NCBI GenBank assembly: GCA_947485745.1 | Contig: CANKQY010000004.1 | Span: 9,337-73,336 of the forward strand | Source: Bacteroidota bacterium | Lineage (GTDB): Bacteria; Bacteroidota; Bacteroidia; UKL13-3 | Direction of reading: 5' to 3' | DNA length: 64,000 nt | Shown: positions 1 through 64,000 of the stretch, in pieces | Layout: each line of letters opens with the position of its first letter | How positions within the stretch are numbered: the stretch's first letter is position 1 | Made by a program: the position numbers and the translations under genes | Notes under the pieces: model-generated | Database searches by the model: none | What the model saw: only the letters and a program-made list of their open reading frames with translations | What the model was told of the DNA's origin: nothing

Positions 1-345
1 AGTGCTCTTACCACCAGGAGCAGCGCATAAATCAAGGGCAATGGTATTTGCTGGAAGGGGCAAATTTTTGATACAAGCAGCTAAAAACATGCTAGAGCTT
101 TCCTGCACATAGTAGGCACCTGCATGCAAAAATGGATCTAAGATAAAAGAAGGGCGCTCTGCCAAATACCTGCCATTTGCGCACCATTCAATGGGCGTTT
201 CATTTTCAAATGCCGTACTTTTTTTATGGACATTGATACGAATAGAAGTGATGGCATTGTTTGATAATGCCTCAAAAAAATATCCTGCCTCCTCAGGAAA
301 AAGAGACAGAATACTTTCAACAAATTCTTTTGGCAATGTTTTCAC
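1..345 (-). CDS. RsmB/RsmF-family (NOL1/NOP2/Sun) rRNA cytosine-C5 methyltransferase, N-terminal part; the 3' end runs off the window
   Basis: This edge ORF is absent from the track. Hand translation of the minus strand in the frame ending at base 1 gives VKTLPKEFVESILSLFPEEAGYFFEAL...YVQESSSMFLAACIKNLPLPANTIALDLCAAPGGKST. DLCAAPGGK is the SAM-binding motif of this family. An in-frame stop at 349-351 leaves GTG at 345-343 as the only start candidate. Confidence 0.6.
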   Translation of the reverse strand, partial: MKTLPKEFVESILSLFPEEAGYFFEALSNNAITSIRINVHKKSTAFENETPIEWCANGRYLAERPSFILDPFLHAGAYYVQESSSMFLAACIKNLPLPANTIALDLCAAPGGKST

Positions 346-783
346 TGCTTACAAATTTAGTAGGTCTTCATTAGAAATTTTTTAAAATCAATTTTAATTC
401 ATCGTAAATATTTAAGAAAGTTTGATACTAGTCTTGTAATATAATAGAATCAGCTATTGTGCGACGATCAATGGCCACAGGATTTTTTGAAATATCTGTG
501 GCAATGGTTTTATCAAACTTTTTAAAATCGTGATTGAATTTAGCCAAAGTGTGCCTTAATTTAAATTAGTGTAATGATAAAAATTGTTAATTAATTTCTT
601 AAACAAAGCTAATCTCAATTTTTGGTTCAACAAATACTGAATGTCATGTATTCAAATGATTTTTATTGGTTCGAACCAAACCTAACTCATTAGAATTCAC
701 TTAAAAATATGTTAAATCCTAAGAATGCTTGAAGAGTGGTTTGATTTTGGTTATTTTCACAACCTGAAATAGAACAAATATTT

Positions 784-2217
784 ATGAAAAAATCAGCTTT
801 ATTTTTATTTATTATCCTGCTTTTGACAGGCAACACATTTGCTAAAGATGCCTATAATATTGCTATCACCATTAAAGGAGCGCCCAACAAAAAGTTTTAT
901 TTAGGCTATTATTTTGGCGACAAACAATATTTGAGAGATAGTGCTGTTACCGATAAAGCTGGTAAAATGGTTTACAAAGGCGATAAGCCTCTTGAGGGTG
1001 GAGTATACTTAGTTGCTACCGCAGAAAAATCTTTGTTGTTCGATTTTATTGTTACTGAACCCGAATTTAGTTTAGAAACAGATACAGCAGATGTTATCAT
1101 GAACATGAAGATCAAAGGTTCACCAGAAAACGATGTGTTTTTTGCTTACACGCGTTACACTTCTTCAATGGGTAGGCAAGCCAATGAATTAGATGCCCAG
1201 ATTAAAAAGGCCAAGGAAATCAATGATACTGCCACTTTAAGAATTACAGGTGAAAAATATAAAAAGATTTCACAAGACTTATTCGAATACAGAAAGGGTG
1301 TTTTAAAAGAACATCCTCAAATGTTATTGAGTAAGATTTTTAAAATGATGACAGATGTTGATGTGCCGGATGCTCCAAAGAATTCCAAAGGCGAAATCAT
1401 TGATTCAAATTTTCAGTTTAACTACTACTATAACCACTACTTTGATAATTTTGATTGGAGCGATGAACGCATTGTGAGAACACCTGTGTTCCACAACAAA
1501 TTTGAAGGATTTATGGTAAAATTAACGCCTCAAATTCCTGATAGCATTATTAAATCGGCAGATTTTGTTTTAACCAAAGCTGCTGCTGGTAAAGAGAACT
1601 TTAAATATTGCTTGTTCTGGATCACCAACCATTACGAAACTTCCACTTATATGGGAATGGACAAGGTTTTTGTGTACATGATAGATCAATATTATGCCAA
1701 AGGAAAAGCATTTTGGATTGATGAAACTTTGTTGTTTAAAATGAAAGACCGAGCAGATCAATTAAGGAATAATTTAATTGGTAACAGAGGTCCAAACTTA
1801 AATATGTTAGATACCAACAATGTGTATCATAGCCTTTACAATATCAAAGCAAAATATACCTTGCTCATATTCTGGGATGCCAATTGCGGTAAGTGTAAAG
1901 AAGAAATGCCAAAGCTAAGAACACTTTATGATGAACTAAACCCTAGAGGAGCAACAGGCTTAAAAATGTTTGATGTTTATGGCGTGAGCCTAACGCCAGA
2001 TTCTAAGGAGTGGCTAAAGTATTTACGCGAGAACAAATTGAAATGGTTAAATGTGTATGATCCAAATAATGAAACCAATTTCCGCAAATTATATGATATT
2101 TACAGCACGCCAGTTTTGTACTTGCTAGATGAAAACAAAAAGATTTTAGCCAAACGCATCAACGTGGAGCAACTAACAGAGTTTATCAAAGAAAGAGAAA
2201 AGAAGAACACTAAATAG
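784..2217 (+). CDS. Secreted thioredoxin-fold (TlpA/redoxin-like) protein with a large N-terminal domain
   Basis: Signal peptide MKKSALFLFIILLLTGNTFA. The C-terminal redoxin region carries a CxxC motif (LLIFWDANCGKCKEEMPKL). Confidence 0.7.
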   Translation: MKKSALFLFIILLLTGNTFAKDAYNIAITIKGAPNKKFYLGYYFGDKQYLRDSAVTDKAGKMVYKGDKPLEGGVYLVATAEKSLLFDFIVTEPEFSLETDTADVIMNMKIKGSPENDVFFAYTRYTSSMGRQANELDAQIKKAKEINDTATLRITGEKYKKISQDLFEYRKGVLKEHPQMLLSKIFKMMTDVDVPDAPKNSKGEIIDSNFQFNYYYNHYFDNFDWSDERIVRTPVFHNKFEGFMVKLTPQIPDSIIKSADFVLTKAAAGKENFKYCLFWITNHYETSTYMGMDKVFVYMIDQYYAKGKAFWIDETLLFKMKDRADQLRNNLIGNRGPNLNMLDTNNVYHSLYNIKAKYTLLIFWDANCGKCKEEMPKLRTLYDELNPRGATGLKMFDVYGVSLTPDSKEWLKYLRENKLKWLNVYDPNNETNFRKLYDIYSTPVLYLLDENKKILAKRINVEQLTEFIKEREKKNTK

Positions 2218-2243
2218 TTAATCCAATATTGTAATATCGCACT

Positions 2244-2960
2244 ATGAAAACCGATATCTTGGTATTTGCAGCACATCCTGATGATGCAGAATTGGCCTGT
2301 AGTGGAACAATCATGGCACATATTGCCCTTGGGTATAAAGTGGTGATTGTAGATTTAACCAGAGGTGAATTAGGCACCCGCGGTACTGCCGAAACCCGCG
2401 ATGAAGAAGCAAAAAAGGCCTCTGTAATTTTAGGGATACACAACAGAGAAAATTTAGGCTTTAGAGATGGATTCTTTGTAAAAGACGAGGTTCATTTGAT
2501 GAAGGTAATTGAGGTAATTAGAAAATACCAACCTGAAATTGTTTTGGCCAATGCCGAAAGCGATAGGCATATTGACCATGGTAGGGCTGCCGACTTGGTT
2601 CATGATGCGTGCTTTTTGTCTGGATTAAAGAAAATAAACACCTCCATTAATGGCAATACCCAACATGAATGGCGAACAAAAAAAGTATACCATTACATTC
2701 AGGATATGCTAACTAAGCCAGATATTGTTTTTGATATTACACCTTTTTTTGATCGGAAAATGGAATCAATTAAAGCTTTTGAAACACAATTTTACAATCC
2801 AAAATCAATAGAGCCAATAACGCCTATTGCCACAAAAGAATTTATCAAGCATATAGAAGGTAGGTGCCTTGAATATGGCAGGCAAATTGGCGTAAAATAT
2901 GGCGAAGGATTCACCGTTAAATCTAGCATCGGTTCGAGAAACTTATTGGATCAGATCTAA
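2244..2960 (+). CDS. bshB1: Bacillithiol biosynthesis deacetylase BshB1 (PIG-L/LmbE family)
   Basis: ILVFAAHPDDAELACSGTI, DLTRGELGTRGTAETRDEEA and ESDRHIDHGRAADLV follow the BshB1/LmbE zinc-deacetylase pattern along the full length. Confidence 0.75.
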   Translation: MKTDILVFAAHPDDAELACSGTIMAHIALGYKVVIVDLTRGELGTRGTAETRDEEAKKASVILGIHNRENLGFRDGFFVKDEVHLMKVIEVIRKYQPEIVLANAESDRHIDHGRAADLVHDACFLSGLKKINTSINGNTQHEWRTKKVYHYIQDMLTKPDIVFDITPFFDRKMESIKAFETQFYNPKSIEPITPIATKEFIKHIEGRCLEYGRQIGVKYGEGFTVKSSIGSRNLLDQI

Positions 2961-3853
2961 AAATTGGCAATATAAAATGCCTTTATTTTATTTAACCACA
3001 ATAAAGGTGGTATAGGAAATTTTAGCTGAACATTTTCTTGAAATGGATCCCCTAATTTCAATACTTGTTTATATAAAAAAGAAGAAGAAATACCCCATTT
3101 TTTAGCAAAGGTTTTTCGGCCATTATTTCTAACAACCCTACCTGTAGATTTGCATTTAAAATGATAAACCATACTACCACCAATTCCTTTAAAATCTCTT
3201 ACACCTAATTGCCAAATTTTCATTGCAAAATCTGGATCGGAATAAAATCCAGGAGAGTAAGCCACATCATAACCTTTGGCTAAATCCCAGATCTTTTTGT
3301 GCACAATACTTGGCGGCCAGCAAGCTCCAAACCAATCAGGTTTTGGTTTACTTTCAACCAATTTATTGAAGGCATCTTCATCAAAAGTATCATAGTCTCT
3401 ACCAAAATCATAGGGAGATAAAACAGCGGCATTTCCCGAATTTTCAAATTCAACCATAGTGCCCGAATAATAAAAATATTCATCGCCTTTGGCTTCAATT
3501 GCTTGCATCAAATAGTAATCCCAATCTTTGCCTACAAACATGTCGTCGTTTATATAGAGTATATAATTGGTGGTTACAAGCTTTGAAGATGAATTAAGTG
3601 CGTAACACACCCCAACATTTTCTTCAGAATAAGTATAGGCATAATCAGCAGCATCAACCCATTCTCTTGTGCCATCATTGCCTTCATTCACATGAATAAT
3701 AATTTGGTGTTTGAACCTACTATTTTGATGAATACTTTTGATACAAAGTTGAAGGTATGCTAGGTTATTCCAAGTTGGAATTAGAATACTGAATAGCGGG
3801 TATTCAACAAGCTTTTTTGCAGGATACGTTTTTATTTGAGGAGCGGAATTCAA
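2957..3853 (-). CDS. Family 2 glycosyltransferase
   Basis: N-terminal GT-A signature FSILIPTWNNLAYLQLCIKSI and a DxD-like YINDDMF. It overlaps the bshB1 stop by 4 nt in convergent orientation. Confidence 0.65.
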   Translation of the reverse strand: MNSAPQIKTYPAKKLVEYPLFSILIPTWNNLAYLQLCIKSIHQNSRFKHQIIIHVNEGNDGTREWVDAADYAYTYSEENVGVCYALNSSSKLVTTNYILYINDDMFVGKDWDYYLMQAIEAKGDEYFYYSGTMVEFENSGNAAVLSPYDFGRDYDTFDEDAFNKLVESKPKPDWFGACWPPSIVHKKIWDLAKGYDVAYSPGFYSDPDFAMKIWQLGVRDFKGIGGSMVYHFKCKSTGRVVRNNGRKTFAKKWGISSSFLYKQVLKLGDPFQENVQLKFPIPPLLWLNKIKAFYIANF

Positions 3854-3859
3854 GTACTT

Positions 3860-5419
3860 TTATTTATTTTTTGCTTCTGCCTCTGTTTCCTTTTCTGCCT
3901 TATATTGAATAGCTGAACCATAATACAATTCAACATTTACCCAAGATTTTTCAATTTTCAACTCTCTTGCAGTTTCAGTATCCACAATAACTATTATTTC
4001 CTTTGGCGTTCCCTTTGGTAAAGGTCCAATAACCATAGCAAAATCCTCTAAGTAATTGTCTTTGTTAACTATGTAAACAAATTTACCCTTTTCAATATTA
4101 TTGGCATATACTCCCCTATTTTGCGAAATCCTGCTTTCAAATTGGGCTAATCCATGAATGTTTTCAGAAACAATGGCCGTTTCTAAATTCATTTTAACTT
4201 GCTTAGCAATGCTACGCTCATAAGGAGACAAATCTCCTCTGGCCGAATTTATCACTAAATCTTGTCCTACCTTTACCCGATAATTTGTTAAGCCATTCCA
4301 GTTTATAATATCTGTTGCAGTAATCTTATATTTCTTGGCAATAGAAGCTAAAGTTTCACCATTTTTTACACAATGGGTGGTGTTTTTATTTCCATAACCT
4401 TTGCTTTGATTAGTTGTAGGTACATCAATGGCATTTGCCTCTGCTAAGCGCATTGAGTACAAATCAAATTGGTAATCTGTTTGTTTATAATCAAAAGCCT
4501 TATAGGCAATACCATCTGGGTGAGTATACATGCTATCTAAACGCGCAAAATCAGCTTCAAGTTTCTTTTTTCGCATGGCTAAAACAGCAACAGTATCTGC
4601 TATTTTATTTGATACCGGCTCATACTTTACCTTTTTTTCTACTTTTATTTCTTGCGGTTTAATGCTTGCAGTTGCAACCTTTACTCTGTTAGCATTAACT
4701 ATTGGTCTAGCAGTGGCCACTATTACTGGTGCTGTTGCTGGTTTTGGATTTACCGGTGGCAAATCTTCTTTAACAACTGCTTTGATGTTAGGTTTTATTT
4801 CTGCTTTTGCAATAATCGGGGTATTATCATAAGGAATTTTTATTTTTTGTCCTTCTTTTAAATTATGATTTTTCAATTCATTTAAAGCAATTACTTCTGC
4901 TGTATTTACCGCAAATGATTCGCTTAAATGCTGCACAGTTTGTGGAGAGGCTACAACATAAACTTTAAAAGGCTTTTCAACTTTCTTGGCTGGTGATGTT
5001 ACTTCTGCTTGCTTGCTTTCTGGTAAAACCTCAACAGGCTCTTCTTTAATTATCGATTCAGATTTTTGAGCAATTTTTTCTTCAGGGGTTGGAAGTGTTT
5101 TAGCCAAAGGTAATTTTGAAACGGCCATAGGCTTAACTGGCGCAATAGTAACAACGCCATATTTAGATTCGTTGACAGGTATTTTTAAAACCTGACCTTC
5201 ATATACTTTTCCGCTTAACAGCGGGTTGCTGCTGAGTACTTCCGACTCATTTACACCATATTTTTTGCTGATTGAATTAAGTGATTCAGATTTTATAACC
5301 CTATGAACAATAAACTTTTTTTCATTCCTGCTCTCTAGCCTCAACGAATCTTTGGGATTTGAAAAGGCTTGCAAACAAAAAAGAAAAAATAAAATAGCCA
5401 GGACTGACTTTATGAGCAT
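3860..5419 (-). CDS. Secreted LysM-repeat peptidoglycan-binding protein
   Basis: It has a signal peptide and three LysM units (HRVIKSESLNSISKKYGVNESEV..., YVVASPQTVQHLSESFAVNTAEV..., HCVKNGETLASIAKKYKITATDIINWNGL...). The units are separated by Pro/Lys/Ala-rich linkers. Confidence 0.75.
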   Translation of the reverse strand: MLIKSVLAILFFLFCLQAFSNPKDSLRLESRNEKKFIVHRVIKSESLNSISKKYGVNESEVLSSNPLLSGKVYEGQVLKIPVNESKYGVVTIAPVKPMAVSKLPLAKTLPTPEEKIAQKSESIIKEEPVEVLPESKQAEVTSPAKKVEKPFKVYVVASPQTVQHLSESFAVNTAEVIALNELKNHNLKEGQKIKIPYDNTPIIAKAEIKPNIKAVVKEDLPPVNPKPATAPVIVATARPIVNANRVKVATASIKPQEIKVEKKVKYEPVSNKIADTVAVLAMRKKKLEADFARLDSMYTHPDGIAYKAFDYKQTDYQFDLYSMRLAEANAIDVPTTNQSKGYGNKNTTHCVKNGETLASIAKKYKITATDIINWNGLTNYRVKVGQDLVINSARGDLSPYERSIAKQVKMNLETAIVSENIHGLAQFESRISQNRGVYANNIEKGKFVYIVNKDNYLEDFAMVIGPLPKGTPKEIIVIVDTETARELKIEKSWVNVELYYGSAIQYKAEKETEAEAKNK

Positions 5420-5541
5420 AATAAAATAATAAAACTCAAAAATAAGTAAAATCAGGGAGTAGTGCCCTTATTTAGTTAACCCTACACCTTGTGCGAAAAC
5501 CAATTTTCTATACACCTCAAGCAAATTCAGACACTCACAAC

Positions 5542-5838
5542 TTATTTTACAAGATCTTCTACCAATAAACTCCAAGCCATAGGTTTGTTGTTAAACAAGA
5601 CTTTGGTGCGGGCCCAAGTATCTTTAAAAAGTGGTGAAAATCGGTACTTATTTAAGCAAGCCTCATTGGTCCAAAAACTATGGGTAAACAAAACGTTTGT
5701 TTCCTCCGAATCACGCAATAAAGTTAGACCTTCGCATCCCTCCGAATTGGCGATTTTATTTTTTACCTCGTCGAAAAGTAACAGGAAATCAGGTACCTTT
5801 TCTGGTTCAAAACTCATTCTAACTATTCTATTGATCAT
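5542..5838 (-). CDS. ABM-domain (antibiotic biosynthesis monooxygenase-like) small protein
   Basis: MINRIVRMSFEPEKVPDFLLLFDEVKNKI...LFTHSFWTNEACLNKY is typical of the ferredoxin-like ABM fold. I prefer the second ATG (5838) to the track start at 5856. Confidence 0.5.
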   Translation of the reverse strand: MINRIVRMSFEPEKVPDFLLLFDEVKNKIANSEGCEGLTLLRDSEETNVLFTHSFWTNEACLNKYRFSPLFKDTWARTKVLFNNKPMAWSLLVEDLVK

Positions 5839-5865
5839 AGTGCAAAGGCAAAACATTTAATTCAA

Positions 5866-5893
5866 AATTCTGAATTCTTAATTCTGAATTATT
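5866..5893. promoter_or_regulatory. Tandem 14-bp repeat AATTCTGAATTCTT / AATTCTGAATTATT in the divergent ABM / PadR promoter region
   Basis: Read directly from the sequence. The 11-mer AATTCTGAATT occurs at 5866-5876 and 5880-5890, and again at 54567-54577 upstream of hppD. Confidence 0.35.
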
Positions 5894-6003
5894 TTTAATA
5901 ATTGATTTACAATACTTTATAATTTTATATAGTATTATGTGTTACATAGTACTGATTTATGTATAGTTTTGTGCCATACTTTGAACCTAGTAATATAATA
6001 ATT

Positions 6004-6345
6004 ATGGATATTGAAAATAGTAAAGCACAAATGAAGAAGGGTATTTTAGAATATTGCATTCTATCTATCATCAGCAGAGGCGAAGCTTATGCAAGCGATA
6101 TTATTGATGAAATGAAGGAGGCTAAATTACTAGTAGTGGAAGGAACTTTATACCCTTTATTGAGTAGGTTAAAAAACGACAACCTTTTAAGCTACAATTG
6201 GGTGGAAAGCAAAAGTGGTCCACCCAGAAAATATTATCAATTAACAGAGGAAGGAAAATTAATCATGACCGAATTAGAAGCTACCTGGAACGAATTGGCG
6301 GAGGCAGTAAATCACACAACTAAAAAAACAATCAATCAACAATAA
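6004..6345 (+). CDS. PadR-family transcriptional regulator
   Basis: KKGILEYCILSIISRGEAYASDIIDEMKE...VEGTLYPLLSRLKNDNLL...PPRKYYQLTEEG is a canonical PadR winged helix. The start is taken at ATG 6004 (MDIENSK...). Confidence 0.8.
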   Translation: MDIENSKAQMKKGILEYCILSIISRGEAYASDIIDEMKEAKLLVVEGTLYPLLSRLKNDNLLSYNWVESKSGPPRKYYQLTEEGKLIMTELEATWNELAEAVNHTTKKTINQQ

Positions 6346-6347
6346 CC

Positions 6348-8285
6348 ATGGAAAAAGTATTTCAAATTCACTTAGCCGGTGTTCTTTTCACTATTGAAGA
6401 ACAAGCCTACCTGCAACTTAAAACATACCTTGATAACATGCATGCGCATTTTAACAGCAATGCCGAAGTGGTTCAAGATATAGAAGGAAGAATGGCGGAA
6501 TTGTTTGGTCAAAAATTAGGTTCGAACCGAACAACGCTATTTACAAAAGATGTAGATGAAGTTACACAAACTTTGGGCAATATTAAACAAATGGTTGAAC
6601 ATGGTGAAACACATGCCAAGCCTCTTGAATCAAAAATTCAAAATCCTGCTCATCGCAGATTAAGAAGGAGCCCAAGCGATCAAAATTTAGGTGGTGTATG
6701 TTCTGGCATCGCGTCCTTTTTTGATGTTGACCCGGTAATGGTGCGTGTATTTTTTGTCATCATGATGGTATTATATGGCAGTGGCGTTTTACTATATTTG
6801 GTTTTATGGGTGATCCTACCCGAAGCCAAAGGTGAGGAAGCTGAATACATGAGATTGCAGCGTTTGAACAAAACCAAGCGTTTATTTAGAGATGCTGAAA
6901 GTCGCATGATTGGTGGTATTTCTGCAGGATTAGCTAGCTATTTTGGAATTGATAGAACGTGGATTCGTTTAGGATTTGTGGTTTCAGTTTTCCTTTTTGG
7001 AACTGGTTTTTGGCTATACATTATCCTGTGGATCATTGTTCCAAAGGCTGTATCAGCTAGCGATAAACTTTTAATGAGAGGTGAATCCGTTGACATTAGG
7101 AGTATTGAAAAAGAAGTAATGCAAAACCAAGGTTCAAATAAAATGAACAATTTTGCTCAGCATGGTAGTAACGTATTGGGCAAAATTATTAAAGGTGCCA
7201 TTAAGCTATTCGGCGGCCTATTTGCCTTAGTATTGTTTTCTCTTGTTATTGGAATAAGTGTAGCCATGATTGCGGTATTTTTTAATTTGGGTCAAACCAA
7301 CTTTATCAATGAATTGATTGCATTTACTGTTAAAGACAAAAGCATCATATATGCTGCTAAACTTGGTGTTTTATTAACCATTATCACCCCAATTATTGGC
7401 TTGTTATTAATTGTTATTAGGTCGCTTTTTAATGCAAAAATGATTAATAAAACTTGGGCTTTTACCATCCTTGGTTTCTTCTTAATAGGCGTTGCTTGTT
7501 TAACCTATTCGGGTATTAGTTTTGCGGCGAGTATAAGTAAAAAAGAATCTACACTTAGCGTAAATAAAATAGCTGCACCAGACACACTCTATTTAGAAGG
7601 TATTGAAATGCCTTTTAACAATGGAGAAAACAATGGTCTTGAAAATGATATGGAAATGGTGTTTCAAGACAAAGGAATATTGATGGGTAAAGACCAGTTT
7701 TATTTGGAGTTAGACAACATAAAAATAAAACAAAGTAAATCGGATAGTGTTACGTTAAAGGTGGTTAGAAGATCGAATGGTAGCAACCAATTGGATGCTG
7801 AAAGTAAAATAGATATGATCATTTATGCGCCGGAGATAATAGGTAATAAAATAATTATCCCTTCTTACTTTAGTTTAAATAAAGACAAGCAATTTAGCTG
7901 GCAAGAAGTTGAGGTTACCTTATATGTTCCTGAGAAAAAAATGATCAACATTGATATGAATGTAAAAGACATTTTGGATGATGAGAATATAAATGAGGCA
8001 GATGGTGATTTTTATCAATTTGTAAATGGAGAACTTATTTGTATGAATTGCTTGGCAGAAGACGACAAACTAGCAGATGAGGAAGAAAGCATGGAAGAGG
8101 AAGCCAATTTTGACCTAAATATGAAAGATGGCGACAATAATGTGAACATGGAAATTAAAATTTCCGACGATGGCAATGGTAATTCTATAAAAACTAAAAA
8201 AGTTATTAAAAAGGATGGCAAAGAAATTACCATTGAGGAAACCAAAAGTGGGAATACTACTATTAAAAAAAGAACAGAAAAATAA
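6348..8285 (+). CDS. PspC-domain membrane protein
   Basis: It has two PspC-like segments (LRRSPSDQNLGGVCSGIASFFDVDPVMVRVFFV and RDAESRMIGGISAGLASYFGIDRTWIRLGFV) and several TM helices. It starts 2 nt after the PadR stop, the usual PadR-PspC pairing. Confidence 0.75.
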   Translation: MEKVFQIHLAGVLFTIEEQAYLQLKTYLDNMHAHFNSNAEVVQDIEGRMAELFGQKLGSNRTTLFTKDVDEVTQTLGNIKQMVEHGETHAKPLESKIQNPAHRRLRRSPSDQNLGGVCSGIASFFDVDPVMVRVFFVIMMVLYGSGVLLYLVLWVILPEAKGEEAEYMRLQRLNKTKRLFRDAESRMIGGISAGLASYFGIDRTWIRLGFVVSVFLFGTGFWLYIILWIIVPKAVSASDKLLMRGESVDIRSIEKEVMQNQGSNKMNNFAQHGSNVLGKIIKGAIKLFGGLFALVLFSLVIGISVAMIAVFFNLGQTNFINELIAFTVKDKSIIYAAKLGVLLTIITPIIGLLLIVIRSLFNAKMINKTWAFTILGFFLIGVACLTYSGISFAASISKKESTLSVNKIAAPDTLYLEGIEMPFNNGENNGLENDMEMVFQDKGILMGKDQFYLELDNIKIKQSKSDSVTLKVVRRSNGSNQLDAESKIDMIIYAPEIIGNKIIIPSYFSLNKDKQFSWQEVEVTLYVPEKKMINIDMNVKDILDDENINEADGDFYQFVNGELICMNCLAEDDKLADEEESMEEEANFDLNMKDGDNNVNMEIKISDDGNGNSIKTKKVIKKDGKEITIEETKSGNTTIKKRTEK

Positions 8286-8488
8286 TAACTATAAATAGTT
8301 GATAGGTTAAAATGCTAAACAAAGTTTAAGACCAAAGTAAAGCAAATTACCACCTTTGTTCAATCCAAGATAATTTAATGGAGGTAAGAAACGATTGAAA
8401 GAAAATACGCAATATCAAAAGCTATGGTGAAATACTAGAAATTTTAATTTAATTTGTTGAAATTAGCAATTAATAAGACCTACACAAT

Positions 8489-9415
8489 ATGGAGCAAATG
8501 GAAAGCCTGATCAATGATATCAAAGCTAAATTACAGGCCAATGGACAAGATCCTGAAAATTATTTAAGAGGGTTGAAGCATAACAGAGCCATCAATTATT
8601 GGGAATATATACAAGTAGATACGCTGCTATCCCTACAAAATCCCAGAACTGATTTTAAAGATGAAACTATTTTTATCATGTACCATCAAATCACAGAATT
8701 GGTATTGAAATTAATAAGGCATGAGTTAGATCAACTGTGTTTAACAGAAATGGAACCAAGGTTATTTGTTGAAAAATTATACCGCATGGTTAGGTATACA
8801 GATTTATTGAGCAGTTCATTTAGCATTATGAACCAAGGCATGAGTTACGAAGATTACAACCAATTTAGGTTGAGCCTCTCCCCTGCCAGCGGCTTTCAAT
8901 CGGCTCAATTCAGGTTTATTGAACTAATGTGTACCGATGTTGATTTATTGATACACGAACATTTTAGAAAGAACCTAACAACAGAAAATACCCTTGCCGA
9001 AAAATTTGATTTTGTTTATTGGCAAGAAGCTGGTTATAACAGAGAGGCTAAAAAGAAAAATAAAACCCTCACAGATTTTGAAACTAAATACCTAGGAAGT
9101 TTTATTCAAACTGCCGAAAACATGAAGGATAAAAACCTGAATCAAAAGTACAAAACCATGCTTAAAAGTTTGGATCAAACCGGACAAGAAAATTTAATTG
9201 CGGCATTGAGAGCCTTTGATAAAAAATACAACATAGATTGGCCAATGGTGCACCTAGAAACCGCCAGAACCTACTTAAAATCAAAAGGCGAAGTTAAAAC
9301 CGCAACAGGCGGTAGCCATTGGGAAAAATACCTCCATCCACAATTCCAAAGAAGAATTTACTTCCCAGAATTATGGTCGAAGGAAGAAATGGAGAATTGG
9401 GGGAAAGAAGATTAA
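8489..9415 (+). CDS. kynA: Tryptophan 2,3-dioxygenase
   Basis: YWEYIQVDTLLSLQNPRTDFKDETIFIMYHQITELVLKLIRHE and the SGFQSAQFRFIE segment match the bacterial TDO family. Confidence 0.7.
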   Translation: MEQMESLINDIKAKLQANGQDPENYLRGLKHNRAINYWEYIQVDTLLSLQNPRTDFKDETIFIMYHQITELVLKLIRHELDQLCLTEMEPRLFVEKLYRMVRYTDLLSSSFSIMNQGMSYEDYNQFRLSLSPASGFQSAQFRFIELMCTDVDLLIHEHFRKNLTTENTLAEKFDFVYWQEAGYNREAKKKNKTLTDFETKYLGSFIQTAENMKDKNLNQKYKTMLKSLDQTGQENLIAALRAFDKKYNIDWPMVHLETARTYLKSKGEVKTATGGSHWEKYLHPQFQRRIYFPELWSKEEMENWGKED

Positions 9416-9423
9416 ATCATATC

Positions 9424-10005
9424 CTACTTACCACTTTCATTAAATACAAATTTCTTCGGTTTGAACCGAATATTTACGCCAAAAGTTAGGAGATTTTTAT
9501 TTGCAATTTGTAAGCCATTCATGTATTGATACAAAGGCAAATCATACATTCCATAAAAGGTAACCGACTTTATTGAATAGGTAACTTGAGGCACAAAGGA
9601 TATTTTAGAGCCACCGGTAGATTCTGGCTCCACAGAAATTCCTTGGGCAATAAAATCTACATTTGGACTTAACAGCATTTTCCCAAAATGCTCATACCTT
9701 AATTGCCCGGTTAATACTAATTTCTTAAAATAGGTTTTGCTCGCAAACAAACCGATTCCAAGAAAATCGCCAAACTTCTCCCCCAAGGCGTTATAACCTT
9801 TGTGCATATAAGTGCCACTTATGAAAACCTTTAACTTTGCTTTTTTAAACTCCTGTAAAGCAAAACCATAAAAAATAAAATCATTTGATCCTGTAGTGGT
9901 TTGAACTGTGGGTGGCGAAATAATTTGAATGGTATTACCGTTGCTAGGATTAATATACACAGGGGTTGAATCGTGGGCGTTTCCCAATAGAATTTTAATG
10001 CCCAA
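9424..10005 (-). CDS. Outer-membrane beta-barrel protein, apparently 5'-truncated (possible pseudogene)
   Basis: Alternating beta-strand pattern ending ...LLTFGVNIRFKPKKF. The track start is a TTG. The frame stays open to 10098 (reading ...RHFELTLGLGIKILLGN) with no signal peptide and no earlier start codon, and it runs into the 3' end of the upstream gene. Confidence 0.4.
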   Translation of the reverse strand: MGIKILLGNAHDSTPVYINPSNGNTIQIISPPTVQTTTGSNDFIFYGFALQEFKKAKLKVFISGTYMHKGYNALGEKFGDFLGIGLFASKTYFKKLVLTGQLRYEHFGKMLLSPNVDFIAQGISVEPESTGGSKISFVPQVTYSIKSVTFYGMYDLPLYQYMNGLQIANKNLLTFGVNIRFKPKKFVFNESGK

Positions 10006-10073
10006 ACCTAATGTAAGCTCAAAATGCCTTTTTGCATTACTCTTTTCATAAACGTTGTATCTCGGTAAAATAA

Positions 10074-10865
10074 TTAAATCGCCAAATCCTTTACATGGCT
10101 AATTTTTGTAATAGAAACCTGACTATTTACCAATACTTTCACAAAATAATATCCTTGGCTCAATTGCGATATATTCAGGCTTATAACATCACCACCACTC
10201 TTAATTTCTTGTCCATTAAGTTGCATCACATTTACACCCAATATATCAAAAAGTTGAATACAAACAATTGTTGATTTTTTTAGGTTCAAACCAATATTTA
10301 GTTGGTTGCTTAAAGGATTAGGGTAAACAGTAATATCGGAAGGTGATAACTTTTCTTCTATACCGTTTGCGGCTAATGCACTTGAAATTGCATTACGAAG
10401 ATTGACTGCATTTAAACCATTGTCTTGCATAAATAATACAGAATGGGAAGCACCTGCTATCATAACAATTTTTGGCATTCCACTGCCCCCAAAATCAGAT
10501 TGTTTTACGCTTGTATTTGAAATAATAGGAACTCCCGAAATGGCATATTGATTTGCCCAACTGCTCAAAGAGGTACAATTCGTTCCTCCATCATCATCTG
10601 TTAAATAAAACAAAACCCTTCCAGGATTTGAAGTAGCAAAACTATTCACCACATCAATAGCACTTTTTGTAGGAGATACGCATGATCCACATGGGTGAAC
10701 CATAGACATAACAACTATTTTTCCGGCATCTAACTCAGTATATAAATGGCGATTAACACCACCACAATCTAACACATTAAAATCTACGGCAGTTTGCGAC
10801 CAACCTGAGCTTATAGAAATTAAAAGGAAAAATTGGAAGGTAAAAAAGTGATACATGTTTTTCAT
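10074..10865 (-). CDS. T9SS-sorted secreted protein with a thioredoxin-like CxxC region
   Basis: Signal peptide; VVMSMVHPCGSCVSPTKS (CxxC); C-terminal T9SS sorting domain (ITVYPNPLSNQLNIGLNL...GYYFVKVLV). Confidence 0.65.
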   Translation of the reverse strand: MKNMYHFFTFQFFLLISISSGWSQTAVDFNVLDCGGVNRHLYTELDAGKIVVMSMVHPCGSCVSPTKSAIDVVNSFATSNPGRVLFYLTDDDGGTNCTSLSSWANQYAISGVPIISNTSVKQSDFGGSGMPKIVMIAGASHSVLFMQDNGLNAVNLRNAISSALAANGIEEKLSPSDITVYPNPLSNQLNIGLNLKKSTIVCIQLFDILGVNVMQLNGQEIKSGGDVISLNISQLSQGYYFVKVLVNSQVSITKISHVKDLAI

Positions 10866-11203
10866 AATTTAACAAATTATATTACGAATATATGGTTTAA
10901 ATAGAAATCAACTATTATACTTTTTTAGGGCTTCCGTTCAAACAACCTTAATTGGCGTTCTACAAAAATGGTACAAATGGCAAACCCTATTGCAAAATAA
11001 CTCACAACATTCTATCCTTGAAAGGTGCCATCGGGCATTTTGGGAAAAAGTGTGCCTGCAAAATAAGATGCAAAGCCAGCTGTTAATTACTGGAAGAAGT
11101 CGCTAATGCTCATAAAACTGCCCCGCAAGGCTGGCTTTTCAGAATTGAGAATTATTTAAATGAACAAACACGGTTACCCTAATATTCCATAAAATAACAT
11201 TTT

Positions 11204-12718
11204 CTATTTTAAACTTTTCTTTTGATTACTTTGAAATTCTTGAAGGATTGTATTAATTCTTATTAACTTATTTTTGATAATAGGCTTGGCAATAGAACAA
11301 TGACCAAAAATTAAACCTTGCTCAGTGGAGTTATTAGTAAACGACTTATTAAAGGAATGAACACTAATATTATTTTTACTCAATAAACTTACAATTTCTT
11401 TGTCGACGATACTAGATTTAATCATAACCAAGGATTGAAGACTTAATGTGTCGCTATGAATGAGATTAAACCCAAATCCTTTTAAAATTTGATTGAATTG
11501 CTCCTCAAAAAACAACTTTCTCTCTTTGGTTATTGTTATTAAATTATCGAGGTGTACATGCAGTACTTTTTTTTCAATAAATTGGTTCAAAACGTATTGA
11601 ATTGAAGGAGAAACAAATCGATGGGAATGTTTCACCATTAACTCAAATGGTAGCCTTAAGTTATGTGGAACAATAATATAGCCTATTCTCAACGATGGGT
11701 GCAGGATGCGATTAAAGGTACCAAGGTAAATGGTCTTTTGCCGTTGGTCGAGGCTAAACAAGGAAGGTAGCTTATTGTCCCAATTATTGAGCTCATGTTC
11801 ATAATCATTTTCAATTATGTAGCTTTGGTTCTCCTCAGCATACTGCAATAAATCGAGCCTTCTATCCAAAGGCATTTTAACACCCATCGGATAATGACAA
11901 GAAGGGGTTACATGAATCAATTTAGATGCTAGTTTTGATTGTCGCATAAAATCAACACTTATCCCCTTTTTATCAATTGGAACTCCCAAAATATTTGCCA
12001 TTAATCCTTTAAAAACTGCATGAACATTAGGAAATGTTGGATTTTCAAGAATTACATTATCACGGGGATTTAACAAGATACTACTCAAAATAAACAAGGA
12101 TTGCATAGATCCCGAAACAATAAAAACTTGGCTTGGTTCACAATTAATATTTCTAGTGAGATTGAGATAATTTGAAATGTTTAATTTCAATTTTTCTAAA
12201 CCTGATGATGGCGAATACGATAAATTTGAAAACTCAACCTCCTTCCAATACATATTGGTTAAATTCTTCCATTGTGAAATTGGAAATATATCTAATGGAG
12301 GCAAACCCGGACTAAACGCTAAATTTTCGGCACTGTTCGAAACATTGAAATTACCTAAATCCAAAAACGATTTTCCAATCTCAGATAACTGTTGGTAATC
12401 AATTTCATTGCTTTGAGGAACTATAATTGGTCTAGGTGCAATTGGCTTTAATTGGTAACCAGAATTTCTTTTAGAAATAAGCAAACCATCTAAAACTAGA
12501 ATGTCATAGGCTTTTATAACCGTGCTTCTTGAAATGCCTAAAGCCTGAGCCAATGTTCTTGTTGGAGGCAATGTATAATTATCTGGAATCTCTGTTTTGA
12601 TAATCATTTTGTACAACATCTTGTAAACCTTGATATACAACTTTTCGCCCTTTGAGAGCTTTGAATTTACAACATTCTTGTTGTAGTCGTCCACAATTTT
12701 TTTTAGCAAAACCGACAT
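11204..12718 (-). CDS. MocR/GabR-type regulator (GntR winged helix fused to a PLP aminotransferase-like domain)
   Basis: N-terminal GntR helix-turn-helix (LPPTRTLAQALGISRSTVIKAYDILVLDGLL) followed by about 380 aa of fold-type I aminotransferase-like sequence. It is divergent from the 12825-22349 operon. Confidence 0.8.
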   Translation of the reverse strand: MSVLLKKIVDDYNKNVVNSKLSKGEKLYIKVYKMLYKMIIKTEIPDNYTLPPTRTLAQALGISRSTVIKAYDILVLDGLLISKRNSGYQLKPIAPRPIIVPQSNEIDYQQLSEIGKSFLDLGNFNVSNSAENLAFSPGLPPLDIFPISQWKNLTNMYWKEVEFSNLSYSPSSGLEKLKLNISNYLNLTRNINCEPSQVFIVSGSMQSLFILSSILLNPRDNVILENPTFPNVHAVFKGLMANILGVPIDKKGISVDFMRQSKLASKLIHVTPSCHYPMGVKMPLDRRLDLLQYAEENQSYIIENDYEHELNNWDNKLPSLFSLDQRQKTIYLGTFNRILHPSLRIGYIIVPHNLRLPFELMVKHSHRFVSPSIQYVLNQFIEKKVLHVHLDNLITITKERKLFFEEQFNQILKGFGFNLIHSDTLSLQSLVMIKSSIVDKEIVSLLSKNNISVHSFNKSFTNNSTEQGLIFGHCSIAKPIIKNKLIRINTILQEFQSNQKKSLK

Positions 12719-12751
12719 AATTGGTATTCTTTTAATTAAATAATTGGTATG
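12719..12751. promoter_or_regulatory. Direct repeat AATTGGTAT x2 (23-bp period), candidate MocR operator
   Basis: AATTGGTAT is at 12719-12727 and 12742-12750, directly abutting the MocR start codon. TGGTAT is the complement of the ATACCA box that I recall for B. subtilis GabR. Confidence 0.4.
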
Positions 12752-12824
12752 CCAAATATAGCTTTTTCAACTATTAATTTGAGGTAATATTTAGAACTTA
12801 TTTTAAAACTAAATTCATATTAAA

Positions 12825-14762
12825 ATGAAAAAACTTGTCATCCTATTCCTGTTGTCATTCATTTTTGGAGGAAATTTAAGGGCTCAACTTATTATCAATG
12901 AAGTTTTGTACGATCCATCAAACATAGGCTTAGCAGGAGATGCAAATGGAAATGGCGTTTATGGCCAAACTGAAGATGAATTCATTGAATTGTTAAACTA
13001 TGGAACCTCTAGCCTCAATGTAAGTGGATTTCAAATATGGGATGATACTTTAATAGGAACAATGGTATACAAAATTCCAATGGGTATTATCATCCCAGCA
13101 AATGGTGCTTTGGTAATTTTCGGTGGAGGAACTCCTGTGGGTGGTTTTGGTGGGGCAATAGTATTGGCTGATACTGGCGTTTCTGGTTTAAGTTTTGGTA
13201 ATACTTTAGAAAAAATTGCCATTAGAGATAGTTTAGGAAAAACCATATTATTTTTTGATTCGGATGCCCTTTCTAATAACCCAGACGAGTCTTATACCCG
13301 CTCCCCAGACTTTACCGGTGCATTTGTACAACATGCCTCACTAAACCCTCGCAAATTTTCGCCTGGTACAAAATTAGATGGTAGTCCGTTTTCAATAGGC
13401 TTGGCGAAACAAGTTACCTTTAAAGTAGACCTTAACAAATATCCAGGAAACTTTGATAGTGTATTTGTAAGTGGAATCTTTAATCAATATTGCAATAATT
13501 GCAATCCTATGTATGACAATAACCGAGATGGTTTATGGGAAATTACCATTCCTTTGTCTGTAGATTCTATTGAGTATTTATTCAAATTAAAATCTGGTAG
13601 TAACTACATTCAAGAAAATTTCGTTCTTGCCAACGCCTGCACTAAATCGAATGGCACAATAAATACACGTTACGGTATAATTAAAAAAGATAGCACATTG
13701 AATACTGTTTGTTTTGAATCGTGCACCAGTTGTTCTGGTAATTTGAGTTTAAAGGGAGTAACAGATTTTAAAACACCATTATTAGGTAATTCAGGTAAAT
13801 CCATTCATTTAGTAAACGATTCTATTATTCCAAACTTAAGTATTTATGGCTTGGGCGTGGCAAACAATGGAGGAGGAAGTGATGGCCAAGAATATAGGTT
13901 CCCAAGAATTTCGGTGCCAGCAGGTAACCATATTTTGGTAGTAAGGGATAGTGCTGGTATGGCTGCTTATTTGAGTAGCTGTTGGACCTCATTTAATTTG
14001 GTTTTGATTGACTCAATAGGAATAATTAACCAAAATGGAAATGATGCAGTTGAACTTTTTAAAGTAGGCGATATTGTTGAAACTTTTGGGGATGCTAACC
14101 AAGACGGACTAGGCAAACCATGGGAATATACGGGTTCATGGGCCTATAAAAATAATTCAGGTGTTTGGACCTATGGAGGAATTAATTGCACCGATAGTAG
14201 CACAACTACTTATAATTCTAAATGCATTTATCCAATATGCGCGGCTATTAAAATAAGTTCCATAATAGTGGAAGGAGAAGGAAACGTTTCAACTATAACT
14301 CAAAATGCAGGTACCTTAAAAATGATTGAAACTGTATTACCTGCTAATGCCGGCAACAAATCTATTTCTTGGTCGGTTGACAATACTAGCTTAGCCACTA
14401 TTAATACCTTTGGCATTTTAACTGCAAAGGCAAATGGCGAGGTAAATGTAAAAGCAACGGCTTTAGATGGCAGTGGCATATTTGGAACCAAGAAAATTAC
14501 CATAACAGGGCAGGCTAATTCAATTGCCGAATTGAATAAAGTTTCGGTTAAAATATATCCTAACCCAATTGAAAATATTTTATATATAGAATCTGTTGAA
14601 ACTATCAACGAATTCAAAATTTATTCTATTGATGGAAAACTAATCTTGAATGAAAAAGTTTCAAAAAATCAAATTAACCTGAGCGAGCTTTCTACTGGTG
14701 CATACTTTATTGAATTTAAAATAGATGAATATTTAAGTAGCTACAAGTTCATCAAAAACTAA
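12825..14762 (+). CDS. T9SS-sorted multidomain surface protein: lamin-tail domain (LTD), CBM-like module, second LTD-like module, Big_2, C-terminal sorting domain
   Basis: LTD signature LIINEVLYDPSN...GDANGNGVYGQTEDEFIELLN...ESYTRSPD...KFSPGTK. Big_2-like ITQNAGTLKMIETVLPANAGNKSISWSV. T9SS CTD VKIYPNPIENILYIES...GAYFIEF. Confidence 0.7.
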   Translation: MKKLVILFLLSFIFGGNLRAQLIINEVLYDPSNIGLAGDANGNGVYGQTEDEFIELLNYGTSSLNVSGFQIWDDTLIGTMVYKIPMGIIIPANGALVIFGGGTPVGGFGGAIVLADTGVSGLSFGNTLEKIAIRDSLGKTILFFDSDALSNNPDESYTRSPDFTGAFVQHASLNPRKFSPGTKLDGSPFSIGLAKQVTFKVDLNKYPGNFDSVFVSGIFNQYCNNCNPMYDNNRDGLWEITIPLSVDSIEYLFKLKSGSNYIQENFVLANACTKSNGTINTRYGIIKKDSTLNTVCFESCTSCSGNLSLKGVTDFKTPLLGNSGKSIHLVNDSIIPNLSIYGLGVANNGGGSDGQEYRFPRISVPAGNHILVVRDSAGMAAYLSSCWTSFNLVLIDSIGIINQNGNDAVELFKVGDIVETFGDANQDGLGKPWEYTGSWAYKNNSGVWTYGGINCTDSSTTTYNSKCIYPICAAIKISSIIVEGEGNVSTITQNAGTLKMIETVLPANAGNKSISWSVDNTSLATINTFGILTAKANGEVNVKATALDGSGIFGTKKITITGQANSIAELNKVSVKIYPNPIENILYIESVETINEFKIYSIDGKLILNEKVSKNQINLSELSTGAYFIEFKIDEYLSSYKFIKN

Positions 14763-14782
14763 AGATTCACAAACAAAATATC

Positions 14783-15742
14783 ATGAAAATATATAACCTA
14801 ATTTTACCCGCCATTGTAATCGGAATGCTTGTTGGTGCTTGTAAAACAGATGATGTTAAACCTAAAGTAATTCCAAATACAGGAAGCTTGGTTACTTTAT
14901 CAGTCGACAATTCAAGCATTTCTGAAAGCGGAGGTTCAGCCCAAATTTCTGTAACTCTTTCACAGGTAACCAATATTGATGTAACAGTAAAATTTGCCTA
15001 TGCTGGTACTGCAACCCTAAACACTGATTACAGCTCAAATTTAAGTATCACAATACCTGCAGGAAGTGTTTCCAATTCCTCTACTCTACTTGCTAATCAA
15101 GACACCCTAAAAGAAGGTAACGAAATTATTAAAATTACCATTGATTCTATTATAAACGGAATTGAAGATGGCAATCAATCTATTGAAATAACCATTGAAG
15201 ATGATGATGTTCCTGCAACCGCAAATATTATTTTAAATGAAATCTTGTACGACCCATCCAATACGGCTTTAGAGGGAGATGCAAATGGCGATGGCGTATA
15301 TGCCCAAGCCGCAGATGAGTTTATTGAATTGATAAACAATTCGAATGCGGCAATTGATTTAAGCGGTTTTAAAGTTTTTGACGCTGGTGGTTTAAGCTCA
15401 GGAACTCCTAACCATACCATACCAAGCGGAACTATATTACAACCCAAAAAAGCATTGGTTATTTTTGGAGGAGGAAACCCAACTGGTACTTTTGGTGGTG
15501 CTTTGGTTCAAAAATCTACTTCTGGCGATTTAAACCTAAACAATGCTGGTGACATTTTAACCATTCAAGATAGCTCGGGCTATGTGGTGATATCATACGA
15601 CATCACCCCTCTATCAGATAACCCAAATGAGTCATATACCCGAAGCCCTGATATCACCGGAGGCTTTGAGCAACATAGTAAAGTAACTACTACCAAATTC
15701 TCCCCTGGAACAAAATCTGATGCGGCGGCTAGTCCGTTTTAA
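14783..15742 (+). CDS. Lipoprotein with a Calx-beta-like module and a lamin-tail domain
   Basis: Lipobox IGMLVGAC. Calx-beta-like ISESGGSAQISVTLSQVTNIDVTVKFAYAGTATLNTDY. The LTD is paralogous to the previous gene (ILNEILYDPSNTALEGDANGDGVYAQAADEFIELIN...ESYTRSPD...KFSPGTK). Confidence 0.65.
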   Translation: MKIYNLILPAIVIGMLVGACKTDDVKPKVIPNTGSLVTLSVDNSSISESGGSAQISVTLSQVTNIDVTVKFAYAGTATLNTDYSSNLSITIPAGSVSNSSTLLANQDTLKEGNEIIKITIDSIINGIEDGNQSIEITIEDDDVPATANIILNEILYDPSNTALEGDANGDGVYAQAADEFIELINNSNAAIDLSGFKVFDAGGLSSGTPNHTIPSGTILQPKKALVIFGGGNPTGTFGGALVQKSTSGDLNLNNAGDILTIQDSSGYVVISYDITPLSDNPNESYTRSPDITGGFEQHSKVTTTKFSPGTKSDAAASPF

Positions 15743-15756
15743 TTAATAACTTCAAT

Positions 15757-17133
15757 ATGATACAATATTTAGGTTTAATCATCTCTATTGGGGTAATTGC
15801 AATTGTTGCTAGATTATTATTAAAAGAGTATTTCCCACAAACAGTATTGCTCATTGCAGGAATTGCTTTGCTATTATTATCAAGCAGTGTAAATAACAAT
15901 GTAACTCCTCAAGGACAAGTAACTGAAAAGGGCCTATTCAAAATCCTAGATTACATTATAAATCAATTTTCAAATACCAATGCTGGTGTTGGATTAATGA
16001 TCATGACCATTGGTGGTTTTGTGGCTTACATGGATAAAATTGGTGCCTCGGAAGCCTTGGTTAGAGTAGCATTAAAACCCTTAGGTATTTTGAAAAAGTA
16101 TCCAAATTTTGCAGCTGTGGCAATTATTCCCATTGGGCAACTCATTTTTATTTGCGTGCCTTCTGCCGCAGGTTTTGGATTGTTATTAATGGCTTCCGTT
16201 TTCCCTATTCTTGTAAATTTAGGGGTAAGCAGACTTGCAGCGGTTTCTATCATTACAGGTTGTACCTCTTTTTGTATTGGTCCCTCATCGGTGATTACAG
16301 CCTCGGCTGTTCAAATTGCTCAAATTGAAACATTGCCCTATTTTCTTTACTCCCAAATTCCTATTGCCATTATCTTAAATGTGGTTTTAATGGTTTCCTA
16401 TTTTTTTGTTAACAGGTACTACAATGAGAAAGACAAGTTAATGCCAATAGTTGTAAAGAGTATTGAGAAAACTAGTAATGAAGCGCATTGGATCTATGCC
16501 TTACTGCCTATTTTACCCTTGATTTTGCTTCTCTCCTTTTCTGGAGTCTTTACTTTGTTTCCTATTAAATTAAAAGTTGAAACAACCACAGCCATGCTAT
16601 TTAGTTTGTTTGTAGGTATGCTCTTTGAACTCATAAGAACAAAAAACATAAAAGCAGTATTTTCTTCTTTCAAAGTATTTTTAGATGGTATGGGTGATAT
16701 CTTTAAATCGGTTGTAACCCTAATTATTGTTGCAGAGATTTTTGCGAACGGATTAATCTCCATGGGCTTTATGGACGGACTAATTTCAATTTCTCAAAAC
16801 ATAGGCTTTGGTGCAGTTGGGATTGGTATTATCATGACTATTATGATTTTCTTAGCTGCCTTATTAATGGGTAGTGGCAATGCAGCATTTTTTGCATTTG
16901 GTCCGCTTATCCCAAATGTGGCTGCAAAATTTGGTGTTCCAAGTACATCCATATTATTACCAATGAACTTATCTGCTTCTATGGGAAGGGCTATTAGTCC
17001 TATTGCAGGAGTTTTAATTGCCACTGCAAATGTTGCAGGTGTGCCCGTAATGGAAATTGTAAAAAGAAACTTGATTCCAGTTCTTTCTGTTTTAATTACC
17101 TTACTAATTTATCATTTTGGATTATGCTTTTAA
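15757..17133 (+). CDS. DcuC-family (C4-dicarboxylate anaerobic carrier-like) transporter
   Basis: 458 aa with about 12 hydrophobic helices. Its length and general pattern resemble DcuC/YfcC-type carriers. Confidence 0.55.
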   Translation: MIQYLGLIISIGVIAIVARLLLKEYFPQTVLLIAGIALLLLSSSVNNNVTPQGQVTEKGLFKILDYIINQFSNTNAGVGLMIMTIGGFVAYMDKIGASEALVRVALKPLGILKKYPNFAAVAIIPIGQLIFICVPSAAGFGLLLMASVFPILVNLGVSRLAAVSIITGCTSFCIGPSSVITASAVQIAQIETLPYFLYSQIPIAIILNVVLMVSYFFVNRYYNEKDKLMPIVVKSIEKTSNEAHWIYALLPILPLILLLSFSGVFTLFPIKLKVETTTAMLFSLFVGMLFELIRTKNIKAVFSSFKVFLDGMGDIFKSVVTLIIVAEIFANGLISMGFMDGLISISQNIGFGAVGIGIIMTIMIFLAALLMGSGNAAFFAFGPLIPNVAAKFGVPSTSILLPMNLSASMGRAISPIAGVLIATANVAGVPVMEIVKRNLIPVLSVLITLLIYHFGLCF

Positions 17134-18263
17134 TTAAAAACGCAAGTGTTTATGCGCCTAATTTTCTGGGAAAGAAAGATATTCTTACTGGAGCAGGAAA
17201 AATTTTAGCAATAGAGGATGCTATTTTTCAGCCAACTTCTGATTGTATAATTTGGGATGCCAATGAAAAAATAGTTACACCGGGCTTTATCGACCAGCAT
17301 ATCCATATTATTGGTGCTGGTGGAAAACATGGCTTTGGATCAATGACGCCTGAAATCAATTTATCTAGCCTCATTGCTTGCGGCTCAACTACAGTAGTTG
17401 GATTGCTAGGTACTGATGGAGCATCAAGAAGTATCAAGAGTTTATATGCTAAAACAAAGGCACTCGAGAGTGAAGGAATTACTGCCTATATGTTCACTGG
17501 CTATTATGGTTTAGATCCTGTTCATATAACAGGCTCGGTTCAAGACGACATGATTTTTATTGAACCTGTTTTAGGTTGTAAAATTGCCATTAGTGATTTT
17601 AGGTCGTCATATGCTACCGAACTTGATTTGTTAAGAATTTTAAGACAAGTTAAAGTTGGGGGAATGATTGCCAATAAAAAGGGAATTTTACATATTCATT
17701 TAGGCAATCAAAAAATTAAAATGGACATTCTTTTTAAATTGGTGAACGAACATGAATTTCCAATAGCAAATATCTCTCCTACTCATGTAGGAAGAACCAA
17801 GGAGCTTTTTGAACAGGCAATTGAATTTGCCAAACTAGGCGGAATGATAGATTTAACAACTGGCGCATCCAAATATACTGAGCCCTACAAATCTGTTCTG
17901 TATGCCTTAGAAAAAGGTGTATCAATAGACAAAATGACTTTTAGTAGTGATGGAAATGCTGGGCTTGATAAACTTGATGAAAATGGGAATTTAATTGGGT
18001 TCAGAAGAGCCGTGATTGACCAAAATTACTTGCAAGTTAAGGAGCTAATTAATACCAAAGATGTTAAAATTGAAGATGCTATTAAGCTGATAACAAAAAA
18101 TCCTGCAACCAATTTAGGACTAAAAAATAAAGGTATTATTGCTGTAGGTACCGATGCCGATTTCTGCTGCCTAGACCAGGATTTTAATTTAACCGATGTG
18201 TTTGCCAAAGGCAAGCAAATGATGAATGACTCACAAGTTATTGTTAAAGGCCATTTTGAATAA
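17124..18263 (+). CDS. iadA: Isoaspartyl (beta-aspartyl) dipeptidase
   Basis: It is collinear with E. coli IadA as I recall it: PGFIDQHIHIIGAGG, VVGLLGTDG, GCKIAISDFRSS, SPTHVGR, FSSDGNAG and GTDADF. It overlaps the transporter gene by 10 nt. Confidence 0.85.
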   Translation: MLLIKNASVYAPNFLGKKDILTGAGKILAIEDAIFQPTSDCIIWDANEKIVTPGFIDQHIHIIGAGGKHGFGSMTPEINLSSLIACGSTTVVGLLGTDGASRSIKSLYAKTKALESEGITAYMFTGYYGLDPVHITGSVQDDMIFIEPVLGCKIAISDFRSSYATELDLLRILRQVKVGGMIANKKGILHIHLGNQKIKMDILFKLVNEHEFPIANISPTHVGRTKELFEQAIEFAKLGGMIDLTTGASKYTEPYKSVLYALEKGVSIDKMTFSSDGNAGLDKLDENGNLIGFRRAVIDQNYLQVKELINTKDVKIEDAIKLITKNPATNLGLKNKGIIAVGTDADFCCLDQDFNLTDVFAKGKQMMNDSQVIVKGHFE

Positions 18264-18270
18264 CTCTATT

Positions 18271-19572
18271 ATGAATAAAAAATTACTCCTAATACTTTGT
18301 TTAATTTCTATAGGTTTTATAGGGGCTTCACAAAACCCTGTATTAAACAAATACACGTTTGGTGAAGGACTTAACTTCTCTGGAAACAATAAATCCCTTT
18401 ACACCTTAAGCGGATATATTCAACCTTCTATGGAAATTAAAAAATATGCCGCTGATTCAAACACCGACACCTACTACAGATTTAGAATGAGAAGGCTGCG
18501 TATTAGATTTGAGGGAGATTTGCCAAAGTATAAATTAGAATATAGGTTTCAGGTCGACCTTAGTGGAACAGCAGAAATTGGTGATGAAACAAGTTTAGCT
18601 TTATTTGATGCTTGGGTTTCCTATAATCCTTTACCAAACTTAAAAATAAAATTTGGCCAAACCTCTAACCAAACAGAAAACAGGGAGATGTTAATCAACT
18701 CCAATTATTTACAATTACCTGAAAGAAGCAGAGTAACTTCTGCATTTGCTGTTGCCAGAGAATTTGGCATATTTATTTCAACTGAGCACAAGGCAACCAA
18801 TAATTTAATTTTTAAACCTACGGTTTCTCTTACTAATGGAGATGGTCAAAATACATTCAAAAGAAATTATGGTGGCTTTAAATATGGAGGCAGACTAGAT
18901 ATTTTAACTTTTGGAAAATTTACCAATATGGGGCAATTTAGGGAAGCGGATATTGTGAGGGAGCGAACGCCTAAATTAGTAATTGGATTTACCTATAGTA
19001 TGAACAAAGGGGTAAGTAGCAGAAGAGGTGAAGCGGCTGGTGCCATTCTGTATCTTGATAGTGCACAAAACGAAAGTTTACCTGATTATTCAAAATTTGG
19101 AATCGATTTTTTATTTAAATACAGAGGTTTTAGTTTGTTGGGTGAATATGTTCAAAGTAAGGCTAACGTACCTTCTGCTATTACAACAAGGGTAAGAAAT
19201 GATGGAACAACCTCCAATAGCTTTTTAGTAAATGGAGTGCAAGATGTAGATAGTTATGTGAAGGGTAGAATGATGCTTGGAAAAGGTTATAACATTCAAG
19301 CGGGTTATATTCTTAAAAACCAAGTATCTATTGATGCCCGATATACCCACTTAGATGCAGATAAAAATTCATTTATGAATAACCCAATTTATTACAATAG
19401 ACCTAATTATTATACTTTGGGCTTATCAAAATACATTAGCAGAGGTTATGGTTTTAAAATTCAAGCCTCGCTTACTTATGCAGAATTGGCCCCTGGTAGC
19501 CTGGATATATTTGGCAGCGCAATAAATAACAATGAATGGATTGGAAACATTATGGCAACAATTTCATTTTAA
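18271..19572 (+). CDS. OprO/OprP-like (phosphate/anion-selective type) outer-membrane porin
   Basis: The signal peptide starts at the internal MNKKLLLILCLISIGFIGASQ (ATG 18271). LRIRFEGD, FDAWVSYNPLPNLKIKFGQ and a terminal aromatic (ATISF) fit this family. Confidence 0.6.
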   Translation: MNKKLLLILCLISIGFIGASQNPVLNKYTFGEGLNFSGNNKSLYTLSGYIQPSMEIKKYAADSNTDTYYRFRMRRLRIRFEGDLPKYKLEYRFQVDLSGTAEIGDETSLALFDAWVSYNPLPNLKIKFGQTSNQTENREMLINSNYLQLPERSRVTSAFAVAREFGIFISTEHKATNNLIFKPTVSLTNGDGQNTFKRNYGGFKYGGRLDILTFGKFTNMGQFREADIVRERTPKLVIGFTYSMNKGVSSRRGEAAGAILYLDSAQNESLPDYSKFGIDFLFKYRGFSLLGEYVQSKANVPSAITTRVRNDGTTSNSFLVNGVQDVDSYVKGRMMLGKGYNIQAGYILKNQVSIDARYTHLDADKNSFMNNPIYYNRPNYYTLGLSKYISRGYGFKIQASLTYAELAPGSLDIFGSAINNNEWIGNIMATISF

Positions 19573-19579
19573 CTCCAAT

Positions 19580-21121
19580 ATGAAAAATTACCTATTCATT
19601 ATTTTCAGTTTGGTGTTAATGAGCTTTATCCAAGACTTTAACCCACAACCAAAAGCAATAACTGCTAAGTACTTTCCAGAGGTAGAAATTGAAATCAATA
19701 CTCCGGCTTTTAAGAAAGAAAAAGGATTCACTAATCATGAAGAACTTATTCAATTTTTAAATGCCCTTAAATCAAAACACTCAGATTTGGTGACCATTCA
19801 ATACATTGGTGAAAGTCAAAAAGGGAAAGCTATTCCAATGGTAACCCTTAACAAGAAAAGCAATGAAAACAAGTTGAAAGTTTGGTTCCAAGCGGGGCTA
19901 CATGGCGATGAAATGGCTAGTACCGAAGGCATTTTGTACTTATTAGATAGAATGTTAAATGATTCAAATTATACGTATTTATTGAATAGAATTGAATTAA
20001 CCATTATTCCGATGGCCAATATTGATGGGTACGAAAAACAAAACAGGTATGCTGCTAACGGACTTGATTTAAACAGGGATCAAACCAAATTATTGGTTAA
20101 AGAAAGCGTCATTTTAAAACAAGCTTTTAGTAATTACAATCCAGATGTTGGAGTTGATTTTCATGAATATAGACCATTTAGAAAAGAATATTCCCAATTA
20201 AGCACACTTGGAGTAGCATCGAGGTATGATGTAATGTTTATGAGTTCTGGCAATCTAAATGTTCCCGAAAAATTAAGGAAATTTACAAATGAAAAGTTTG
20301 TTAGAAATGCTGAATTAGAACTTGAAAAAGTTGGGATAACACAAAGGGAATATATTACCTCAGAAAAAGATTTAGGCGACATCCATTTTAATCAAGGATC
20401 CCTAAGTGCCAGGTCTAGTGCTACCTCCTACGCATTGGCAAATACAGTTTCTAGTTTAATAGAAATTAGAGGTGTTGGCTTGGGAAGAACCTCTTTTAAG
20501 CGTAGAATTTATTCTACATTTTTAGTGGGAATTTCCTATTTAAAAACAGCTTATGAAAATGTAAATGAAGTCAAAAATGTTTTAAAGTTTGATCCTAACG
20601 AAAATCAATTGGCATATATTAAATGTAAAAAAGAAATTTCGGTTCAGCCCTTAAAATTTATTGATGTAGAAACTACCAATGAAATTAATATTGAGGTAGA
20701 GATTAGAAACGCCTCCAAATCTACTCCTGTTTTAACAAGAGCCAGACCTATTGCTTATCTCATTGATCCCAATCAAAATATAATTATAGAAAAATTAAAA
20801 ATCCTAGGAATTTCACTTGAAAACCTAGCTAACAATAGAAATATTGAGGTAGAATACTACTCCATTAAAGAAGTAAGTGAGGATGAAGAAATGGAGGAAG
20901 GAGTATACCAACAAAAAATTAAAGCCGACGTACAAACTAAAACAATGAATTTTGAGAAGGGAACATTTATTGTATACCTATCTCAAGAAAATGCAAATTT
21001 AGCCATTGAGGTTCTAGAACCAGATGCACCAAATAGCTTTGTAAATTTTGGTGTTTTACCAGCAAATAAAGATGCTATTCTTCCAATCTATAGATATTTA
21101 AAAAATGAAAAATTATACTAG
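19580..21121 (+). CDS. Secreted M14-family zinc carboxypeptidase
   Basis: Signal peptide from MKNYLFIIFSLVLMSF (ATG 19580). Zinc and substrate motifs WFQAGLHGDEMASTEG, GLDLNRDQ and VDFHEY. Confidence 0.75.
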   Translation: MKNYLFIIFSLVLMSFIQDFNPQPKAITAKYFPEVEIEINTPAFKKEKGFTNHEELIQFLNALKSKHSDLVTIQYIGESQKGKAIPMVTLNKKSNENKLKVWFQAGLHGDEMASTEGILYLLDRMLNDSNYTYLLNRIELTIIPMANIDGYEKQNRYAANGLDLNRDQTKLLVKESVILKQAFSNYNPDVGVDFHEYRPFRKEYSQLSTLGVASRYDVMFMSSGNLNVPEKLRKFTNEKFVRNAELELEKVGITQREYITSEKDLGDIHFNQGSLSARSSATSYALANTVSSLIEIRGVGLGRTSFKRRIYSTFLVGISYLKTAYENVNEVKNVLKFDPNENQLAYIKCKKEISVQPLKFIDVETTNEINIEVEIRNASKSTPVLTRARPIAYLIDPNQNIIIEKLKILGISLENLANNRNIEVEYYSIKEVSEDEEMEEGVYQQKIKADVQTKTMNFEKGTFIVYLSQENANLAIEVLEPDAPNSFVNFGVLPANKDAILPIYRYLKNEKLY

Positions 21122-22349
21122 TTTAAAACACATGGTTACAGCTGCAGTATTGCTGTTTGCAATTAACCTAAATGCCCAAGACTCTACTTATACAAGGAGT
21201 AAAAGCTCTGTGCCGTCATTTGAAATGGGACAAGGACTTAATTTTAAATTTAACAATGGTGACTATCAATTTAAGATTGGCGGAATGATTCAACCATTTG
21301 TAGGTTATCAAAAAGATTCAAGCAACGATCCTAACTATTATTTAAACTCAAGACGTACCTTTTTTAATTTTGGAGGTAAAGCCGTAAAGGAGAAAATAGC
21401 TTTTTTGGTTCAAACCGATTTTAGCCTAGTTACTCCCCTGCTTGATGCGTGGGTTTCTTATGCACCTATTGAAAATTTAAAATTTACATTTGGCCAACAA
21501 TTAACCTTTACCAACAATAAAGAAATGGCTATTATGGAGCCACAATTGCAGTTTATTGATAGGAGTTTATTGAGCACACAATACAGCTCCTTGGGAAGGG
21601 AATTTGGTTTATTTGTAGCATCAAATTTTAATCTTGGAAATATTTTATTTGTTCCTCAAGCTGCTATTACCTCTGGTGATGGGAGAAACTCATTTGGCTT
21701 AAATGGCTTGGATTATGACATAGGCGGACTTAAGTATGGTGGAAGGTTAGATATTTATCCTTTTGGTAATTTTAGTGAGGGAAACAATATGCAGATTGCC
21801 GACATTAAAAAAGAAAACAAACCTAAATTAGCATTAGGTGTTGCAGGTAGTTATAACAAAGGCGCAAGTGAAAGTAACGGTGAAGGTCATGGCACTTTTT
21901 TGGTTTATGATAGCAAAGGCAAAAATCAATTACCTGATTATAGAAAATTATATTACGATGTATTATTCAAATACAATGGATTTTCATTTTTAAGCGAATA
22001 TGCCATTGCCACTGCAAAGGTTATGGAAGGCACCTATTTTGATGAAACGGCAATAGACGAATTGAAACCCACAGAAATTAGTCAGTTATTAGCTTTAGGA
22101 AATGGAATTAATACGCAATTAGGCTATGTATTCAATAAAAAATATGGTATAGATTTTCGTTATGCCGCAGTTGCACCCGAGTTTAAATCTAACAACAATT
22201 CTATAGTTAAGGATAGAAATGAAATTACCTTAGGACTTACCAAATATGTAAACGAAAACAACATAAAAATCAATGCAGCTATTACACAAATAAATTATGA
22301 TTCTAAATCATCGGTATTAGGCACCTTTTATGTTCAAATAATATTCTAA
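21105..22349 (+). CDS. Second OprO/OprP-like porin (paralog of 18271-19572)
   Basis: It shares LDAWVSYAPIENLKFTFGQ, GDGRNSF and LKYGGRLDIYPFG with the first porin. It overlaps the M14 gene by 17 nt. Confidence 0.6.
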   Translation: MKNYTSLKHMVTAAVLLFAINLNAQDSTYTRSKSSVPSFEMGQGLNFKFNNGDYQFKIGGMIQPFVGYQKDSSNDPNYYLNSRRTFFNFGGKAVKEKIAFLVQTDFSLVTPLLDAWVSYAPIENLKFTFGQQLTFTNNKEMAIMEPQLQFIDRSLLSTQYSSLGREFGLFVASNFNLGNILFVPQAAITSGDGRNSFGLNGLDYDIGGLKYGGRLDIYPFGNFSEGNNMQIADIKKENKPKLALGVAGSYNKGASESNGEGHGTFLVYDSKGKNQLPDYRKLYYDVLFKYNGFSFLSEYAIATAKVMEGTYFDETAIDELKPTEISQLLALGNGINTQLGYVFNKKYGIDFRYAAVAPEFKSNNNSIVKDRNEITLGLTKYVNENNIKINAAITQINYDSKSSVLGTFYVQIIF

Positions 22350-22393
22350 GCAAATATTTTTCGGTTTGAACCAATCGGCCGTGGATGAAGCAT

Positions 22394-22429
22394 AAAAAAA
22401 CCGACTAGCAAATGCTAGCCGGTTTTTTT
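22394..22429. terminator. Bidirectional intrinsic terminator between convergent operons
   Basis: AAAAAAACCGACTAGC-AAAT-GCTAGCCGGTTTTTTT: a 9-bp stem with one mismatch, flanked by an A-run and a T-run. Confidence 0.75.
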
Positions 22430-22445
22430 ATACCTAATAAATAGA

Positions 22446-23756
22446 TTAATTAGTCTTTATAATTCTCTTAGTTGAGATGGTTTCTCCTTGGTATACTTTA
22501 ATAAAATATATTCCATTTAACAACTCATTTGCGTTAAGAGTAGCTGAGTTACTGTTAATAGTTTCAGTTAAAACTACTTTACCCATTAAATCAACTATTT
22601 CAGCCTTTTGAATAGTACTTTCAGAACTCAATTGAATGATGTTATTGAAAGGATTTGGAGTTAAAACTGCATCGGTTATTTGATTTGTAGTTGCAATAAC
22701 TGAAGAATATTCAGAGTTGCCATCAAAATCAACTTGCTTTAATCTGTAAAATGCAGATTCATCGCTATTGAATTCAAACTTGTAGTTACGAGCTGTGTTA
22801 GAATTTCCTGCCCCTTTCACAAATCCAATATTTTCAAAATTCTCTCCATCAATACTTCTTTCTATTTCAAATCCGCTGTTGTTTAATTCTGAGGATGTAT
22901 TCCAAGCCAATGTGGTTGACTGAGTGGCTGCATTGATATGCGCGCTAAAATCACCCAATTTAACAGGCAAAACACCATTTGCCCAAGAGTTTGAAATTCT
23001 GATTCCATCAATGGTTCCAGCCATTGTACTACCACTTGTATGTTGTCTGATAGCGATAGCATTAAGAACAGCTAAATCTCCAGCAGAAACATCAGTTACA
23101 ACTAAATTTGGAACAGATGGTTCAACAGCTGGAACACCGCTAGTAAATACATAACCATAAATAGTATCAAGCAAAGTTGGGTGAAAACTATATTTAATAA
23201 CTACCAAAACTGGCGTATTTAATGGGTAATCGGCCGTTGTGTATGGAGCTGTTGAAGTTGCTGATTTACCTAAACCAATTTTAAAAGTATTTGCTAAACT
23301 TCCGTCTTTAATAAAAACCCTGCCCCTAAAAGCAGTCATAAAACTGGTATCCATTAGGTGGAAGAAATAGGAATCAGAAGAACCTACACCACCACTTGCC
23401 GACATGCTTAATAAAAACGAAACATATACGCTGCCCGAATTATAAGCAATTGTGGATCTATTAATGTCTTGACCATTGCTTGGTGAAAAAGTAAAACCAG
23501 CAGAACCTCCAATGCCTGAAGAGGAATAACCAGTATAGGTTAAAGAGGTACTTTTATAAGTAACTTGTCCAGTTGAACCACTGTGTTTTCTCCACCTTGC
23601 ATTACCTAATGCTGGATTTCCACCAAAAATTGTATTGGTTATGGTATCAGCTGCGGTGCCTGTAATGGTTCCATAGGAGAAATTCTCCATGGTAGTTTGC
23701 CCGTAAATTTGGGTCGAAAGAATAAAAACAACTAAGAGTAAAAGATTTTTTTTCAT
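22446..23756 (-). CDS. T9SS-sorted secreted protein of unknown function
   Basis: Signal peptide and a C-terminal sorting domain (LTPNPFNNIIQLSS...GIYFIKVYQ). It lies 34 nt downstream of the hydrolase gene, so it is probably co-transcribed. Confidence 0.6.
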   Translation of the reverse strand: MKKNLLLLVVFILSTQIYGQTTMENFSYGTITGTAADTITNTIFGGNPALGNARWRKHSGSTGQVTYKSTSLTYTGYSSSGIGGSAGFTFSPSNGQDINRSTIAYNSGSVYVSFLLSMSASGGVGSSDSYFFHLMDTSFMTAFRGRVFIKDGSLANTFKIGLGKSATSTAPYTTADYPLNTPVLVVIKYSFHPTLLDTIYGYVFTSGVPAVEPSVPNLVVTDVSAGDLAVLNAIAIRQHTSGSTMAGTIDGIRISNSWANGVLPVKLGDFSAHINAATQSTTLAWNTSSELNNSGFEIERSIDGENFENIGFVKGAGNSNTARNYKFEFNSDESAFYRLKQVDFDGNSEYSSVIATTNQITDAVLTPNPFNNIIQLSSESTIQKAEIVDLMGKVVLTETINSNSATLNANELLNGIYFIKVYQGETISTKRIIKTN

Positions 23757-23790
23757 GATTTGGTTTATTTTATTGTGTTATTTTATAATT

Positions 23791-24732
23791 TTATTGATAA
23801 AGTAAATTTACCCCAGCGGCTGAAGTAGCAGCAAAATCATGGGTAACATCCTTTAAGGAATAATATTTCCAATTATATGATCCCGCCATTTTTGTTGCTT
23901 TTTCTCTAGATTTTGAATAAAAATACTGAGCCCTTGTAAACCTATTTAATCCTTGCTTATCTACTATTTCATTGTGCCTTAAATCAGCTGAATTAGGGTC
24001 AGTATCCTTATCCCCTACAATAATAAAAATCTTTTTGTTAAATAGGTTATTGTAGCTTGAAAACTCGGCTGAACTCTTTTTTGTACCATATGGAAAGTCG
24101 ATGCTATTATCGAACATGGTGTACCAACCAGATGCAGCTGCAACAAGTTTATTGAGCTTAGCACTGGGCTTAAAAAGCAAATACCTGTGGGCAAATTGCC
24201 CACCTGCTGAATGACCAAAAATATCAAAACTGTTTACCGTACTACCAATTTTAACTTTCATAAAATTAAAAATTGGTTCAATTACAGAAAAGGTCCATAT
24301 TTCTTCATTTTTCATTGTACTTGTCGATGGATTATCCCCATCCACAAACATATTTCCTAAGTTATAACCATCCGCTCCTGGGTAATCTTGATCACTAAAC
24401 TCTGGTGCAATAATAATAAATTTGAGCCTATCCGAATGAGCTATAAGCAAATCTCGGCTGAATTTGGCATTCCTATCAGTGCCATGAAAAACAAATAAAA
24501 TTGGCGTTAATTTATTGGCATTTGCAGGTACATGGTAATAAATTTTTATGGGTTTATCCTTCAATGGCAGGTAATCTGTAAATACCACTTCAGAAGTTAT
24601 TTTGGCAATTGCAGCACTATCAATAGGATTAGCGTTTGTACCGTCTGTTTTCCCTTTGTGCTCCTTACATGAAATGATGAGGATGGAAAAAAGAACATGA
24701 AACATCAAATTAAGTCGGACTCTCCTATTCAT
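23791..24732 (-). CDS. Alpha/beta-fold serine hydrolase lipoprotein (PHB-depolymerase/esterase-like)
   Basis: Lipobox ILIISC, FVFHGTDRNA and the nucleophile elbow FGHSAGGQF (GxSxG). Confidence 0.6.
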   Translation of the reverse strand: MNRRVRLNLMFHVLFSILIISCKEHKGKTDGTNANPIDSAAIAKITSEVVFTDYLPLKDKPIKIYYHVPANANKLTPILFVFHGTDRNAKFSRDLLIAHSDRLKFIIIAPEFSDQDYPGADGYNLGNMFVDGDNPSTSTMKNEEIWTFSVIEPIFNFMKVKIGSTVNSFDIFGHSAGGQFAHRYLLFKPSAKLNKLVAAASGWYTMFDNSIDFPYGTKKSSAEFSSYNNLFNKKIFIIVGDKDTDPNSADLRHNEIVDKQGLNRFTRAQYFYSKSREKATKMAGSYNWKYYSLKDVTHDFAATSAAGVNLLYQ

Positions 24733-24761
24733 TATGTAAAAATAACCTATTGTGTATTTTG

Positions 24762-24800
24762 AATATACATACCAATATTAAATTAATATACATACCAATA
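24762..24800. promoter_or_regulatory. Direct repeat AATATACATACCAATA x2 (23-bp period) upstream of the hydrolase gene
   Basis: Copies at 24762-24777 and 24785-24800. Read in the sense of the minus-strand gene, the core is ATTGGTATG, the same core and spacing as at 12719-12751. Confidence 0.4.
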
Positions 24801-24943
24801 ATAAAATAGTCAAACTCCTTGATAACACTCATAAGCACCTATTATTCAAATAACTTATATAAATTATTGAAAATATCCTATAAAATTTTACAAAAAAAAA
24901 GTCTGCCAATCACGACAAACTTTTTTAAATAATTTTGAATGAC

Positions 24944-25678
24944 TTATTTACAAGTCCAAGTAAATACGTTTGAACTAACTTCTAAGTCCGTATTTGTGGT
25001 AATTTGCTTTATTACCTTTCCGTCTGCATCATACTCATAAGTATAAGAATCAAAGCTTCCACCATCATAAGTAGCTTTCTTTACTAAATTCTTATTGGCA
25101 TTCACAAATTCTTGAGCTTCCTCAGATTTTGCGGCATAATTCACCTTATCTGTATAATATTCATAGGTGGTTACAGATACATCAGTTCCATCGTCTTGTG
25201 TTTCTTTTACCCTGTTTCCATTAATATATTCAAAGGTTGTTGTAATTTCAAAGGTTGTTCCAAACACCTCTCCAGAAAAGAAACTTTCGATAACCTCACC
25301 ATTTAAATTGAATTTATTTACAGACCTAAATTCTGCTATTCCAGCAATAGATAAAAGTGCACTATCACCAAAACCTTTTGAATTTAAATAATACGTTTCA
25401 TTGGTTAATCCTCCATCTGAAACCAATACCTGACTACCGGTATAAGTGTAAGTCAAGTTTGTGTTAGAGGTATCAGTAGCATCAAAACTATTTGAGGTAG
25501 TTAACCTATTTTGTGCGTTATAAGTGTAATTTGAGTACGACCCATCACTTCCTTGGTCTTTGCTAAGCATACAAACCTTGGCGCTTGGTGTTGGAGAATT
25601 GCTGTTGTCTTTGTCTTTTTTACAAGCAGTGCCTGCCAAAAGTGTAAATCCTAAAAGGATAAGTGTAATTTTTTTCAT
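24944..25678 (-). CDS. Lipoprotein of unknown function
   Basis: Lipobox LLAGTAC. The protein is Thr/Tyr-rich with repetitive TYTY/YEY beta-strand motifs. I recognise no family. Confidence 0.5.
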   Translation of the reverse strand: MKKITLILLGFTLLAGTACKKDKDNSNSPTPSAKVCMLSKDQGSDGSYSNYTYNAQNRLTTSNSFDATDTSNTNLTYTYTGSQVLVSDGGLTNETYYLNSKGFGDSALLSIAGIAEFRSVNKFNLNGEVIESFFSGEVFGTTFEITTTFEYINGNRVKETQDDGTDVSVTTYEYYTDKVNYAAKSEEAQEFVNANKNLVKKATYDGGSFDSYTYEYDADGKVIKQITTNTDLEVSSNVFTWTCK

Positions 25679-25750
25679 GTGTTATTTTAAAGTTGATTCG
25701 ATATTTCAATTCGTATGCAAAAACATTTCTAAAGATTAATTATTTCGAAT

Positions 25751-28357
25751 TTATTGAACCCAAGATTTTGCAATTTCTATTGCCAAAGGTAGTCCTTTTA
25801 AATTATTCCCCCCTGCTGTTGCATAAAAAGGCTGACCGCCACCACCGCCTTGAATGTGTTTGGCCAATTCCTTCACAATATTCCCTGCGTGTAATTTCTT
25901 TTCAGTTACTAGCTGATCCGAGATGATAACACTAAGCATAGGTTTATCATTTAATTCACAACCTAGCACGCAAAACAAATTTTCTACTTCATTCTTAAGT
26001 TGAAAAGATAAGTTTTTTAGTTGATCGGCATTAGAAATTTCTACCAACTCAATTATTTGGTTCAAACCTTTACTAACTTTTACCTTCGATAATAAGTCCT
26101 TTTTTAACAAAGCAGTTTTTTCGTTTTCAAAAACCTCTAACTTCTTTTGTAGCTGCTGTTTTTCTTCTAATAATTGCTCAACAGATTTTACCAAGTCTTT
26201 TGATTTTAATAAATCATTGAGCTGAACCAAAATCTTTTCTTGCCCATTTACAAACGTCTCAGCGGCATTGGAAGTAATGGCCTCTACCCTTCTCACCCCT
26301 GCAGCCACCGCGCCCTCAGAGCTAAACTTAAACAAACCAATTTCGCCAGTTGCCTTCACATGGGTTCCTCCACAAAGCTCTCTGCTATAATTTTCATCAA
26401 AGGTTATTACTCGAACCGAATCGCCATATTTTTCACCAAACAAAGCCATTGCACCCATTTGCTTGGCTTCCTCAATGGGCACATTCCTTCTTTCGTTTAA
26501 GGCAATATTCTCGCGTATTTTTTGGTTCACAATGGCTTCTACAGTTTTTATTTCTTCTTCGCTCATTCCCTTAAAATGAGAAAAATCGAAACGCAAATAC
26601 TCACTGTTTACCAAACTACCTTTTTGCTCCACATGAGTCCCTAAAACACTCCTCAATGCAGCATGCAACAAATGTGTGGCAGAGTGATTTGATTCAATTA
26701 ACTTTCTATTTGTGGCATTAACTTTAGCCACAAAAACTGTACTTGGATTCTCAGGTAATTGAGCCACTATATGGACAATTAAATTGTTCTCCTTTTGGGT
26801 ATCCAATATTTGAATGCGTTCGTTAGCACTTTCTATCACGCCAATATCGCCAACCTGACCACCACTTTCTGCATAAAATGGCGTTTGGTTAAACACCAAT
26901 TGAAACTGCTCCTTGCCTTTGTTTTTAATTTTTCGGTAACGCATTATTTTAACATCAGCCTCCAAATAATCGTATCCAATAAATTGAATTTGGTCGTTCT
27001 CTTCCAATACCATCCAATCATCGGTTTCCAATGCAGTAGCTTTGCGAGAGCGTTCTTTCTGTAATTGTAGGTTCTTCTCAAAGCTAATTAAGTCAACGCT
27101 TGAACCTCTTTCTCTAGCAATCAATTGAGTTAAATCTATAGGGAATCCAAAGGTATCAAATAACTCAAAAGCCTCTTCTCCATTAATATCTCCAGTAATT
27201 CTTTCTATCCGTTTGATGCCATTTTCAAGCGTACGTAAAAAGCCTAATTCCTCTTCCTTTACAACTTGAATGATAAAATCTTGCTTCTGTTTTACCTCCG
27301 GAAAAATATCCGCAAATGAATCGCCAACAATTGGCACCATTAAATACAACAAGGGTTCGCGGGTATCCAAAAACGAATAATAATACCTAACAGCCCTGCG
27401 CAAAATCCTCCTTATTACATATCCTGCTCCAGTATTTGATGGCAATTGTCCGTCTAGTATAGCAAAAGTGATGGTACGTATATGATCTGCCAAAACGCGC
27501 ATGGCTATATCAATTGGTTCAGACCGCCCAAATTCTTTGCCCGTTTTATTAGCTAAAAACTGAATATATGGTTGAAAAACATCCGTATCATAATTAGAAT
27601 TTTTGGCTTCAATGGCACGGCACAAGCGCTCAAAACCCATTCCCGTATCTACGTGTTGTGCAGGCAATTTCTCTAAACTTCCATCGGCTTTGCGGTTGAA
27701 TTCCATGAACACATTGTTCCAGATTTCAATCACCTGCGGATGGTCATTGTTTACCAAAGTACTTCCGGCAACGGCAGCTCTCTCTGCATCCGAGCGCAAA
27801 TCAATGTGTATTTCGGTGCATGGGCCGCACGGACCAGTATCGCCCATTTCCCAGAAATTATCCTTTTTGTTGCCATTTAAAATACGGCTTGGGTCGATCC
27901 AAAGGTTCCAATTATCAAATGCCTCTTGGTCGAATGCCAGGTTTTCTTTTGCATCTCCTTCAAAAACGGTTACATATAAGCGGTCTTTAGGTAACTGATA
28001 TACTTCTGTTAAAAGCTCCCAAGCCCATTCAATGGCTTCCTTTTTAAAGTAATCACCAAAGCTCCAATTGCCCAACATTTCAAACATGGTGTGGTGGTAG
28101 GTATCTACTCCCACCTCTTCCAAATCATTGTGCTTACCGCTTACACGCAAACATTTTTGCGTATCGGCCACACGTTTGTATTTTGGTTCCTCATTGCCCA
28201 AAAACCAATCCTTAAATTGGTTCATACCGGCATTGGTAAACATGAGTGTTGGGTCATTTTTAACCACTATTGGAGCAGAAGAAACAATTTTATGACCTTT
28301 ACTTTCAAAAAAATCTAGGAATTGTTTACGGACTTGACTTGAGTTTGACATTGACAA
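25751..28357 (-). CDS. alaS: Alanine--tRNA ligase
   Basis: QVRKQFLDFFESKGH, FTNAGMNQFK, GPCGPCTEIH, the editing-domain HSATHLLHAAL and a C-terminal DHHA1-like GGGGQPFYATAGG. Length 868 aa. Confidence 0.95.
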   Translation of the reverse strand: MSMSNSSQVRKQFLDFFESKGHKIVSSAPIVVKNDPTLMFTNAGMNQFKDWFLGNEEPKYKRVADTQKCLRVSGKHNDLEEVGVDTYHHTMFEMLGNWSFGDYFKKEAIEWAWELLTEVYQLPKDRLYVTVFEGDAKENLAFDQEAFDNWNLWIDPSRILNGNKKDNFWEMGDTGPCGPCTEIHIDLRSDAERAAVAGSTLVNNDHPQVIEIWNNVFMEFNRKADGSLEKLPAQHVDTGMGFERLCRAIEAKNSNYDTDVFQPYIQFLANKTGKEFGRSEPIDIAMRVLADHIRTITFAILDGQLPSNTGAGYVIRRILRRAVRYYYSFLDTREPLLYLMVPIVGDSFADIFPEVKQKQDFIIQVVKEEELGFLRTLENGIKRIERITGDINGEEAFELFDTFGFPIDLTQLIARERGSSVDLISFEKNLQLQKERSRKATALETDDWMVLEENDQIQFIGYDYLEADVKIMRYRKIKNKGKEQFQLVFNQTPFYAESGGQVGDIGVIESANERIQILDTQKENNLIVHIVAQLPENPSTVFVAKVNATNRKLIESNHSATHLLHAALRSVLGTHVEQKGSLVNSEYLRFDFSHFKGMSEEEIKTVEAIVNQKIRENIALNERRNVPIEEAKQMGAMALFGEKYGDSVRVITFDENYSRELCGGTHVKATGEIGLFKFSSEGAVAAGVRRVEAITSNAAETFVNGQEKILVQLNDLLKSKDLVKSVEQLLEEKQQLQKKLEVFENEKTALLKKDLLSKVKVSKGLNQIIELVEISNADQLKNLSFQLKNEVENLFCVLGCELNDKPMLSVIISDQLVTEKKLHAGNIVKELAKHIQGGGGGQPFYATAGGNNLKGLPLAIEIAKSWVQ

Positions 28358-28497
28358 TCAGTATGTTAAATTAATATTTCTGCTTCTATGTGGAATAACT
28401 TATTTTCGCTTTCTTTTGCAATTAAGATAAAAAAGAAAAATAATACCCTAATTGTCTACAAATAGAATGATTTTGGGGAATAGAAAAAAGCAAAACC

Positions 28498-29460
28498 TTG
28501 GCAAAAATAAAATACTTTTATAATCCAAATAAACTCGACTTTGAGAAAGTAGGTACCAATATATGGTCTATTGTGTTGAGGGTATTTGGATTTTTGTCGG
28601 CTTCAGCAGTGGCTGGTGGTATCATGGTATTTGTGGCTTACAGCTTTATAGATTCACCAAAGGAGAAGGCACTTAAACGAGAAAACGAACAATATAAGGT
28701 TCAAATAAGGTACCTAAATAAAAAAATCAACGATTTAGGAAGAGCCATTGCCGAATTAAAAGATAGAGATGCCAATATTTACAGGGCAATTTTTGAGGCT
28801 GAACCTATTGAAATTAAATTAGGAAAGGCGGGCAGTGCTGATAAGTATAGAAGTCTGGAAGGATTTGATAATACGGAGGAACTAATAGCCTTAAACAAAA
28901 AGGTAGATGAACTTACAATCCAAGTTTCGGCTCAAAGTAAATCATTTGATGAACTGAGTAAACTTGCTAAAAACAAAACTGAATTCTTAGCAAGTATTCC
29001 AGCCATACAACCAATCAGCAACAAAGATTTAACCAGGGTGGCTTCTGGTTATGGTTATAGAATTCACCCTATATTTAAAACCCATAAATTTCATTCGGGT
29101 ATTGATTTTACAGCACCTCAAGGCACGCCAATTTATGCTACTGGCAACGGCACCGTTAGCCTTGCAGAAAATGGAAATGGCTATGGCAACCATGTTATCG
29201 TTTACCATGGATTTGGCTATTCATCTTTGTATGCGCACATGAGTAGGATCAAGGCTAGACCCGGACAAAAAGTTAAACGTGGAGAATTGATTGGCTATGT
29301 AGGTTCAACCGGAACTTCTACCGCACCACACGTGCACTACGAGGTTATTAAAGGGTCAAACAAAATCAACCCTATCAATTACTTTTTCAACGATCTTACC
29401 GAAGAGGAATACCAAGCTATTAGAGATATTGCCTCACGCGAAGGACAATCATTCGACTAA
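28498..29460 (+). CDS. M23-family metallopeptidase with an N-terminal TM helix and coiled coil
   Basis: HSGIDFTAPQGTPIYATGNG and GSTGTSTAPHVHYEV are the M23 zinc motifs. The apparent start codon is TTG. Confidence 0.8.
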   Translation: MAKIKYFYNPNKLDFEKVGTNIWSIVLRVFGFLSASAVAGGIMVFVAYSFIDSPKEKALKRENEQYKVQIRYLNKKINDLGRAIAELKDRDANIYRAIFEAEPIEIKLGKAGSADKYRSLEGFDNTEELIALNKKVDELTIQVSAQSKSFDELSKLAKNKTEFLASIPAIQPISNKDLTRVASGYGYRIHPIFKTHKFHSGIDFTAPQGTPIYATGNGTVSLAENGNGYGNHVIVYHGFGYSSLYAHMSRIKARPGQKVKRGELIGYVGSTGTSTAPHVHYEVIKGSNKINPINYFFNDLTEEEYQAIRDIASREGQSFD

Positions 29461-29474
29461 TATAATTCATCATT

Positions 29475-29810
29475 TTGGAGAATCAAGAACAAGTTGAAAA
29501 AGTATTTTTTACCATTGGCGAAGTTGCAGAACAGCTAAAGGTGAGCACTTCCTTGATACGTTTTTGGGAGAAGGAATTTAAACAACTGAAGCCGAGAAAA
29601 ACAGCGGGAGGCAGCAGAAAATACCATGTAGAAGATGTTGCAATCTTAAAACGTATTTACCATTTGGTAAAAGTGGAAGGATATACCATAGTGGGTGCCA
29701 AGGAACGCTTAAAAGTAAAATCTGATGCACCAGCAGATTTAGAACAGGTAAAAATTAAACTCACAGAAATAAAACGATTTTTATTAGAACTCAAACAAAA
29801 TATCAGTTAA
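29475..29810 (+). CDS. MerR-family transcriptional regulator
   Basis: FTIGEVAEQLKVSTSLIRFWEKEF is a MerR helix-turn-helix. TTG at 29475 is the only canonical start upstream of the HTH. Confidence 0.7.
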   Translation: MENQEQVEKVFFTIGEVAEQLKVSTSLIRFWEKEFKQLKPRKTAGGSRKYHVEDVAILKRIYHLVKVEGYTIVGAKERLKVKSDAPADLEQVKIKLTEIKRFLLELKQNIS

Positions 29811-29818
29811 AAAAACAT

Positions 29819-30187
29819 ATGACAACACCATCAAAAGAAGTAGCTAAAACATCACAAATTAGAATTGATGTTCATTTAAACAAAGAAAATTTACCAATAA
29901 ATATTGAATGGGATGCAGATGATGCAGATTTTGAAGGCAAAGAATCTGCGAAAGGAATGATGTTAAGCATTTTTGATGGCTTACAACAAAATGCCATGCG
30001 CATTGATTTATGGACCGAAGACATGAATGTTGAAGAGATGAATTTATTTATGTTTCAAACATTGGCAACCATGTGTGATACGTTTGAAAAAGCCACTGGC
30101 AACAAGGAATTAAGCGATGAGATGCGCGATTTTGTACACCATTTTGGCCACAAAGCCAATGTATTTGGTCCAGAACACCAGCACTAA
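29819..30187 (+). CDS. gldC: Gliding-motility-associated protein GldC
   Basis: IRIDVHLNKENLPINIEWDADD...MMLSIFDGLQQNAMRIDLWTEDMNVEEMNLFMFQTLATMCDTFEKAT matches my memory of the GldC family pattern. Confidence 0.65.
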   Translation: MTTPSKEVAKTSQIRIDVHLNKENLPINIEWDADDADFEGKESAKGMMLSIFDGLQQNAMRIDLWTEDMNVEEMNLFMFQTLATMCDTFEKATGNKELSDEMRDFVHHFGHKANVFGPEHQH

Positions 30188-30192
30188 TTCTA

Positions 30193-30717
30193 TTGGAATT
30201 TAACGCCTTATATGAAATCCTAAAGCACCGTGTATACAATACGGTGCTTTCTTATTTACAATCAGAAGAGGATGCCCAAGAAGTTACCCAGGATGTGTTT
30301 TTAGAGGTTCACCAAAAATTGTCTAGCTTCAGAGAAGAAGCGCAAATTAGCACTTGGGTTTATCGCATTGCCATCAATAAAAGCCTCGATTTTCTTAGGT
30401 TCAAAAATAGAAAAAAGCGATTCGCCTTTTTAACCAGCTTGTGGAACCCAGAAAGCGGAGAATTGCAATACGACCAGAGTGATTTTATTCACCCAGGCAT
30501 TCAACTTGAAAGAAAAGAACAAGCAAAGTATTTATTTAAGGCTTTGGATGAACTCCCCGAGAGTCAGAAAACAGCATTTATTTTAATCTATATTGAAAGC
30601 TTGCCTTATGCAGAAGCTGCCAAAATTATGGAGTTAAGCGTTAAAGCATTGGAGAGTTTGGTTCAAAGAGCTAAGAAAACACTTCGAGAAAAATTAAAAA
30701 ATATTAGAAATAGGTAG
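30193..30717 (+). CDS. ECF-type RNA polymerase sigma-70 factor
   Basis: Region 2 (EEDAQEVTQDVFLEVHQKL...WVYRIAINKSLDFLR) and region 4 (LPESQKTAFILIYIESLPYAEAAKIMELSVKALESLVQRAKKTL). The apparent start codon is TTG. Confidence 0.85.
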   Translation: MEFNALYEILKHRVYNTVLSYLQSEEDAQEVTQDVFLEVHQKLSSFREEAQISTWVYRIAINKSLDFLRFKNRKKRFAFLTSLWNPESGELQYDQSDFIHPGIQLERKEQAKYLFKALDELPESQKTAFILIYIESLPYAEAAKIMELSVKALESLVQRAKKTLREKLKNIRNR

Positions 30718-30755
30718 AAGGATTATTGTCAGGAAATCGTCAAATACAGAAAGCA

Positions 30756-31052
30756 ATGGATCAAAAGGAAGAAATATGGATGGATGAAGTGTTCAATAGC
30801 ATTGATGGTATAACTCGTGCAAAAGCTCCTGATGCCATTGAAATGAGTATCGTAAAGAAAATAAATACACCTCAAGCAAAAGTAATTAAATTAGCATCTG
30901 CTCAATTTAGGTGGCTCGCTGCGGGTATTATTTTATTGATAGGACTAAATATAGTTCTACTTTCACAAAACCACAAAAAACAATCGAGCCTTGATAAAGG
31001 AAACCAAAGCAATGAATATAGTTTTGGTTCAAATGAACTCATAAAATTATAA
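30756..31052 (+). CDS. Putative anti-sigma factor / single-pass membrane protein
   Basis: It lies immediately after the ECF sigma gene and has one TM helix (FRWLAAGIILLIGLNIVLL). The start is uncertain, either TTG 30726 or ATG 30756. Confidence 0.45.
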   Translation: MDQKEEIWMDEVFNSIDGITRAKAPDAIEMSIVKKINTPQAKVIKLASAQFRWLAAGIILLIGLNIVLLSQNHKKQSSLDKGNQSNEYSFGSNELIKL

Positions 31053-31054
31053 GC

Positions 31055-31525
31055 ATGAAAAAGGAATCATTTTGGAAAATTTTGGCTACCATTTTATTAG
31101 TGGTAAACATAGGAACTTTGGGCTTTTTGGTGATAAATAGAAAAGGCGGTAATATGCCTCCCAAACCAGATAAATTAATTATGGAAGGCTTACATTTAGA
31201 TGAAGCACAAATTGAGCAATTTCATCAATTAAAAAAGGTACATAGAAGCGGCGTTGATTCTTTGGATGAAGTAGAAATACAAGTTAGAAAATGCATTTTT
31301 AATGAAATACAAATTGGTATTGGTATCGACAGCATACAAAATAAAAACCTGCAAAAATTAGCTGAGATAAGAACCCAAAAAGACCAGACTACCTTGCTCC
31401 ATTTTAAAGCGCTTTACAAATTATGCAGAGAAGATCAAAAAGCCTACTACCGCAATACAATTGAAGAAGTAGCAAAAATACTTATGCGTGGCAAACCAGG
31501 TCCAAGGGCCCAAAAAATCGATTAA
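31055..31525 (+). CDS. Spy/CpxP-like periplasmic (heavy-metal-sensor type) protein
   Basis: N-terminal anchor and an LDEAQIEQFHQLKKVHR-type helical repeat. It is the third gene of a sigma/anti-sigma module. Confidence 0.5.
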   Translation: MKKESFWKILATILLVVNIGTLGFLVINRKGGNMPPKPDKLIMEGLHLDEAQIEQFHQLKKVHRSGVDSLDEVEIQVRKCIFNEIQIGIGIDSIQNKNLQKLAEIRTQKDQTTLLHFKALYKLCREDQKAYYRNTIEEVAKILMRGKPGPRAQKID

Positions 31526-31634
31526 AAAATACAGCCACTTATTTTTCTATTTGAACCAAAATAAATATATTTTATAGATTAATCCAGCCATCATATAATA
31601 TTTGCACCAAGAATTAACACACAATAAACTTTAT

Positions 31635-32141
31635 ATGAACAAAAACGCGGCATATTATATTGAAAAACTTGGTTTGAACCAACACGTTGAAGGCGGAAGC
31701 TTTATTGAGACTTACAGAAGCGACATGCAAATTACCAAACAACATTTGCCAAGTATTTTTGTAGATGATTGTAACATCAGTACGGCCATTTACTTCTTAT
31801 TGGAGCATGGGCAATATTCTGCATTCCACAAAATTGCCTCCGATGAAATGTGGCATTTTTATGCAGGAAGTACTCTTACCATTTATGAATTGGATCAAAC
31901 CGGAAAATTAATAACCCATAAATTGGGCAATGATATAGAAGCCGGAGAATCTTTTCAATGTGTGATAAAAGCTGGCAATTGGTTTGGCTCAAGGTGTGAG
32001 GTAAAAAACTCATTTAGCCTTGCTGGCTGCACAGTTTCGCCTGGCTTCGATTTCAATGATTTTGAATTAGCCAACAAGGCAGAACTTATAAATCAATATC
32101 CAACCTACCAAAACCTCATTGAAGAAATGTGCGCTTCATAA
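31635..32141 (+). CDS. Cupin-fold protein (DUF985-like)
   Basis: YYIEKLGLNQHVEGGSFIETYRS...MWHFYAGS...GCTVSPGFDFNDFEL. The start is taken at ATG 31635. Confidence 0.6.
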   Translation: MNKNAAYYIEKLGLNQHVEGGSFIETYRSDMQITKQHLPSIFVDDCNISTAIYFLLEHGQYSAFHKIASDEMWHFYAGSTLTIYELDQTGKLITHKLGNDIEAGESFQCVIKAGNWFGSRCEVKNSFSLAGCTVSPGFDFNDFELANKAELINQYPTYQNLIEEMCAS

Positions 32142-32281
32142 AAAAAATTGTTCCTTTGTTCTTTTATAGTAAAAACTAACCAAAAAAACTTGGTGCCTCA
32201 GCGCCTTGACACCTTCGCCAAAGGCTTCGGTGCCTGAAAAGTGGGAAAAAAATTGTTACTTTGTTCCTTAGCAGTAAAAAC
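32141..32281. repeat. About 36-bp imperfect direct repeat flanking a 68-bp GC-rich spacer
   Basis: AAAAAAATTGTTCCTTTGTTCTTTTATAGTAAAAAC (32141-32177) versus AAAAAAATTGTTACTTTGTTCCTTAGCAGTAAAAAC (32246-32281). The spacer contains GGTGCCT twice and CTTCGG / CCTTCG motifs. Confidence 0.6.
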
Positions 32282-32282
32282 C

Positions 32283-32807
32283 ATGATTATACAAAAACCT
32301 TCCCAAAACGATTGCCTTCCATATCAATGGAATTATATCTCCCTAGTACCCGAAACCAAAGACATATTGGGTGAATTACAAGTACAATTAATAGATACCA
32401 TAGACCTAGTTACTTCTTTAGATGATGCAACACTCCTTAGCTCATACGCTCCAGGCAAGTGGACCATTCTAGAAATGCTTGTTCACATGATGGATAGTGA
32501 AAGAGTATTTGCCTATAGGGCACTCAGAATTGCCCGAAAAGACAAGCACGAATTAGGGGGCTACGATGAAAATTTATTCGCAAGCTTTAGCAAAGCCAAC
32601 GAACGAAAAATATTAGGCATAGTGAAAGAATTTTCTTTGTTAAGAGCGAGTACCATTGAACTTTTTCAAAGCTTTGATGAGGAAATGTGGAATGAAGTGG
32701 GCCTAGCAAATGGCAAAGTTACCAAAACCAGCCTATTACCTTTTATGTTATGTGGTCACGAAATTCACCATAGAAATATCATTGAGGAACATTATATAGG
32801 AAAATAA
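32283..32807 (+). CDS. DinB-family protein
   Basis: WTILEMLVHMMDSERVFAYRAL and CGHEIHHRNII are DinB four-helix metal-site motifs. The start is taken at ATG 32283. Confidence 0.65.
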   Translation: MIIQKPSQNDCLPYQWNYISLVPETKDILGELQVQLIDTIDLVTSLDDATLLSSYAPGKWTILEMLVHMMDSERVFAYRALRIARKDKHELGGYDENLFASFSKANERKILGIVKEFSLLRASTIELFQSFDEEMWNEVGLANGKVTKTSLLPFMLCGHEIHHRNIIEEHYIGK

Positions 32808-32825
32808 AATCAACTAAAAATACAT

Positions 32826-32865
32826 AAAAAAAGGCTGCATCCGTTATGTGATGCAGCCTTTTTTA
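32826..32865. terminator. Bidirectional intrinsic terminator
   Basis: AAAAA-AAGGCTGCAT-CCGTTATGTG-ATGCAGCCTT-TTTTA: a perfect 10-bp stem between convergent genes. Confidence 0.85.
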
Positions 32866-32880
32866 TTCGTTCAACTTAAC

Positions 32881-33777
32881 CTACTTTAAAATGTAATTGC
32901 TTTGGTGAACCAATACATTTTCTGCGTAAACATTAATGACATAGGTTCCTGGTGCAAGTATCCTTTCATCGTTTTCAAAGGCCAAACACAAGTCTTGCTT
33001 TTCGCCAGTATAAGTAACTTTGATACTTGATGTGGCATCTACTTGCTTACCATCAGCATCTGTAAACTGTGCCTTGGTATAGCCCATTAATGTTTTACCT
33101 GTTGGTTCTGAAATAACAAGGTAAATCATTTTATCGCCAGCTCCAGCAACTTTATTATCCATAAGGGTGAAGCACGACTCTAATTTATTGGTACGCTTAG
33201 CCAATACACTTTCAGTATATTTTCCATTTCCGCGTTTTTTGAAAGAAGCAATTTTAACATACTCTACCTTTAATTGAGAAGCTGTTGCCACTTTACCTTC
33301 AAGCAAATTCTTTTGTTCATTCAAATTTGTAACTGTTGAATTTAATCCAGCATTTTCGTTTTTCAGTTTTTGATTTTCTGCCATTAAACTGTCTATTTGC
33401 TCTAAATATTCATCACGCAATTTTCTTAAATTTTCCAATTCAACTTTTAACTTTGCATTGAGTTTAGATTTGTCTTTCTCGCTTGCCATAATATTGCGAA
33501 TTTTTTGCTCTTGCTCCGCAATTTTATCTTTGGCATCATTTAATAAAGTATCAAGGTTTCCGGCAATACCGCGGTACTTTTCAAGCTCCATTCCAACACT
33601 TGCCAGTTCCCTATCAATTTCAACGTTGGCGTTCATTAAACTATCAACTTGGGTGCCGTGTTCAACAATTTCAGTTGAATGTGTTTTCCATTGGTAAATA
33701 TTAACACCAATTGAGGTAATCAGTAATAAAAGCAATAACGTTAAGGTATTGCGATTTTGTTTTTCTTGTTCTGCCAT
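32881..33777 (-). CDS. Membrane-anchored coiled-coil protein with a C-terminal beta-rich domain
   Basis: N-terminal TM helix (LTLLLLLLITSIGVNIY) and a long heptad-like region (KLKVELENLRKLRDEYLEQIDSLMAENQKLKNEN). I recognise no family. Confidence 0.5.
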   Translation of the reverse strand: MAEQEKQNRNTLTLLLLLLITSIGVNIYQWKTHSTEIVEHGTQVDSLMNANVEIDRELASVGMELEKYRGIAGNLDTLLNDAKDKIAEQEQKIRNIMASEKDKSKLNAKLKVELENLRKLRDEYLEQIDSLMAENQKLKNENAGLNSTVTNLNEQKNLLEGKVATASQLKVEYVKIASFKKRGNGKYTESVLAKRTNKLESCFTLMDNKVAGAGDKMIYLVISEPTGKTLMGYTKAQFTDADGKQVDATSSIKVTYTGEKQDLCLAFENDERILAPGTYVINVYAENVLVHQSNYILK

Positions 33778-33867
33778 AATGATTTTTTTACAAGGTAATT
33801 ATAATTTAAAGATTTAGATCCAATTTTAATTTGTATATTTATTTAAACTTACATTTTAATCTGGGTA

Positions 33868-35148
33868 TTATTTAACAACGGTGTTTGATAAAATAACCGA
33901 TCCCTTTTTTATAATAGCAATGCCATCCTTGATACAATACTGCTCAGTTTCTGAGTCGCTCATCTCAGTACTTATCATAAAAACTACATTGTTACCAATC
34001 CTCACATCTTTATCAATTATGCAATTTTCGAGGTAACAGTTATCGCCAATGCCCATAGGGATTCCATTTTGGGGGTTGCTTAATTCTTCCAGGCTTTCGT
34101 AATAGTCGTTGCCAAAAGTAACACAATTGCGCATCACTGTTCCAATACCAATCCTTGACCTATTGCCTACAATGCAGCGCTCTAATTCTGCCGCATTGAT
34201 AATACAACCCTCAGAAACCACGGTTCCTTTAAGCAAAGTACCACTATAAAACTTTGAAGGTGGCAGCATCCTTGCTCTGGTGTATATTAACCTGTCGTCA
34301 TCAAACAAATTAAAACTAGGTATATTTTCTGCTAAATCAAGATTGGCATCAAAATAACTTTTAATGGTTCCTATATCTGTCCAATAGCCATTGTAAGAAT
34401 ATCCTTTAACCTTTAGTCCTTTTTCTATGGCACCAGGAATAAATTCTTTTCCAAAGTCTGTATGATGTGGGTTTTCATCAAACATTCTCTTTAAGGTTTC
34501 TCGGTTAAAAATATATATACCCATTGAAGCCATATATTCTTTGCCTTGAGCCTTCTGCTCGGGCTCAACATTTGATATCCAGTTCTCCAATTCATCTGGG
34601 TGAGGCTTTTCAATAAAACGGTCGATAAAACCATCGTTATTTACTTTTAAAATACCAAAACCAGGTGCATCATTTTTATCAACTGGCAATGTTGCTACAC
34701 TTATTTCGGCACCACTATCTACGTGCTTGTTTACAAACTCACGAAGGTCCATTTGGTATAACTGATCACCACTTAAAATAAGTATATAATCATGGTCGTG
34801 CCCTTCCAAATGAGGGAATGTTTGTTTCACCGCATCGGCAGTACCTTGAAACCATTTTTCACTACCTGGTCTTTGTTCTGCGGCAATAATATCTACAAAT
34901 GCATAGCTAAAATGATCAAAATGGTAAGTGTTCTTTATGTGTGCGTTTAGCGAACGTGAATTGTATTGGGTCAAAACAAAAATTCGTTTTATCCCTGAGT
35001 GCAAACAATTGGAAATTGGAATATCTATTAACCTGTATTTTCCTGCAATAGGAACCGCAGGTTTACTCCTAATGGAAGTCAAAGGATATAACCTTGAACC
35101 TGCGCCGCCTCCCAATATAAGGCATATAATTTTAATGGTTTTTTGCAT
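33868..35148 (-). CDS. glgC: Glucose-1-phosphate adenylyltransferase
   Basis: ILGGGAGSRLYPLTSIRSKPAVPIAGKYRLIDIPISNC and a C-terminal left-handed beta-helix region. Confidence 0.9.
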   Translation of the reverse strand: MQKTIKIICLILGGGAGSRLYPLTSIRSKPAVPIAGKYRLIDIPISNCLHSGIKRIFVLTQYNSRSLNAHIKNTYHFDHFSYAFVDIIAAEQRPGSEKWFQGTADAVKQTFPHLEGHDHDYILILSGDQLYQMDLREFVNKHVDSGAEISVATLPVDKNDAPGFGILKVNNDGFIDRFIEKPHPDELENWISNVEPEQKAQGKEYMASMGIYIFNRETLKRMFDENPHHTDFGKEFIPGAIEKGLKVKGYSYNGYWTDIGTIKSYFDANLDLAENIPSFNLFDDDRLIYTRARMLPPSKFYSGTLLKGTVVSEGCIINAAELERCIVGNRSRIGIGTVMRNCVTFGNDYYESLEELSNPQNGIPMGIGDNCYLENCIIDKDVRIGNNVVFMISTEMSDSETEQYCIKDGIAIIKKGSVILSNTVVK

Positions 35149-35151
35149 ACA

Positions 35152-36558
35152 TTAACTTTTATAAATTTCAATATAAGTTTTTACAGCCTTTGTCCATGAA
35201 AAATCTAACTTAACGGCTAGTTCTCTTACATGATCAAATTTATCAGAATCTACATACAAATCAAAAGCCCTGTATAAACTTGTAACCAAATCATAGGCCT
35301 CTGGCGCATTGAATCGAATGCCATAGCCACCAAAATCGCCAAAATCAATTACAGTATCTTTTAAACCTCCTACCGCCCTTACAATTGGAATAGTGCCATA
35401 CCTCAGCGCATACATTTGGTTCAAACCGCAAGGCTCTACCAATGATGGCATCATTAAAAAATCTGCCGCAGCATAGAGCCTATGAGCCAACTCCTCGTTG
35501 TATCCAATATAATTTGCAACATTGGAAGGATGGTAACTGCTCAACCGCCTAATAGCATCCTCAATTTGGTTTGCGCCTGAACCCAAAACGTAAAAATTCA
35601 TTTGTTGGTTACCTACTAAAAAATCATGAATTCCTTGATACACCAACTCACCTCCCTTTTCTGTATTTAACCGACCAATAAATACGGTTAGTGGCAAAGT
35701 GGGATCAAGCCCTACTGATTTGCAAATCGCTTCTTTGTTATTTTGTTTAAAAGATGTCCAATCATTATTCAAAAGATGTATTAAATAATTATCTGTTTTA
35801 GGATTCCAAACCTCCGTATCTATACCATTTACAATACCTTTACATTTGAACCCATACTCATTATATAGCCAATTATACGCGTTATCTTGGTATTTCAATT
35901 CATCTAAATAACCAGCACTTACTGTGGTTACCTTATTGCTGCATTTAATGCCAGAAGCCAATGGGTTTATGGTTTGATCCCACTCCAATAACCCAAAAGT
36001 TTCTTTAGGGAAATGAGGAAAATAACTCAATAAATATGTTGGAAACGCCCCAGAGTATAATCCATTGTGAATGGTGAAAACTGTTCTGATGCCTGCCAAA
36101 TTTCCATAGTCATAACAGTTATTTATCATGAATGGAATTAAGCCCGTATGGTAATCATGGCAATGAATTATTTCTGGTTTTTGAGCCCAATTATTGATCC
36201 AATTAATGGCAGCTTGTTGAAAAAATATGAACCGTATTGAATCATCATCATAGCCATAAATATTATCTCTAAACAACAAATTTGGTATATCAACTAAGTA
36301 TACATCGTAGCCTAAATGAACGTCTAAATATCTAAGGATTTTATACTCGATAAAAAAATTCTCATTGGTACAAATACCCTCATGAATAGCTTCTGAAGGG
36401 TGAGTAGCATTCCATTTTTGATTATACTTTGGCAGTATTACACAGGTGCTAATTCCTGCAATATTTAAATATTTTGGTAGTGCTCCTACCACATCACCTA
36501 AGCCACCAACTTTTGCAATTGGAAAACACTCTGCCGATAAATGAATTGCTTGGTACAT
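35152..36558 (-). CDS. glgA: Glycogen synthase (GT5)
   Basis: ECFPIAKVGGLGDVVGALPKYL, CHDYHTGLIP, PSLVEPCGLNQMYALRYGTIPIVRAVGGLKDTV. Confidence 0.9.
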   Translation of the reverse strand: MYQAIHLSAECFPIAKVGGLGDVVGALPKYLNIAGISTCVILPKYNQKWNATHPSEAIHEGICTNENFFIEYKILRYLDVHLGYDVYLVDIPNLLFRDNIYGYDDDSIRFIFFQQAAINWINNWAQKPEIIHCHDYHTGLIPFMINNCYDYGNLAGIRTVFTIHNGLYSGAFPTYLLSYFPHFPKETFGLLEWDQTINPLASGIKCSNKVTTVSAGYLDELKYQDNAYNWLYNEYGFKCKGIVNGIDTEVWNPKTDNYLIHLLNNDWTSFKQNNKEAICKSVGLDPTLPLTVFIGRLNTEKGGELVYQGIHDFLVGNQQMNFYVLGSGANQIEDAIRRLSSYHPSNVANYIGYNEELAHRLYAAADFLMMPSLVEPCGLNQMYALRYGTIPIVRAVGGLKDTVIDFGDFGGYGIRFNAPEAYDLVTSLYRAFDLYVDSDKFDHVRELAVKLDFSWTKAVKTYIEIYKS

Positions 36559-36622
36559 AAACTAAATCCTTGAACTGCAATTTATCAAATTAAATAGCAA
36601 TAAATTTAATAAAATATAAAAT

Positions 36623-37420
36623 TTATTTTGAACCAAATGCCCAATTGAGAAAATAGGGTATTGCTATGCCATAAGTTTCTAAAGTATGCCTACCTCCTAT
36701 TATTTCATTGTAAGATAAATCTTCTCCGTTAATAAAGCCCAATGCTTCCAACTCTTTTATCAAATCCAAGGTGTCATCTATGCTATCTATTATCCCATTA
36801 TTATTTCTGTCTGAAGTTTCATCTAAAGTTCCACAAGCAAAACATATTTTAAGTTGTGGTTTAATAGCAGTTTCCCTTACTAATTGGTGAATGATTCTAT
36901 CCGCGTCAGTGTAGTTGTCTTTAAGGTCTTTTCTACGCCACCAAAAAGAGCCACTACAAGCAAACACTTTGCTAAACTCTGCAGGATTATTCCAAGCAAT
37001 ATCAAAGGCGGATAATGCTCCCAAGCTAAACCCACCAATCACTTTTTCTTCAAAATGCTTAATTTTTAATCTCCGCATTAACTCAGGAATCATTATTTTC
37101 ACCACAAAATCACCATAAGCTGCGGCTAAACTTCCCCTACCTTTAAAATCAGGAATGCCAGAAACACCATAGGTTTGTAGGCGATCATAGGCATGTGGTG
37201 CAAACAAAATAAATGGCTTACTCACCTTTTTATGCCATACCTCCAATAAAATCAAATCCATGTTCATGCCAGCCATATCTTGTCCATCATTTAGCAACAA
37301 TAAAGGGTAATTATGGCTTGGATCAAACCCAAATGGCAGCATAACATCCACCAAAACATCTTGTTGAATGGTATCCCAATAAATTTTTCTACGGCGAACT
37401 ACTGGATTACTTTTGAGCAT
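36623..37420 (-). CDS. Esterase-family alpha/beta hydrolase (enterochelin-esterase-like)
   Basis: LLLNDGQD, GGFSLGALSAFDIAW (GxSxG) and GGRHT. It is adjacent to glgA. Confidence 0.6.
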   Translation of the reverse strand: MLKSNPVVRRRKIYWDTIQQDVLVDVMLPFGFDPSHNYPLLLLNDGQDMAGMNMDLILLEVWHKKVSKPFILFAPHAYDRLQTYGVSGIPDFKGRGSLAAAYGDFVVKIMIPELMRRLKIKHFEEKVIGGFSLGALSAFDIAWNNPAEFSKVFACSGSFWWRRKDLKDNYTDADRIIHQLVRETAIKPQLKICFACGTLDETSDRNNNGIIDSIDDTLDLIKELEALGFINGEDLSYNEIIGGRHTLETYGIAIPYFLNWAFGSK

Positions 37421-37532
37421 CTACGCAATGTTATAACCTTTTGCCTAATTCATCATTAATTGATTTTACACAAATATGGAAAAAGAAAAAAAAACTATAT
37501 ATTTAACAATAATTAAAAACATAAAAAACACA

Positions 37533-37576
37533 ATTGATGATTCAATAAATCCATAAAATAATCTCATTGAATCAAT
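37533..37576. promoter_or_regulatory. Two related inverted repeats ATTGA-N-TCAAT upstream of the ATP-grasp gene
   Basis: ATTGATGATTCAAT (37533-37546; arms ATTGA/TCAAT, 4-nt spacer) and ATTGAATCAAT (37566-37576; same arms, 1-nt spacer). They lie 30-75 bp before ATG 37607. Confidence 0.3.
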
Positions 37577-37606
37577 AAGAAATATTAAATGCAAAATCAT
37601 AAAACC

Positions 37607-38653
37607 ATGAAAAAAATCGGAATCTTATTTGGACAAGAAAACACCTTCCCTCAGGCATTTGTAAACGAAATAAATAGCAGAGGTGAAAAAGACATTGAAG
37701 CTGAATTTGTAAAAATGGACAAGTTGAGTCAAGCCTCAGATTCTGGCTATGCGGTGATATTCGATAGAATTAGTCAGGATGTACCTTTTTACAAAGCCTA
37801 CCTTAAAAACGCAGCCTTAATGGGTGCAACCATTATCAATAATCCTTTTTGGTGGAGTGCCGATGAAAAGTTTTTTAACAATTGTTTGGCCGTTAAATTA
37901 GGTGTACCAGTTCCTAAAACTTACTTATTGCCTTCGCATGTTCGCCCAGATGATACCAGCGAAAACTCATTTAGGAATTTAGCCATGCCTATGGATTGGG
38001 AAACAATGTTCAAGGAAATTGGCTTTCCAGCATATATGAAACCTCATTCTGGTGGTGGTTGGAAAAGTGTATACAAGGTTAAAAGCATAGAAGATTTTTA
38101 CGAAAAACACGCTGAAACCGGCCAGTTGGTGATGCTTTTGCAAGAAGAAATTATCTTTGATGAATACTTTAGGTGCTATTGCATTGGTGGCAAATATGTA
38201 AAAATAATGCAATATGAACCAAGAAATGAACCCCATTTGCGATATGTGGTAGAAACCCCTGTTTCTAGTCAGGCTTTATTAAATACCGTTGAAGAATATA
38301 CCCTAACTCTTTGTAACGCGCTTGGCTATGAGTTCAATACAGTTGAATTTGCAGTTAGAGATGGTATTCCTTATGCCATTGATTTTTGCAACCCTGCTCC
38401 AGATGCAGATGTTCATTCTGTGGGTCAAGAAAATTTTGATTGGGTAGTTAAAACCGCGGCAGATTTTGCAATTGAAAAAGCAAAAAGTCATGTTGATGGT
38501 GGAAACAATCAAACTTGGGGAGGTTTTATCCGTGAATCGGCAGCTGGTAATGCTGCACCTGCAAAAAAAGCAACAGCACCCAAAGCTGCAGCCCTTAAAG
38601 TTGCTAAAAAGGGAGCAGCAAAAAAAGCACCACAAAAAGGAGCAGGGAAATAA
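37607..38653 (+). CDS. ATP-grasp ligase with a C-terminal Lys/Ala/Pro-rich (histone-H1-like) tail
   Basis: ATP-grasp landmarks YMKPHSGGGWKSVYKV, LLQEEI and NTVEFAVRDGIPYAIDFCNPAPD. The last 37 residues are AAGNAAPAKKATAPKAAALKVAKKGAAKKAPQKGAGK. The start is taken at ATG 37607. Confidence 0.7.
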   Translation: MKKIGILFGQENTFPQAFVNEINSRGEKDIEAEFVKMDKLSQASDSGYAVIFDRISQDVPFYKAYLKNAALMGATIINNPFWWSADEKFFNNCLAVKLGVPVPKTYLLPSHVRPDDTSENSFRNLAMPMDWETMFKEIGFPAYMKPHSGGGWKSVYKVKSIEDFYEKHAETGQLVMLLQEEIIFDEYFRCYCIGGKYVKIMQYEPRNEPHLRYVVETPVSSQALLNTVEEYTLTLCNALGYEFNTVEFAVRDGIPYAIDFCNPAPDADVHSVGQENFDWVVKTAADFAIEKAKSHVDGGNNQTWGGFIRESAAGNAAPAKKATAPKAAALKVAKKGAAKKAPQKGAGK

Positions 38654-38720
38654 TATTTTAATAACTAAAAGTCAATTTTGGATCAAACAGAATTGGTTTT
38701 TTAATTAACCCATAAAGCAG

Positions 38721-39833
38721 ATGCATGCTAGTAAATTTACTTTAGGAATAGAGGAAGAATACATGGTAATTGACCCAATTACCCGCGAACTAAAATCGCA
38801 TGAACAAAAAATTGTGGAAGCTGCAGGCAAATTGCTGTCCGACGATTCTGTAAAAGCCGAAATGCATCAAGCTGTGGTAGAAGTTGGTACAGGCATTTGC
38901 GAAAATACTACTCAAGCAAGGCAAGAGCTGGCTGGCTTAAGAAAAAACATCAATATGGTGGCTGGTGACCTTGGATTGCAAATTGGCGCAAGTGGCACCC
39001 ATCCTTTTAGTATGTGGCAAACCCAATTAATTACTGATCACCCCAGATACAGAGAAATTGTGCATGAGTTGCAAGATGCTGCTAGGTCTAATTTAATCTT
39101 TGGATTACATGTGCATGTTGGAATGGAAAACAAACAAATGGCTATTCATATTGCCAATTCTATGCGTTATTTTCTACCACATGTTTACGCCCTTTCTACC
39201 AATTCACCGTTTTGGGAAGGCCGAGATACTGGGTTCAAATCTTTTAGGACCAAGGTATTTGACAAATTTCCCAGAACGGGTATTCCAGATTATTTTGAGA
39301 GTTTTGAGGCGTACGATAACTATATAAAACTTCTTATTAAAACAGGTTGTATAGACAATGCCAAAAAGATTTGGTGGGATTTACGCGTGCATCCATTCTT
39401 TGATACCGTTGAATTTAGAATTTGTGATATTCCAATGTTATTGGATGAAACCATTGCCATTGCTGCTATTTTTCAGGCATTGTGTTACAAATTGTATTTG
39501 TTAAGATTAAAAAATATCCAATTCATAGATTACAACAGAGCACTCATTGCCGAAAATAAATACAGGGCATCGCGCTACGGTATTGAGGGTAAATTGATTG
39601 ATTTTGGCAAAGAAAAAGAAGTGGAAACAAAATACTTAATTGAAGAATTGCTCGATTTTGTAGATGATGTTTTAGATGAATTGGGTAGCAGAAAAGACAT
39701 CAGTTATGTTTATGAAATGCTTAAAAATGGAACTGGTGCTGATAGACAATTGGCAGTCTATAATAAAAACAAAGACATGAACGAACTAGTTGATTTTATT
39801 ACACACTCCACACTTATTGGAACAGATATTTAA
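38721..39833 (+). CDS. YbdK/GCS2-family carboxylate-amine ligase
   Basis: FTLGIEEEYMVIDPITREL, GLHVHVGM, FLPHVYALSTNSPFWEGRDTGFKSFR and WWDLRVHPFFDTVEFRICD are canonical GCS2 blocks. Confidence 0.85.
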   Translation: MHASKFTLGIEEEYMVIDPITRELKSHEQKIVEAAGKLLSDDSVKAEMHQAVVEVGTGICENTTQARQELAGLRKNINMVAGDLGLQIGASGTHPFSMWQTQLITDHPRYREIVHELQDAARSNLIFGLHVHVGMENKQMAIHIANSMRYFLPHVYALSTNSPFWEGRDTGFKSFRTKVFDKFPRTGIPDYFESFEAYDNYIKLLIKTGCIDNAKKIWWDLRVHPFFDTVEFRICDIPMLLDETIAIAAIFQALCYKLYLLRLKNIQFIDYNRALIAENKYRASRYGIEGKLIDFGKEKEVETKYLIEELLDFVDDVLDELGSRKDISYVYEMLKNGTGADRQLAVYNKNKDMNELVDFITHSTLIGTDI

Positions 39834-39875
39834 ATCATTGTTTGTAAGTATTCTATTATTTAATTGAATACACAT

Positions 39876-39883
39876 TATTTTTG
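39876..39883 (+). promoter_or_regulatory. Bacteroidota-type -7 promoter box (TAnnTTTG)
   Basis: TATTTTTG lies 20 nt upstream of ATG 39904, in a 70-nt intergenic gap. Confidence 0.3.
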
Positions 39884-39903
39884 CAAATTAACAAGAATAA
39901 ATA

Positions 39904-40722
39904 ATGCCATCGTTTAAAGTTGCTATATTGGATATGTATAAAGGAGAGCCAAATCAAGGGATGAGGAATATCCATGAAATATTAAACAGATACGCAGAAG
40001 AAAAAGAACTAGAAGTTACCAAGGAAGTTTTTAATGTAAGGCAGCAAAATCAAATACCCGATTTAAGCTTTGATGCCTATATTTCTTCGGGTGGACCAGG
40101 CAGTCCAGTTGATTTGGAAGGTTGGGAAGATGCCTACCTAGAATTTTTACATTCCATTATTGTTTACAATGAAAACCATAAACATAAAAAAATGGTGTTC
40201 CTCATTTGCCATTCTTTTCAAGTGTATTGCTACCATTTTAAATTGGCCAATGTTTGTAAAAGAATGAGCGAATCATTTGGTATATTTCCTATGTACAAAA
40301 CAGTAGATTGCTTAGAAAATAAATTCACCAAATTACTCGCTCAACCTTTTTATGCAGTAGATTCAAGAAAATGGCAGGTAATTCAACCAGATTTGTATGC
40401 CTTAGATATGATGGGCGCTAAAATATTAGCCATTGAAAAGGAACGACCAAACATTCCTTATGAAAGAGCTATCATGGCAATTCAATTTACACCCGAAATA
40501 ATTGGAACCCAATTTCACCCAGAGGCCGATGCTGAGGGAATGAAGTTTTACCTGAAAAGCGAAGAAAAGAAAAATGTGGTGGTAGCAAATTATGGTCAGG
40601 AAAAATATGATAGTATGATTACACTCTTGGCTGATGAAGATAAAATTCCTACAACACAAAAAAACATGATTCCTGTATTTTTAGATGAAGCCCTTTCACA
40701 ACATTTTAATTTAGTTCATTGA
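39904..40722 (+). CDS. Stand-alone class-I (type 1) glutamine amidotransferase-like protein
   Basis: ISSGGPGSP, the nucleophile elbow FLICHSFQ and a His-Glu pair in GTQFHPEAD. Confidence 0.75.
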   Translation: MPSFKVAILDMYKGEPNQGMRNIHEILNRYAEEKELEVTKEVFNVRQQNQIPDLSFDAYISSGGPGSPVDLEGWEDAYLEFLHSIIVYNENHKHKKMVFLICHSFQVYCYHFKLANVCKRMSESFGIFPMYKTVDCLENKFTKLLAQPFYAVDSRKWQVIQPDLYALDMMGAKILAIEKERPNIPYERAIMAIQFTPEIIGTQFHPEADAEGMKFYLKSEEKKNVVVANYGQEKYDSMITLLADEDKIPTTQKNMIPVFLDEALSQHFNLVH

Positions 40723-40723
40723 A

Positions 40724-41914
40724 ATGATTCAAGCAATTAGAGAAAAATACAATGCAGCATTTAACGAGGAAAATTATCAAAAATTCCTTCAACACCTTGA
40801 TGGCTTGTTTAACAAAGAAGTAATATTTAGAGTAGCCGAAACGCCTATTTTTGTTGACAAAACACTAAAAACAAAATTAATTTTTGCTTGTGAAAATATC
40901 ATAGATGAAATTTTAAATCCCAATTTCAAAGAACTCACTCAAAGGGCCATTCCTAAAAACCTTGAAGTTAAAAATGAAAATGACCACCCTCATTTTATAT
41001 GCATTGATTTTGGAATATGTGAAGACGCTCTTGGCAATTTAATACCTCAAATGATAGAGATGCAAGGCTTTGCGAGTTTATACGCTTGGGAAAACATTAT
41101 TGGCAATCAATACAAAGAACACTTTTATTGCCCACCAAATTTCAATCATTTATTGAGCAATTTAGATAGTGATAGTTTTACTGCTTTGCTCAAAAAAGTT
41201 GTTTTAGCTAATTGTAATCCCGAGGAAGTTGTGCTCATGGATTTGAAACCACATGAGCAAAAAACAAGAATTGATTTTTATGCCACGCATGATTTGCTGG
41301 GTATTCCAATTATTTGTTTAAGCGATTTGATCCAAAAAGAAAACAAATTATTCTATTTAAAAGATGGCACAGAAATGCTTATAAAACGTATTTATAATAG
41401 ATTGATATTCGACGACCTTGCTGCCAATACAGATTTTACTTATTCAGCAGATTTATTTTCTGATTTGGATGTAGAATGGGTTGGGCACCCTAATTGGTTT
41501 TATAGGATCAGCAAATACACCATGCCTTTTTTAAATAATGCCTTTGTTCCTAAAACCCAATTCCTTCATGAGGTAGCAACGATTCCAAACGATTTAGAAA
41601 ATTATGTATTAAAGCCATTGTTTAGCTTTTCTGGCCAAGGTGTAATAATTGATGTTACGCCAGAAGACATAACCCAAATTAAGGATCCTGAAAATTGGAT
41701 ACTTCAATCAAAAGTTAAATATGCAGAAGTTATTGAATCACCCACAGGAAAAGTGAAATGCGAAATTCGCATGATGTACCTTTGGCCCGATGGCGATAAA
41801 AGACCAACATTAGCTACCAATTTAGGAAGAATGAGTAAAGGAAAAATGATTGGTGTTCGATATAACCAAAACATGGATTGGGTTGGGGGTAACATTGCTT
41901 TTTTTGAAGATTAA
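40724..41914 (+). CDS. Putative ATP-dependent amidoligase, glutathionylspermidine-synthase/YgiC-YjfC-like (tentative)
   Basis: ICIDFGICEDALGNLIPQMIEMQGFASLYAW resembles the RFDF...LLEYNADTPT block of GspS-type enzymes. LKPLFSFSGQGV, CEIRMMY and GRMSKGKMIGVRYNQNMDWVGG resemble ATP-grasp nucleotide and Mg motifs. At 396 aa it is close to the length of YgiC/YjfC. This call rests on pattern recognition only. Confidence 0.45.
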   Translation: MIQAIREKYNAAFNEENYQKFLQHLDGLFNKEVIFRVAETPIFVDKTLKTKLIFACENIIDEILNPNFKELTQRAIPKNLEVKNENDHPHFICIDFGICEDALGNLIPQMIEMQGFASLYAWENIIGNQYKEHFYCPPNFNHLLSNLDSDSFTALLKKVVLANCNPEEVVLMDLKPHEQKTRIDFYATHDLLGIPIICLSDLIQKENKLFYLKDGTEMLIKRIYNRLIFDDLAANTDFTYSADLFSDLDVEWVGHPNWFYRISKYTMPFLNNAFVPKTQFLHEVATIPNDLENYVLKPLFSFSGQGVIIDVTPEDITQIKDPENWILQSKVKYAEVIESPTGKVKCEIRMMYLWPDGDKRPTLATNLGRMSKGKMIGVRYNQNMDWVGGNIAFFED

Positions 41915-41916
41915 TT

Positions 41917-43023
41917 ATGAAATATTTTTTAATAGCTGGCGAGGCCAGTGGCGATTTATTAGGTGCCAGTTTAATGGAAGGTATTATTACAAAAGACCCT
42001 CAAGCAGAATTTAACTTTTGGGGTGGCGATGAAATGAGCAAAAAATCTACCGGTCTTTTGCAACATTACAGAGACATTGCCATCATGGGTTTTGTAGAAG
42101 TGTTAATGAATATCAGAACCATCAAAGCAAATTTGGAGCGATGCAAACAACAAATAACCAGTTACCAACCAGATGTTTTAATACTCATAGATTTCCCCGG
42201 ATTTAATATGCGCATGGCAGAATTTGCCAAAAAATCTGGCATTAAAACTTGCTATTATATTGCCCCAAAAATTTGGGCTTGGAATGAAAAACGTGGTTTT
42301 AAATTAGAAAAATACATCGACTTATTACTACTCATTTTTCCTTTCGAAATTGAGTATTTTAAAAAGTGGAAAGTAAACTCACTTTATATTGGTAATCCCT
42401 TATTTAACCAAACGCAAGTATTTATTCCTGACCCAAACTTTAGAGAAAAAAACAAGCTCAACCAAAAGCCAATTATTGGATTATTGCCCGGAAGTCGCAA
42501 GCAAGAAATAAAACGCATGCTTCCTAAAATGGTATTACTCGCCGCTAAATATCCCCAATACCAATTCATCATTGCAGGTTCACCAGGCCTTACTGCCGAT
42601 TTCTACACCTCCTACTTAAGTGAAAATGTAAAATTGATATTTCATGCTACCCGAGATATTTTAGCGCACAGTGAGGCTGCGTTGGTATGCAGTGGAACCG
42701 CCTCTTTGGAAACTGCTTTTATGAAGGTGCCTCATGTGGTTGCATACGCAGCGCAACCTTTAACCTATTTAATTGCTTCTGGTTTTGTAAAAGTAAAATA
42801 TGCATCTATTATGAACCTCAGCTTTGATAGGGAAGCTGTAAGAGAATTGATCCAACATCATTTTACCCTCGAAAACCTTCAACTAGAATTTGAGGCTATT
42901 TTGCCTGGCGGGTCAAAACAACAAAAACTCCTAGCAGACTACGAACTATTGCATCAACTCTTTTCAAAAAAGAATGCGAGTGAAGCAGGTGCCGAAGCCA
43001 TCATTAAGATGATCAATGCTTAA
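41917..43023 (+). CDS. lpxB: Lipid-A-disaccharide synthase
   Basis: IAGEASGDLLGASLM, IDFPGFNMRMA, YYIAPKIWAWNEKR, LLPGSRKQEI and CSGTASLE. It starts 2 nt after the previous stop. Confidence 0.9.
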   Translation: MKYFLIAGEASGDLLGASLMEGIITKDPQAEFNFWGGDEMSKKSTGLLQHYRDIAIMGFVEVLMNIRTIKANLERCKQQITSYQPDVLILIDFPGFNMRMAEFAKKSGIKTCYYIAPKIWAWNEKRGFKLEKYIDLLLLIFPFEIEYFKKWKVNSLYIGNPLFNQTQVFIPDPNFREKNKLNQKPIIGLLPGSRKQEIKRMLPKMVLLAAKYPQYQFIIAGSPGLTADFYTSYLSENVKLIFHATRDILAHSEAALVCSGTASLETAFMKVPHVVAYAAQPLTYLIASGFVKVKYASIMNLSFDREAVRELIQHHFTLENLQLEFEAILPGGSKQQKLLADYELLHQLFSKKNASEAGAEAIIKMINA

Positions 43024-43633
43024 AATCTAAAATTGCTAAACTGGCATCACAAAAATCATATTCATACAATTGGTTGCTTGCAATAATAATGGTACGCTTT
43101 TTTAGTTGGGTTTGAACCAAATTTCTATACCATGCAATACCTTGTTCATCTAAATTCGAGCAAGGTTCATCTAAAAGCAACAAGGGAGTATTGGCATATA
43201 TAGCCATCACCAATTTGAGTCTTTGTTTCATTCCCGAAGAAAAGTGCTTGATGAACTTATTTTCTTGACCGCTTAAACCACAAGCTTGTATCATTTCTGC
43301 TAAGGTAATGTCATCCTGCTTTGGAATAATGCCAAAATGAAATTGAAGCATTTCCAATAAGTTAAAATCATCTAATAAATCTAGGTAAGGTGCAGCAATT
43401 GAAATTTTTCCAACCAAATTTTCTTCTGCTAAAATTTTACCCGCTAGCTCATATTGAATCAAACCTTTTGAATAAGTTTGGTAATTAAATATGATTTGAA
43501 TTAACGTAGATTTTCCCGAGCCATTATTGCCTACTAAAGCATAAGAACCGTTTGATTGGAAATCAAAATTTACCCCTTTAAAAACCCACTGTCGGTTAAA
43601 CTTTTTACCTATATCCTGTAGTGAGATTTTCAA
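43013..43633 (-). CDS. ABC transporter ATP-binding protein (short, stand-alone)
   Basis: Walker A GNNGSGKST, signature FSSGMKQRL and Walker B LLLLDEP. Confidence 0.8.
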   Translation of the reverse strand: MKISLQDIGKKFNRQWVFKGVNFDFQSNGSYALVGNNGSGKSTLIQIIFNYQTYSKGLIQYELAGKILAEENLVGKISIAAPYLDLLDDFNLLEMLQFHFGIIPKQDDITLAEMIQACGLSGQENKFIKHFSSGMKQRLKLVMAIYANTPLLLLDEPCSNLDEQGIAWYRNLVQTQLKKRTIIIASNQLYEYDFCDASLAILDFKH

Positions 43634-43659
43634 GTGATTGAAAGTGAAAAGACTAAATA

Positions 43660-44436
43660 TTATTTAAATCCCTTGAGCACACCGCGCTCCGAATTCCTTA
43701 TAAAAGAAAGAATTTCATCTCTTTCGGCAGTTATTTCCATTTCTGCTTCAACTATTTCGAGGGCTTTACTCAAATTGCGGTTATGGATAAACAAAATGCG
43801 ATAGATATCTTGTATTTCAGTAATCTTTTCATTACTAAAACCACTTCTCCTTAAGCCAACTGCATTTACGCCTTCATATGTCAACGGATACCTTCCAGCT
43901 TTAATAAAAGGAGGCACATCTTTACTTACCATACTACCCCCTTCAATCATCACATTTCTACCTACCAACCCAAACTGATGAATAGCAGATAAACCGCCAA
44001 TTCTTGCGCCATCTTGGATGGTAACATGTCCGGCCGCTTGCACCCCATTAGCAATAATTACTTGGTTACCAATAATGCAATCATGTGCCAAATGAGAGTA
44101 GGCCATAATTAAACAGTTTGAACCAATCTCTGTTTTAAATTTATCTTTGGTACCGCGGTTAATGGTTACACATTCGCGTATGGTAGTATTATCGCCAATA
44201 ATTGCTATGGTTTCTTCTCCATCAAATTTTAAGTCTTGAGGTATTGCAGAGATTACCGCCCCTGGAAAAATTCTTACGTTTTTTCCAATTCTTGCTCCAG
44301 GGTATATAGTTACGTTTGAACCAATCCAGGTGCCATCCCCAATTTCCACATCTTGGTGAATCATGGTAAACGGATCTACAGTCACATTTTCTCCAATGCG
44401 AGCCCGTGGGTTAATTGATGACAAGTTATGTATCAT
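43660..44436 (-). CDS. lpxA: Acyl-ACP--UDP-N-acetylglucosamine O-acyltransferase
   Basis: Hexapeptide repeats throughout, ending in the LpxA helical C-terminal domain (NAVGLRRSGFSNEKITEIQDIYRILF). Confidence 0.9.
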   Translation of the reverse strand: MIHNLSSINPRARIGENVTVDPFTMIHQDVEIGDGTWIGSNVTIYPGARIGKNVRIFPGAVISAIPQDLKFDGEETIAIIGDNTTIRECVTINRGTKDKFKTEIGSNCLIMAYSHLAHDCIIGNQVIIANGVQAAGHVTIQDGARIGGLSAIHQFGLVGRNVMIEGGSMVSKDVPPFIKAGRYPLTYEGVNAVGLRRSGFSNEKITEIQDIYRILFIHNRNLSKALEIVEAEMEITAERDEILSFIRNSERGVLKGFK

Positions 44437-45827
44437 TTATTATTAACTTTTACAACTTGTGCCATTAATTCTGCCTCACAAACTAATTTCTCTCCAACAA
44501 AAGCACTTCCTTTCATTATGGTAATTCCTCTTCTAATTGGACCAATTAAATCCAACCTAAAAATAAGCGTATCTCCTGGCACTACCTTGTCCTTAAACTT
44601 GGCATTGTCTATTTTCATGAAATAAGTATTGTAGTTTTCTGGATCTTCTACTTTTGATAAGATTAAAACCCCACCTGCTTGTGCCATTGCCTCAATAATG
44701 AGTACGCCTGGCATAATTGGGTTACCAGGAAAATGACCCTGAAAAAATGGCTCATTAAAAGTAACATTCTTGATGGCAATAATATGATTTTGACCAACCT
44801 CTAAAACCTTATCTACTAAAAGAAAAGGAAAGCGATGAGGCAACATTTTCTCAATTTGCTCTGCCCTATATAAGGGAGGTTTATTAGGATCATATTTAGG
44901 AACTCTAACTGAACTTCTAGATTTTTTAATTAAAGCCTTGATCTTCTTACCAAAGGCAATATTTGCAGCATGCCCCGGTCGAGCGGCCATAATTTGAGCT
45001 TTTATAGGCACACCAATTAGGGCTAAATCACCTATTAAATCAAGCAATTTATGCCTTGCTGGTTCATTGTGAAAACGCAAGTCAACATTGTTTAAAATAC
45101 CTTCCTTCTTTACTTCTACTTTTGGCTTATTAAACATCTTAGCCAAATTATCCAGCTCACTATCTTCAATCACCCTATCAACAATAACTATGGCATTGTT
45201 TAAATCGCCACCTTGGATCAAGCCGTTATTGTATAAAAACTCTAATTCATGTAAAAAGCAAAAAGTTCTACAACTGGCAATGTCTGTTTCAAACTCCTTT
45301 AAATTAGTTAAAGAGGCATGTTGTGAACCTAAAACTGGTGAATTATAATCTACCATTACCGTTAACCTATAATCGTCTAATGGCATGGCAATCATCTCTA
45401 CACTTCTATCTGCTTCCGTGTAATAAATATTATGTGGCACCACAAAATACTCCCTCTCCGATTCTAATTCTTGGATGCCAGCATCTTTCAATGCTTTCAT
45501 AAAAAATTGAGAACTGCCATCCATAATTGGTGTTTCACCACCATTGATTTGAACCATGCAATTGTCAATTTCCAATGCAGCCAAAGAAGCCATTACGTGC
45601 TCAACTGTTGCAACTCTTGCGCCATTTTGCTCAATGGTGGTACCCCTAGAAGTATCAACCACATTGTCAACATCAGCATCTACCATGGGCATGCCTGGTA
45701 AATCAACCCTCTGAAATTTAATTCCATGGTTATCTTCTGCAGGAAGGAAGGTGAGTGTAACCATTTGGCCAGTATGCAGACCAACCCCTTCTAAACTTAC
45801 AGATTTCTTAATCGTTGTTTGCTTCAT
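44433..45827 (-). CDS. lpxC/fabZ: Bifunctional UDP-3-O-acyl-GlcNAc deacetylase / 3-hydroxyacyl-ACP dehydratase
   Basis: N-terminal LpxC (TIKKSVSLEGVGLHTGQ, ATVEHVMASLAAL, HKLLDLIGDLAL) is fused to FabZ (LPHRFPFLLVDKV, FFQGHFPGNPIMPGVLIIEAMAQ). Confidence 0.9.
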   Translation of the reverse strand: MKQTTIKKSVSLEGVGLHTGQMVTLTFLPAEDNHGIKFQRVDLPGMPMVDADVDNVVDTSRGTTIEQNGARVATVEHVMASLAALEIDNCMVQINGGETPIMDGSSQFFMKALKDAGIQELESEREYFVVPHNIYYTEADRSVEMIAMPLDDYRLTVMVDYNSPVLGSQHASLTNLKEFETDIASCRTFCFLHELEFLYNNGLIQGGDLNNAIVIVDRVIEDSELDNLAKMFNKPKVEVKKEGILNNVDLRFHNEPARHKLLDLIGDLALIGVPIKAQIMAARPGHAANIAFGKKIKALIKKSRSSVRVPKYDPNKPPLYRAEQIEKMLPHRFPFLLVDKVLEVGQNHIIAIKNVTFNEPFFQGHFPGNPIMPGVLIIEAMAQAGGVLILSKVEDPENYNTYFMKIDNAKFKDKVVPGDTLIFRLDLIGPIRRGITIMKGSAFVGEKLVCEAELMAQVVKVNNK

Positions 45828-45882
45828 AAATATTGCTGCAAAAAAACGAAAAGTTAGCGTATTGTTAAGCTTTTTTTCGTTT

Positions 45883-46920
45883 TTATTCTTTCTTCAAGGA
45901 TTTAATCTCCTTTTCAAGCGTGTCAATTCTAATCAAAAGTTCGGGTAAACGCTTAAATAATGAGGCCGATCTTAATGCGTCTCTCACTCCTAGTATGGGT
46001 GTTCCGAACCATTTTCCATTTTCTTCTTTGATAGAACCTACCACACCACTTTGGCCCCCAAACTGATTATTATCGGCTATGGTTAAATGTCCGGCAAAGG
46101 CTACCTGACCACCAATAACATTGTATTTTCCAATTTTTGTGGAGCCTGCAACGCCAGCCTGACCTGCAATAACGGTGTGATCGCCTACTTCGGCATTGTG
46201 GGCAATTTGAATGAGGTTGTCAAATTTAACCCCTTTTCTAATATGGGTTGAACCCATGGTGGCCCTGTCTATTGTGCAATTTGCGCCAATCTCCACATCC
46301 GATTCCATGATCACATTTCCAATCTGAGGAATTTTTTTATAAGAGCCATCAGGTAAAAGAGAAAATCCAAAGCCATCACCACCAATGATGGTTCCTGAGT
46401 GTAAAATACAGTTATCGCCAATGATACAATCGTGGTAAATTTTAACCCCAGAATAAAAAATACAGTTTTTACCAACCTTCACATTCGCACCTAAAAACAC
46501 ATGCGGAAATAGTTTGGTATTCTCTCCTACTGTAACATTTTTTGAAACATAGGCGAATGCTCCTACATAAGCATTTTCGCCAACCACAGCAGTCTCATCT
46601 ATAAAACTCATTTGCTCAATTCCAGCTAATTCAATAGCAGTGTTTCCAAATTGTTCAAGCAGGTTAGTGAAGGTTGCGTAGGAATCTTCCACCCTAATTA
46701 AAATAGTATTGTATGCTTTTGATGGAACAAAAGTTTTATTGACCAAAACAGCAGATGACTGAGTGGTATAAATATGATTTTCGTATTTGGGATTGGCAAA
46801 AAAAGAAAGTGCACCTGTAGTTCCTTCTTGAATTTTTGCAATGGTATTAAGCATTTGAGTGCCATCTCCTTCAAAGGTTCCTTGCACTAATTCGGCAAGT
46901 TCTGCGATACTAATTTGCAT
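45883..46920 (-). CDS. lpxD: UDP-3-O-(3-hydroxyacyl)glucosamine N-acyltransferase
   Basis: An N-terminal uridine-binding domain followed by a long hexapeptide-repeat region (IGDNCILHSGTIIGGDGFGF, IAHNAEVGDHTVIAGQAGVAGST). Confidence 0.9.
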   Translation of the reverse strand: MQISIAELAELVQGTFEGDGTQMLNTIAKIQEGTTGALSFFANPKYENHIYTTQSSAVLVNKTFVPSKAYNTILIRVEDSYATFTNLLEQFGNTAIELAGIEQMSFIDETAVVGENAYVGAFAYVSKNVTVGENTKLFPHVFLGANVKVGKNCIFYSGVKIYHDCIIGDNCILHSGTIIGGDGFGFSLLPDGSYKKIPQIGNVIMESDVEIGANCTIDRATMGSTHIRKGVKFDNLIQIAHNAEVGDHTVIAGQAGVAGSTKIGKYNVIGGQVAFAGHLTIADNNQFGGQSGVVGSIKEENGKWFGTPILGVRDALRSASLFKRLPELLIRIDTLEKEIKSLKKE

Positions 46921-46944
46921 ATGGTAATAATTGTTTTTTACAAG

Positions 46945-48201
46945 CTAATTTTCATCAATATTTTTTGGTTCGAGCCAAGATTTTGGATAACAAAGAAAAT
47001 ACTTTGTAACAGATTTTGTTAATGCTTCAATGTTAAATTGATCGGATGCCTCAGCAATATCTAATAAGTGTCCATCCTTAAATAAAATTTTTATATTAAA
47101 ATGGTCCAAACTATATGCCCTGTTCTTTACAGAATCTGTATAAACAAAATAATCAGCCTCCTCAAAACTTATATTCTTTTCTAACATAACCCACTCTTTA
47201 ATTTCCTTGATTTTTTGTAAAGTAAAAGGCTCATTTGCCAATTCTACTTTTGGCAGTAAACGGTCTTTTAATGTCAATGAAAGTGAGCTCAATACCTTAT
47301 CAGAATGGGTACTCCAAACTTTTATCGCCGACATGATATCATCATCGTCTAGTAGCGTGTAATTTTTGATTGCTGTAGGGTCATTAAAAAAGGCAGGGCC
47401 ATTTAATTGCTTTTCTAAAAAATATAATAAAGGTGGCGAAGCAAACAAAGTATGGCCGTTTTTAACTAATTCAAATGCACGATCTAAAGTTTTTACCAAA
47501 ACAGATTCGGCAGCTATAACAGTTTTGTGCAAATAAACCTGCCAATACATCAACCTGCGCGCAATTAAGAACTTCTCAATACTGTATATCCCTTTTTCAT
47601 CTACAACCAACTCATCGTTTACCACGTTGAGCATATTAATTATCCTATCTTGCCCTACTACGCCTTCTTGAACGCCACTATAAAAACTATCTCGACGCAA
47701 ATAATCTAGCCTGTCCATATCTAATTGACTGCTTACCAATTGGTGTAAAAACTTTCTTGGGTAATTATCGGTAAAAATTTGAATGCATAAATCTAACCTA
47801 CCCATTAAATCTTTATTCATTTGGTGCATGAGGAAAAGCGATATTTCCTCGTGGTGTAAATCCTTAATTAAAATATTTTCAAGGGTATGAGAATACGGAC
47901 CATGACCAATATCGTGCAATAAAATGGCGGCATATACAGCCTCCTTTTCCATTTGAGAAATTTCAACACCCTTTTGCTCTAAGGTAAGTAAAGCATTTTG
48001 GGTTAAACTCATGGCACCAATAACATGCTGAAAACGAGTGTGCTGTGCCCCTGGATAAACATAATTGGAGAGCCCTAACTGCTTAATCCTTCTTAATCTT
48101 TGAAAAAAAGGATGCGCAATAATGTCGTATGCCAATGCACATGGAATGCTTACAAATCCATAAACAGGGTCGTTAAAATTTTTTAGTTTATTGATAGCCA
48201 C
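46945..48201 (-). CDS. HD-domain phosphohydrolase
   Basis: FNDPVYGFVSIP, HPFFQRLRRIKQLG, TRFQHVIGAM and LLHDIGHGPYSH. The track start (48363) adds about 55 implausible residues that overlap the divergent porX gene. I prefer GTG at 48201 (MAINKLKNFNDPVYGF), but the start remains uncertain. Confidence 0.7.
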   Translation of the reverse strand: MAINKLKNFNDPVYGFVSIPCALAYDIIAHPFFQRLRRIKQLGLSNYVYPGAQHTRFQHVIGAMSLTQNALLTLEQKGVEISQMEKEAVYAAILLHDIGHGPYSHTLENILIKDLHHEEISLFLMHQMNKDLMGRLDLCIQIFTDNYPRKFLHQLVSSQLDMDRLDYLRRDSFYSGVQEGVVGQDRIINMLNVVNDELVVDEKGIYSIEKFLIARRLMYWQVYLHKTVIAAESVLVKTLDRAFELVKNGHTLFASPPLLYFLEKQLNGPAFFNDPTAIKNYTLLDDDDIMSAIKVWSTHSDKVLSSLSLTLKDRLLPKVELANEPFTLQKIKEIKEWVMLEKNISFEEADYFVYTDSVKNRAYSLDHFNIKILFKDGHLLDIAEASDQFNIEALTKSVTKYFLCYPKSWLEPKNIDEN

Positions 48202-48289
48202 AATTAATGAACAAAATAAAACGTTACTTCGCAAAGATAAGATTTGGAGGCATACTTTTTGCTTCTTGACAATAACTAGAAAAAACAAA

Positions 48290-49840
48290 ATGAACGCAAC
48301 TATTCTGTGGGCTGATGATGAAATTGATTTATTAAAGCCACATATTTTATTTTTAACCAACAAAGGATATCAGGTTGACAAGGTAACCAATGGCATTGAT
48401 GCCGTTGAAAAGGTAAAAGAAAATAATTATGATGTAATTTTTTTAGACGAGAATATGCCAGGCATTAGTGGCATTGAAACCTTGGCACAAATTAAGGTGA
48501 TAAGACCAGATGTGCCCGTGGTAATGATTACCAAAAGTGAAGAAGAGCATATAATGGAAGATGCAATTGGCAACCAAATTGCTGATTATCTCATTAAACC
48601 AGTAAATAGCAACCAAATTCTACTTTCATTAAAAAGATTATTAGATGGAAAGCAGCTAGTAACCGAAAAAACCGCCCAAAATTACCAACAAGAATTCCGC
48701 CAATTGAGCATGGATTTATCTGATGTAGATGACTTTAATGGCTGGGTAAAAATGTACAAGAAGCTAGTTTATTGGGAGCTAGAATTGGCGAAAAGTGGTG
48801 AAACTGGCATGGATGAAATTTTGGCCATGCAAAAAAGAGATGCCAATAATGGTTGGGGCAAATTTGTGAAAGACAATTTTATCAATTTCCTCAAAAAGCC
48901 TGATGCCAATACACCAGTAATGAGTCATACCTTAATCAATAAAAAATTAGTTCCCCTTTTAAAAGATGAGGTTCCTACTTTTATGATATTGATTGATAAT
49001 TTTAGGTACGACCAGTGGAAAATGGTTCAGAGCCAATTGAATGAATTATTCAATGTAGTGTTGGATGATACCTACATGACCATTTTGCCAACTACCACGC
49101 ACTATGCAAGGAATAGTATTTTTGCAGGTATGTTGCCAAGCGAAATTGAAAAACTATACCCTAATTTATGGGTAAATGAAGAAGATGAGGAAGGAAAAAA
49201 TATTCATGAAGAAGATTTATTGGGCCGACAATTACAGCGCTCAGGCATCATGGATAAATTCTCTTACACCAAAATTACCAACTTAAATGCTGGTAAAAAC
49301 TTAGTTGAAAATATCCCTAACCTTTGGCATAATAAACTCAATGTTATTGTATATAATTTTGTAGATATGCTAAGTCATGCTCGAACCGAAATGAACGTAA
49401 TGAAAGAGCTTGCCGAAGATGAGGCCGCTTATAGGAGTATTACTAACAGTTGGTTTGAACATTCACCACTTTTTGAAGCTATTAAGAAGATAGCCAGTAA
49501 AAAAGCAAGGGTAGTAATTACAACAGACCATGGCTCTATAAGAGTTGGCAATCCTGTAAAGATTGTAGGTGATAGAGCAACAAGCACAAACCTGCGTTAC
49601 AAGCAAGGTAGAAACTTAAATTATAATGAAAAGGAACTTTTTTCAATCAAGAATCCTTCAGATGCATTTTTGCCTAAACAAAATATGAGCACCAGTTATG
49701 TATTTGCCTTGGGTGAAGATTTTATGGCTTACCCAAACAACTATAACTACCATGTAAAAATGTACACAGATTCATTCCAACATGGCGGCATTAGCCTAGA
49801 AGAAATGATAGTACCATTCATCGTGCTGGAAACCAAATAA
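48290..49840 (+). CDS. porX: PorX-type T9SS response regulator (CheY-like receiver fused to a PglZ/alkaline-phosphatase-like domain)
   Basis: Receiver ILWADDEIDLLKPHILFL...VIFLDENMPGISG...DYLIKP, followed by about 380 aa of PglZ-like sequence (TTDHGS, HGGISLEEMIVPF). The start is taken at ATG 48290. Confidence 0.75.
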   Translation: MNATILWADDEIDLLKPHILFLTNKGYQVDKVTNGIDAVEKVKENNYDVIFLDENMPGISGIETLAQIKVIRPDVPVVMITKSEEEHIMEDAIGNQIADYLIKPVNSNQILLSLKRLLDGKQLVTEKTAQNYQQEFRQLSMDLSDVDDFNGWVKMYKKLVYWELELAKSGETGMDEILAMQKRDANNGWGKFVKDNFINFLKKPDANTPVMSHTLINKKLVPLLKDEVPTFMILIDNFRYDQWKMVQSQLNELFNVVLDDTYMTILPTTTHYARNSIFAGMLPSEIEKLYPNLWVNEEDEEGKNIHEEDLLGRQLQRSGIMDKFSYTKITNLNAGKNLVENIPNLWHNKLNVIVYNFVDMLSHARTEMNVMKELAEDEAAYRSITNSWFEHSPLFEAIKKIASKKARVVITTDHGSIRVGNPVKIVGDRATSTNLRYKQGRNLNYNEKELFSIKNPSDAFLPKQNMSTSYVFALGEDFMAYPNNYNYHVKMYTDSFQHGGISLEEMIVPFIVLETK

Positions 49841-49865
49841 AATAGAATCAAGCTAAATAATAAGC

Positions 49866-49906
49866 AAAAAAAACCATTAACAGCTCGCTGTTAATGGTTT
49901 TTTTTG
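49866..49906. terminator. Bidirectional intrinsic terminator
   Basis: AAAAA-AAACCATTAACAG-CTCG-CTGTTAATGGTTT-TTTTT: a perfect 13-bp stem between convergent genes. Confidence 0.85.
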
Positions 49907-49948
49907 TATCAATGGCTAAAGAGCAAAGCCTAATGACCAAAGACCAAA

Positions 49949-50551
49949 TTACTGATTAAAAGCAAAGCCAATATTAAAACTCAAATACGACATACTTGGC
50001 AGCTGGTCGTTTTTGAAATTGTAATTATATTTTAAAGACAACAATAAACTTCTAGAAGCATCAATATCATAAGTTGCAGCAATTTCAGGAACAACCAAAA
50101 ATTGCCAAGTATTGTTATTAATTGAGTATTGCCCCATATCAATATCACGTTCCATATAAGAGGTACCAATTCCAGTGCCGGCAATAAACCTAACTCCATT
50201 ATCAGAATCTCTGTAGTAATGTAATTTAGCGGTCATTGGATAAGTGTTTAAATAACGAAATTGCTTACCCGAAACCGAAACGTTGTCCTGTGTAAAAGTT
50301 CCATAGGGCATATCTTCATAAAACACATTCCAATCTACTCCAAAACCAGCGAGTATATTGTCTGTAACTTCCGTTTTGTATTCCATACCTACCCCTCTCC
50401 AACTATATTTAGAGATAAAGTCGTTCAATTCACCGGTTCCTAAACCCATTGAGTAATAGAAATTAAAATAAGAGTCGTTTAACTGTGCCTTGGTATCTTT
50501 AGTATTAAAAGTTAAGGCAAACAAACAAATGATATATATTGCTTTTTTCAT
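49949..50551 (-). CDS. Small outer-membrane beta-barrel protein
   Basis: Signal peptide, alternating strand pattern, and a C-terminal ...FNIGFAFNQ. Confidence 0.55.
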   Translation of the reverse strand: MKKAIYIICLFALTFNTKDTKAQLNDSYFNFYYSMGLGTGELNDFISKYSWRGVGMEYKTEVTDNILAGFGVDWNVFYEDMPYGTFTQDNVSVSGKQFRYLNTYPMTAKLHYYRDSDNGVRFIAGTGIGTSYMERDIDMGQYSINNNTWQFLVVPEIAATYDIDASRSLLLSLKYNYNFKNDQLPSMSYLSFNIGFAFNQ

Positions 50552-50552
50552 G

Positions 50553-51170
50553 TTAGTTTTTCTTTAAGATTGGTGATTGTTTAAACGCTTGATCAATGGC
50601 CTTTTTGGCTCTATTGGCAAATGTTGAGGTTGGACCTTCCACCAAGCCATTTACTAGAGAAACCCAAGCCATTGGTCTTCTGCCGTCTACAGCAGAATCT
50701 TTTAAATCGAGCATTTGAGTAAGCAAAGACCCTGTGGTTGTAGTTGAATAAGTTGGAGGATAATAACCCGGGTAGTACCAACCGTAGCCATAACCATAGC
50801 CATACCAATAATTTGAATAATAATAAACAGTTGTACTGGTCATAACCGAATTGATGATGGACACATCTGGATTTGACATGGTATCAACTTTAACCCAACC
50901 ATTTGCTTTCATATTAGCATCAATCTGACTGGTAATAACAGAAGCATAAGTGGGATCTAAATACTCTGGCTTAATTATATTATCACTACCAACTTTCAGC
51001 ACTTTTGGACTCAAAGTATACGTCTTTCTAGCACTAAAATCAGTTACTTTTGAATAGGCTGTTCCAACAATATCTAGGTCACTAACATATTCTGCACCAC
51101 CTGGTCGGCAAGCTGAAAATAACAGTAGGGAATAGATTACCCCTGCTGCAAGGAAAATTTTTGACTTCAT
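50553..51170 (-). CDS. Lipoprotein (DUF4136-like) with an internal Gly/Tyr/Trp-rich segment
   Basis: Lipobox LLFSAC and a low-complexity YYYSNYWYGYGYGYGWYYPGYYPPTY segment. There is a 1-nt gap to the downstream barrel gene. Confidence 0.5.
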   Translation of the reverse strand: MKSKIFLAAGVIYSLLLFSACRPGGAEYVSDLDIVGTAYSKVTDFSARKTYTLSPKVLKVGSDNIIKPEYLDPTYASVITSQIDANMKANGWVKVDTMSNPDVSIINSVMTSTTVYYYSNYWYGYGYGYGWYYPGYYPPTYSTTTTGSLLTQMLDLKDSAVDGRRPMAWVSLVNGLVEGPTSTFANRAKKAIDQAFKQSPILKKN

Positions 51171-51240
51171 AAAATATTTATTTATTTAAAGGTCGAAAGT
51201 AAGCAAATAATGAAAATCTACAAATTCGATTTTTCCAAAG

Positions 51241-52260
51241 TTAATTTAAACGCGCTAATCCAGCTTTAAACAAAGCATTACTGGGCTCCAATTCAAGGGC
51301 CACCTTATAGTTAATTCTGGCATCCACCTTGTTTTTTCTTTCTTCGTAAATCAATCCCTTCATGTAAAAGGCATTGGCAAAACTAGGGTTCATTTGGGTG
51401 CAGGTATTCCAATTTCTCAAGGCCTCATCCATGGTGCCATTTTCAAAATTGATATAGCCAACATTGTAATAAGCCAAATAATTTTCTGGGTTCAAATCAA
51501 TTACCCTTCTGTAATCAATTAAAGAATTTTTATTCAACCTTAGTTTCTGCTCAAAAACGGCTCTGCTAAACCAAGCATCAGGGTTTTTAGGTTGCAGTTT
51601 AATGGCAGCTTTAAAGTAATCAAATGCCAATTGATTTCTGCGAGCAGCATATAAATTGGCTATATATAAAGTAGATTCGTAATCGGTGGCATCATTTTCA
51701 ATGGCAGTTTGAAAATGATAAATTGCCCTTGCCGTATCGCCCATTTCCTTGTAATTCATGCCCAACATTTGATATATAGTGGCATTGCCTTGGTCTAATT
51801 TCATTCCTTTATTGAGTAGGGCAATGGATTTATTATACTCTTTTACTATAAAATACAAATCGGCCAATTTTAAAATGGCATCTTGGTAATCTGATTTAAG
51901 CGAAATGGCCTTTTCATAACTTGTTGCAGCCCTCTGGGTTTGGTTCATGGCATATAGGGTTCGAGCCAAATTAAAATGATACAAAGGATTAATAGAATCT
52001 ATTGCAATAGCAGCCAAAAAATCATCTTCTGCCCTATTCAAATATTTTTCATTTACATATACTTGGGCTCTCCTATATAGCAATTCGGCATCTTCCGGAC
52101 TTTCCTCAATGGCCTTACTTAATTCCTTTACAGCTTCAATATTTGCAGTACTATCCCCTGCATTTGGCAACTTACTTATTGAGGCATTTTGGCCACAGGA
52201 AATCAAAAAAAAAGAAATACTGATAAAAATCAGAATATTAAGGCTAAGTTTATAATACAT
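51241..52260 (-). CDS. Tetratricopeptide-repeat lipoprotein
   Basis: Lipobox FFLISC and about 8 TPR units (e.g. AEDDFLAAIAIDSINPLYHFNLARTLY). Confidence 0.75.
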   Translation of the reverse strand: MYYKLSLNILIFISISFFLISCGQNASISKLPNAGDSTANIEAVKELSKAIEESPEDAELLYRRAQVYVNEKYLNRAEDDFLAAIAIDSINPLYHFNLARTLYAMNQTQRAATSYEKAISLKSDYQDAILKLADLYFIVKEYNKSIALLNKGMKLDQGNATIYQMLGMNYKEMGDTARAIYHFQTAIENDATDYESTLYIANLYAARRNQLAFDYFKAAIKLQPKNPDAWFSRAVFEQKLRLNKNSLIDYRRVIDLNPENYLAYYNVGYINFENGTMDEALRNWNTCTQMNPSFANAFYMKGLIYEERKNKVDARINYKVALELEPSNALFKAGLARLN

Positions 52261-52365
52261 TTTTATATTTTTGAGAAATCAATCTTGGGCAAATAAAACA
52301 CTTGAATGTTAGTCAAGCAAATATTACTTAAGGGTTGACCCAATTAAAATTAATACAACAAAATT

Positions 52366-53523
52366 ATGCCTTTTTATCATAGAGTAGGTAGTATACCAAA
52401 AAAACGTCATACCCAATTCAGAAAACCTGATGGTTCTTTATATTCCGAGGAGCTTATCTCCACGGAGGGTTTTAGCAGCTTATACTCTTTGGCTTACCAT
52501 TGCCATCCACCAACATTGGTAAAAGATATTGGTTCAGCATACAGTATACAGCCCAAAGCAGCCCTCTCTAAAAATTTGCAAAACCGCAGTTTTTTAACCT
52601 TTAAGGCTGAACCAAAAGACGATTACCTTGAATCGAGAGTGGTTATGCTCTTTAACAAAGACCTGTATCTTTCTGTAGCTGCTCCCAAAAAAAGCATGAC
52701 CGATTACTTTTATAAAAATGCGGATGCAGATGAGGTAATTTTTATTCATGAAGGCAGCGGCACCCTCAAAACATTGTTTGGCCAAATTAAATTTGAATAT
52801 GGCGATTATTTGGTTATTCCTAGAGGCGTTATTTACCAAATGCAATTTGATACCGAAAAAAATAGGTTGATGATTATGGAAAGCTTTAGTCCCATTAAGC
52901 CACCAAAGCGCTATTTAAACCAATTTGGACAGTTAATGGAACATTCGCCTTACTGTGAGCGCGACATAAAACTACCAGAAAACCTAGAGACGCACGATGA
53001 AAAAGGTGATTTTAAGGTGCTCATTAAAAAACAAGACCTTATATATCCTTATACTTATGCCACACATCCTTTTGATGCCATAGGTTGGGACGGATTTCAA
53101 TATCCTTATGGGTTTAGCATTCACAATTATGAACCTATAACAGGCAGGGTGCACATGCCACCGCCAATTCACCAAACATTTGAAGGACATAATTTTGTGA
53201 TATGCTCTTTTGTACCTCGTATGTATGATTACCATCCAGATTCAATTCCTGCACCATATAACCACAGCAATGTAGACAGCGACGAGGTGTTATATTATGT
53301 TGATGGAGATTTTATGAGCAGAAAACATGTTGAGCGCGGCATGATTAGTTTGCATCCAAAAGGCATACCGCACGGACCGCATCCTGGCGCTGCAGAAAAA
53401 TCTATTGGCAAAACCGAAACCAAAGAATTGGCAGTAATGATTGATCCTTTTTACCCGCTAGAAATAACCCAAGCGGCAATGGATTGCGAAGATCCTCATT
53501 ACTACAAATCTTGGGTAGAATAG
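52366..53523 (+). CDS. hmgA: Homogentisate 1,2-dioxygenase
   Basis: At 385 aa it matches the length of the short bacterial HmgA form. It has cupin-type motifs (GDYLVIPRGVIYQ, YNHSNVDSDEVLYYVDG, ISLHPKGIPHGPHPG) and lies next to hppD. Confidence 0.7.
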   Translation: MPFYHRVGSIPKKRHTQFRKPDGSLYSEELISTEGFSSLYSLAYHCHPPTLVKDIGSAYSIQPKAALSKNLQNRSFLTFKAEPKDDYLESRVVMLFNKDLYLSVAAPKKSMTDYFYKNADADEVIFIHEGSGTLKTLFGQIKFEYGDYLVIPRGVIYQMQFDTEKNRLMIMESFSPIKPPKRYLNQFGQLMEHSPYCERDIKLPENLETHDEKGDFKVLIKKQDLIYPYTYATHPFDAIGWDGFQYPYGFSIHNYEPITGRVHMPPPIHQTFEGHNFVICSFVPRMYDYHPDSIPAPYNHSNVDSDEVLYYVDGDFMSRKHVERGMISLHPKGIPHGPHPGAAEKSIGKTETKELAVMIDPFYPLEITQAAMDCEDPHYYKSWVE

Positions 53524-53600
53524 ATTTAGATTCTAATCCATTTATATTCTGGGGGGCCTTATTTTTTAACGGTTTGAACCAACCTTGAGTAAAGTGATTT

Positions 53601-53753
53601 TTATTCAGGCCTAATTTTAACTATTTTATTATCACGCAAGACAACTAATTCACTGTTCTTGGATTTTTTATACACCAATAGTTTTTCATATACTTTTTCA
53701 AGCCCCTTAAGTATTTTTATCTTTTCTTCAATTTGAATTTCTTGTATTGTCAT
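53601..53753 (-). CDS. 50-aa ORF overlapping the 3' end of the zeta-like ATPase gene (candidate antitoxin/partner)
   Basis: This ORF is below the track's size cutoff and was hand translated: MTIQEIQIEEKIKILKGLEKVYEKLLVYKKSKNSELVVLRDNKIVKIRPE. Its ATG at 53753 lies 26 nt inside the upstream CDS. Confidence 0.4.
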   Translation of the reverse strand: MTIQEIQIEEKIKILKGLEKVYEKLLVYKKSKNSELVVLRDNKIVKIRPE

Positions 53754-54324
53754 AATGATTTTTTAATAGGTTAAACTTATCTTGATTGAAGATGATTATA
53801 GTATCATTAATTTGCTTTTCTGCAAAAAGTTCATGTACACCTTCAGAATTATCAAATAGTAAAGCTCCGTCAACAATTGGAAGATAAATGTCAAATAAAT
53901 TTTCAATTCCTCTGATGTATCTTCTTTCGATAACCTCTGGCTCGATATTGTGTCCTCCTTCGGAAACTCTAATTTTAACGCGTACTTTGGCCAATTCAAT
54001 GTCCTGAAGCCAAAAAAATAACAGAGTTACACGATAACCTTTTTCTTTCGCTTCTAAGATTTTATTTTTATAGCTTTTTGTTGATAATGTTGTTTCAAAA
54101 GCAAAGGTTTCATTTTCTGAAAGTAATTCGTTAATTCGACCAAGCATGATTCGACCGGCTTCAAACGATACTTTTTCGGGTTGAAAAGGTGATAGTCCTT
54201 TTGCAATTTCATCTGCATTGACAAATTCTTTACAATCCAAAATCTCAGGTAAAATCGTAAATGATGCAGTAGTTTTGCCTGCTCCATTACAACCTGCGAC
54301 TATGTAAAGTTTCTTATCGTCCAT
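53728..54324 (-). CDS. Zeta-toxin-like / AAA-type P-loop kinase-fold ATPase
   Basis: Walker A at the N-terminus (LYIVAGCNGAGKTT) and LLFFWLQDIELAKVRVKIRVSEGGHNIPE, typical of the zeta/COG4185-type family. Confidence 0.6.
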   Translation of the reverse strand: MDDKKLYIVAGCNGAGKTTASFTILPEILDCKEFVNADEIAKGLSPFQPEKVSFEAGRIMLGRINELLSENETFAFETTLSTKSYKNKILEAKEKGYRVTLLFFWLQDIELAKVRVKIRVSEGGHNIEPEVIERRYIRGIENLFDIYLPIVDGALLFDNSEGVHELFAEKQINDTIIIFNQDKFNLLKNHYDNTRNSN

Positions 54325-54561
54325 TTTTACGAATTTACATATAATTTTATAAGTTTTTCAATTTTGATTTTTTGTGAACGGTATAGACTATTATTTCTTT
54401 TCCTTTATTGTCTAGATATTTCCAATTTCATCTTTGAACTTAATGATTCAATAATTTTTATTTTTAAATCCTGTTTTATCAAGTGTTGAACAATACCAAA
54501 CTTCACTTAATATAAAATATAACAATCACTTAAAGTGCAACTAGTCCACAAAGACATATTT

Positions 54562-54584
54562 TTCAGAATTCTGAATTATATTTG
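54562..54584 (+). promoter_or_regulatory. Perfect 14-bp palindrome TTCAGAATTCTGAA abutting a TAnnTTTG -7 box upstream of hppD
   Basis: The palindrome is at 54562-54575, TATATTTG at 54577-54584 and the ATG at 54590. It contains the AATTCTGAATT word also seen at 5866-5890. Confidence 0.4.
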
Positions 54585-54589
54585 CCTCC

Positions 54590-55705
54590 ATGAATAATAC
54601 GATTGAAACTACGGGTAATGACTTTTTGCCTTTAAACGGAACTGATTATATTGAACTATACGTGGGAAATGCCAAGCAGGCGGCCCATTTCTATAAAACA
54701 GCTTTTGGTTTTCAAAGTTTGGCTTATGCCGGACCAGAGACAGGGGTGCGTGATAGGGCTAGTTACGTTTTGGTTCAAAACAAAATGAGATTAATGCTTA
54801 CCACCCCTGTACGCTCCGATTCTGCGATTGCGGAGCACCACAAAAAACATGGCGATGGCGTGAAGGTTTTGGCACTAATGGTAGATGATGCCTACAAAGC
54901 GCATGAAGAAACAACCAAACGTGGCGGAATTTCTTGCATGGAACCAAAAACACTTACTGATGAAAATGGCGAAGTACGCATGAGTGGGATCAAAACGTAT
55001 GGTGAAGTGGAACACATTTTTATTGAACGCAACAACTACAATGGCGTGTTTATGCCTGGTTTTATTAAATGGGAAAGTAATTATAATCCTGAACCAACAG
55101 GTTTATTATATGTAGACCATTGCGTAGGAAATGTTGATTGGAACCAAATGAACCCTTGGGTGAGCTTCTATGAAAATGTAATGGGTTTTAAAAACATCCT
55201 TTCATTTGATGACAACGATATTTCCACTGAATACTCTGCATTGATGAGCAAGGTTATGAGCAATGGAAATGGTTTCGTAAAATTTCCAATTAACGAACCA
55301 GCCGAAGGAAAAAGAAAATCACAAGTAGAAGAATACCTAGAATTTTATGAAGGCGAAGGCACGCAACACATTGCTATTGCTACCTTAGACATTGTTTCTA
55401 CTGTTAAACAATTAATGGCCAGAGGAGTTGAATTTTTGAAAGTGCCTAACAGTTATTACGATGATTTGTTAGATAGAGTTGGTCCTATAGAAGAAGACAT
55501 TGAGCCTTTAAAAGAATTGGGTATTTTGGTTGATAGAGACAATGAAGGATACTTGCTTCAATTGTTTACCAAACCAGTAGAAGACAGGCCAACCATGTTT
55601 TATGAAATTATTCAACGCAAAGGGGCAAAATCTTTTGGCAAAGGAAATTTCAAAGCCCTATTCGAAGCCATAGAACGCGAACAAGCTAATCGAGGTAATT
55701 TATAA
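54590..55705 (+). CDS. hppD: 4-hydroxyphenylpyruvate dioxygenase
   Basis: YIELYVGNAKQAAHFY, VDHCVGNV, PINEPAEGKRKSQVEEYLEFYEGEGTQHIA, LLQLFT, FYEIIQR, GFGKGNFKALFEAIEREQ. Confidence 0.9.
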   Translation: MNNTIETTGNDFLPLNGTDYIELYVGNAKQAAHFYKTAFGFQSLAYAGPETGVRDRASYVLVQNKMRLMLTTPVRSDSAIAEHHKKHGDGVKVLALMVDDAYKAHEETTKRGGISCMEPKTLTDENGEVRMSGIKTYGEVEHIFIERNNYNGVFMPGFIKWESNYNPEPTGLLYVDHCVGNVDWNQMNPWVSFYENVMGFKNILSFDDNDISTEYSALMSKVMSNGNGFVKFPINEPAEGKRKSQVEEYLEFYEGEGTQHIAIATLDIVSTVKQLMARGVEFLKVPNSYYDDLLDRVGPIEEDIEPLKELGILVDRDNEGYLLQLFTKPVEDRPTMFYEIIQRKGAKSFGKGNFKALFEAIEREQANRGNL

Positions 55706-55806
55706 GCTTGGTTTTTACACGAAGTAACAAAGCAACAATTTATTAAAAAAAAATAGTTACTTAGTTGCTTAGTAGTGAAAAACATTCAACAAAAAAAAAG
55801 AAAAAC

Positions 55807-56091
55807 ATGACAGATAATAAACTACTTAATCAATTTAAGAATATCGGAGTAGCTGAGGGAATTTCCTTTCTGGCTTTGGTATTTATTGCCATGCCAGTTA
55901 AATATGCTTTGGGGTACCCATTATTGGTTAAATATTTTGGTTGGGCACATGGTGCACTGTTTATAGCTTATATAATCTGGCTGATCCGAGCAAGAGATGA
56001 ATACAATTGGAGCTTGAAGCAAACGGCATTAGGTTTAATAGCGGCTTTGGTGCCTTTTGGACCGTTTATCTTTAACAAGAAATTACATTAA
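55807..56091 (+). CDS. Small integral membrane protein (DUF3817-like)
   Basis: Three hydrophobic helices and the WAHGALFIAYIIW motif. The start is taken at ATG 55807. Confidence 0.5.
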   Translation: MTDNKLLNQFKNIGVAEGISFLALVFIAMPVKYALGYPLLVKYFGWAHGALFIAYIIWLIRARDEYNWSLKQTALGLIAALVPFGPFIFNKKLH

Positions 56092-56104
56092 AACAATTCA
56101 ATAA

Positions 56105-56187
56105 ACATACGACCCCATCTGGGACGAATATTTATAGCGCTGCAATTTTCCTATATACATACGACCCCATCTGGGTCGAATATTTAT
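56105..56187. repeat. 31-bp direct repeat (52-bp period), each copy carrying a short GC hairpin
   Basis: ACATACGACCCCATCTGGGACGAATATTTAT (56105-56135) versus ACATACGACCCCATCTGGGTCGAATATTTAT (56157-56187). Copy 2 forms CGACCC-CATCT-GGGTCG, and copy 1 has one stem mismatch. Confidence 0.7.
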
Positions 56188-56203
56188 GAAAATATGTGGA
56201 GAT

Positions 56204-58603
56204 TTAAATAATCGTTTTGAGTTCCTTGATTCGTTTAAGTATACTTAAGAAGAAACCTATAATCATGATAATGGTGCCGGCCCAAACGAAGTTAATCATT
56301 GGGAATACGATTGCCTTCATGATAATGAAATCGCCAGAGGTGTCTTTTTCGGAAGTGACGATGGTAATTTTCTTGGTTTCGGGATTAACCTCTACAAACC
56401 TAAATTTTAACTTGGCCTCTTCCACCAAAGCTTCATAGCTTGTTGCTGAATTATCTTTAACGCCATACAATGGCATGGCATCGTATACTTTATCTAAGGT
56501 ATATACTTTTAACTCTGCACCCAATAGCACTTGAAAATTCTTCATATCAATGTTATTAGCATCTGTATTGGAATTAATGCCTTGCAAAATTGCGTAACCA
56601 TTATTGGTAAATATTGTATCGCCAGGTGCTACCATATGCGTTTTTTCATTGATATACTTCGACTCTGCTTTACCAGATGGCACCGAACTTACATAGGTAA
56701 ACACATCATGTCCCCAATAGTGCTTGGTATCTGGATTTGCCACCAAACCAAACTTGGGATTTATTTGTCCGTTAGGATATAAATTAAACTCATAATCAAC
56801 CTCACCATCCTTATTTAATTTCTTATAATTCACTTGGTAATAAGTGTTCACCCATTGCACCGAATCTTTCACATAAGTGATAATATAATCTCCCATTTTA
56901 TTAGGCTTACCACGTTCTAGGTATATATTCTCTACATTCTCTTTGTTGTTAAATTCTGGGTTCAAAGCGGTTCCACTTTCATTGATGGAGATTACTTGCT
57001 TATTGGCAGAAGAAACTAAAACACCAATTAACAAAATACCAAATCCTATATGTGCAACACTCGCTCCCGCCAATTTAATTTTACCTTTTAAGAATGGGAT
57101 CAACAAAATTAAATTGGTGGTAATACCATAAACACCTGCAAACAATAAACCTAGGTAAAAATAATTTTTAAGACCAAATGCATAATAAAGAACTGCCGTA
57201 ATAACCAATGAAATTAGTGCGTACAAGCCCATCTTTTTTAAAGCTTCTTTGGTATTCTTCTTATATTTTAACAAATTAGCAACTGCAGTTAATACACCAA
57301 TAATAATAGCCATTGGCATTTGCCATTTGTTATAATGTCCAATAATATCTGCAGGTGGAGCTAGGTTGGCCGAAAACAATTTATTGAAAACAGGAATTGA
57401 CGTTGTAAGTATTACTTGAAAGGCCGAAATGACCAATACCAAACTTCCGATAAACATCCAAAATTCGCGGGTATAAATTTCCTCATCCTTGGCAGAGCGA
57501 GGCATTAATTTCCAGCGCATGGCTATCAATACTATGGCCAATATTACAAACACTAATAGGAAAACCAATAACTGTCCGCTCATACCTAAATCTGTGAAAG
57601 AATGAACCGAAGAATTGCCTAAGATACCAGAGCGAGTTAGGAATGTGGCATATAATACCAATAAAAAAGTTGCAATAATTAACCCCAGAGCAACAATATA
57701 AGAATTGCCTGTAGATTTGTGAATGATCATTACATGAACACCTGCAATTAATATGAGCCATGGAACCAAAGATGCATTCTCTACAGGATCCCATGCCCAG
57801 TATCCGCCAAAGCTCAAGCTTTCATAAGCCCAAAATCCACCCATTATTATTCCAGCTCCCAAAACCATTACACTAATTAAAGCCCAGGGTAAAGCTGGTT
57901 TTAACCATTCTTTAAAATCTTTGCGCCATAAAGAGGCAATGGCATAGGCAAATGGCACTACCGTTGTGGCAAAGCCAAAGAACAAAGTTGGCGGGTGAAT
58001 CACCATCCAATAGTTTTGCAATAATGGGTTCAAACCGTTACCGTCTTTTACTTTGCTTAAATAATCTGCTGTTTTAAAAATAGGTGCATCGGCCATCACA
58101 TTTCTTAATAACTCAAACGGACTACTACCTAATTTATAAGAGAATATTTTTACACCCAAAAGCATGCTTGTTAGGGCAATTTGAGAAAGCATTACAACTG
58201 CCATTACTGGGTTCAACCAATTCTTTGCAGTGCGCAATAAAATTTGCCCTATAAACATTTGCCAAAAAATCCAGAGTAGAAAGCTTCCCTCCTGACCCTC
58301 CCAGAAACAAGAAATCATAAAGTGTACTGGCAAATCTGTACTGCTGTGTTGCCAGGCATAATGATACTCAAAATAATGGCTATAAATTATTTTAAAGAGG
58401 GAGGCTATAATGGTTAAAACCGCCAAACTGTGCAAATGAAAAGAGTATTTAGCAATATTTGTCCAGCTTTGATCCAATGGATTGCGCTCGGCAAAAAAGT
58501 AACTCAAACAAGCCAATATAGAGGAAATAAAGGAAACCACAACTGCGGTGTGACCCAAATTCCCCCAAAATAAATGTTCACCAATAAATGTAACAGAACT
58601 CAT
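56204..58603 (-). CDS. ccmF: CcmF-type cytochrome c maturation heme lyase (large CcsA/CcmF-family membrane protein)
   Basis: About 15 TM helices and the Trp-rich heme-handling motif FGGYWAWDPVENASLVPWL. It is the last gene of the ccmC-D-E-F cluster. Confidence 0.75.
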   Translation of the reverse strand: MSSVTFIGEHLFWGNLGHTAVVVSFISSILACLSYFFAERNPLDQSWTNIAKYSFHLHSLAVLTIIASLFKIIYSHYFEYHYAWQHSSTDLPVHFMISCFWEGQEGSFLLWIFWQMFIGQILLRTAKNWLNPVMAVVMLSQIALTSMLLGVKIFSYKLGSSPFELLRNVMADAPIFKTADYLSKVKDGNGLNPLLQNYWMVIHPPTLFFGFATTVVPFAYAIASLWRKDFKEWLKPALPWALISVMVLGAGIIMGGFWAYESLSFGGYWAWDPVENASLVPWLILIAGVHVMIIHKSTGNSYIVALGLIIATFLLVLYATFLTRSGILGNSSVHSFTDLGMSGQLLVFLLVFVILAIVLIAMRWKLMPRSAKDEEIYTREFWMFIGSLVLVISAFQVILTTSIPVFNKLFSANLAPPADIIGHYNKWQMPMAIIIGVLTAVANLLKYKKNTKEALKKMGLYALISLVITAVLYYAFGLKNYFYLGLLFAGVYGITTNLILLIPFLKGKIKLAGASVAHIGFGILLIGVLVSSANKQVISINESGTALNPEFNNKENVENIYLERGKPNKMGDYIITYVKDSVQWVNTYYQVNYKKLNKDGEVDYEFNLYPNGQINPKFGLVANPDTKHYWGHDVFTYVSSVPSGKAESKYINEKTHMVAPGDTIFTNNGYAILQGINSNTDANNIDMKNFQVLLGAELKVYTLDKVYDAMPLYGVKDNSATSYEALVEEAKLKFRFVEVNPETKKITIVTSEKDTSGDFIIMKAIVFPMINFVWAGTIIMIIGFFLSILKRIKELKTII

Positions 58604-58663
58604 AAAATATTAAATAGTTTTTTAAAAAGAATCGTAAAATTGAGAGTAAGTAAATTGATTCGA

Positions 58664-59047
58664 TCAGGTTTTCACCTCAGTTTCATTATATTTACTCGGA
58701 CATTTAAGCAAGATTTTTGATGCTTCAAAATGATTGCCTTCCATGCTACCAACTATCACAATTTTTTCTGACCTTTCAAAATCTGCAGGCTGAGGATTGT
58801 GGTAAACAACTTTGCTTTCCTTTCCCTTTTCGTCAACCATATAAAAGGAAAAATAATTGGCATCTTTTTGCGGATCATAATACTTTTCTTTTTCTCGGTT
58901 CAAAACGCCAACTACATGGTATTCTTTACCTGGATGATCCGAGGCTACCTCAAAATTTTCATAGGTACTTGCATCGCCGTACATGCTTGCAATTGCACCA
59001 ATGGCTACGGCAATTAATAATAGTGCGAGGATACTTGTCTTTTTCAT
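58664..59047 (-). CDS. ccmE: Cytochrome c maturation heme chaperone CcmE, CxxxY variant
   Basis: N-terminal anchor, an OB-fold-like body (YHVVGVL...VVYHNPQPADFERSEKIVIVG) and a C-terminal LLKCPSKY in place of the canonical HxxxY heme-binding motif. Confidence 0.7.
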   Translation of the reverse strand: MKKTSILALLLIAVAIGAIASMYGDASTYENFEVASDHPGKEYHVVGVLNREKEKYYDPQKDANYFSFYMVDEKGKESKVVYHNPQPADFERSEKIVIVGSMEGNHFEASKILLKCPSKYNETEVKT

Positions 59048-59051
59048 GCTA

Positions 59052-59222
59052 TTATTGATTTTCTATTTTTTTAAGTTTCAAATCCAATGAAACTAAATAA
59101 CCAACAATGCCTATGAATAAAACTGCAATAACTGCAACAACTACTAAATACTTATCGGTGCTTTCGGCCGAGGGCATTTGGCTGCTGTGCTGTTGTACCT
59201 GATTGATAATAAAATATTTCAT
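59052..59222 (-). CDS. ccmD: CcmD-like small membrane protein (56 aa)
   Basis: This ORF is below the track cutoff and was hand translated: MKYFIINQVQQHSSQMPSAESTDKYLVVVAVIAVLFIGIVGYLVSLDLKLKKIENQ. It has one TM helix followed by a basic tail. It starts 1 nt after the ccmC stop and ends 4 nt before the ccmE start. Confidence 0.6.
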   Translation of the reverse strand: MKYFIINQVQQHSSQMPSAESTDKYLVVVAVIAVLFIGIVGYLVSLDLKLKKIENQ

Positions 59223-59223
59223 G

Positions 59224-59892
59224 CTACAATTCTTGTTCTTTTTTTAATTCAATTTTCCTCAATCTAATTTGAATGTTGGCTATCCAAAACCCAATAAGTA
59301 TCCAACCCACAACAGCAGGATAAAAGACCATCCTTAGCCTGCTATCCAAATCGTATGAGTTAAAACCAGGATTACCACCATTTCCGGGATGAAGAGAAGC
59401 AGTTAACCTTGGTAAAACAAATATCAATACTATAAACATAGGTAAACAGAAAAGGTTGTAAACGGCAGAAATTCTTGCCTTTTTCTCCTCATCTTCAATA
59501 GAACCTCTTAATACAAAATAGGCTGCATACATAAACATACCAATGGCTGCACTGTTTAATTTAGGATCATTTGTCCAGTAAGCGCCCCAAGTATTTTTTG
59601 CCCAAATCATTCCGGTTACAATTCCAATTGTACCATATAATAATGCCACACGTGCAAAAGATTCTGAATAAATATCATTAGTTAAATCTTTACTCATCAA
59701 TACTTTAACAGCATATACCGAGGATGCAATGAGTAAACTGAGCATTCCAAACCACATAGGAACATGGTAATAAAGATTGCGAATGCTTTGGGCCAAAATA
59801 GGCAACTGGGGCACTGGCAGCAACAATCCGCCTATTAAGGCAAATAATACTAAAGCAACTCCAGCTAATTTCCACCATTGAATACTTTTCAT
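59224..59892 (-). CDS. ccmC: Heme exporter protein CcmC
   Basis: Six TM helices and a Trp-rich loop, WAKNTWGAYWTNDPKLNS, a variant of the CcmC WGxxWxWDxRL motif. Confidence 0.7.
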   Translation of the reverse strand: MKSIQWWKLAGVALVLFALIGGLLLPVPQLPILAQSIRNLYYHVPMWFGMLSLLIASSVYAVKVLMSKDLTNDIYSESFARVALLYGTIGIVTGMIWAKNTWGAYWTNDPKLNSAAIGMFMYAAYFVLRGSIEDEEKKARISAVYNLFCLPMFIVLIFVLPRLTASLHPGNGGNPGFNSYDLDSRLRMVFYPAVVGWILIGFWIANIQIRLRKIELKKEQEL

Positions 59893-60272
59893 AGAAACTC
59901 CCTAAAGGGATAACAATTATTTCTGCGAAAATAGCGATAATCTAGCAATGATTCGATTGAATTTTAGGATAATTTCAATCATTTTTAACAAAAAAGGAAA
60001 TTCAGTTTTAATTTCACTTTTGAATCTTTTCAATTACCCACCCTTAAAGTGTTTTGAATAAATAATTATTTTTATAAGCTGAAATTATTTGTTTAATTTA
60101 CTCTATCTACCTATTATTATAAGCTAGTGTATAAATTTATTTTAACCAAAATTTAATAAATTACTAAATTTGATAAAAATCACATTAAATTAGCAATGTA
60201 AATAAAATATTTACCTCAATAAAAAAATCAATTTTTGAACCAAATAAAAAAATTTAATTAAACCAATTTATT

Positions 60273-61043
60273 ATGAAATACTTTTCTTTTTTAGTACTAA
60301 TTATTTTTACTTCATTTAATGCATTCTCTCAACGAAAACCTGAGCCAAAACCAGCTTTGCCAGCGGCAGCGCCAAAGCCAAAAGGTCCGAGCCCCTATGT
60401 AATGAAAAAAGATTATGATAGCAGTATCACAAAGTTGAGTAACCAAATGAAGGGTATTCAACAATCCATCAATTCTGTAAAAGGTGGTATTAATAGTAAG
60501 GATGCAGAGTTGAAATACATGAATGAAAAAATGAAACAGGTTGAAGAAGTCCTTAATTCAACCAATTTTAAGATTGCACTCACCTCCGACTCTTTAAACA
60601 AAACCCAACTTTCTTTAGAAGAAATCCATAAAAACAATGAGCTAAGATTTAGCGCTCAAGAAGCAAAAATTATTAAGGCTGAAAGCTACATTTTCCTTTT
60701 ATGGGCTTTTGTTTTAATAGCTATTATTTCTGCTGGTTTGATTTGGTTTCTGTTAAACAAAAAAATTAAACAATTAGAAAATAAAATCAATAAGAGCTTT
60801 GAAGAAAATAGAAGCCTCATTCACGAAAATCAAGAGGGCTTAAATAAGCAAGTGAAACAATTGGAATCTCAATTAAATACTGAAACTAGAAACAACAAGC
60901 ACTTTGCAGAAAGACTCAACAATGCAGTAAAAGAGGATATCAATATTATCCAAAATGAATCAAAAAATATGGCTTCAACCATTGCGGTAATCAGCGCAGA
61001 AATAAATGATTTGCATGATAGGATCAAACCGAATAATGCATAA
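60273..61043 (+). CDS. Secreted/membrane coiled-coil protein of unknown function
   Basis: Signal peptide, a Pro/Ala/Lys-rich linker (KPEPKPALPAAAPKPKGPSP), coiled-coil segments and one internal TM helix (IFLLWAFVLIAIISAGLIWFLL). Confidence 0.5.
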   Translation: MKYFSFLVLIIFTSFNAFSQRKPEPKPALPAAAPKPKGPSPYVMKKDYDSSITKLSNQMKGIQQSINSVKGGINSKDAELKYMNEKMKQVEEVLNSTNFKIALTSDSLNKTQLSLEEIHKNNELRFSAQEAKIIKAESYIFLLWAFVLIAIISAGLIWFLLNKKIKQLENKINKSFEENRSLIHENQEGLNKQVKQLESQLNTETRNNKHFAERLNNAVKEDINIIQNESKNMASTIAVISAEINDLHDRIKPNNA

Positions 61044-61052
61044 AAATGCTTA

Positions 61053-61088
61053 AAAAAAGCCGCTTACCAATTTGGCAAGCGGCTTTTT
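61053..61088. terminator. Bidirectional intrinsic terminator
   Basis: AAAAA-GCCGCTTACCA-ATT-TGGCAAGCGGC-TTTTT: an 11-bp stem with one mismatch between convergent genes. Confidence 0.8.
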
Positions 61089-61109
61089 AAAGTCGTAATT
61101 AAATCTAAA

Positions 61110-61454
61110 TTATTTTACTGATTTTACAATTGCTTCGAAAGTTTCTGGATGGTTCATGGCCATATCGGCTAAAACCTTGCGGTTTAAACCTAAACCTTTT
61201 TTGTGAACTAGGTTCATAAATTGGCTGTAGCTATATCCATGTAAACGTGATCCAGCATTGATACGCATGATCCAAAGGCTGCGAAAATTGCGCTTTTTGG
61301 TTTTACGATCCCTATAGGCATAACCTAGTCCTTTGTCGATGGTATGTTTTGCTATAGTTAATACATTTTTTCTTTTACCCCAGTAACCTTTGGCTAACTT
61401 GAGTAATTTTTTTCTGCGAGCCCTACTCGCTACGGAATTGACTGAACGTGGCAT
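61110..61454 (-). CDS. rplT: 50S ribosomal protein L20
   Basis: [30 protein letters not shown]...[21 protein letters not shown] is canonical L20. Confidence 0.95.
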
Positions 61455-61596
61455 AATTTTTACGTTTTTTTGAATCTAAGCGTTCCGCTTTTCAACGAAA
61501 TCTTTTGTGCTTTTATTCGGGTTAAACAAATGATAAACCAGGTGTTTTGGGCCTACCTACAAACGGCCGCTCCGCCTTTACGGAACTCAATTGGTT

Positions 61597-61797
61597 TTAT
61601 TTACCAATTCCCAACAAAATTTTAACTTTACTCATATCAGCAGTACTTACGGTTGTCATTTTTGTCAACCCACGCTTCTGCTTGGTAGTTTTCTTAGTTA
61701 AAATGTGATTCTTAAAAGCTTGTGCCCTTTTAATTTTACCGCTGGGGGTAACCTTAAAACGTTTTTTGGCCGAGCTACATGTTTTCATTTTAGGCAT
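61597..61797 (-). CDS. rpmI: 50S ribosomal protein L35
   Basis: [42 protein letters not shown] is canonical L35. Confidence 0.95.
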
Positions 61798-61885
61798 TTC
61801 CTAAATCTCCTCTTTTTATTAGTTATTAATCACGACTTTCTTTTTCAAAAACCCCCGGTCACTGAAGCCTTAGCTTATTTGACCA

Positions 61886-61937
61886 GTCATCCTGAGCTTG
61901 CCGAAGGACCTTGTCATCCTGAGCTTGCCGAAGGACC
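61886..61937. repeat. Tandem duplication (27-bp period) of the GC-rich 25-mer GTCATCCTGAGCTTGCCGAAGGACC, REP-like
   Basis: Identical copies at 61886-61910 and 61913-61937, in the infC-rpmI spacer. Each is about 60% GC against an AT-rich background. Confidence 0.8.
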
Positions 61938-61941
61938 CCAA

Positions 61942-62550
61942 CTACTTCCCTGCTTTACCTTTTGGATTTAGGATCAAAAACATTTTCTTTCCTTCCAACT
62001 TAGGCAATTGCTCAACCTTTGCAATATCTATTAACCTTTGAGCTAACTGTAACAAAAGCACTTCACCTCTTTCTTTATATACAATAGACCTTCCTTTAAA
62101 AAACACAAAAGCTCTCACTTTATGACCTTCTTTTAGGAAGTTTTCGGCATGTTTCAATTTGAACTCAAAATCATGCTCATCAGTATTTGGTCCGTAGCGG
62201 ATTTCCTTTACTTCTGATTTTGCTTGATTAGCTTTTTGTTCCTTTTTCTTTTTCTTTTGCTCGTACAAGAATTTCTTGTAATCAACCACTCTACATACAG
62301 GTGGATCTGCATTTGGCGAAATTTCAACCAAATCCATTTCCTGTTCATAAGCTATCCTCAAAGCATCACCTAAAGGATAAACCCCTACTTCAACATTTTC
62401 GCCCACCAAACGCACGCTTGCGGCACGAATAAGGTTATTAAGCTTGTGTTCAGGCTCTAATGAACGCCTGCCTCTGTTGAATCTGTTCTGTCCGGGACCT
62501 GGCCCTCCAGGCCTCCCGCTGCTACTACTCGGTACAATTGGTGCTGCCAA
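61942..62550 (-). CDS. infC: Translation initiation factor IF-3
   Basis: [70 protein letters not shown] and [11 protein letters not shown]. There is no ATG near the 5' end. Start candidates are TTG 62550 and the in-frame ATT 12 nt downstream. Confidence 0.9.
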
Positions 62551-62556
62551 AGAAAC

Positions 62557-64000
62557 TTATATTTTTACTGTTAATTGATCTATAAAAAATTGAACAAAAT
62601 CCGTTGCCAACATTTTTCCTGTATCTCCCTCACCATGTTTCCTTACAGAAACACTTTCCTCCTGCATCTCATTCTCACCAACCACAAGCATAAAAGGGAT
62701 TTTTTTCATTTCTGCATCCCTAATTTTCTTGCCAATCTTCTCATTCCTGTCGTCAAGCAGGGCGCGAATATCGTTATTTTTCATCAATTCAGCAAGTTTT
62801 TGCGCATATGGCAAATACTTATCACTAATTGGTAGAATACTAACTTGTTTTGGAGCCAACCAAGAAGGCAAATTTCCTGCATAATGTTCTAACAAGAAAC
62901 CGATGAAACGCTCATGTGTACCAAGGGGTGCGCGGTGAATAATCAATGGTCGCTCCTTCTCGTTTTTCTCATTGGTAAAGCTTAAATCAAATCTTCCTGC
63001 TTGTGCAAAATCAACTTGATTTGTTGCCAAAGTAAACTCTCTTCCTATGGCAGAATAGATCTGAATGTCGATTTTAGGGCCATAAAATGCTGCCTCATCT
63101 TCCACTTCCACATAATTTACACCCAAATTTATCAAAACCTTGCGAACCATTTCCTCTGTTTTCAACCAAAGCTCCGGTGAATTGATATACTTCTCTCCCA
63201 ATTTAGCTGGATCATGTTTTGAAAAACGCATCACATACTTGTCAATTCCAAAAACTTTGAAATATTTCAAATATAAATCGTTCACTTTTCTAAATTCATC
63301 CTCAAATTGAGCCTCTGTGCAATAAATATGTGCATCATTCATCTGCAAACACCTAACGCGCATCAAGCCAAATAACTCGCCACTTTGCTCATACCTGTAG
63401 CAAGTACCATATTCTGCATACCTCAGAGGCATGTCTCTGTAACTTTTTGGGGTAGCTGCAAATATTTTATGATGGTGCGGACAATTCATTGCCTTTAAAT
63501 AGTATTTATCCCCGTCCATTTCCATTGGAGGAAACATACTTTCTTTATAATAAGGTAAATGTCCACTCTTAATATACAAACTCTCCTTGGCAATATGCGG
63601 GGATTTTACCCTTACATATCCGCCTTCACTCTCTGTTTTCTTCGCAAAACCTTCCAAAATCTCAATAATGGCTCCTCCATTAGGCAACCATAATGGTAGA
63701 CCCGGACCAATATCATCATCAAAAGTGAATATCTCTAATTCCTTACCTAATTTACGGTGGTCGCGTTTTTTTGCTTCCTCTAGCATATTTAAGTAATCAG
63801 TTAGCTCAGCTTGTTTTGGAAAGGAAATCCCGTAAATCCTTGTCAATTGAGGGTTTTTATCATTGCCTCGCCAGTAAGCTCCAGCAACACTCATTAACTT
63901 AACAGCTTTTATAAAACCAGTATTTGGAATATGACCTCCTCTACATAAATCGCTAAAATTGCTGTGCGTGCAGAATGTAATTTCTCCATCGTTTAAATTT
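62557..64000 (-). CDS. thrS: Threonine--tRNA ligase, C-terminal two-thirds; the 5' end runs off the window
   Basis: AYWRGNDKNPQLTRIYGISFP, RDHRKLGKELE, class II motifs (YLKAMNCPHHH, FGLMRVRCLQMNDAHIY, HRAPLGTHERFIGFLLEHYAG) and an anticodon-binding domain. The frame stays open to base 64000. Confidence 0.95.
   Translation of the reverse strand, partial: NLNDGEITFCTHSNFSDLCRGGHIPNTGFIKAVKLMSVAGAYWRGNDKNPQLTRIYGISFPKQAELTDYLNMLEEAKKRDHRKLGKELEIFTFDDDIGPGLPLWLPNGGAIIEILEGFAKKTESEGGYVRVKSPHIAKESLYIKSGHLPYYKESMFPPMEMDGDKYYLKAMNCPHHHKIFAATPKSYRDMPLRYAEYGTCYRYEQSGELFGLMRVRCLQMNDAHIYCTEAQFEDEFRKVNDLYLKYFKVFGIDKYVMRFSKHDPAKLGEKYINSPELWLKTEEMVRKVLINLGVNYVEVEDEAAFYGPKIDIQIYSAIGREFTLATNQVDFAQAGRFDLSFTNEKNEKERPLIIHRAPLGTHERFIGFLLEHYAGNLPSWLAPKQVSILPISDKYLPYAQKLAELMKNNDIRALLDDRNEKIGKKIRDAEMKKIPFMLVVGENEMQEESVSVRKHGEGDTGKMLATDFVQFFIDQLTVKI

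Follow-up and report, generated by a model that had tools for sequence, protein, structure and literature searches.

Among the known systems with which the word described here can be compared, the DNA-uptake signal DUS of the Neisseriaceae comprises ATGCCGTCTGAA and its dialects, with the type IV minor pilin ComP as receptor. Inverted, terminator-forming pairs are common among Neisseria DUS. DUS occupancy is about 1% in N. meningitidis; for DUS more generally, a TGA in one frame constrains placement, and the dialects keep a conserved core, with two one-base variants found within one genome (Frye et al. 2013, PMC3630211). The uptake signal USS of the Pasteurellaceae has the core AAGTGCGGT and occurs in Hin and Apl types. 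In H. influenzae there are 1,471 perfect 9-bp cores in 1.83 Mb (1 per 1.2 kb), 65% of USS lie in ORFs, the consensus reaches a 30-bp three-part motif and new copies originate through point mutation of imperfect ones; a doubling of motif-encoded tripeptides is a common property of uptake sequences, which are also missing from genes without homologues (Findlay and Redfield 2009, PMC2817400). Cyanobacterial HIP1, GCGATCGC, is described in a preprint as conserved, frequent within coding sequence and a target of two methylases, with a possible link between its function and horizontal transfer (bioRxiv 10.64898/2026.06.24.733823).

The window studied here is a stretch of 64 kb from an uncultured freshwater Bacteroidota, to which relatives add roughly 150 kb, all of it as contigs and not as a whole genome. 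The original prediction described an over-represented palindromic family, GGTTYRAACC, and all 13 of its matches lie exactly where they had been placed (0.41 expected, with a maximum of 3 in 100 shuffles). The palindromic description itself does not hold, as the enrichment centres on an asymmetric 13-mer, CGGTTTGAACCAA, with the core TGAACC, which coexists with GATCC, GGTCTG and GGTTCG forms. The GATCC variant GGTTTGATCC, overlooked at the time, occurs six times in the window with 0.1-0.6 expected. The 10-mer GGTTTGAACC is present in ten copies, five on each strand, with expected counts of 0.17 in dinucleotide shuffles and of 0.28 and 0.56 under order-3 and order-5 Markov models; its flanking letters were read correctly, with C preceding six of the ten copies and AA trailing seven. 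For the shorter word TTTGAACCAA, the positions 31550, 36627, 44117, 44315 and 60234 were right, but five minus-strand copies had been missed (11582, 15503, 30658, 31024 and 54770), giving a total of 17. The related palindromes TTGGTTCGAACCAA at 666-679 and GGTTCTAGAACC at 21010-21021 were both recovered, and fully palindromic copies like that at 666-679 are also found in the relatives L212 and L218.

Near-sites, that is, matches to CGGTTTGAACCAA with at most two mismatches, number about 34-35 per 64 kb in the window as against about 2 in shuffles, an excess of about 17 times. The real-genome control of 80 other Bacteroidota loci (1.45 Mb in total) holds 2.1 near-matches per 64 kb, and the word is absent from these 80 species. 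At 34 per 64 kb, near-sites cover about 0.7% of the sequence, and the exact 10-mer occurs once per 6.4 kb. The sites in the window are as follows.

666-679, no strand: palindromic form TTGGTTCGAACCAA, intergenic, upstream of a thioredoxin-like gene
6517-6529, minus: CGGTTCGAACCTA, two mismatches, palindromic 10-mer 6519-6528 inside; PspC-domain gene
7287-7299, minus: near-site TGGTTTGACCCAA, coding, antisense
9170-9182, minus: GATCC variant CGGTTTGATCCAA, Trp-dioxygenase gene, antisense
9457-9469, plus: CGGTTTGAACCGA, exact 10-mer at 9458, antisense, reads R-F-K-P
10281-10293, minus: TGGTTTGAACCTA, exact 10-mer at 10283, T9SS cargo gene, sense G-L-N-L
11582-11594, minus: CGTTTTGAACCAA, GntR/aminotransferase gene, sense
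19882-19894, minus: weak near-site CGCTTGGAACCAA, TGAACC core broken
20077-20086, minus: variant 10-mer GGTTTGATCC, M14 peptidase gene, antisense
21405-21417, minus: perfect 13-mer CGGTTTGAACCAA, antisense L-V-Q-T
22362-22374, plus: perfect CGGTTTGAACCAA, intergenic between convergent genes, stop codon 14 nt before; outside the neighbouring terminator-like hairpin 22405-22418
26057-26069, minus: AGGTTTGAACCAA, alaS, sense G-L-N-Q; GGGGTAAACCAA there in the 86% relative
27514-27526, minus: CGGTCTGAACCAA, alaS; dominant form in relative L214
28217-28229, minus: CGGTATGAACCAA, alaS; kept in L202 and L212
30658-30670, minus: CTCTTTGAACCAA, ECF sigma-factor gene, antisense
31547-31559, plus: CTATTTGAACCAA, intergenic, stop codon 25 nt before
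31670-31682, plus: TGGTTTGAACCAA, Cupin_5 gene, sense G-L-N-Q; kept in L214 (66% relative)
31890-31902, minus: variant CGGTTTGATCCAA, Cupin_5 gene; L214 has CGGTCTGATCCAA there
35416-35428, minus: perfect CGGTTTGAACCAA, glgA, sense G-L-N-Q; same in L202, L212 and L285, CGGGCTGAACCAA in L218
35971-35980, plus: variant 10-mer GGTTTGATCC, glgA, antisense
37318-37330, minus: variant GGGTTTGATCCAA, esterase gene, sense
38678-38690, minus: CTGTTTGATCCAA, intergenic
41323-41335, plus: CGATTTGATCCAA, coding, sense
43108-43120, plus: GGGTTTGAACCAA, exact 10-mer at 43109, ABC ATPase gene, antisense L-V-Q-T
44114-44126, plus: CAGTTTGAACCAA, lpxA, antisense; kept in L202 and L212
44312-44324, plus: ACGTTTGAACCAA, lpxA, antisense; kept in L202 and L212
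45213-45225, minus: CGGCTTGATCCAA, lpxC/fabZ, sense; L212 has CGGTTTGATCCAA there
53570-53582, plus: perfect CGGTTTGAACCAA, intergenic between convergent genes, stop codon 48 nt before
54770-54782, minus: TGTTTTGAACCAA, glyoxalase/HPPD-like gene, antisense
56957-56969, minus: CGCTTTGAACCCA, ccmF-like gene, sense
58025-58037, minus: CGGTTTGAACCCA, exact 10-mer at 58027, ccmF-like gene, sense G-L-N-P
58410-58422, minus: weak near-site CGGTTTTAACCAT
58546-58558, plus: weak near-site CGGTGTGACCCAA
58895-58907, minus: CGTTTTGAACCGA, ccmE, sense
61019-61031, minus: variant CGGTTTGATCCTA, antisense, stop codon 13 nt after
61180-61192, plus: CGGTTTAAACCTA, with GGTTTAAACC at 61181, rplT, antisense

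In coding DNA, eight copies of GGTTTGAACC are observed where 0.32 are expected, and none of 1000 synonymous-codon shuffles preserving every protein sequence reaches eight, so that the observed/expected ratio stays at about 25 and not close to 1 in the codon-aware comparison that the original prediction had proposed. Five of the six reading frames are in use, the sixth containing TGA. Because of the codon-preserving shuffle and this use of frames, the enrichment can be placed at the level of DNA and not of protein, through selection or drive, as had been argued from the identical codons. The ORF map bears out the intergenic location of the matches at 668, 22363 and 53571, the last two shortly 3' of stop codons, as well as the peptides read from the matches, GLN(Q), (L)VQT, (R)FKP and GSN. 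Sites are about twice as frequent in non-coding DNA as its share of the sequence would predict (15% of sites, 8% of sequence), the spacing of near-sites is random (CV 1.13) and their orientation shows no bias with respect to strand or transcription (14 near-sites sense, 15 antisense and 5 intergenic). The intergenic sites 22362 and 53570 lie outside hairpins, and inverted terminator-forming pairs are nearly absent, with one pair seen, in contig L091.

Enrichment of this word extends to relatives with GlgA identities of 93, 86, 66, 61 and 59%. Independent assemblies show it too, as does one unlinked 12-kb contig (L135, nine sites), which is Bacteroidota by a T9SS-domain gene and whose metagenome also gave a contig of the 93% relative. 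Relative L214 carries the one-base dialects CGGTCTGAACCAA and CGGTTCGAACCAA. L282 and L284, a pair that groups together in the GlgA+GlgC tree, lack the word. Single sites are gained and lost in place through substitutions, including amino-acid changes. In the 93% relative, 7 of 7 sites are fully conserved, compared with 92% identity at phase-matched controls (P=0.0008). The word spans the genome and the clade, with dialects.

The word has also left an imprint on proteomes, in which motif-encodable tripeptides are about doubled (per 10,000 residues in motif-plus versus other proteomes: GLN 6.5 vs 3.0, LNQ 5.8 vs 2.3, VQT 2.4 vs 1.1); of the reversed controls, QNL and TQV show no rise and NLG a smaller rise than GLN (4.1 vs 2.5). 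An 8.5-kb island in L285 (28-34% GC), containing small hypothetical ORFs and Fic, has no sites while the adjoining 12.9 kb has 11, and is compositionally foreign DNA without the word. Enrichment is likewise lacking in every IMG/VR viral contig that carries the 15-mer, and both observations speak for an uptake signal.

These properties resemble DUS in that a short asymmetric 10- to 13-mer makes up about 0.7-1% of the genome, lies in both orientations and in coding and non-coding DNA, is restricted by TGA in one frame, and is conserved within a family, its dialects differing by one base round a conserved core; two dialects may coexist in one genome. GTCTGAA is common to the L214 dialect and DUS, which is probably a coincidence. 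Unlike DUS, the word belongs to another phylum and has another sequence, almost lacks inverted terminator pairs and is sparser in its exact form, and its uptake specificity is putative. With USS it shares a location mostly within genes, a reading-frame bias, a roughly twofold rise in the tripeptides that it encodes, a lack of sites in genes that have no homologues and an origin through point mutation of imperfect copies. It differs in the density of the exact 10-mer (1 per 6.4 kb versus 1 per 1.2 kb in H. influenzae), and in place of a 30-bp consensus there is just a weak tendency towards T on the 5' side and A on the 3' side. The original prediction had offered four functional options without choosing; of these, an uptake signal fits each genomic property tested, whereas Chi- or KOPS-type polarity is disfavoured. 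The most likely reading, to which we give a probability of roughly 40%, is that CGGTTTGAACCAA is a 'self' tag resembling a DNA-uptake signal and carried by a family-level clade of uncultured freshwater Bacteroidota, although any other strong selection or drive that acts on DNA regardless of orientation would also produce each of these properties.

Such selection could maintain many copies across the chromosome as binding sites for an abundant sequence-specific DNA-binding protein, for example a nucleoid-organising one, or for another self-marking factor outside uptake, which we regard as unlikely. A dimeric binder would suit the quasi-palindromic core GGTT..AACC and the full palindromes, and the word is dispersed, orientation-independent, kept across the clade and conserved at its sites above matched controls. 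However, the consensus is asymmetric in its centre (TG) and flanks (C...AA), no candidate protein was found, and individual positions turn over freely, and therefore no particular location matters. Known chromosome-organising arrays (parS, matS, Noc and SlmA sites) consist of palindromes present in tens of copies per genome, compared with a density here of one per 2-6 kb.

A word iterated in the manner of HIP1 through a DNA methyltransferase and repair bias, or through other context-specific mutation or repair with no direct uptake role, is less probable again. Both words are clade-wide, highly iterated in coding and non-coding DNA and conserved beyond their flanks. The family here includes the TTCGAA- and GATC-containing forms GGTTCGAACC and GGTTTGATCC, and a single deamination step separates the dominant TG/CA form from the palindrome GGTTCGAACC. 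HIP1, however, is perfectly palindromic and recognised by known methylases, whereas the enriched form here is non-palindromic with asymmetric flanks; no methylase link was found for it, and the 64-kb window contains no methyltransferase gene. Vsr-type T:G-to-C:G repair would favour the C-containing form, which is about five times rarer here than the T form (2 vs 10 sites), and very-short-patch repair is credited with a modest enrichment, compared with the 17- to 100-fold seen here. The absence of enrichment in the IMG/VR viral contigs is weak evidence against this explanation, as no phages of this host are known.

A polar signal, whether a Chi site for AddAB/RecBCD or a KOPS/AIMS-type guide for FtsK, is very improbable. 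The exact word has a density like that of Chi in E. coli (about one per 5-6 kb) and near-sites divide into 11 plus and 22 minus in the window, but the absence of strand bias that had been reported holds for the exact word (5:5) and the 8-mer core (14:18), and sites of both strands are interspersed over the whole window. Over seven contigs (83 sites) there is no replication-oriented skew; the log-likelihood ratio is -3.3 for 75% skew and -6.8 for 80%, making a skew of at least 75% about 27-fold less likely than none. The word is also not G-rich, and its 13-base specificity is too long for Chi, known Chi sites being 5-8 nt. Chance, codon or dipeptide usage, and an origin as pieces of a single dispersed repeat or mobile element are refuted by the codon-preserving shuffle and the 80-Bacteroidota control, and further opposed by antisense and intergenic copies, by flanks that are unrelated apart from their slight context and form no repeat family, by the lack of Rfam or tRNA matches and by recurrence in unlinked DNA, even though all five sense exact copies share the frame GGT TTG AAC and three of them encode G-L-N-Q.

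Points against an uptake signal are the density of the exact word, below that of USS in H. influenzae, and the scarcity of inverted pairs; we also know of no report of sequence-specific uptake in Bacteroidota, and no competence genes were recognised within the 64-kb window. Natural transformation is present in the phylum: Riemerella, whose system is the one studied in Bacteroidota, uses ComEC/DprA/ComF and phylum-specific outer-membrane proteins, with no pilus homologues detected (PMC8459023), a further difference from DUS. We infer that uptake would be the biased step, with a surface or periplasmic part of the transformation machinery preferring double-stranded DNA that contains the word, so that uptake and recombination would more often involve conspecific fragments with better matches. 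This bias would act as a molecular drive, by which point mutations turning near-matches into matches would accumulate in any frame and either orientation where protein function tolerates the change, while newly acquired DNA would remain without the word. In these freshwater Bacteroidota the word has a genomic signature that, so far as is known, had previously been seen only in Haemophilus and Neisseria, in their signals for DNA uptake.

The GGTTYRAACC family is a real, DNA-level, genome-wide and clade-wide feature. An unbiased k-mer ranking of the window places the family of GGTTTGAACC at the top of the lists for k = 10–12. All 13 GGTTYRAACC matches of the original prediction were recovered at their coordinates, against 0.41 expected from dinucleotide-preserving shuffles, and ten of the 13 are indeed GGTTTGAACC (five on each strand; shuffles expect 0.17), preceded by C in 6/10 and followed by AA in 7/10. 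Both related palindromes and the encoded peptides had also been correctly described. The extra copies listed for TTTGAACCAA are present, but five minus-strand copies had been overlooked, which brings the total to 17. Single-substitution counts and sub-word enrichment single out TTTGAACC/TGAACCAA as the strongest core (32 copies of each versus about 7 expected), extended by (C)GG on the 5′ side and AA on the 3′ side. This yields an asymmetric 13-mer consensus, CGGTTTGAACCAA, three positions of which tolerate variation; the commonest variant, GGTTTGATCC, occurs six times versus 0.1–0.6 expected, and the palindromic form GGTTCGAACC is found at only two sites in the window.

Compared with the 10 copies of GGTTTGAACC observed, 0.28 are expected under an order-3 Markov model and 0.56 under an order-5 one. 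A codon-aware expectation had been called for in the original prediction, and the finding survived it: permuting synonymous codons while keeping every protein sequence (1000 shuffles) gives 0.32 copies inside genes versus 8 observed, a count attained in none of the 1000 shuffles. When up to two mismatches are allowed, CGGTTTGAACCAA has 35 matches (34 sites) in the window versus 1.94 expected. As an empirical null, 80 loci from as many other Bacteroidota species (1.45 Mb), obtained from a GTDB scan with AlaRS, contain 2.1 such near-matches per 64 kb and none of them is enriched for the word, so that the window is about 17-fold enriched against real genomes of the phylum. The flanks of the sites are unrelated and near background composition, save for a slightly T-rich 5′ and A-rich 3′ context, which indicates an independent word rather than fragments of a longer repeat. 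Such massive over-representation of a word of about 9–12 nt, relative to composition- and codon-aware expectation, is characteristic of the uptake signal sequences (USS) of Pasteurellaceae and the DNA uptake sequences (DUS) of Neisseriaceae.

The sites are distributed over the window as follows, with about 85% of them within genes and 15% in non-coding DNA, which makes up 8% of the sequence.

Placement of the 34 near-match sites in the window
Sense, in genes: 14 of 34 sites
Antisense, in genes: 15 of 34 sites
Intergenic: 5 of 34 sites

Only one reading frame, which contains TGA, is left unused; sites occupy the other five. Gaps between sites are indistinguishable from random placement (CV 1.13), and plus and minus sites are interspersed, with orientation ratios of 5:5 for the exact word and 14:18 for the core. 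This occurrence in both coding and non-coding DNA, free of replication or transcription polarity, is again shared with USS and DUS. Density is one site per 1.9 kb at up to two mismatches and one per 6.4 kb for the exact 10-mer, and reaches one per 1.3 kb in the unlinked metagenome contig L135, the sampling being 64 kb plus unlinked contigs; for USS and DUS the genome-wide figure is about one per kb. The genes of the window are ordinary housekeeping ones (alaS, glgA/glgC, lpxA-D, ccm genes, thrS-infC-rpmI-rplT, T9SS cargo and PorX-like genes). Neither competence nor methyltransferase genes were recognised within the 64-kb window. Several other features of the window and its surroundings were recorded.

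Further features of the window
13382–16782, both strands: cluster of four copies (13382, 14104, 15730, 16775) in 3.4 kb of the 8-mer ACGGACTA, which may be a second, local word (five copies versus 0.44 expected, the fifth at 58117–58124)
14783–15742: secreted-looking protein with a lamin-tail domain, a domain also found in bacterial extracellular nucleases
46945–48363, minus strand: HD-domain gene
48191–49840, plus strand: PglZ response regulator (PorX-like), the call of which overlaps the HD-domain gene by about 170 nt; the TTG start at 48191 is probably called too far upstream
About 62557–64000: thrS, truncated by the right end of the window (641 aa in relatives)

Contigs of six relatives around thrS (L286–L291), from independent assemblies, all stop about 1.4–1.8 kb past this gene, a pattern suggestive of a repeat immediately outside the window, for instance an rRNA operon or IS element.

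The host belongs to the Bacteroidota by its T9SS sorting domains. The GTDB species representatives offer no AlaRS match better than 69% identity, so that its species is not represented among them. Identical or near-identical proteins are found only in metagenome assemblies and MAGs, mostly from JGI and ENA sets, some of which bear lake-style sample codes. L135, a 12-kb contig encoding a T9SS protein and SHMT, has nine sites, and the word is therefore not confined to the window; a contig of the 93% relative came from the same metagenome as L135. Among the matches listed in a metagenome scan with a 14-mer, most are chance occurrences, and roughly a dozen contigs of low GC hold additional copies. 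A scan of IMG/VR with a 15-mer gave 62 matches, none motif-rich, and is uninformative on phages of this host. Relatives were ranked as a ladder of GlgA identity, and their contigs were fetched and scanned.

The word in contigs of relatives, by GlgA identity to the window
L202, 93%: enriched, same word
L212, 86%: enriched, same word
L214, 66%: one-base dialects CGGTCTGAACCAA (three copies), CGGTTCGAACCAA (two) and CGGTTTGAACC (two)
L218 (Bacteroidetes bacterium B1(2017)), 66%: weaker, with 8 near-matches and 0 exact; TGAACC hexamer 3-fold enriched
L282, 63%: background level
L283, 61%: enriched, 7 exact 10-mers in 21 kb
L284, 60%: about background, 3 near-matches
L285, 59%: enriched, 4 exact and 11 near-matches

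The motif is thus a family-level one, with dialects around a conserved TGAACC core. L282 and L284 cluster together in a GlgA+GlgC tree, which is compatible with a single origin of the motif in the remaining clade. Assemblies GCA_945875195.1 and GCA_027487835.1 are among the motif-plus members, as are the contigs of 87.7, 158 and 375 kb from which L202, L214 and L285 derive; GCA_039931675.1 and GCA_963853145.1 are motif-minus sisters. Sharing within a clade, with dialects, and absence from outgroups (L282, L284 and the 80 other Bacteroidota species) is a further property of USS and DUS. The same contigs hold other elements: the 21-kb L214 locus has a second over-represented word, not seen in the window, the palindrome ATTGGCCAAT, counted six times over both strands (three sites) and often extended to TATTGGCCAAT. 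A DUF1016/YhcG gene (PDDEXK nuclease-like) lies at two different insertion places in close relatives, L202 15118–16155 and L288 11300–11953, is not in the window, and behaves like a mobile gene.

Codon alignment of orthologues reveals that sites arise and decay in place via point substitutions, some of them amino-acid-changing. One alaS site, for example, reads GGTTTGAACCAA in the window and GGGGTAAACCAA in L212, and in glgA L214 has CGGTCTGAACCAA where the window sequence is unrelated. Some sites are old, as both cupin sites are common to the window and L214, and a glgA site is common to the window and L285. In the 93% relative none of the seven strong coding sites differs at any base, whereas phase-matched control windows are on average 92% identical (P = 0.0008); this excess conservation wanes against more distant relatives. 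Conservation over the short term with turnover over the long term indicates that what is under pressure is how many matches there are, or how good they are, and not where they lie.

The strength of this pressure is such that the proteome bears its mark.

Motif-encoded tripeptides per 10,000 residues in motif-plus and motif-minus proteomes
GLN: 6.5 versus 3.0
LNQ: 5.8 versus 2.3
VQT: 2.4 versus 1.1

Similarly, GSN and FEP are about twice as frequent in motif-plus proteomes; of the reversed controls, only NLG rises, and by less than GLN, while QNL and TQV show no increase. Foreign DNA appears depleted of the word. Positions 1–8500 of L285, probably acquired horizontally, form an island of 28–34% GC (versus 37–43%) in which small hypothetical ORFs, about 16 of them, share one strand and end at a Fic gene; the island has no sites, and the adjacent 12.9 kb has 11. 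Proteome imprint and depletion in acquired DNA, the latter seen in one island with small numbers, are likewise traits of USS and DUS. Elsewhere on this contig (20700–20850, intergenic) lies an 18-bp tandem repeat, GCGTCGACCCTGTCGCCT, in about 7–8 copies, which is G+C-rich in a 36% GC genome.

The published signature of DUS and USS is a short, asymmetric, orientation-free word, found in genes in restricted frames with the TGA-containing frame excluded and making up about 1% of the genome; it is family-wide, with dialects around a conserved core and one-base variants coexisting in a genome, it doubles the encoded tripeptides, is missing from genes without homologues, and arises by mutation of imperfect copies (PMC3630211, Frye et al. 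2013; PMC2817400, Findlay and Redfield 2009). The word described here displays these properties in Bacteroidota. Riemerella, of the same phylum, is naturally transformable with ComEC, DprA, ComF and phylum-specific outer-membrane proteins, and pilus homologues were not detected (PMC8459023). The match to the USS and DUS signature, together with transformation in Bacteroidota, makes an uptake-signal-like self tag the favoured reading, with bias in uptake and recombination as its driver; we would assign it a probability of roughly 0.4, and uptake would be the biased step behind the observed pattern. There are differences from the known systems, as the exact-word density of the Haemophilus USS is higher, and the inverted terminator pairs of DUS and USS are nearly absent here. 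The sole inverted pair seen, CGGTTTGAACCAAATTTAGGTTCAAACTG at 6425–6453 of metagenome contig L091, could form a hairpin like those pairs. In kind the word resembles USS and DUS, but the phylum is a new one, and whatever reads the word probably belongs to a different type. It is possible, if a shade less so than the self tag itself, that this is the first DNA uptake sequence beyond the Proteobacteria: a family-wide, dialect-forming tag by which abundant yet uncultured Bacteroidota of lakes would recognise self DNA in natural transformation, with a receptor other than a type IV minor pilin. A candidate receptor would be, for example, some part of the outer-membrane uptake machinery specific to Bacteroidota. 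Topical searches of the literature library used found no uptake-like word reported for Bacteroidota, and searches with the exact words returned only unrelated primer and miRNA matches. The dialects TCTGAACC and CCTGAACCAA (L214/L218 sites; window 27514–27526) share GTCTGAA/CCTGAA with Neisseria DUS dialects. In the latter the functional core is CTG, with a conserved A at position +10 (PMC3630211). This likeness is probably a coincidence, since different classes of receptor are to be expected.

The footprint of an uptake signal would be left equally by any other strong, orientation-free force acting at the DNA level. A binding array for an abundant DNA-binding protein would suit the quasi-palindromic core and retains some weight, but it is unlikely given the asymmetry, density and free positional turnover of the sites. 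Less probable still is a product of a methyltransferase or of repair, comparable to cyanobacterial HIP1, an iterated perfect palindrome that a DNA methyltransferase targets; TTCGAA and GATC variants hint at it, but the dominant form is non-palindromic and asymmetric in both centre and flanks, the palindrome has only its two sites, and the rarer form is the one with C, which Vsr-type repair would favour. Polarity of the Chi or KOPS type is very improbable, since neither the exact word nor the core is strongly biased in orientation and, over seven contigs with 83 sites, no skew is about 27 times as likely as a 75% skew (log-likelihood ratio −3.3 for the latter; −6.8 for an 80% skew), with a weak skew of 60–67% still compatible with the data. 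Chance, codon usage or repeat fragments are effectively eliminated by the codon shuffle, the near-match excess, the unrelated flanks and the 80-species control.

Other known elements were considered and rejected. Dispersed REP or MITE repeats do not fit background-like flanks and predominantly genic sites; the tRNA T-arm/B-box (GGTTCGAAnCC) differs in loop length, and the window contains neither tRNA genes nor Rfam matches; intergenic sites after stop codons form no part of terminator hairpins; and on inspection the bases preceding the sites, which are mostly intragenic, do not match Bacteroidota promoter elements (TTTG/TAnnTTTG).

To our knowledge, sequence-biased DNA uptake with a genomic footprint is documented in two proteobacterial families only, and it has been influential for ideas about 'sex' in bacteria, the barriers between species and molecular drive. 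Even if it does not signal uptake, the word is an unexplained genome tag, specific to the clade and strongly driven, which could aid binning of the lineage and host assignment in lake metagenomes. If the same footprint does reflect uptake in another phylum, whose one studied transformation system has no detected pilus homologues, uptake signals would evolve repeatedly, and the motif-plus and motif-minus sister genomes would offer a handle on a new class of DNA receptor. It would also imply frequent within-lineage recombination in these abundant, not yet culturable freshwater bacteria.

Follow-up and report, generated by a model that had tools for sequence, protein, structure and literature searches.

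A locus in the 64-kb window (the whole stretch of DNA that was analysed) appears to be a MocR-controlled regulon for feeding on a polyanionic polyamide or peptide with beta-aspartyl linkages, with porins in place of a SusC/SusD pair. We hold this reading with moderate confidence; it draws on protein homologies, conserved synteny, an operator shared by two transcription units and predicted protein locations. The substrate would be chemically similar to polyaspartate, with tracts rich in beta-Asp-Asp bonds.

Layout of the locus

All ten open reading frames described for the locus in a first-pass annotation were recovered at the same positions in the 64-kb window. The features are as follows:

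11204-12718, minus strand: MocR/GabR-type regulator, with a GntR wHTH domain (PF00392) and an Aminotran_1_2 domain (PF00155, class-I aminotransferase fold)
12720-12750, plus strand: operator 1, direct repeat ATTGGTAT-N15-ATTGGTAT, exact, 75-105 nt upstream of the operon ATG
12825-14762, plus strand: T9SS-secreted LTD protein, 645 aa (Pfam LTD, Big_2 and a Por_Secre_tail C-terminal domain)
14783-15742, plus strand: LTD/Calx-beta-like lipoprotein, 319 aa (C-terminal LTD, E 6e-16; N-terminal Calx-beta-like region)
15757-17133, plus strand: DcuC-family inner-membrane carrier (PF03606, E 3e-77; NF037994, 359 bits against a cut-off of 100)
17124-18263, plus strand: IadA, beta-aspartyl (isoaspartyl) dipeptidase (TIGR01975 equivalog)
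18271-19572, plus strand: outer-membrane porin 1, putative distant Porin_O_P (OprP/OprO) relative, assigned via orthologs above the PF07396 gathering score
19580-21121, plus strand: M14 metallocarboxypeptidase with a C-terminal beta-sandwich domain (PF00246, E 5e-24, 86 bits against 21.6)
21105-22349, plus strand: outer-membrane porin 2, paralog of porin 1 (36% identity; same blastp cluster; alignment A3)
22392-22431, no strand: bidirectional intrinsic terminator (hairpin of -20.3 kcal/mol, z = -6.7, with A7 and T7 flanks)
22446-23756, minus strand: T9SS cargo protein, 436 aa (Por_Secre_tail the sole Pfam match)
23791-24732, minus strand: PahZ1-like serine hydrolase lipoprotein (PDB 6ve6, E 3e-50, and 9o7u, E 8e-50; Foldseek TM 0.93 and 0.90)
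24769-24799, minus strand: operator 2, ATTGGTAT-N15-ATTGGTAT, exact, 37-67 nt upstream of the hydrolase ATG

The gaps previously given for the seven plus-strand genes (20, 14, -10, 7, 7 and -17 nt) were reproduced; these figures presuppose an ATG at 18271 for porin 1 and an ATG at 19580 for the M14 gene. In a 94%-identical relative, the gene calls begin at the same two starts (porin 1, 433 aa; M14, 513 aa). The strong terminator claimed for the end of the operon is present, and it can act both ways because an A-run and a T-run flank the hairpin; it is common to both converging units. The ORF and domain calls bear out the divergent MocR gene and the convergent hydrolase/T9SS unit. Two further claims held: the same direct repeat lies in both promoter regions, in exact copies, and IadA is a very clear match, scoring 401.7 bits against TIGR01975 (curated cut-off 331.25) over residues 2-379.

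The hydrolase and its gene neighbourhood

The best PDB sequence matches of the hydrolase, found with phmmer, are PahZ1 of Sphingomonas sp. KT-1 (E 3e-50) and PahZ1 of Pedobacter sp. KP-2 (E 8e-50). In a Foldseek search of the PDB with its AlphaFold model (pLDDT 82), ranks 1-3 are taken by 9o7u and 6ve6 at TM 0.90-0.93. LpqC is next after these PahZ1 structures (TM 0.80); the E-value then worsens from about 1e-25 to about 1e-13, a gap of some 12 orders of magnitude, before siderophore and feruloyl esterases are reached. These searches had been set beforehand as a check against esterases on the relationship to PahZ1 that the first-pass annotation suggested, and they uphold it. The hydrolase does not group with common esterases: with the model, the PahZ1 structures are far ahead of feruloyl and carbohydrate esterases.

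The hydrolase has a GHSAG lipase-box motif, and its residues S175, D243, H298 and R264 align to S157, D225, H280 and R246 of the KT-1 enzyme (PMC13017698). The triad S175/D243/H298 and R264, the PahZ1-specific, substrate-positioning arginine, show no variation among 14 orthologs. The window protein is 35% identical to KT-1 PahZ1 and 32% identical to KP-2 PahZ1; all six of the six PahZ1 homologs tested to date degrade polyaspartate, and some pairs among these are just 35-41% identical (PMC13017698). In a neighbour-joining tree, the locus-associated hydrolases form separate clades and do not fall within that of the biochemically characterised PahZ1s; judged by sequence, the window hydrolase is a sister-clade relative, not an ortholog, of these enzymes. 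The KP-2 enzyme cuts beta-tri-Asp and not beta-Asp-Asp (PMC4456602), and dimers are therefore its end product; the beta-Asp-Asp dimer belongs to the substrate class of IadA. A lipobox (Cys22) followed by acidic residues is found in the window protein, with a T9SS C-terminal domain instead in two relatives (L034 and L035).

Conservation of the gene set as a neighbourhood, on which the first-pass reading depended, was observed: porin-M14-porin adjoins the hydrolase in 37 of 84 PahZ1-like loci, usually with DcuC-IadA and the LTD/Calx-beta lipoprotein, and the MocR operator is conserved as well. Most of the 37 are from Bacteroidota (Flavobacteriaceae, including Flavobacterium nackdongense, Vicingaceae, Cryomorphaceae, Chitinophaga and gut Bacteroidales), together with one Myxococcota-type MAG, and locus-bearing relatives inhabit lakes, the sea and the gut. 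Gene order is shuffled among lineages. All six genes lie in one co-directional string in Bacteroidales, and in several Flavobacteriaceae the hydrolase is likewise within the same co-directional string. Apart from DASS and SDF carriers, no extra recurrent family was found in 35 related loci. The neighbourhoods of KP-2-type and KT-1-type pahZ1 genes are unrelated to the locus; gammaproteobacterial homologs that are nested in the flavobacterial clade are themselves without the locus, and one of them is beside a GH10 xylanase.

It is extremely improbable that chance alone placed the convergent hydrolase/T9SS unit beside a seven-gene operon with which it has no functional connection. The two units are on opposite strands with a terminator between them, and characterised PahZ1 genes in other phyla are without such neighbours; however, the association outlasts rearrangement in at least six bacterial families, co-directional strings occur, and one conserved operator is common to both units. 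A doubtful alternative is that DcuC, IadA, M14 and the porins serve to recover small peptides, isoaspartyl or acidic, that derive from aged protein in general, with the PahZ1-like protein being an esterase or peptidase for a different accessory substrate and not a polymer depolymerase. IadA enzymes are promiscuous beta-Asp dipeptidases (PMC10206079), the broad range of habitats agrees with a substrate that is present everywhere, for example damaged protein, and the hydrolase lies outside the characterised clade; moreover, the system is modular, because some loci are without DcuC-IadA and others without LTD. Yet no other protein accompanies porin-M14-porin as constantly as the hydrolase, which shares the MocR box with the operon and retains both the PahZ1-specific arginine and the PahZ1 fold; its surface or T9SS placement suits a substrate exceeding porin size.

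Transport and processing proteins

The proposal that the locus uses porins instead of SusC/SusD agrees with the absence of TonB_dep_Rec, Plug and SusD domains from the locus genes of the window and of four related loci (L001-L004). For the OprP-like identity that the first-pass annotation gave to both porins, matches came from porin 1 orthologs and other family members and not from the window proteins themselves, which have no Pfam match and do not match Porin_O_P even at E up to 10. Porin 1 orthologs in L002 (69% identical) and L004 (32%) score 31-34 bits (PF07396 gathering score 20.9), in matches that span just the first ~120 of 370 model positions; the L002 ortholog of porin 2 is under the threshold at 16 bits. 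Porin_O_P is matched by 7 of the 25 porin-family members, and no PDB chain was matched by the family profile. The Porin_O_P assignment of the window porins is indirect and is the weak point of the domain calls. Porin 1 is basic (pI 9.4, net charge +12) with a C-terminal Phe, and alignment A3 has a conserved RFRxRRxRLR strand; its charge and this strand are indirect hints of an anion-selective ladder of basic residues.

The M14 residues H108-x-x-E111, N165-R166, H195 and E295 (zinc ligands, carboxylate clamp and catalytic Glu) are invariant in 30 sequences; R156 is invariant too. The AlphaFold model (pLDDT 88) has an M14 fold, and every top Foldseek match is an M14 enzyme, with all solved M14 structures at some distance (TM about 0.6). 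The protein carries an SpI signal peptide, lacks a T9SS C-terminal domain and is predicted to be periplasmic. An invariant arginine, R278, precedes the catalytic Glu by ~17 residues, which puts it close to the position that sets specificity in CPA, residue 255 (a placement made without residue-level structural alignment). We propose that the enzyme is an exo-acting trimmer of oligo-aspartate.

IadA is without a signal peptide and is predicted to be cytoplasmic. Its gene is overlapped by dcuC by 10 nt, DcuC is directly upstream of IadA wherever both are called, and in all but two loci the pair is jointly present or jointly absent. The DcuC family membership named in the first-pass annotation stands (NF037994), but the role of aspartate carrier is the less likely one: because the genes overlap, always adjoin and nearly always co-occur, DcuC more likely imports beta-Asp dipeptides for cytoplasmic IadA. 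Three carboxylate carrier families have been recruited across the loci, namely DcuC, SDF (PF00375) and DASS (PF00939), and no basic-amino-acid transporter or arginine-catabolic gene is recurrent in related loci.

We consider it quite unlikely that the substrate is another omega-linked polyanion, such as poly-gamma-glutamate or the polyester poly(beta-L-malate). PahZ1 is within the PHB-depolymerase/LpqC esterase lineage, PGA_cap genes are ~5 kb from KP-2-type pahZ1 genes, the three carrier families all accept C4-dicarboxylates such as malate, and in Brevifollis a PahZ1 domain and a CapA-like poly-gamma-glutamate module are parts of one fusion protein (PMC13017698). However, IadA matches the beta-aspartyl-peptidase equivalog, and both a carboxypeptidase and a dipeptidase would be needless for a polyester. 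MocR effectors bear an amine, which malate does not, and no gamma-glutamyl-specific enzyme (GGT, PgdS) is recurrent in the loci.

The 319-aa LTD lipoprotein is very acidic (net charge -22, pI 4.1), the LTD proteins having a pI of about 4, and its conserved Cys-x-T-D-D lipobox context is of the surface type. Its orthologs have Calx-beta in 14 of 19 cases and TSP_3 in 6 of 19, and some ten marine loci have another, larger LTD protein ahead of it. Since the LTD proteins are strongly acidic and have Ca-binding modules, any capture of a polyanion by them, a putative role, would need Ca2+.

Regulation, proposed pathway and known systems

The NCBIfam models for MocR, PdxR and GabR match the regulator over its full length, all under their equivalog cut-offs. 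MocR orthologs (41-49% identity) adjoin the locus in 15 fetched loci, and 11 of these orthologs cluster with the window regulator by blastp. Operator 1 abuts the mocR start codon, and operator 2 faces its target gene in the same way as operator 1 does. At two or fewer mismatches, the 64-kb window contains two ATTGGTAT-N15-ATTGGTAT sites (0.18 expected). The operator 1 box, in its 23-nt register, is upstream of the LTD operon in L007, L014, L020, L021 and L023; the box is also conserved upstream of PahZ1 in L001, L002, L003, L005, L006, L007, L012, L013, L015, L021, L026 and L033. In 1.4 Mb of related loci, 21 of 24 TTGGTA-N17-TTGGTA-type matches share the 23-nt register exactly, and almost every one of the 21 is directly upstream of a locus gene. 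Because the box recurs at equivalent promoters in relatives, both units are best regarded as one MocR regulon. The repeats hold ATACCA on the opposite strand, which we take to be the core of the Bacillus subtilis GabR site. MocR regulators such as GabR and PdxR sense amine-bearing effectors through PLP. The divergent MocR gene and direct repeats resemble GabR/PdxR-type regulation; the differences are the 23-nt register and the targets, a putative polymer-harvesting operon and a second, unlinked promoter.

We infer the substrate and each catalytic and transport step from these features. The surface PahZ1-like lipoprotein would endo-cut beta-amide bonds of the polymer to yield short oligomers, possibly helped by T9SS, LTD and Calx-beta proteins (in some relatives the enzyme itself is predicted to be T9SS cargo). 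The two putative Porin_O_P-type porins would pass the anionic oligomers into the periplasm, where the M14 enzyme would trim them from the C-terminus to aspartate, the role of the M28 enzyme PahZ2 in Sphingomonas. Beta-Asp-X dimers resistant to PahZ1 would be imported by the DcuC-type carrier, whose gene appears translationally coupled to iadA, and would be split by IadA in the cytoplasm. Free aspartate would be taken up by carboxylate symporters, such as the SDF or DASS carriers in relatives' loci. MocR would bind the boxes at both promoters, its PLP domain probably sensing an amino compound derived from the substrate. To our knowledge, no natural beta-polyaspartate is known; the most plausible natural source is spontaneously isomerised acidic proteins rich in Asp or Asn, or an as yet unrecognised beta-polyaspartate.

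The window hydrolase shares its enzyme family (GHSAG serine, Asp/His triad and specificity Arg) with PahZ1 of KT-1 and KP-2, and the locus shares with KT-1 PahZ1/PahZ2 the succession of an endo-depolymerase and a metallo-exopeptidase that yields aspartate. In contrast, a lipoprotein at the cell surface is predicted for the window enzyme whereas known PahZ1 is periplasmic, and the exopeptidase is of family M14, not M28. The known cases are two isolated enzymes acting on a synthetic polymer, whereas here the enzyme is surrounded by porins, carriers, IadA, LTD proteins and MocR; no operon, transporter, regulator or natural substrate is reported in PMC13017698 and PMC4456602. No publication on the locus was found in a literature search. 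If correct, our reading would supply a natural role for 'polyaspartate hydrolases', which are so far known just from the degradation of synthetic polymers. SusC/SusD polysaccharide loci are similar in having surface lipoproteins, an extracellular depolymerase, oligomer import, periplasmic exo-enzymes, an inner-membrane carrier and their own regulator. They differ in that the locus has two putative Porin_O_P-type diffusion porins and neither a SusC-like TonB-dependent transporter nor SusD, a proposed polyamide and not a glycan as substrate, and MocR where polysaccharide loci use a hybrid two-component system, SusR or an ECF sigma factor.

The cyanophycin utilisation locus of Bacteroidetes (Ben Hania et al. 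2017), as far as it is recounted in PMC10206079, is likewise dedicated to scavenging an Asp-based isopeptide polymer and has a similar IadA and transporter end; relative to that account, the present locus is without the S51 cyanophycinase, has a PahZ1-like hydrolase and M14, and has transport of predicted anion type only. Cyanophycin scavenging, in which the PahZ1-like enzyme or M14 replaces the S51 cyanophycinase and imported beta-Asp-Arg is split by IadA, is nevertheless an unlikely function. IadA is the last enzyme of cyanophycin breakdown, cyanophycinase-IadA-transporter loci occur in Bacteroidetes, and M14 weakly matches the AstE/AspA catalytic domain, the family of cyanophycin dipeptide hydrolases (PMC10206079). 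In cyanophycin the side-chain Arg carries a free alpha-carboxylate, as a C-terminal residue does, the best single PDB match of M14 is carboxypeptidase B, and one related contig (L006) was binned with a picocyanobacterial culture. Against this, Peptidase_S51 is absent from the locus genes and from 20 flanking ORFs scanned (784-10865 and 24944-43023; ~15 kb), and no extra family is recurrent in related loci. The recruited carriers and porins are all of predicted anion or carboxylate type, and genes for arginine transport or catabolism are absent. Characterised PahZ1s act on a polyanion, at its beta-Asp-Asp bonds, whereas cyanophycin is net neutral with an alpha-linked backbone; and the locus occurs in gut Bacteroidales too.

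The mature window hydrolase has a pI of 8.9, and its orthologs are mostly acidic (median pI 4.8); the acidic orthologs contrast with the basic surface stressed for PahZ1. The 436-aa T9SS cargo protein, which has a ~340-aa N-terminal region without a Pfam match followed by the C-terminal sorting domain, is an accessory locus member: its orthologs are 3' of PahZ1 only in the closest freshwater clade and Chitinophaga. F. nackdongense has a weak match to this protein, and the gene there has its own MocR box.

Gene content of the locus and kinship of its hydrolase

The locus is flanked by housekeeping genes (alanyl-tRNA synthetase, tryptophan dioxygenase, M23 peptidase and glycogen genes), and the nearest relatives of the window proteins belong to freshwater Bacteroidia MAGs and metagenome contigs (60-94% protein identity). 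Its organization is as follows:

Features of the locus (genes from the ORF map)
11204-12718, - strand: mocR
12825 to 22349, + strand: seven-gene operon (T9SS LTD protein, LTD lipoprotein, DcuC, IadA, porin 1, M14 protein, porin 2)
22392-22431, no strand: hairpin between the converging units (-20.3 kcal/mol, z = -6.7, A-run and T-run flanks)
22446-23756 and 23791-24732, - strand: T9SS cargo gene, then hydrolase gene

The ORF map and spacing claimed in the first-pass annotation were reproduced, including all six operon gaps (20, 14, -10, 7, 7 and -17 nt, with ATG 18271 for porin 1 and ATG 19580 for M14). These two starts are identical in gene calls on the contig of a 94%-identical relative, and the 3' end of dcuC overlaps the 5' end of iadA by 10 nt. 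Given the A-run and T-run that border it, the hairpin is interpreted as a bidirectional intrinsic terminator. Pfam and NCBIfam returned the same domain calls as before for MocR, the LTD/Big_2/T9SS protein, the LTD lipoprotein, DcuC (NCBIfam, 359 bits versus a cut-off of 100), IadA (TIGR01975, 402 bits versus 331), M14 (Pfam, 86 bits), the T9SS cargo protein and the GHSAG hydrolase. Elsewhere in the window (38721-41914, + strand), a gene of the GCS2-type glutamate-cysteine ligase family precedes one resembling class-I glutamine amidotransferases and an ORF of 396 aa without a Pfam match; together these could be a small amide-bond-forming cassette.

Two earlier labels were recovered in some orthologs but not in the window proteins themselves. 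Neither of the porins described as OprP-like matches Porin_O_P, even at E up to 10, while orthologs of porin 1 (one of them 69% identical) pass the Porin_O_P gathering threshold and 7 of 25 porin family members match. The C-terminal residue is Phe in both window porins, and porin 1 is a basic protein; a porin-family profile had no match among PDB sequences, and a single-sequence search gave noise only. We regard the putative OprP-like identity as the weakest part of the gene assignment. Similarly, the Calx-beta domain assigned to the lipoprotein was not recovered in the window protein but is present in 14 of 19 orthologs; thrombospondin type-3 (TSP3) repeats occur in 6 of the 19. The M14 protein is divergent: its TM is ~0.6 to any solved M14 (Foldseek), and HMM alignments to solved carboxypeptidases span its N-terminal half only. 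An invariant Arg (R278) near the CPA-255 position may be considered a lead only as to the specificity residue.

Whether the hydrolase groups with PahZ1 or with ordinary carbohydrate or feruloyl esterases had been named as a check, and both its sequence and its model rank PahZ1 first. Among PDB sequences, the best matches are PahZ1 from Sphingomonas KT-1 (6ve6, E 3e-50) and Pedobacter KP-2 (9o7u, E 8e-50), followed by LpqC (2e-32), beyond which none is significant. With the AlphaFold model (pLDDT 82), 9o7u and 6ve6 are again first (TM 0.93 and 0.90) and LpqC follows (0.80), after which the strength of the E-value falls by twelve orders of magnitude to siderophore, feruloyl and other esterases; the hydrolase thus does not cluster with ordinary carbohydrate or feruloyl esterases. 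S157, D225, H280 and R246 of KT-1 PahZ1 align with S175, D243, H298 and R264 of the window enzyme, all invariant in a 14-ortholog alignment; R246 is the KT-1 specificity residue (PMC13017698). Identity is 35% to KT-1 PahZ1 and 32% to KP-2 PahZ1, and a neighbour-joining tree places the locus-associated enzymes in separate clades, next to the one containing the characterised PahZ1s. As the six PahZ1 homologs assayed all degrade polyaspartate, some sharing just 35-41% identity (PMC13017698), predicting this activity for the window hydrolase is reasonable, if unproven.

Longer PahZ1-domain proteins are encoded in two related loci: three in tandem in L046 (5905-10813; 511-566 aa) and two in L036 (9125-13751; 551 and 963 aa). 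Their N-terminal extensions, at least ~250 aa long, have no Pfam match, and one of the proteins ends in a T9SS C-terminal domain; in these genomes the PahZ1 family is growing in number and combining with further domains. An LTD-PahZ1 ("Rosetta stone") fusion in L036 and L046 was dropped as a candidate, as Pfam finds no LTD in the extensions.

Conservation and regulation of the locus

With the hydrolase as anchor, 84 loci were fetched and their ORFs compared by tblastn and blastp clustering. Porin-M14-porin lies beside the hydrolase in 37 of the 84, in agreement with the expectation that the gene set forms a conserved neighbourhood. Clustering covered 35 loci, among which DcuC-IadA is found in 24-25, LTD proteins in 21 and MocR (counted within the fetched flanks) in 11. 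DcuC and IadA adjoin in every locus where both were called and are jointly absent from about nine. Hosts include freshwater Bacteroidia, Flavobacterium nackdongense, Winogradskyella, Polaribacter, Formosa, Lacinutrix, Flaviramulus, Vicingaceae, Cryomorphaceae, Chitinophaga, gut Bacteroidales (Butyricimonas, Phocaeicola, Rikenellaceae) and one GC-rich Myxococcota-type MAG. Culturable carriers are F. nackdongense (CP037933.1, 484.5-505.5 kb) and Flavobacteria bacterium BAL38 (L013). Gene order and strand vary by lineage (in Bacteroidales and Lacinutrix/Formosa, DcuC-IadA-Por-M14-Por-PahZ1 is a single co-directional string); the genes nevertheless stay together, and their association has thus outlived repeated rearrangement.

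The locus is modular and recruits additional carboxylate carriers. An SDF symporter (PF00375) is present in five related loci and a DASS/Na_sulph_symp carrier (PF00939) directly follows PahZ1 in eleven marine loci; besides these carriers, no other family recurs in the clustered related loci, nor does an S51 cyanophycinase, SusC/D, or an arginine transporter or catabolic enzyme. Two contigs labelled as picocyanobacterium (L006, Vulcanococcus limneticus LL) and Comamonadaceae (L036) also bear the locus in its Bacteroidota form, which in L006 includes T9SS cargo genes; both are probably mis-binned contigs from co-occurring Bacteroidota, and L006 hints at life alongside cyanobacteria.

The direct repeat ATTGGTAT-N15-ATTGGTAT, noted previously in both promoters, occurs in two exact copies in the 64-kb window (0.18 sites expected by chance at <=2 mismatches), both in the same orientation relative to the target gene:

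Predicted MocR boxes (both exact matches)
Box 1: 75-105 nt upstream of the operon, abutting the mocR start codon
Box 2: 37-67 nt upstream of the hydrolase

In 1.4 Mb of related loci, TTGGTA-N14-20-TTGGTA has 24 matches, of which 21 share an identical 23-nt register; nearly all of the 21 are just upstream of locus genes. A base-composition estimate for this single spacing is ~0.3 sites. The targets are PahZ1 (12 loci), the LTD operon (5 loci) and the T9SS-cargo gene (F. nackdongense). This phylogenetic footprint links the divergent MocR with both the operon and the hydrolase unit, as one predicted regulon. A 263-aa T9SS cargo protein, lacking any further recognisable domain, is encoded on the mocR strand 339 nt downstream of that gene (10074-10865, -), and no MocR box is found near it. 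Against the NCBIfam PdxR equivalog model, the regulator reaches 315 bits (cut-off 320), so automated annotation could mislabel it as a pyridoxine regulator, though its targets are harvesting genes. MocR regulators such as GabR and PdxR sense amine-bearing ligands via PLP, which favours an amino-acid-based substrate over a polyester.

Proposed pathway and substrate

On balance, we favour the view that the locus serves to utilise a beta-aspartyl polyamide or peptide. Protein locations were predicted from the protein sequences. The hydrolase orthologs are lipoproteins with acidic residues following the Cys, resembling the Bacteroidota surface-export signal, and in two related loci (L034 and L035) a T9SS C-terminal domain replaces the lipoprotein signal; the hydrolase is therefore predicted to be extracellular. 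A Cys-x-T-D-D motif is common to the LTD lipoproteins. The M14 protein, which has a type-I signal peptide but lacks a T9SS domain, is probably periplasmic, and IadA, which lacks a signal peptide, would be cytoplasmic.

The PahZ1-like enzyme would depolymerise the polymer at the cell surface, and anionic oligomers would diffuse through the two porins. M14 would then trim oligomer C-termini, as a functional analogue of the M28 enzyme PahZ2. KP-2 PahZ1 cuts beta-tri-Asp but not beta-Asp-Asp (PMC4456602), so that dimers are end products and of IadA's substrate class. These residual beta-Asp dipeptides would be imported by the DcuC-type carrier and cleaved by IadA in the cytoplasm, and free aspartate would enter by SDF, DASS or other carriers. 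DcuC had been taken as an aspartate (C4-dicarboxylate) carrier; we reassign it to the dipeptide because IadA is predicted to be cytoplasmic and the two genes are adjacent and usually both present or both absent.

Candidate natural substrates are isomerised or racemised Asp-rich proteins and an unrecognised beta-polyaspartate; cyanophycin, gamma-PGA and polymalate are less likely. Simple electrostatic capture of a polyanion is unlikely, since the LTD proteins have a pI of ~4 and the hydrolase orthologs a median of 4.8 (window enzyme 8.9); Ca2+-bridged binding via the Calx-beta and TSP3 modules is speculation. A broader and rather doubtful reading is that polymers or tracts of beta-linked aspartate occur widely as a genuine natural nutrient, for which lake, ocean and gut Bacteroidota have evolved a dedicated SusC/D-independent, porin-based harvesting machine, with the "plastic-substitute degrading" PahZ1 enzymes as the natural depolymerases and acidic Calx-beta/TSP3/LTD surface proteins capturing the polyanion through Ca2+ bridges. 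Such material might then come from Asp-rich proteins that have been isomerised and racemised, for example Ca-binding proteins of biominerals or matrices, or from a microbial beta-polyaspartate yet to be discovered.

PahZ1 enzymes have been studied as recycling tools for the industrial polymer polyaspartate, and the locus adds a complete, testable pathway around them. It supplies candidates for a Bacteroidota PahZ2 counterpart (M14), a beta-Asp dipeptide importer (DcuC-type) and an inducible promoter and regulator pair. The nearest known systems are the two-enzyme PahZ1/PahZ2 pathway, the cyanophycin utilisation locus (cyanophycinase-IadA-transporter; PMC10206079) and the SusC/D polysaccharide utilisation locus paradigm, and with each of them the locus has an enzyme family or a design principle in common. 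It lacks a defining feature of the latter two, S51 cyanophycinase and SusC/D, respectively; putative anion porins substitute here for SusC/D in a polymer-utilisation design of Bacteroidota. PMC13017698 and PMC4456602 make no mention of the natural substrate, genomic context, operon, neighbours, transport route or regulation of PahZ1, and a full-text literature search found no description of the locus. The locus further suggests that Bacteroidota abundant in waters and guts actively mine protease-resistant material rich in isoaspartyl residues, which bears on aged-protein turnover in dissolved organic matter.

PahZ1 genes outside the locus

The locus is absent around the characterised PahZ1 clades, where the neighbours differ: KP-2-type genes adjoin M28/M61 or S46 peptidases and a tandem paralog, and contexts in Erythrobacter, Luteimonas and Porticoccaceae are heterogeneous. 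In L086 (6742-11889; Sphingobacteriales-type, GCA_045629525.1), the closest long-contig relative of KP-2 PahZ1 (67% identity) directly follows M61 and M28 genes; a tandem PahZ1 paralog is next, and PGA_cap and NlpC/P60 lie 4-6 kb downstream, likewise in the related locus L087. According to the 2026 PahZ1 paper, no PahZ2 homolog is known for KP-2, and the adjacent M28 is a candidate KP-2-type counterpart. No PahZ2 chain is among the sequence matches of the KP-2-context M28, which is a generic aminopeptidase relative. In L085 (2487-5637), a KP-2-type PahZ1 gene (73% identity) converges on a gene for Peptidase_S46, an Asp/Glu-specific dipeptidyl-peptidase family; here PahZ1 is paired with a second, different exopeptidase, one that may prefer acidic residues.

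In gammaproteobacterial MAGs of SAR92, Porticoccaceae and Cellvibrionales (L017, L019 and L038), the PahZ1-like genes nest in the flavobacterial clade. The enzymes are 41-45% identical to the window hydrolase, and there is no locus around their genes (anchor at ~10001 in L017 and L038); in L038, a GH10 xylanase gene is found 284 nt downstream of it. Horizontal transfer and another use of the enzyme may account for this pattern.

Follow-up and report, generated by a model that had tools for sequence, protein, structure and literature searches.

A Bacteroidota operon of three carboxylate-amine ligase types and a class-I amidotransferase-fold enzyme, conserved across several orders and tentatively assigned to synthesis of a small amide conjugate

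Four consecutive genes, here G1 to G4, lie directly upstream of lpxB in a 64,000-nt stretch of DNA from a Bacteroidota bacterium (GCA_947485745.1, CANKQY010000004.1:9337-73336), hereafter the window. Three different types of ligase and one amidotransferase-like enzyme are encoded. What does such a set of enzymes make, and does lpxB belong to it? The first-pass annotation offered a small gamma-glutamyl, polyamine or amino-acid amide made stepwise, or a RimK-like modification of protein tails, and raised an envelope-associated product on account of lpxB. Its five ORFs were all recovered at the same coordinates (Table 1), and its junction gaps of 67, 70, 1 and 2 nt were read again directly off the sequence. 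The four enzyme types are likewise as it gave them, G1 and G4 by fold, G2 and G3 by profile. G1 starts at 37607 (MKKIGILFGQE), not at the upstream ATG 37589; this N-terminus is conserved in 19 orthologs. Neither a signal peptide nor a membrane segment was found in the G1-G4 sequences. No NRPS or exporter is seen at the cluster and no precursor or carrier ORF at the locus is conserved among relatives, in line with the earlier description. No Rfam element and no riboswitch was found in the region upstream of G1, and no defence-system match was obtained for the cluster.

Table 1. Features of the operon and its flanks (nt, counted from the first letter of the window)
Feature	Position	Strand	Description
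estA	36623..37420	-	Fes/BesA-like alpha/beta-hydrolase, PF00756 'Putative esterase' at 6.6e-16; divergent from operon
Divergent intergenic region	37421..37606		AT-rich; presumed promoters of estA and G1
G1	37607..38653	+	Classical ATP-grasp ligase (predicted fold), in no curated family
G1 C-terminal tail	38558-38650 (residues 318-348)	+	Predicted disordered, Lys/Ala/Pro-rich, histone-H1-like
G2	38721..39833	+	YbdK/GCS2-family carboxylate-amine ligase, glutamine-synthetase fold
TATTTTTG	39876..39883	+	Fits Bacteroidetes -7 consensus TAnnTTTG, 20 nt upstream of G3 start
G3	39904..40722	+	Stand-alone class-I glutamine-amidotransferase-fold enzyme, Cys102-His205-Glu207
G4	40724..41914	+	Circularly permuted ATP-grasp ligase (predicted), glutathione-synthetase/GspS/YgiC-like fold; core gene of the module
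lpxB	41917..43023	+	Lipid-A-disaccharide synthase; PF02684 279.6 bits, 4.5e-83; TIGR00215 243 bits

G2 is assigned by profile to the YbdK/GCS2 carboxylate-amine ligase family, as first named. It exceeds the curated cut-offs of PF04107 (199.4 bits, cut-off 21; 1.1e-58), TIGR02050 (291.7 bits, cut-off 176.4) and NF010039 (521.7 bits, cut-off 371). G3 is a class-I glutamine amidotransferase (GATase) as judged by family and triad, which agrees with its first reading. The window protein matches PF00117 at 29.4 bits (threshold 22.8), and the same family is matched by 21/21 orthologs (best 1e-12). Invariant among these orthologs are C102, H205, E207, Q106 (CxxxQ) and the oxyanion motif SGGPGSP. A C-terminal extension of about 65 aa is conserved. 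The closest PDB sequences are MetA acyltransferase 2vdj (7e-5) and 3l7n. Assignment to the gamma-glutamyl hydrolase/PuuD type (Peptidase_C26) was rejected, PF07722 being matched by 0/21 orthologs at E<=0.1.

G4 has a circularly permuted ATP-grasp fold according to its AF2 model (pLDDT 90.3, pTM 0.91). Foldseek matches include 1m0w (1e-13), 2io7 (4.7e-13), 3n6x, 7uk8/7uk6 and 9cjn. At E<=1e-3 there are 22 PDB chains, the next match standing at E 0.1; all 22 are glutathione or homoglutathione synthetases, GSS-like effectors, GspS, Mfla_0391, YgiC/YjfC or Cp1B. The suggestion of a GspS/YgiC-YjfC-type ligase is thus borne out for the fold and not at the family thresholds. No Pfam or NCBIfam family is reached above threshold. 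PF03738 (GSP_synth) was rejected (12.5 bits vs 29.3; sub-threshold in 9/27 orthologs, best E 0.011), as was PF14403 (threshold 32 bits; sub-threshold in 8/27 orthologs, best E 4.9e-4; distant relatives likewise below). Matches of CP_ATPgrasp_1/2 to the G4 family are sub-threshold only, and so are those of PF03917, which occur in distant relatives. Positions E112-x-Q114, K297-P298, G304/G306, E347/R349 and N381 are invariant; the motifs appear to resemble those of glutathione synthetase and GspS. Homologs number at least 8000 at 90% clustering, with at least 1620 50%-identity representatives. The family is large, Bacteroidota-centred and covered by no Pfam or NCBIfam model.

G1 is predicted to have the classical three-domain ATP-grasp fold (AF2 pLDDT 80, tail below 50; 541 PDB matches at E<=1e-3 in Foldseek). 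Top structural matches are Ddl (7.8e-14), RimK-domain protein 5i47, LysX/ArgX and MdnC/PsnB. The first call of an ATP-grasp ligase is upheld by this fold; sequence matches are weak. Pfam gives sub-threshold R2K_2/R2K_3 only, and the protein falls below RimK and GshB-type thresholds. Membership of the RimK family of alpha-L-glutamate ligases was rejected (TIGR00768, 30.2 bits vs cut-off 143.4). The KP..GGGW and QEE motifs (K145-P146, G149-G151, Q179-E180, E247) do not vary among 20 orthologs. The Mg-binding motif is D259-F-C-N262 (IDFCNP, D-x-x-N), one residue longer than E-x-N.

Most G1 orthologs bear C-terminal tails that are, by their composition and profile matches, of DNA-binding type, a new finding and unexpected for a ligase. 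Net charge exceeds +3 in 107/110 tails of at least 25 aa (median +10). Three alternative forms occur: H1-like Lys/Ala/Pro, AT-hook repeats (ortholog P0318, PF02178 23.1 bits vs 17.4) and helix-hairpin-helix (ortholog P0335, PF14520 27.5 bits vs 27). The tail is missing from a minority of orthologs (L008, L017, L021, L025). In the window, G1 alone among 51 ORFs has such a basic terminus. AT-hook (HMGA-type) and H1-like domains swap functionally in the bacterial regulator CarD (PMC2919716).

These tails give RimK-like protein modification more weight than it had in the first-pass annotation, and make it a serious rival, possible rather than probable, to small-amide synthesis. The operon would then write and erase modifications on the tail of a protein or peptide substrate that is associated with nucleic acid, a nucleoid or ribosomal protein for instance. 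Held to DNA or RNA by its basic tail, G1 would act like RimK, LysX or TTL and extend a protein C-terminus or side chain with amino acids; further groups, gamma-glutamyl or amine (polyamine), would come from G2 and G4; their removal would fall to G3 and the esterases. Apart from the interchangeable tails and their parallel in CarD, this is favoured by the best target-normalised TM-scores of G1 (TMt 0.71-0.73), which are to 5i47 and LysX/ArgX, enzymes acting on protein C-termini. The passage of PMC11762307 that cites Pederick 2023 describes YgiC/YjfC as peptide-spermidine ligases acting on peptide C-termini, which points the same way. So does the position of two distant G4 homologs directly downstream of rplM-rpsI, although this adjacency may stem from a single lineage. 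Against protein modification, neither the operon nor its flanks contain a conserved gene for a candidate substrate, G1 is far under the RimK family cut-off, a minority of orthologs lack the tail, and characterised YbdK/GCS2 and glutathione-synthetase-fold enzymes use small molecules.

G1-G4 is an uncharacterised operon conserved across several Bacteroidota orders; no matching characterised pathway was found. Among the 55 loci with enough upstream flank for a gene-order count, the order G1-G2-G3-G4 occurs in 21, drawn from Sphingobacteriales, Chitinophagales and Cytophagales. Most often a Fes-like esterase gene or two accompanies it, and 14 of these 21 loci have both. Recurrence of one gene order in three orders shows that the cluster is more than chance and secures the co-conservation of the four genes on which the earlier proposal depended. 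Partial forms (G2-G3-G4, G1-G3-G4, G3-G4) all retain G3-G4, the tightest pair in the module; in the relatives of 71% and 64% identity its two genes share 4 nt. G2 is absent from some clusters, and in Saprospiraceae G4 stands without G1-G3, beside uppS; the four enzymes therefore do not form an obligatory linear pathway. estA is divergent from G1 in at least 18 loci of three orders. A second esterase gene, estB, which most relatives possess, lies between estA and G1 in 17 loci and is missing from the window. The Fes/BesA-like estA shows weak similarity to enterochelin/bacillibactin esterases. In the window's lineage estA also heads glgA-glgC. A fused MFS/spermidine-synthase-like gene directly precedes one distant G4 homolog, and a class-III (ArgD/putrescine-type) aminotransferase gene lies just downstream of the cluster in Spirosomataceae. 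Genes for transporters, regulators or thiol/polyamine biosynthesis show no consistent linkage to the cluster.

The aminotransferase gene and the two co-conserved hydrolases would suit a catabolic or salvage route through transient gamma-glutamylation, as would the pairing of a glutamine-synthetase-fold ligase with a class-I GATase-fold hydrolase, which is the arrangement of PuuA/PuuD. G2 would gamma-glutamylate an amine or amino acid, G3 would remove the glutamate, and esterases and ATP-grasps would handle peptide or ester precursors. Such a route is improbable. The loci compared show no conserved association of the cluster with an oxidase, dehydrogenase, transporter or regulator; G3 fits PF00117, not Peptidase_C26, and keeps company with G4 rather than G2; and three ATP-consuming ligases are hard to reconcile with degradation.

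The place of lpxB is local. It follows G4 only in the source contig (L089) and in a relative at 89% identity (L088); it is not next to G4 in the relatives at 71% and 64% identity (L085, L086) and follows it in 0/79 GTDB loci. In the window it abuts a convergent ABC-lpxA-lpxC/fabZ-lpxD block (43013-46920), which explains its position. Tight spacing says little, since 11 of the window's 33 same-strand junctions have gaps no longer than 6 nt, and the coupling first drawn from the short gaps carries little weight. TATTTTTG may be an internal promoter of G3, judging from its match to the consensus. The box noted before G3 is present, and its value as a promoter indicator is not sustained: TAnnTTTG stands at background frequency (112 observed vs 108.6 expected in the window), so that the box alone is no evidence for a promoter. 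Within the window lpxB is probably co-transcribed with G4, there being a 2-nt gap and no terminator-like site between them. It nevertheless lies outside the conserved module and belongs with the convergent lpx block; its link to G4 is a local accident.

A product destined for the envelope or lipid A, or joined to either, as translational coupling to lpxB had suggested, is accordingly very improbable. The short gap, the adjacency retained at 89% identity and the envelope gene uppS beside G4 in Saprospiraceae speak for it. The adjacency is lost outside the immediate lineage, however, so the envelope link is not supported; short junctions make up one third of those on the same strand; G1-G4 are without export or membrane signals; and two envelope neighbours in about eight independent contexts are at chance level. 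Of what the first-pass annotation proposed, the enzyme types and their co-conservation stand and the envelope product falls away.

The reading preferred here, tentatively and as the likeliest of those weighed, is that G1-G4 build a small product step by step, either a gamma-glutamyl-type peptide or a conjugate of a peptide with an amine (polyamine). The proposed substrates, order of steps, product and role of G3 are as follows. The operon would be vertically conserved and cytoplasmic, combining three ATP-dependent carboxylate-amine ligases with one Cys-His-Glu enzyme. Assembly would run through acyl-phosphate intermediates, by a logic like that of glutathione and then glutathionylspermidine. 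G2 would form a gamma-glutamyl-X bond. G1 and G4 would each extend a free carboxylate by another amino acid or amine; enzymes with the fold of G4 use gamma-glutamyl peptides, or a peptide together with spermidine, as substrates. G3, always directly upstream of or overlapping G4, would form a two-protein unit with it and act on gamma-glutamyl amides. It may hydrolyse the conjugate, like the amidase domain fused to GspS, or may hand glutamine-derived ammonia to the acyl-phosphate of G4. The esterases would recycle or degrade the product. lpxB would stand outside the system.

Small-conjugate synthesis is suggested by the best structural matches of G4 (glutathione synthetase, homoglutathione synthetase, GspS, YgiC/YjfC and the E-64 ligase Cp1B), all of which make small amide conjugates. 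It is also consistent with the conserved gene order, the partial forms that keep G3-G4 and the 4-nt overlap; with the lack of a conserved precursor or carrier ORF, defence-system match or riboswitch; and with the spermidine-synthase-like gene before a distant G4 homolog. For G2-type ligases that occur with GATase-like thiol peptidases, small-peptide synthesis was the earlier reading, not protein tagging (PMC2588565). On the other side, the DNA-binding-type tails are odd for synthesis of a free metabolite, G4 scores below every curated ligase family threshold and G1 below those of RimK/GshB type, and no transporter, regulator or thiol/polyamine gene accompanies the cluster consistently.

Known systems resemble the operon in part. 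G1 shares fold and nucleotide-binding motifs with RimK, LysX/ArgX and Ddl; their family cut-offs lie far above its score, and it differs in its D-x-x-N motif and DNA-binding-type tail. In PuuA/PuuD, CarA/CarB and MurT/GatD a ligase is encoded beside a class-I GATase-fold Cys enzyme, as in G2/G3 or G3/G4. The cluster lacks the oxidoreductases that accompany the Puu genes; G4 belongs to neither the CarB nor the Mur type of ligase, and the pairing of G3 with G4 is one of gene order and overlap. A neighbourhood of CP_ATPgrasp_2 (PF14403) with a GCS2-like ligase, an alpha/beta-hydrolase, a GAT-II amidohydrolase and an M20 peptidase was reportedly described by Iyer, Abhiman, Burroughs and Aravind in 2009, who are said to have predicted small-peptide synthesis for it. 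As reported, it is similar in placing GCS2, alpha/beta-hydrolases (two of them here) and an amidotransferase-type protein beside a permuted ATP-grasp. The operon departs from it in that its amidotransferase-type protein, G3, is of class I instead of class II, it shows no M20 peptidase, its G4 does not reach the PF14403 threshold, and it has an additional classical ATP-grasp with a DNA-binding-type tail (G1). Like G4, E. coli YgiC/YjfC (PDB 7uk6-7uka) are stand-alone proteins, about 390 aa long, and they share its fold. YgiC matches G4 locally at the ATP-binding strand E.YV.KP.FS..G (79 columns, hhalign E 8e-4), whereas overall similarity to YgiC/YjfC is insignificant; ygiB-ygiC lies behind tolC, and G4 lies with GATase, GCS2 and ATP-grasp genes. 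In E. coli Gss, as in trypanothione synthetase-amidase, a fused CHAP amidase takes the place of the separate class-I GATase-fold G3, and hhalign gives no significant profile match of Gss to G4, which is below the PF03738 threshold; the permuted ATP-grasp fold (2io7) is the same, and a cysteine-dependent amide hydrolase-type enzyme likewise immediately precedes the ligase, as its N-terminal part or as the gene upstream, in the order amidase then synthetase. Eukaryotic glutathione and homoglutathione synthetases (1m0w, 2hgs, 3kal) differ from G4 in sequence (12-15% identity; PF03917 sub-threshold) and in length, G4 being about 80 residues shorter. They are its top structural match (E 1e-13, TMq 0.60), and the occurrence of G4 together with a GCS2-type ligase brings to mind the two steps of glutathione synthesis.

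Five consecutive plus-strand ORFs, the cluster genes G1-G4 and lpxB, lie where the first-pass annotation had placed them (coordinates checked), and their junction gaps, read from the sequence, are likewise 67, 70, 1 and 2 nt. The start of G1 (MKKIGILFGQE) follows an alignment of 20 orthologs, not the ATG further upstream at 37589. The TAnnTTTG box noted before G3 is present (TATTTTTG, 20 nt 5' of the gene); the motif is not enriched in the window (112 observed, 108.6 expected), so the box alone carries no weight. Sigma-70 and terminator scans are at background level and uninformative for Bacteroidota. No riboswitch or leader is found by an Rfam scan of 36000-44000. No defence-system match is given by PADLOC for G1-G4 or the esterase gene estA.

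Features of the window locus and of homologous loci (L numbers), with coordinates
Feature	Locus	Position	Strand
298-aa protein	window	32881-33777	-
estA-glgA-glgC	window	33868-37420	-
estA, Fes-like PF00756 esterase	window	36623-37420	-
G1, ATP-grasp ligase	window	37607-38653	+
G1 C-terminal tail (residues 318-348)	window	38558-38650	+
G2, YbdK/GCS2 ligase	window	38721-39833	+
TAnnTTTG box	window	39876-39883	
G3, class-I GATase	window	39904-40722	+
G4, circularly permuted ATP-grasp protein	window	40724-41914	+
lpxB	window	41917-43023	+
lpxB/ABC-type ATPase gene overlap (11 nt)	window	43013-43023	
ABC-type ATPase gene	window	43013-43633	-
Cys-rich protein, ~53 aa	L002	9257-9418	
Cys-rich protein, ~53 aa	L004	9256-9417	
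Cys-rich protein, ~53 aa	L012	9387-9548	
Cys-rich protein, ~53 aa	L019	9084-9245	
DinB/YfiT-like gene, Larkinella	L015	4362-4829	
DinB/YfiT-like gene, Larkinella (equivalent)	L038		
Lone G4 with uppS and rsmE	L030	7029-9935	
G1 homolog, helix-hairpin-helix tail	L080	5767-7050	
P0260 and preceding fused gene	L081	4710-9293	
G4 homolog 3' of CutA1-rplM-rpsI	L092	4430-5668	
G4 homologs 3' of CutA1-rplM-rpsI	L094	5731-8263	
Signal-peptide-type G4 relatives, tandem	L095	1560-3209, 3206-4018	

The fourth protein, G4, read at first as a ligase of the GspS/YgiC type, is of that type in its fold. Sequence searches give it no match in Pfam, NCBIfam or PDB (single sequence; PDB also with a 27-sequence profile), and its orthologs give only sub-threshold matches to GSP_synth (9 of 27), CP_ATPgrasp_2 (8 of 27, best 4.9e-4) and CP_ATPgrasp_1. 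Set against the PDB sequence searches, structure comparison alone is informative: with the AlphaFold model (pLDDT 90.3, pTM 0.91), Foldseek returns 22 PDB chains at E<=1e-3, every one a circularly permuted ATP-grasp (next E 0.1). Matches are glutathione/homoglutathione synthetases of yeast, human and plant, nematode GSS-like effectors, E. coli GspS, Mfla_0391, YgiC/YjfC and the E-64 ligase Cp1B. The G4 profile aligns with YgiC at the ATP-binding strand (ENYVLKPLFSFSGQGV vs EKYVVKPIFSREGANV, E 8e-4); hhalign of the same profile with full-length E. coli Gss gives no match. Judged by sequence, G4, annotated as hypothetical, founds a separate family outside every curated model, with at least 8000 members (90% clustering); at 50% identity there are 1620 representatives, 344 of them below 1e-30.

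The other three identities proposed earlier hold. G2 is a YbdK/GCS2 carboxylate-amine ligase by curated profile scores (PF04107, 199 bits; TIGR02050, 292 vs 176; NF010039, 522 vs 371). G3 is a class-I GATase with C102, H205 and E207 invariant, as are the SGGPGSP motif and Q106 in the ortholog alignment; PF00117 matches it above the gathering score and also matches 21 of 21 orthologs (best 1e-12). Among solved proteins, those nearest to G3 in sequence are MetA, an acyl-Cys enzyme (7e-5), and one uncharacterised GATase; Peptidase_C26 is not matched, and a Puu-like catabolic route for the cluster is judged quite improbable. G1 has a classical ATP-grasp fold in its AlphaFold model (pLDDT 80) and weak sequence matches (TIGR00768, 30 bits against a cut-off of 143; Ddl, 0.0035 with a profile). 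In Foldseek Ddl ranks first (8e-14), and the target-normalised TM-score is highest (0.71-0.73) against LysX/ArgX and a RimK-domain protein.

With one genome scanned per GTDB species, 330 G4 relatives were obtained; 80 loci were fetched, and arrangements, determined by tblastn and ORF clustering, were counted on the 55 with at least 4.5 kb upstream. The order G1-G2-G3-G4 is complete at 21 of these 55 loci (both esterases at 14 of the 21), partial at 8 (G2-G3-G4, G1-G3-G4, G3-G4, others) and reduced to G4 alone at 26. Complete clusters occur in Mucilaginibacter, Pedobacter, Chitinophaga, Ferruginibacter, Rufibacter, Hymenobacter, Larkinella, Dyadobacter and Arcicella; carriers come from soil, fresh water and the sea and belong to at least three orders of Bacteroidota. 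G4-alone loci are mainly of Saprospiraceae and Lewinellaceae. At about 28 loci a lone G4 has as flanking genes rsmE and uppS, the latter usually divergent and encoding undecaprenyl-diphosphate synthase. G3 overlaps G4 by 4 nt in relatives. Purifying selection on the operon is strong, with identity between orders of about 65% for G1 and about 50% for G4. As first claimed, no precursor-peptide ORF accompanies it: across at least 20 cluster-bearing loci no small ORF, a LysW-like carrier included, is conserved across orders. In Sphingobacteriaceae only, a Cys-rich membrane protein (...GCGSNCKCG...) is encoded just 3' of G4; in Pedobacter the genes for a Crp/Fnr-type regulator and YceI come next.

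Of the esterase genes, estA is divergent and estB upstream and co-directional; estB is missing from the window locus. Both products belong to PF00756 and weakly resemble siderophore esterases, and identification as S-formylglutathione hydrolase was rejected. In Larkinella a gene inserted between estB and G1 encodes a DinB/YfiT-like protein of the bacillithiol-transferase family (49 bits, below cut-off), a weak hint of thiol chemistry. In the window, glgA-glgC begins 64 nt beyond estA, which has the look of the leading gene of a glycogen operon; this juxtaposition is lineage-specific, the second such case alongside lpxB. The 298-aa protein combines a hydrophobic segment at its N-terminus with a long region that is rich in Glu, Lys and Asn and resembles a coiled coil.

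The coupling of G4 to lpxB, taken at first as a possible envelope link, is not borne out as a functional one. Adjacency is confined to the source contig and a relative at 89% identity: lpxB adjoins G4 at none of the GTDB loci, and in relatives whose G4 is 71% and 64% identical the neighbour is an endonuclease or alpha-amylase gene. In the window, lpxB borders on the convergent ABC-lpxA-lpxC/fabZ-lpxD block, and of the 33 junctions between same-strand genes there, 11 measure 6 nt or less. The juxtaposition is therefore lineage-specific. Co-transcription in the source lineage is plausible; a lipid A function of G1-G4 is not supported, an envelope product is very improbable, and a tempting link to lipid A biosynthesis is thus corrected. 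lpxB and the ABC-type ATPase gene overlap at their 3' ends; the latter is followed on the minus strand by lpxA, lpxC/fabZ and lpxD.

In the model, G1 ends in 31 disordered residues rich in Lys, Ala and Pro, and of the window's 51 ORFs it alone has such a terminus. Tails of at least 25 aa beyond the conserved NLTWG motif occur in 110 of 120 G1 homologs, with net charge above +3 in 107 of the 110 (median +10). Three forms swap between orthologs: H1-like K/A/P repeats, tandem AT-hooks (KRGRPAKPK; P0318 above the PF02178 cut-off) and helix-hairpin-helix (P0335 above the PF14520 cut-off; also at L080). DNA-binding-type tails are carried by P0318, P0335, the homolog at L080 and also P0376, P0388, P0365, P0372, P0369 and P0354. 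HMGA-type (AT-hook) and H1-like domains can stand in for each other as DNA-binding modules of the bacterial regulator CarD, and the 2010 paper that reports this put the prokaryotic proteins known to have HMGA-like domains at just two (PMC2919716). The use of such interchangeable modules as tails argues that G1 may act on or beside DNA, or possibly RNA. DNA-binding tails are unusual on an ATP-grasp enzyme.

These tails, the resemblance in structure between G1 and LysX/ArgX/RimK and the action of YgiC/YjfC on peptides (Pederick 2023, as cited in PMC11762307) speak for a protein-tail modification system, a strong rival, if somewhat unlikely. In a further reading, distinctly less likely, the system is tethered to the nucleoid. 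DNA-bound G1 and two amidoligases would be the writers of a tail of peptide, gamma-glutamyl or polyamine type, with the GATase-fold Cys hydrolase and the Fes-like hydrolases as its erasers; the tail would sit on a protein associated with chromatin or ribosomes, or else on polyamines bound to DNA. If true, bacteria would have an equivalent of the glutamylation-type marks that eukaryotes place on chromatin and tubulin.

Tentatively preferred is a pathway that builds a small amide of gamma-glutamyl, peptide or polyamine type in steps and also turns it over; this fits a set of three different acyl-phosphate ligases, a Cys enzyme and serine hydrolases with no carrier or precursor. G1, G2 and G4 would form acyl-phosphates, G3 would act through its Cys on gamma-glutamyl amides, and the esterases would be the serine hydrolases; a glutathione-like step would precede a glutathionylspermidine-like one. 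G3-G4 would form a two-protein unit in which G3 is either an amidase opposing the synthetase G4, as in Gss, or a glutaminase supplying the G4 ligase with ammonia, as in CarAB or MurT/GatD.

Distant G4 homologs have other neighbours. P0260 is encoded after a 992-aa fused MFS/spermidine-synthase-like protein, a hint that polyamines may be involved. Homologs of 33-35% identity lie directly 3' of CutA1-rplM-rpsI (two tandem paralogs at L094), which may mark a ribosome link or else single-lineage synteny. P0128 (870 aa) joins an N-terminal sodium:solute symporter (PF00474) to a complete G4 domain and could be a true fusion or gene-calling read-through. P0158, P0165, P0194 and P0197, of the distant family in high-GC organisms, have a signal-peptide-like start and then about 150 aa of Ala-rich linker, and such relatives keep the ATP-binding Lys and E-x-Q motif; an exported ATP-grasp-fold protein is odd. 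G3-G4 fusions were rejected: extensions in longer homologs are the symporter and these N-terminal ones, with no GATase.

Identification of the product would show what a large family of orphan ligases with the glutathione-synthetase fold does and could reveal a new low-molecular-weight amide (thiol, polyamine conjugate, osmolyte) or protein modification in a major phylum. In the literature on such clusters, on CP_ATPgrasp families and on ATP-grasp with AT-hook, no account of G1-G4 and no characterised product was found. Amidoligase neighbourhoods were reportedly predicted as a general kind by Iyer et al. in 2009, so the kind is not new; the G1-G4 arrangement differs from the closest one described, which we take to be the CP_ATPgrasp_2 system of the Pfam text. 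Compared with that system, G4 falls under the family threshold, the amidotransferase-type protein is of class I instead of class II, an M20 peptidase is absent, and a putatively DNA-tethered classical ATP-grasp, G1, is added.
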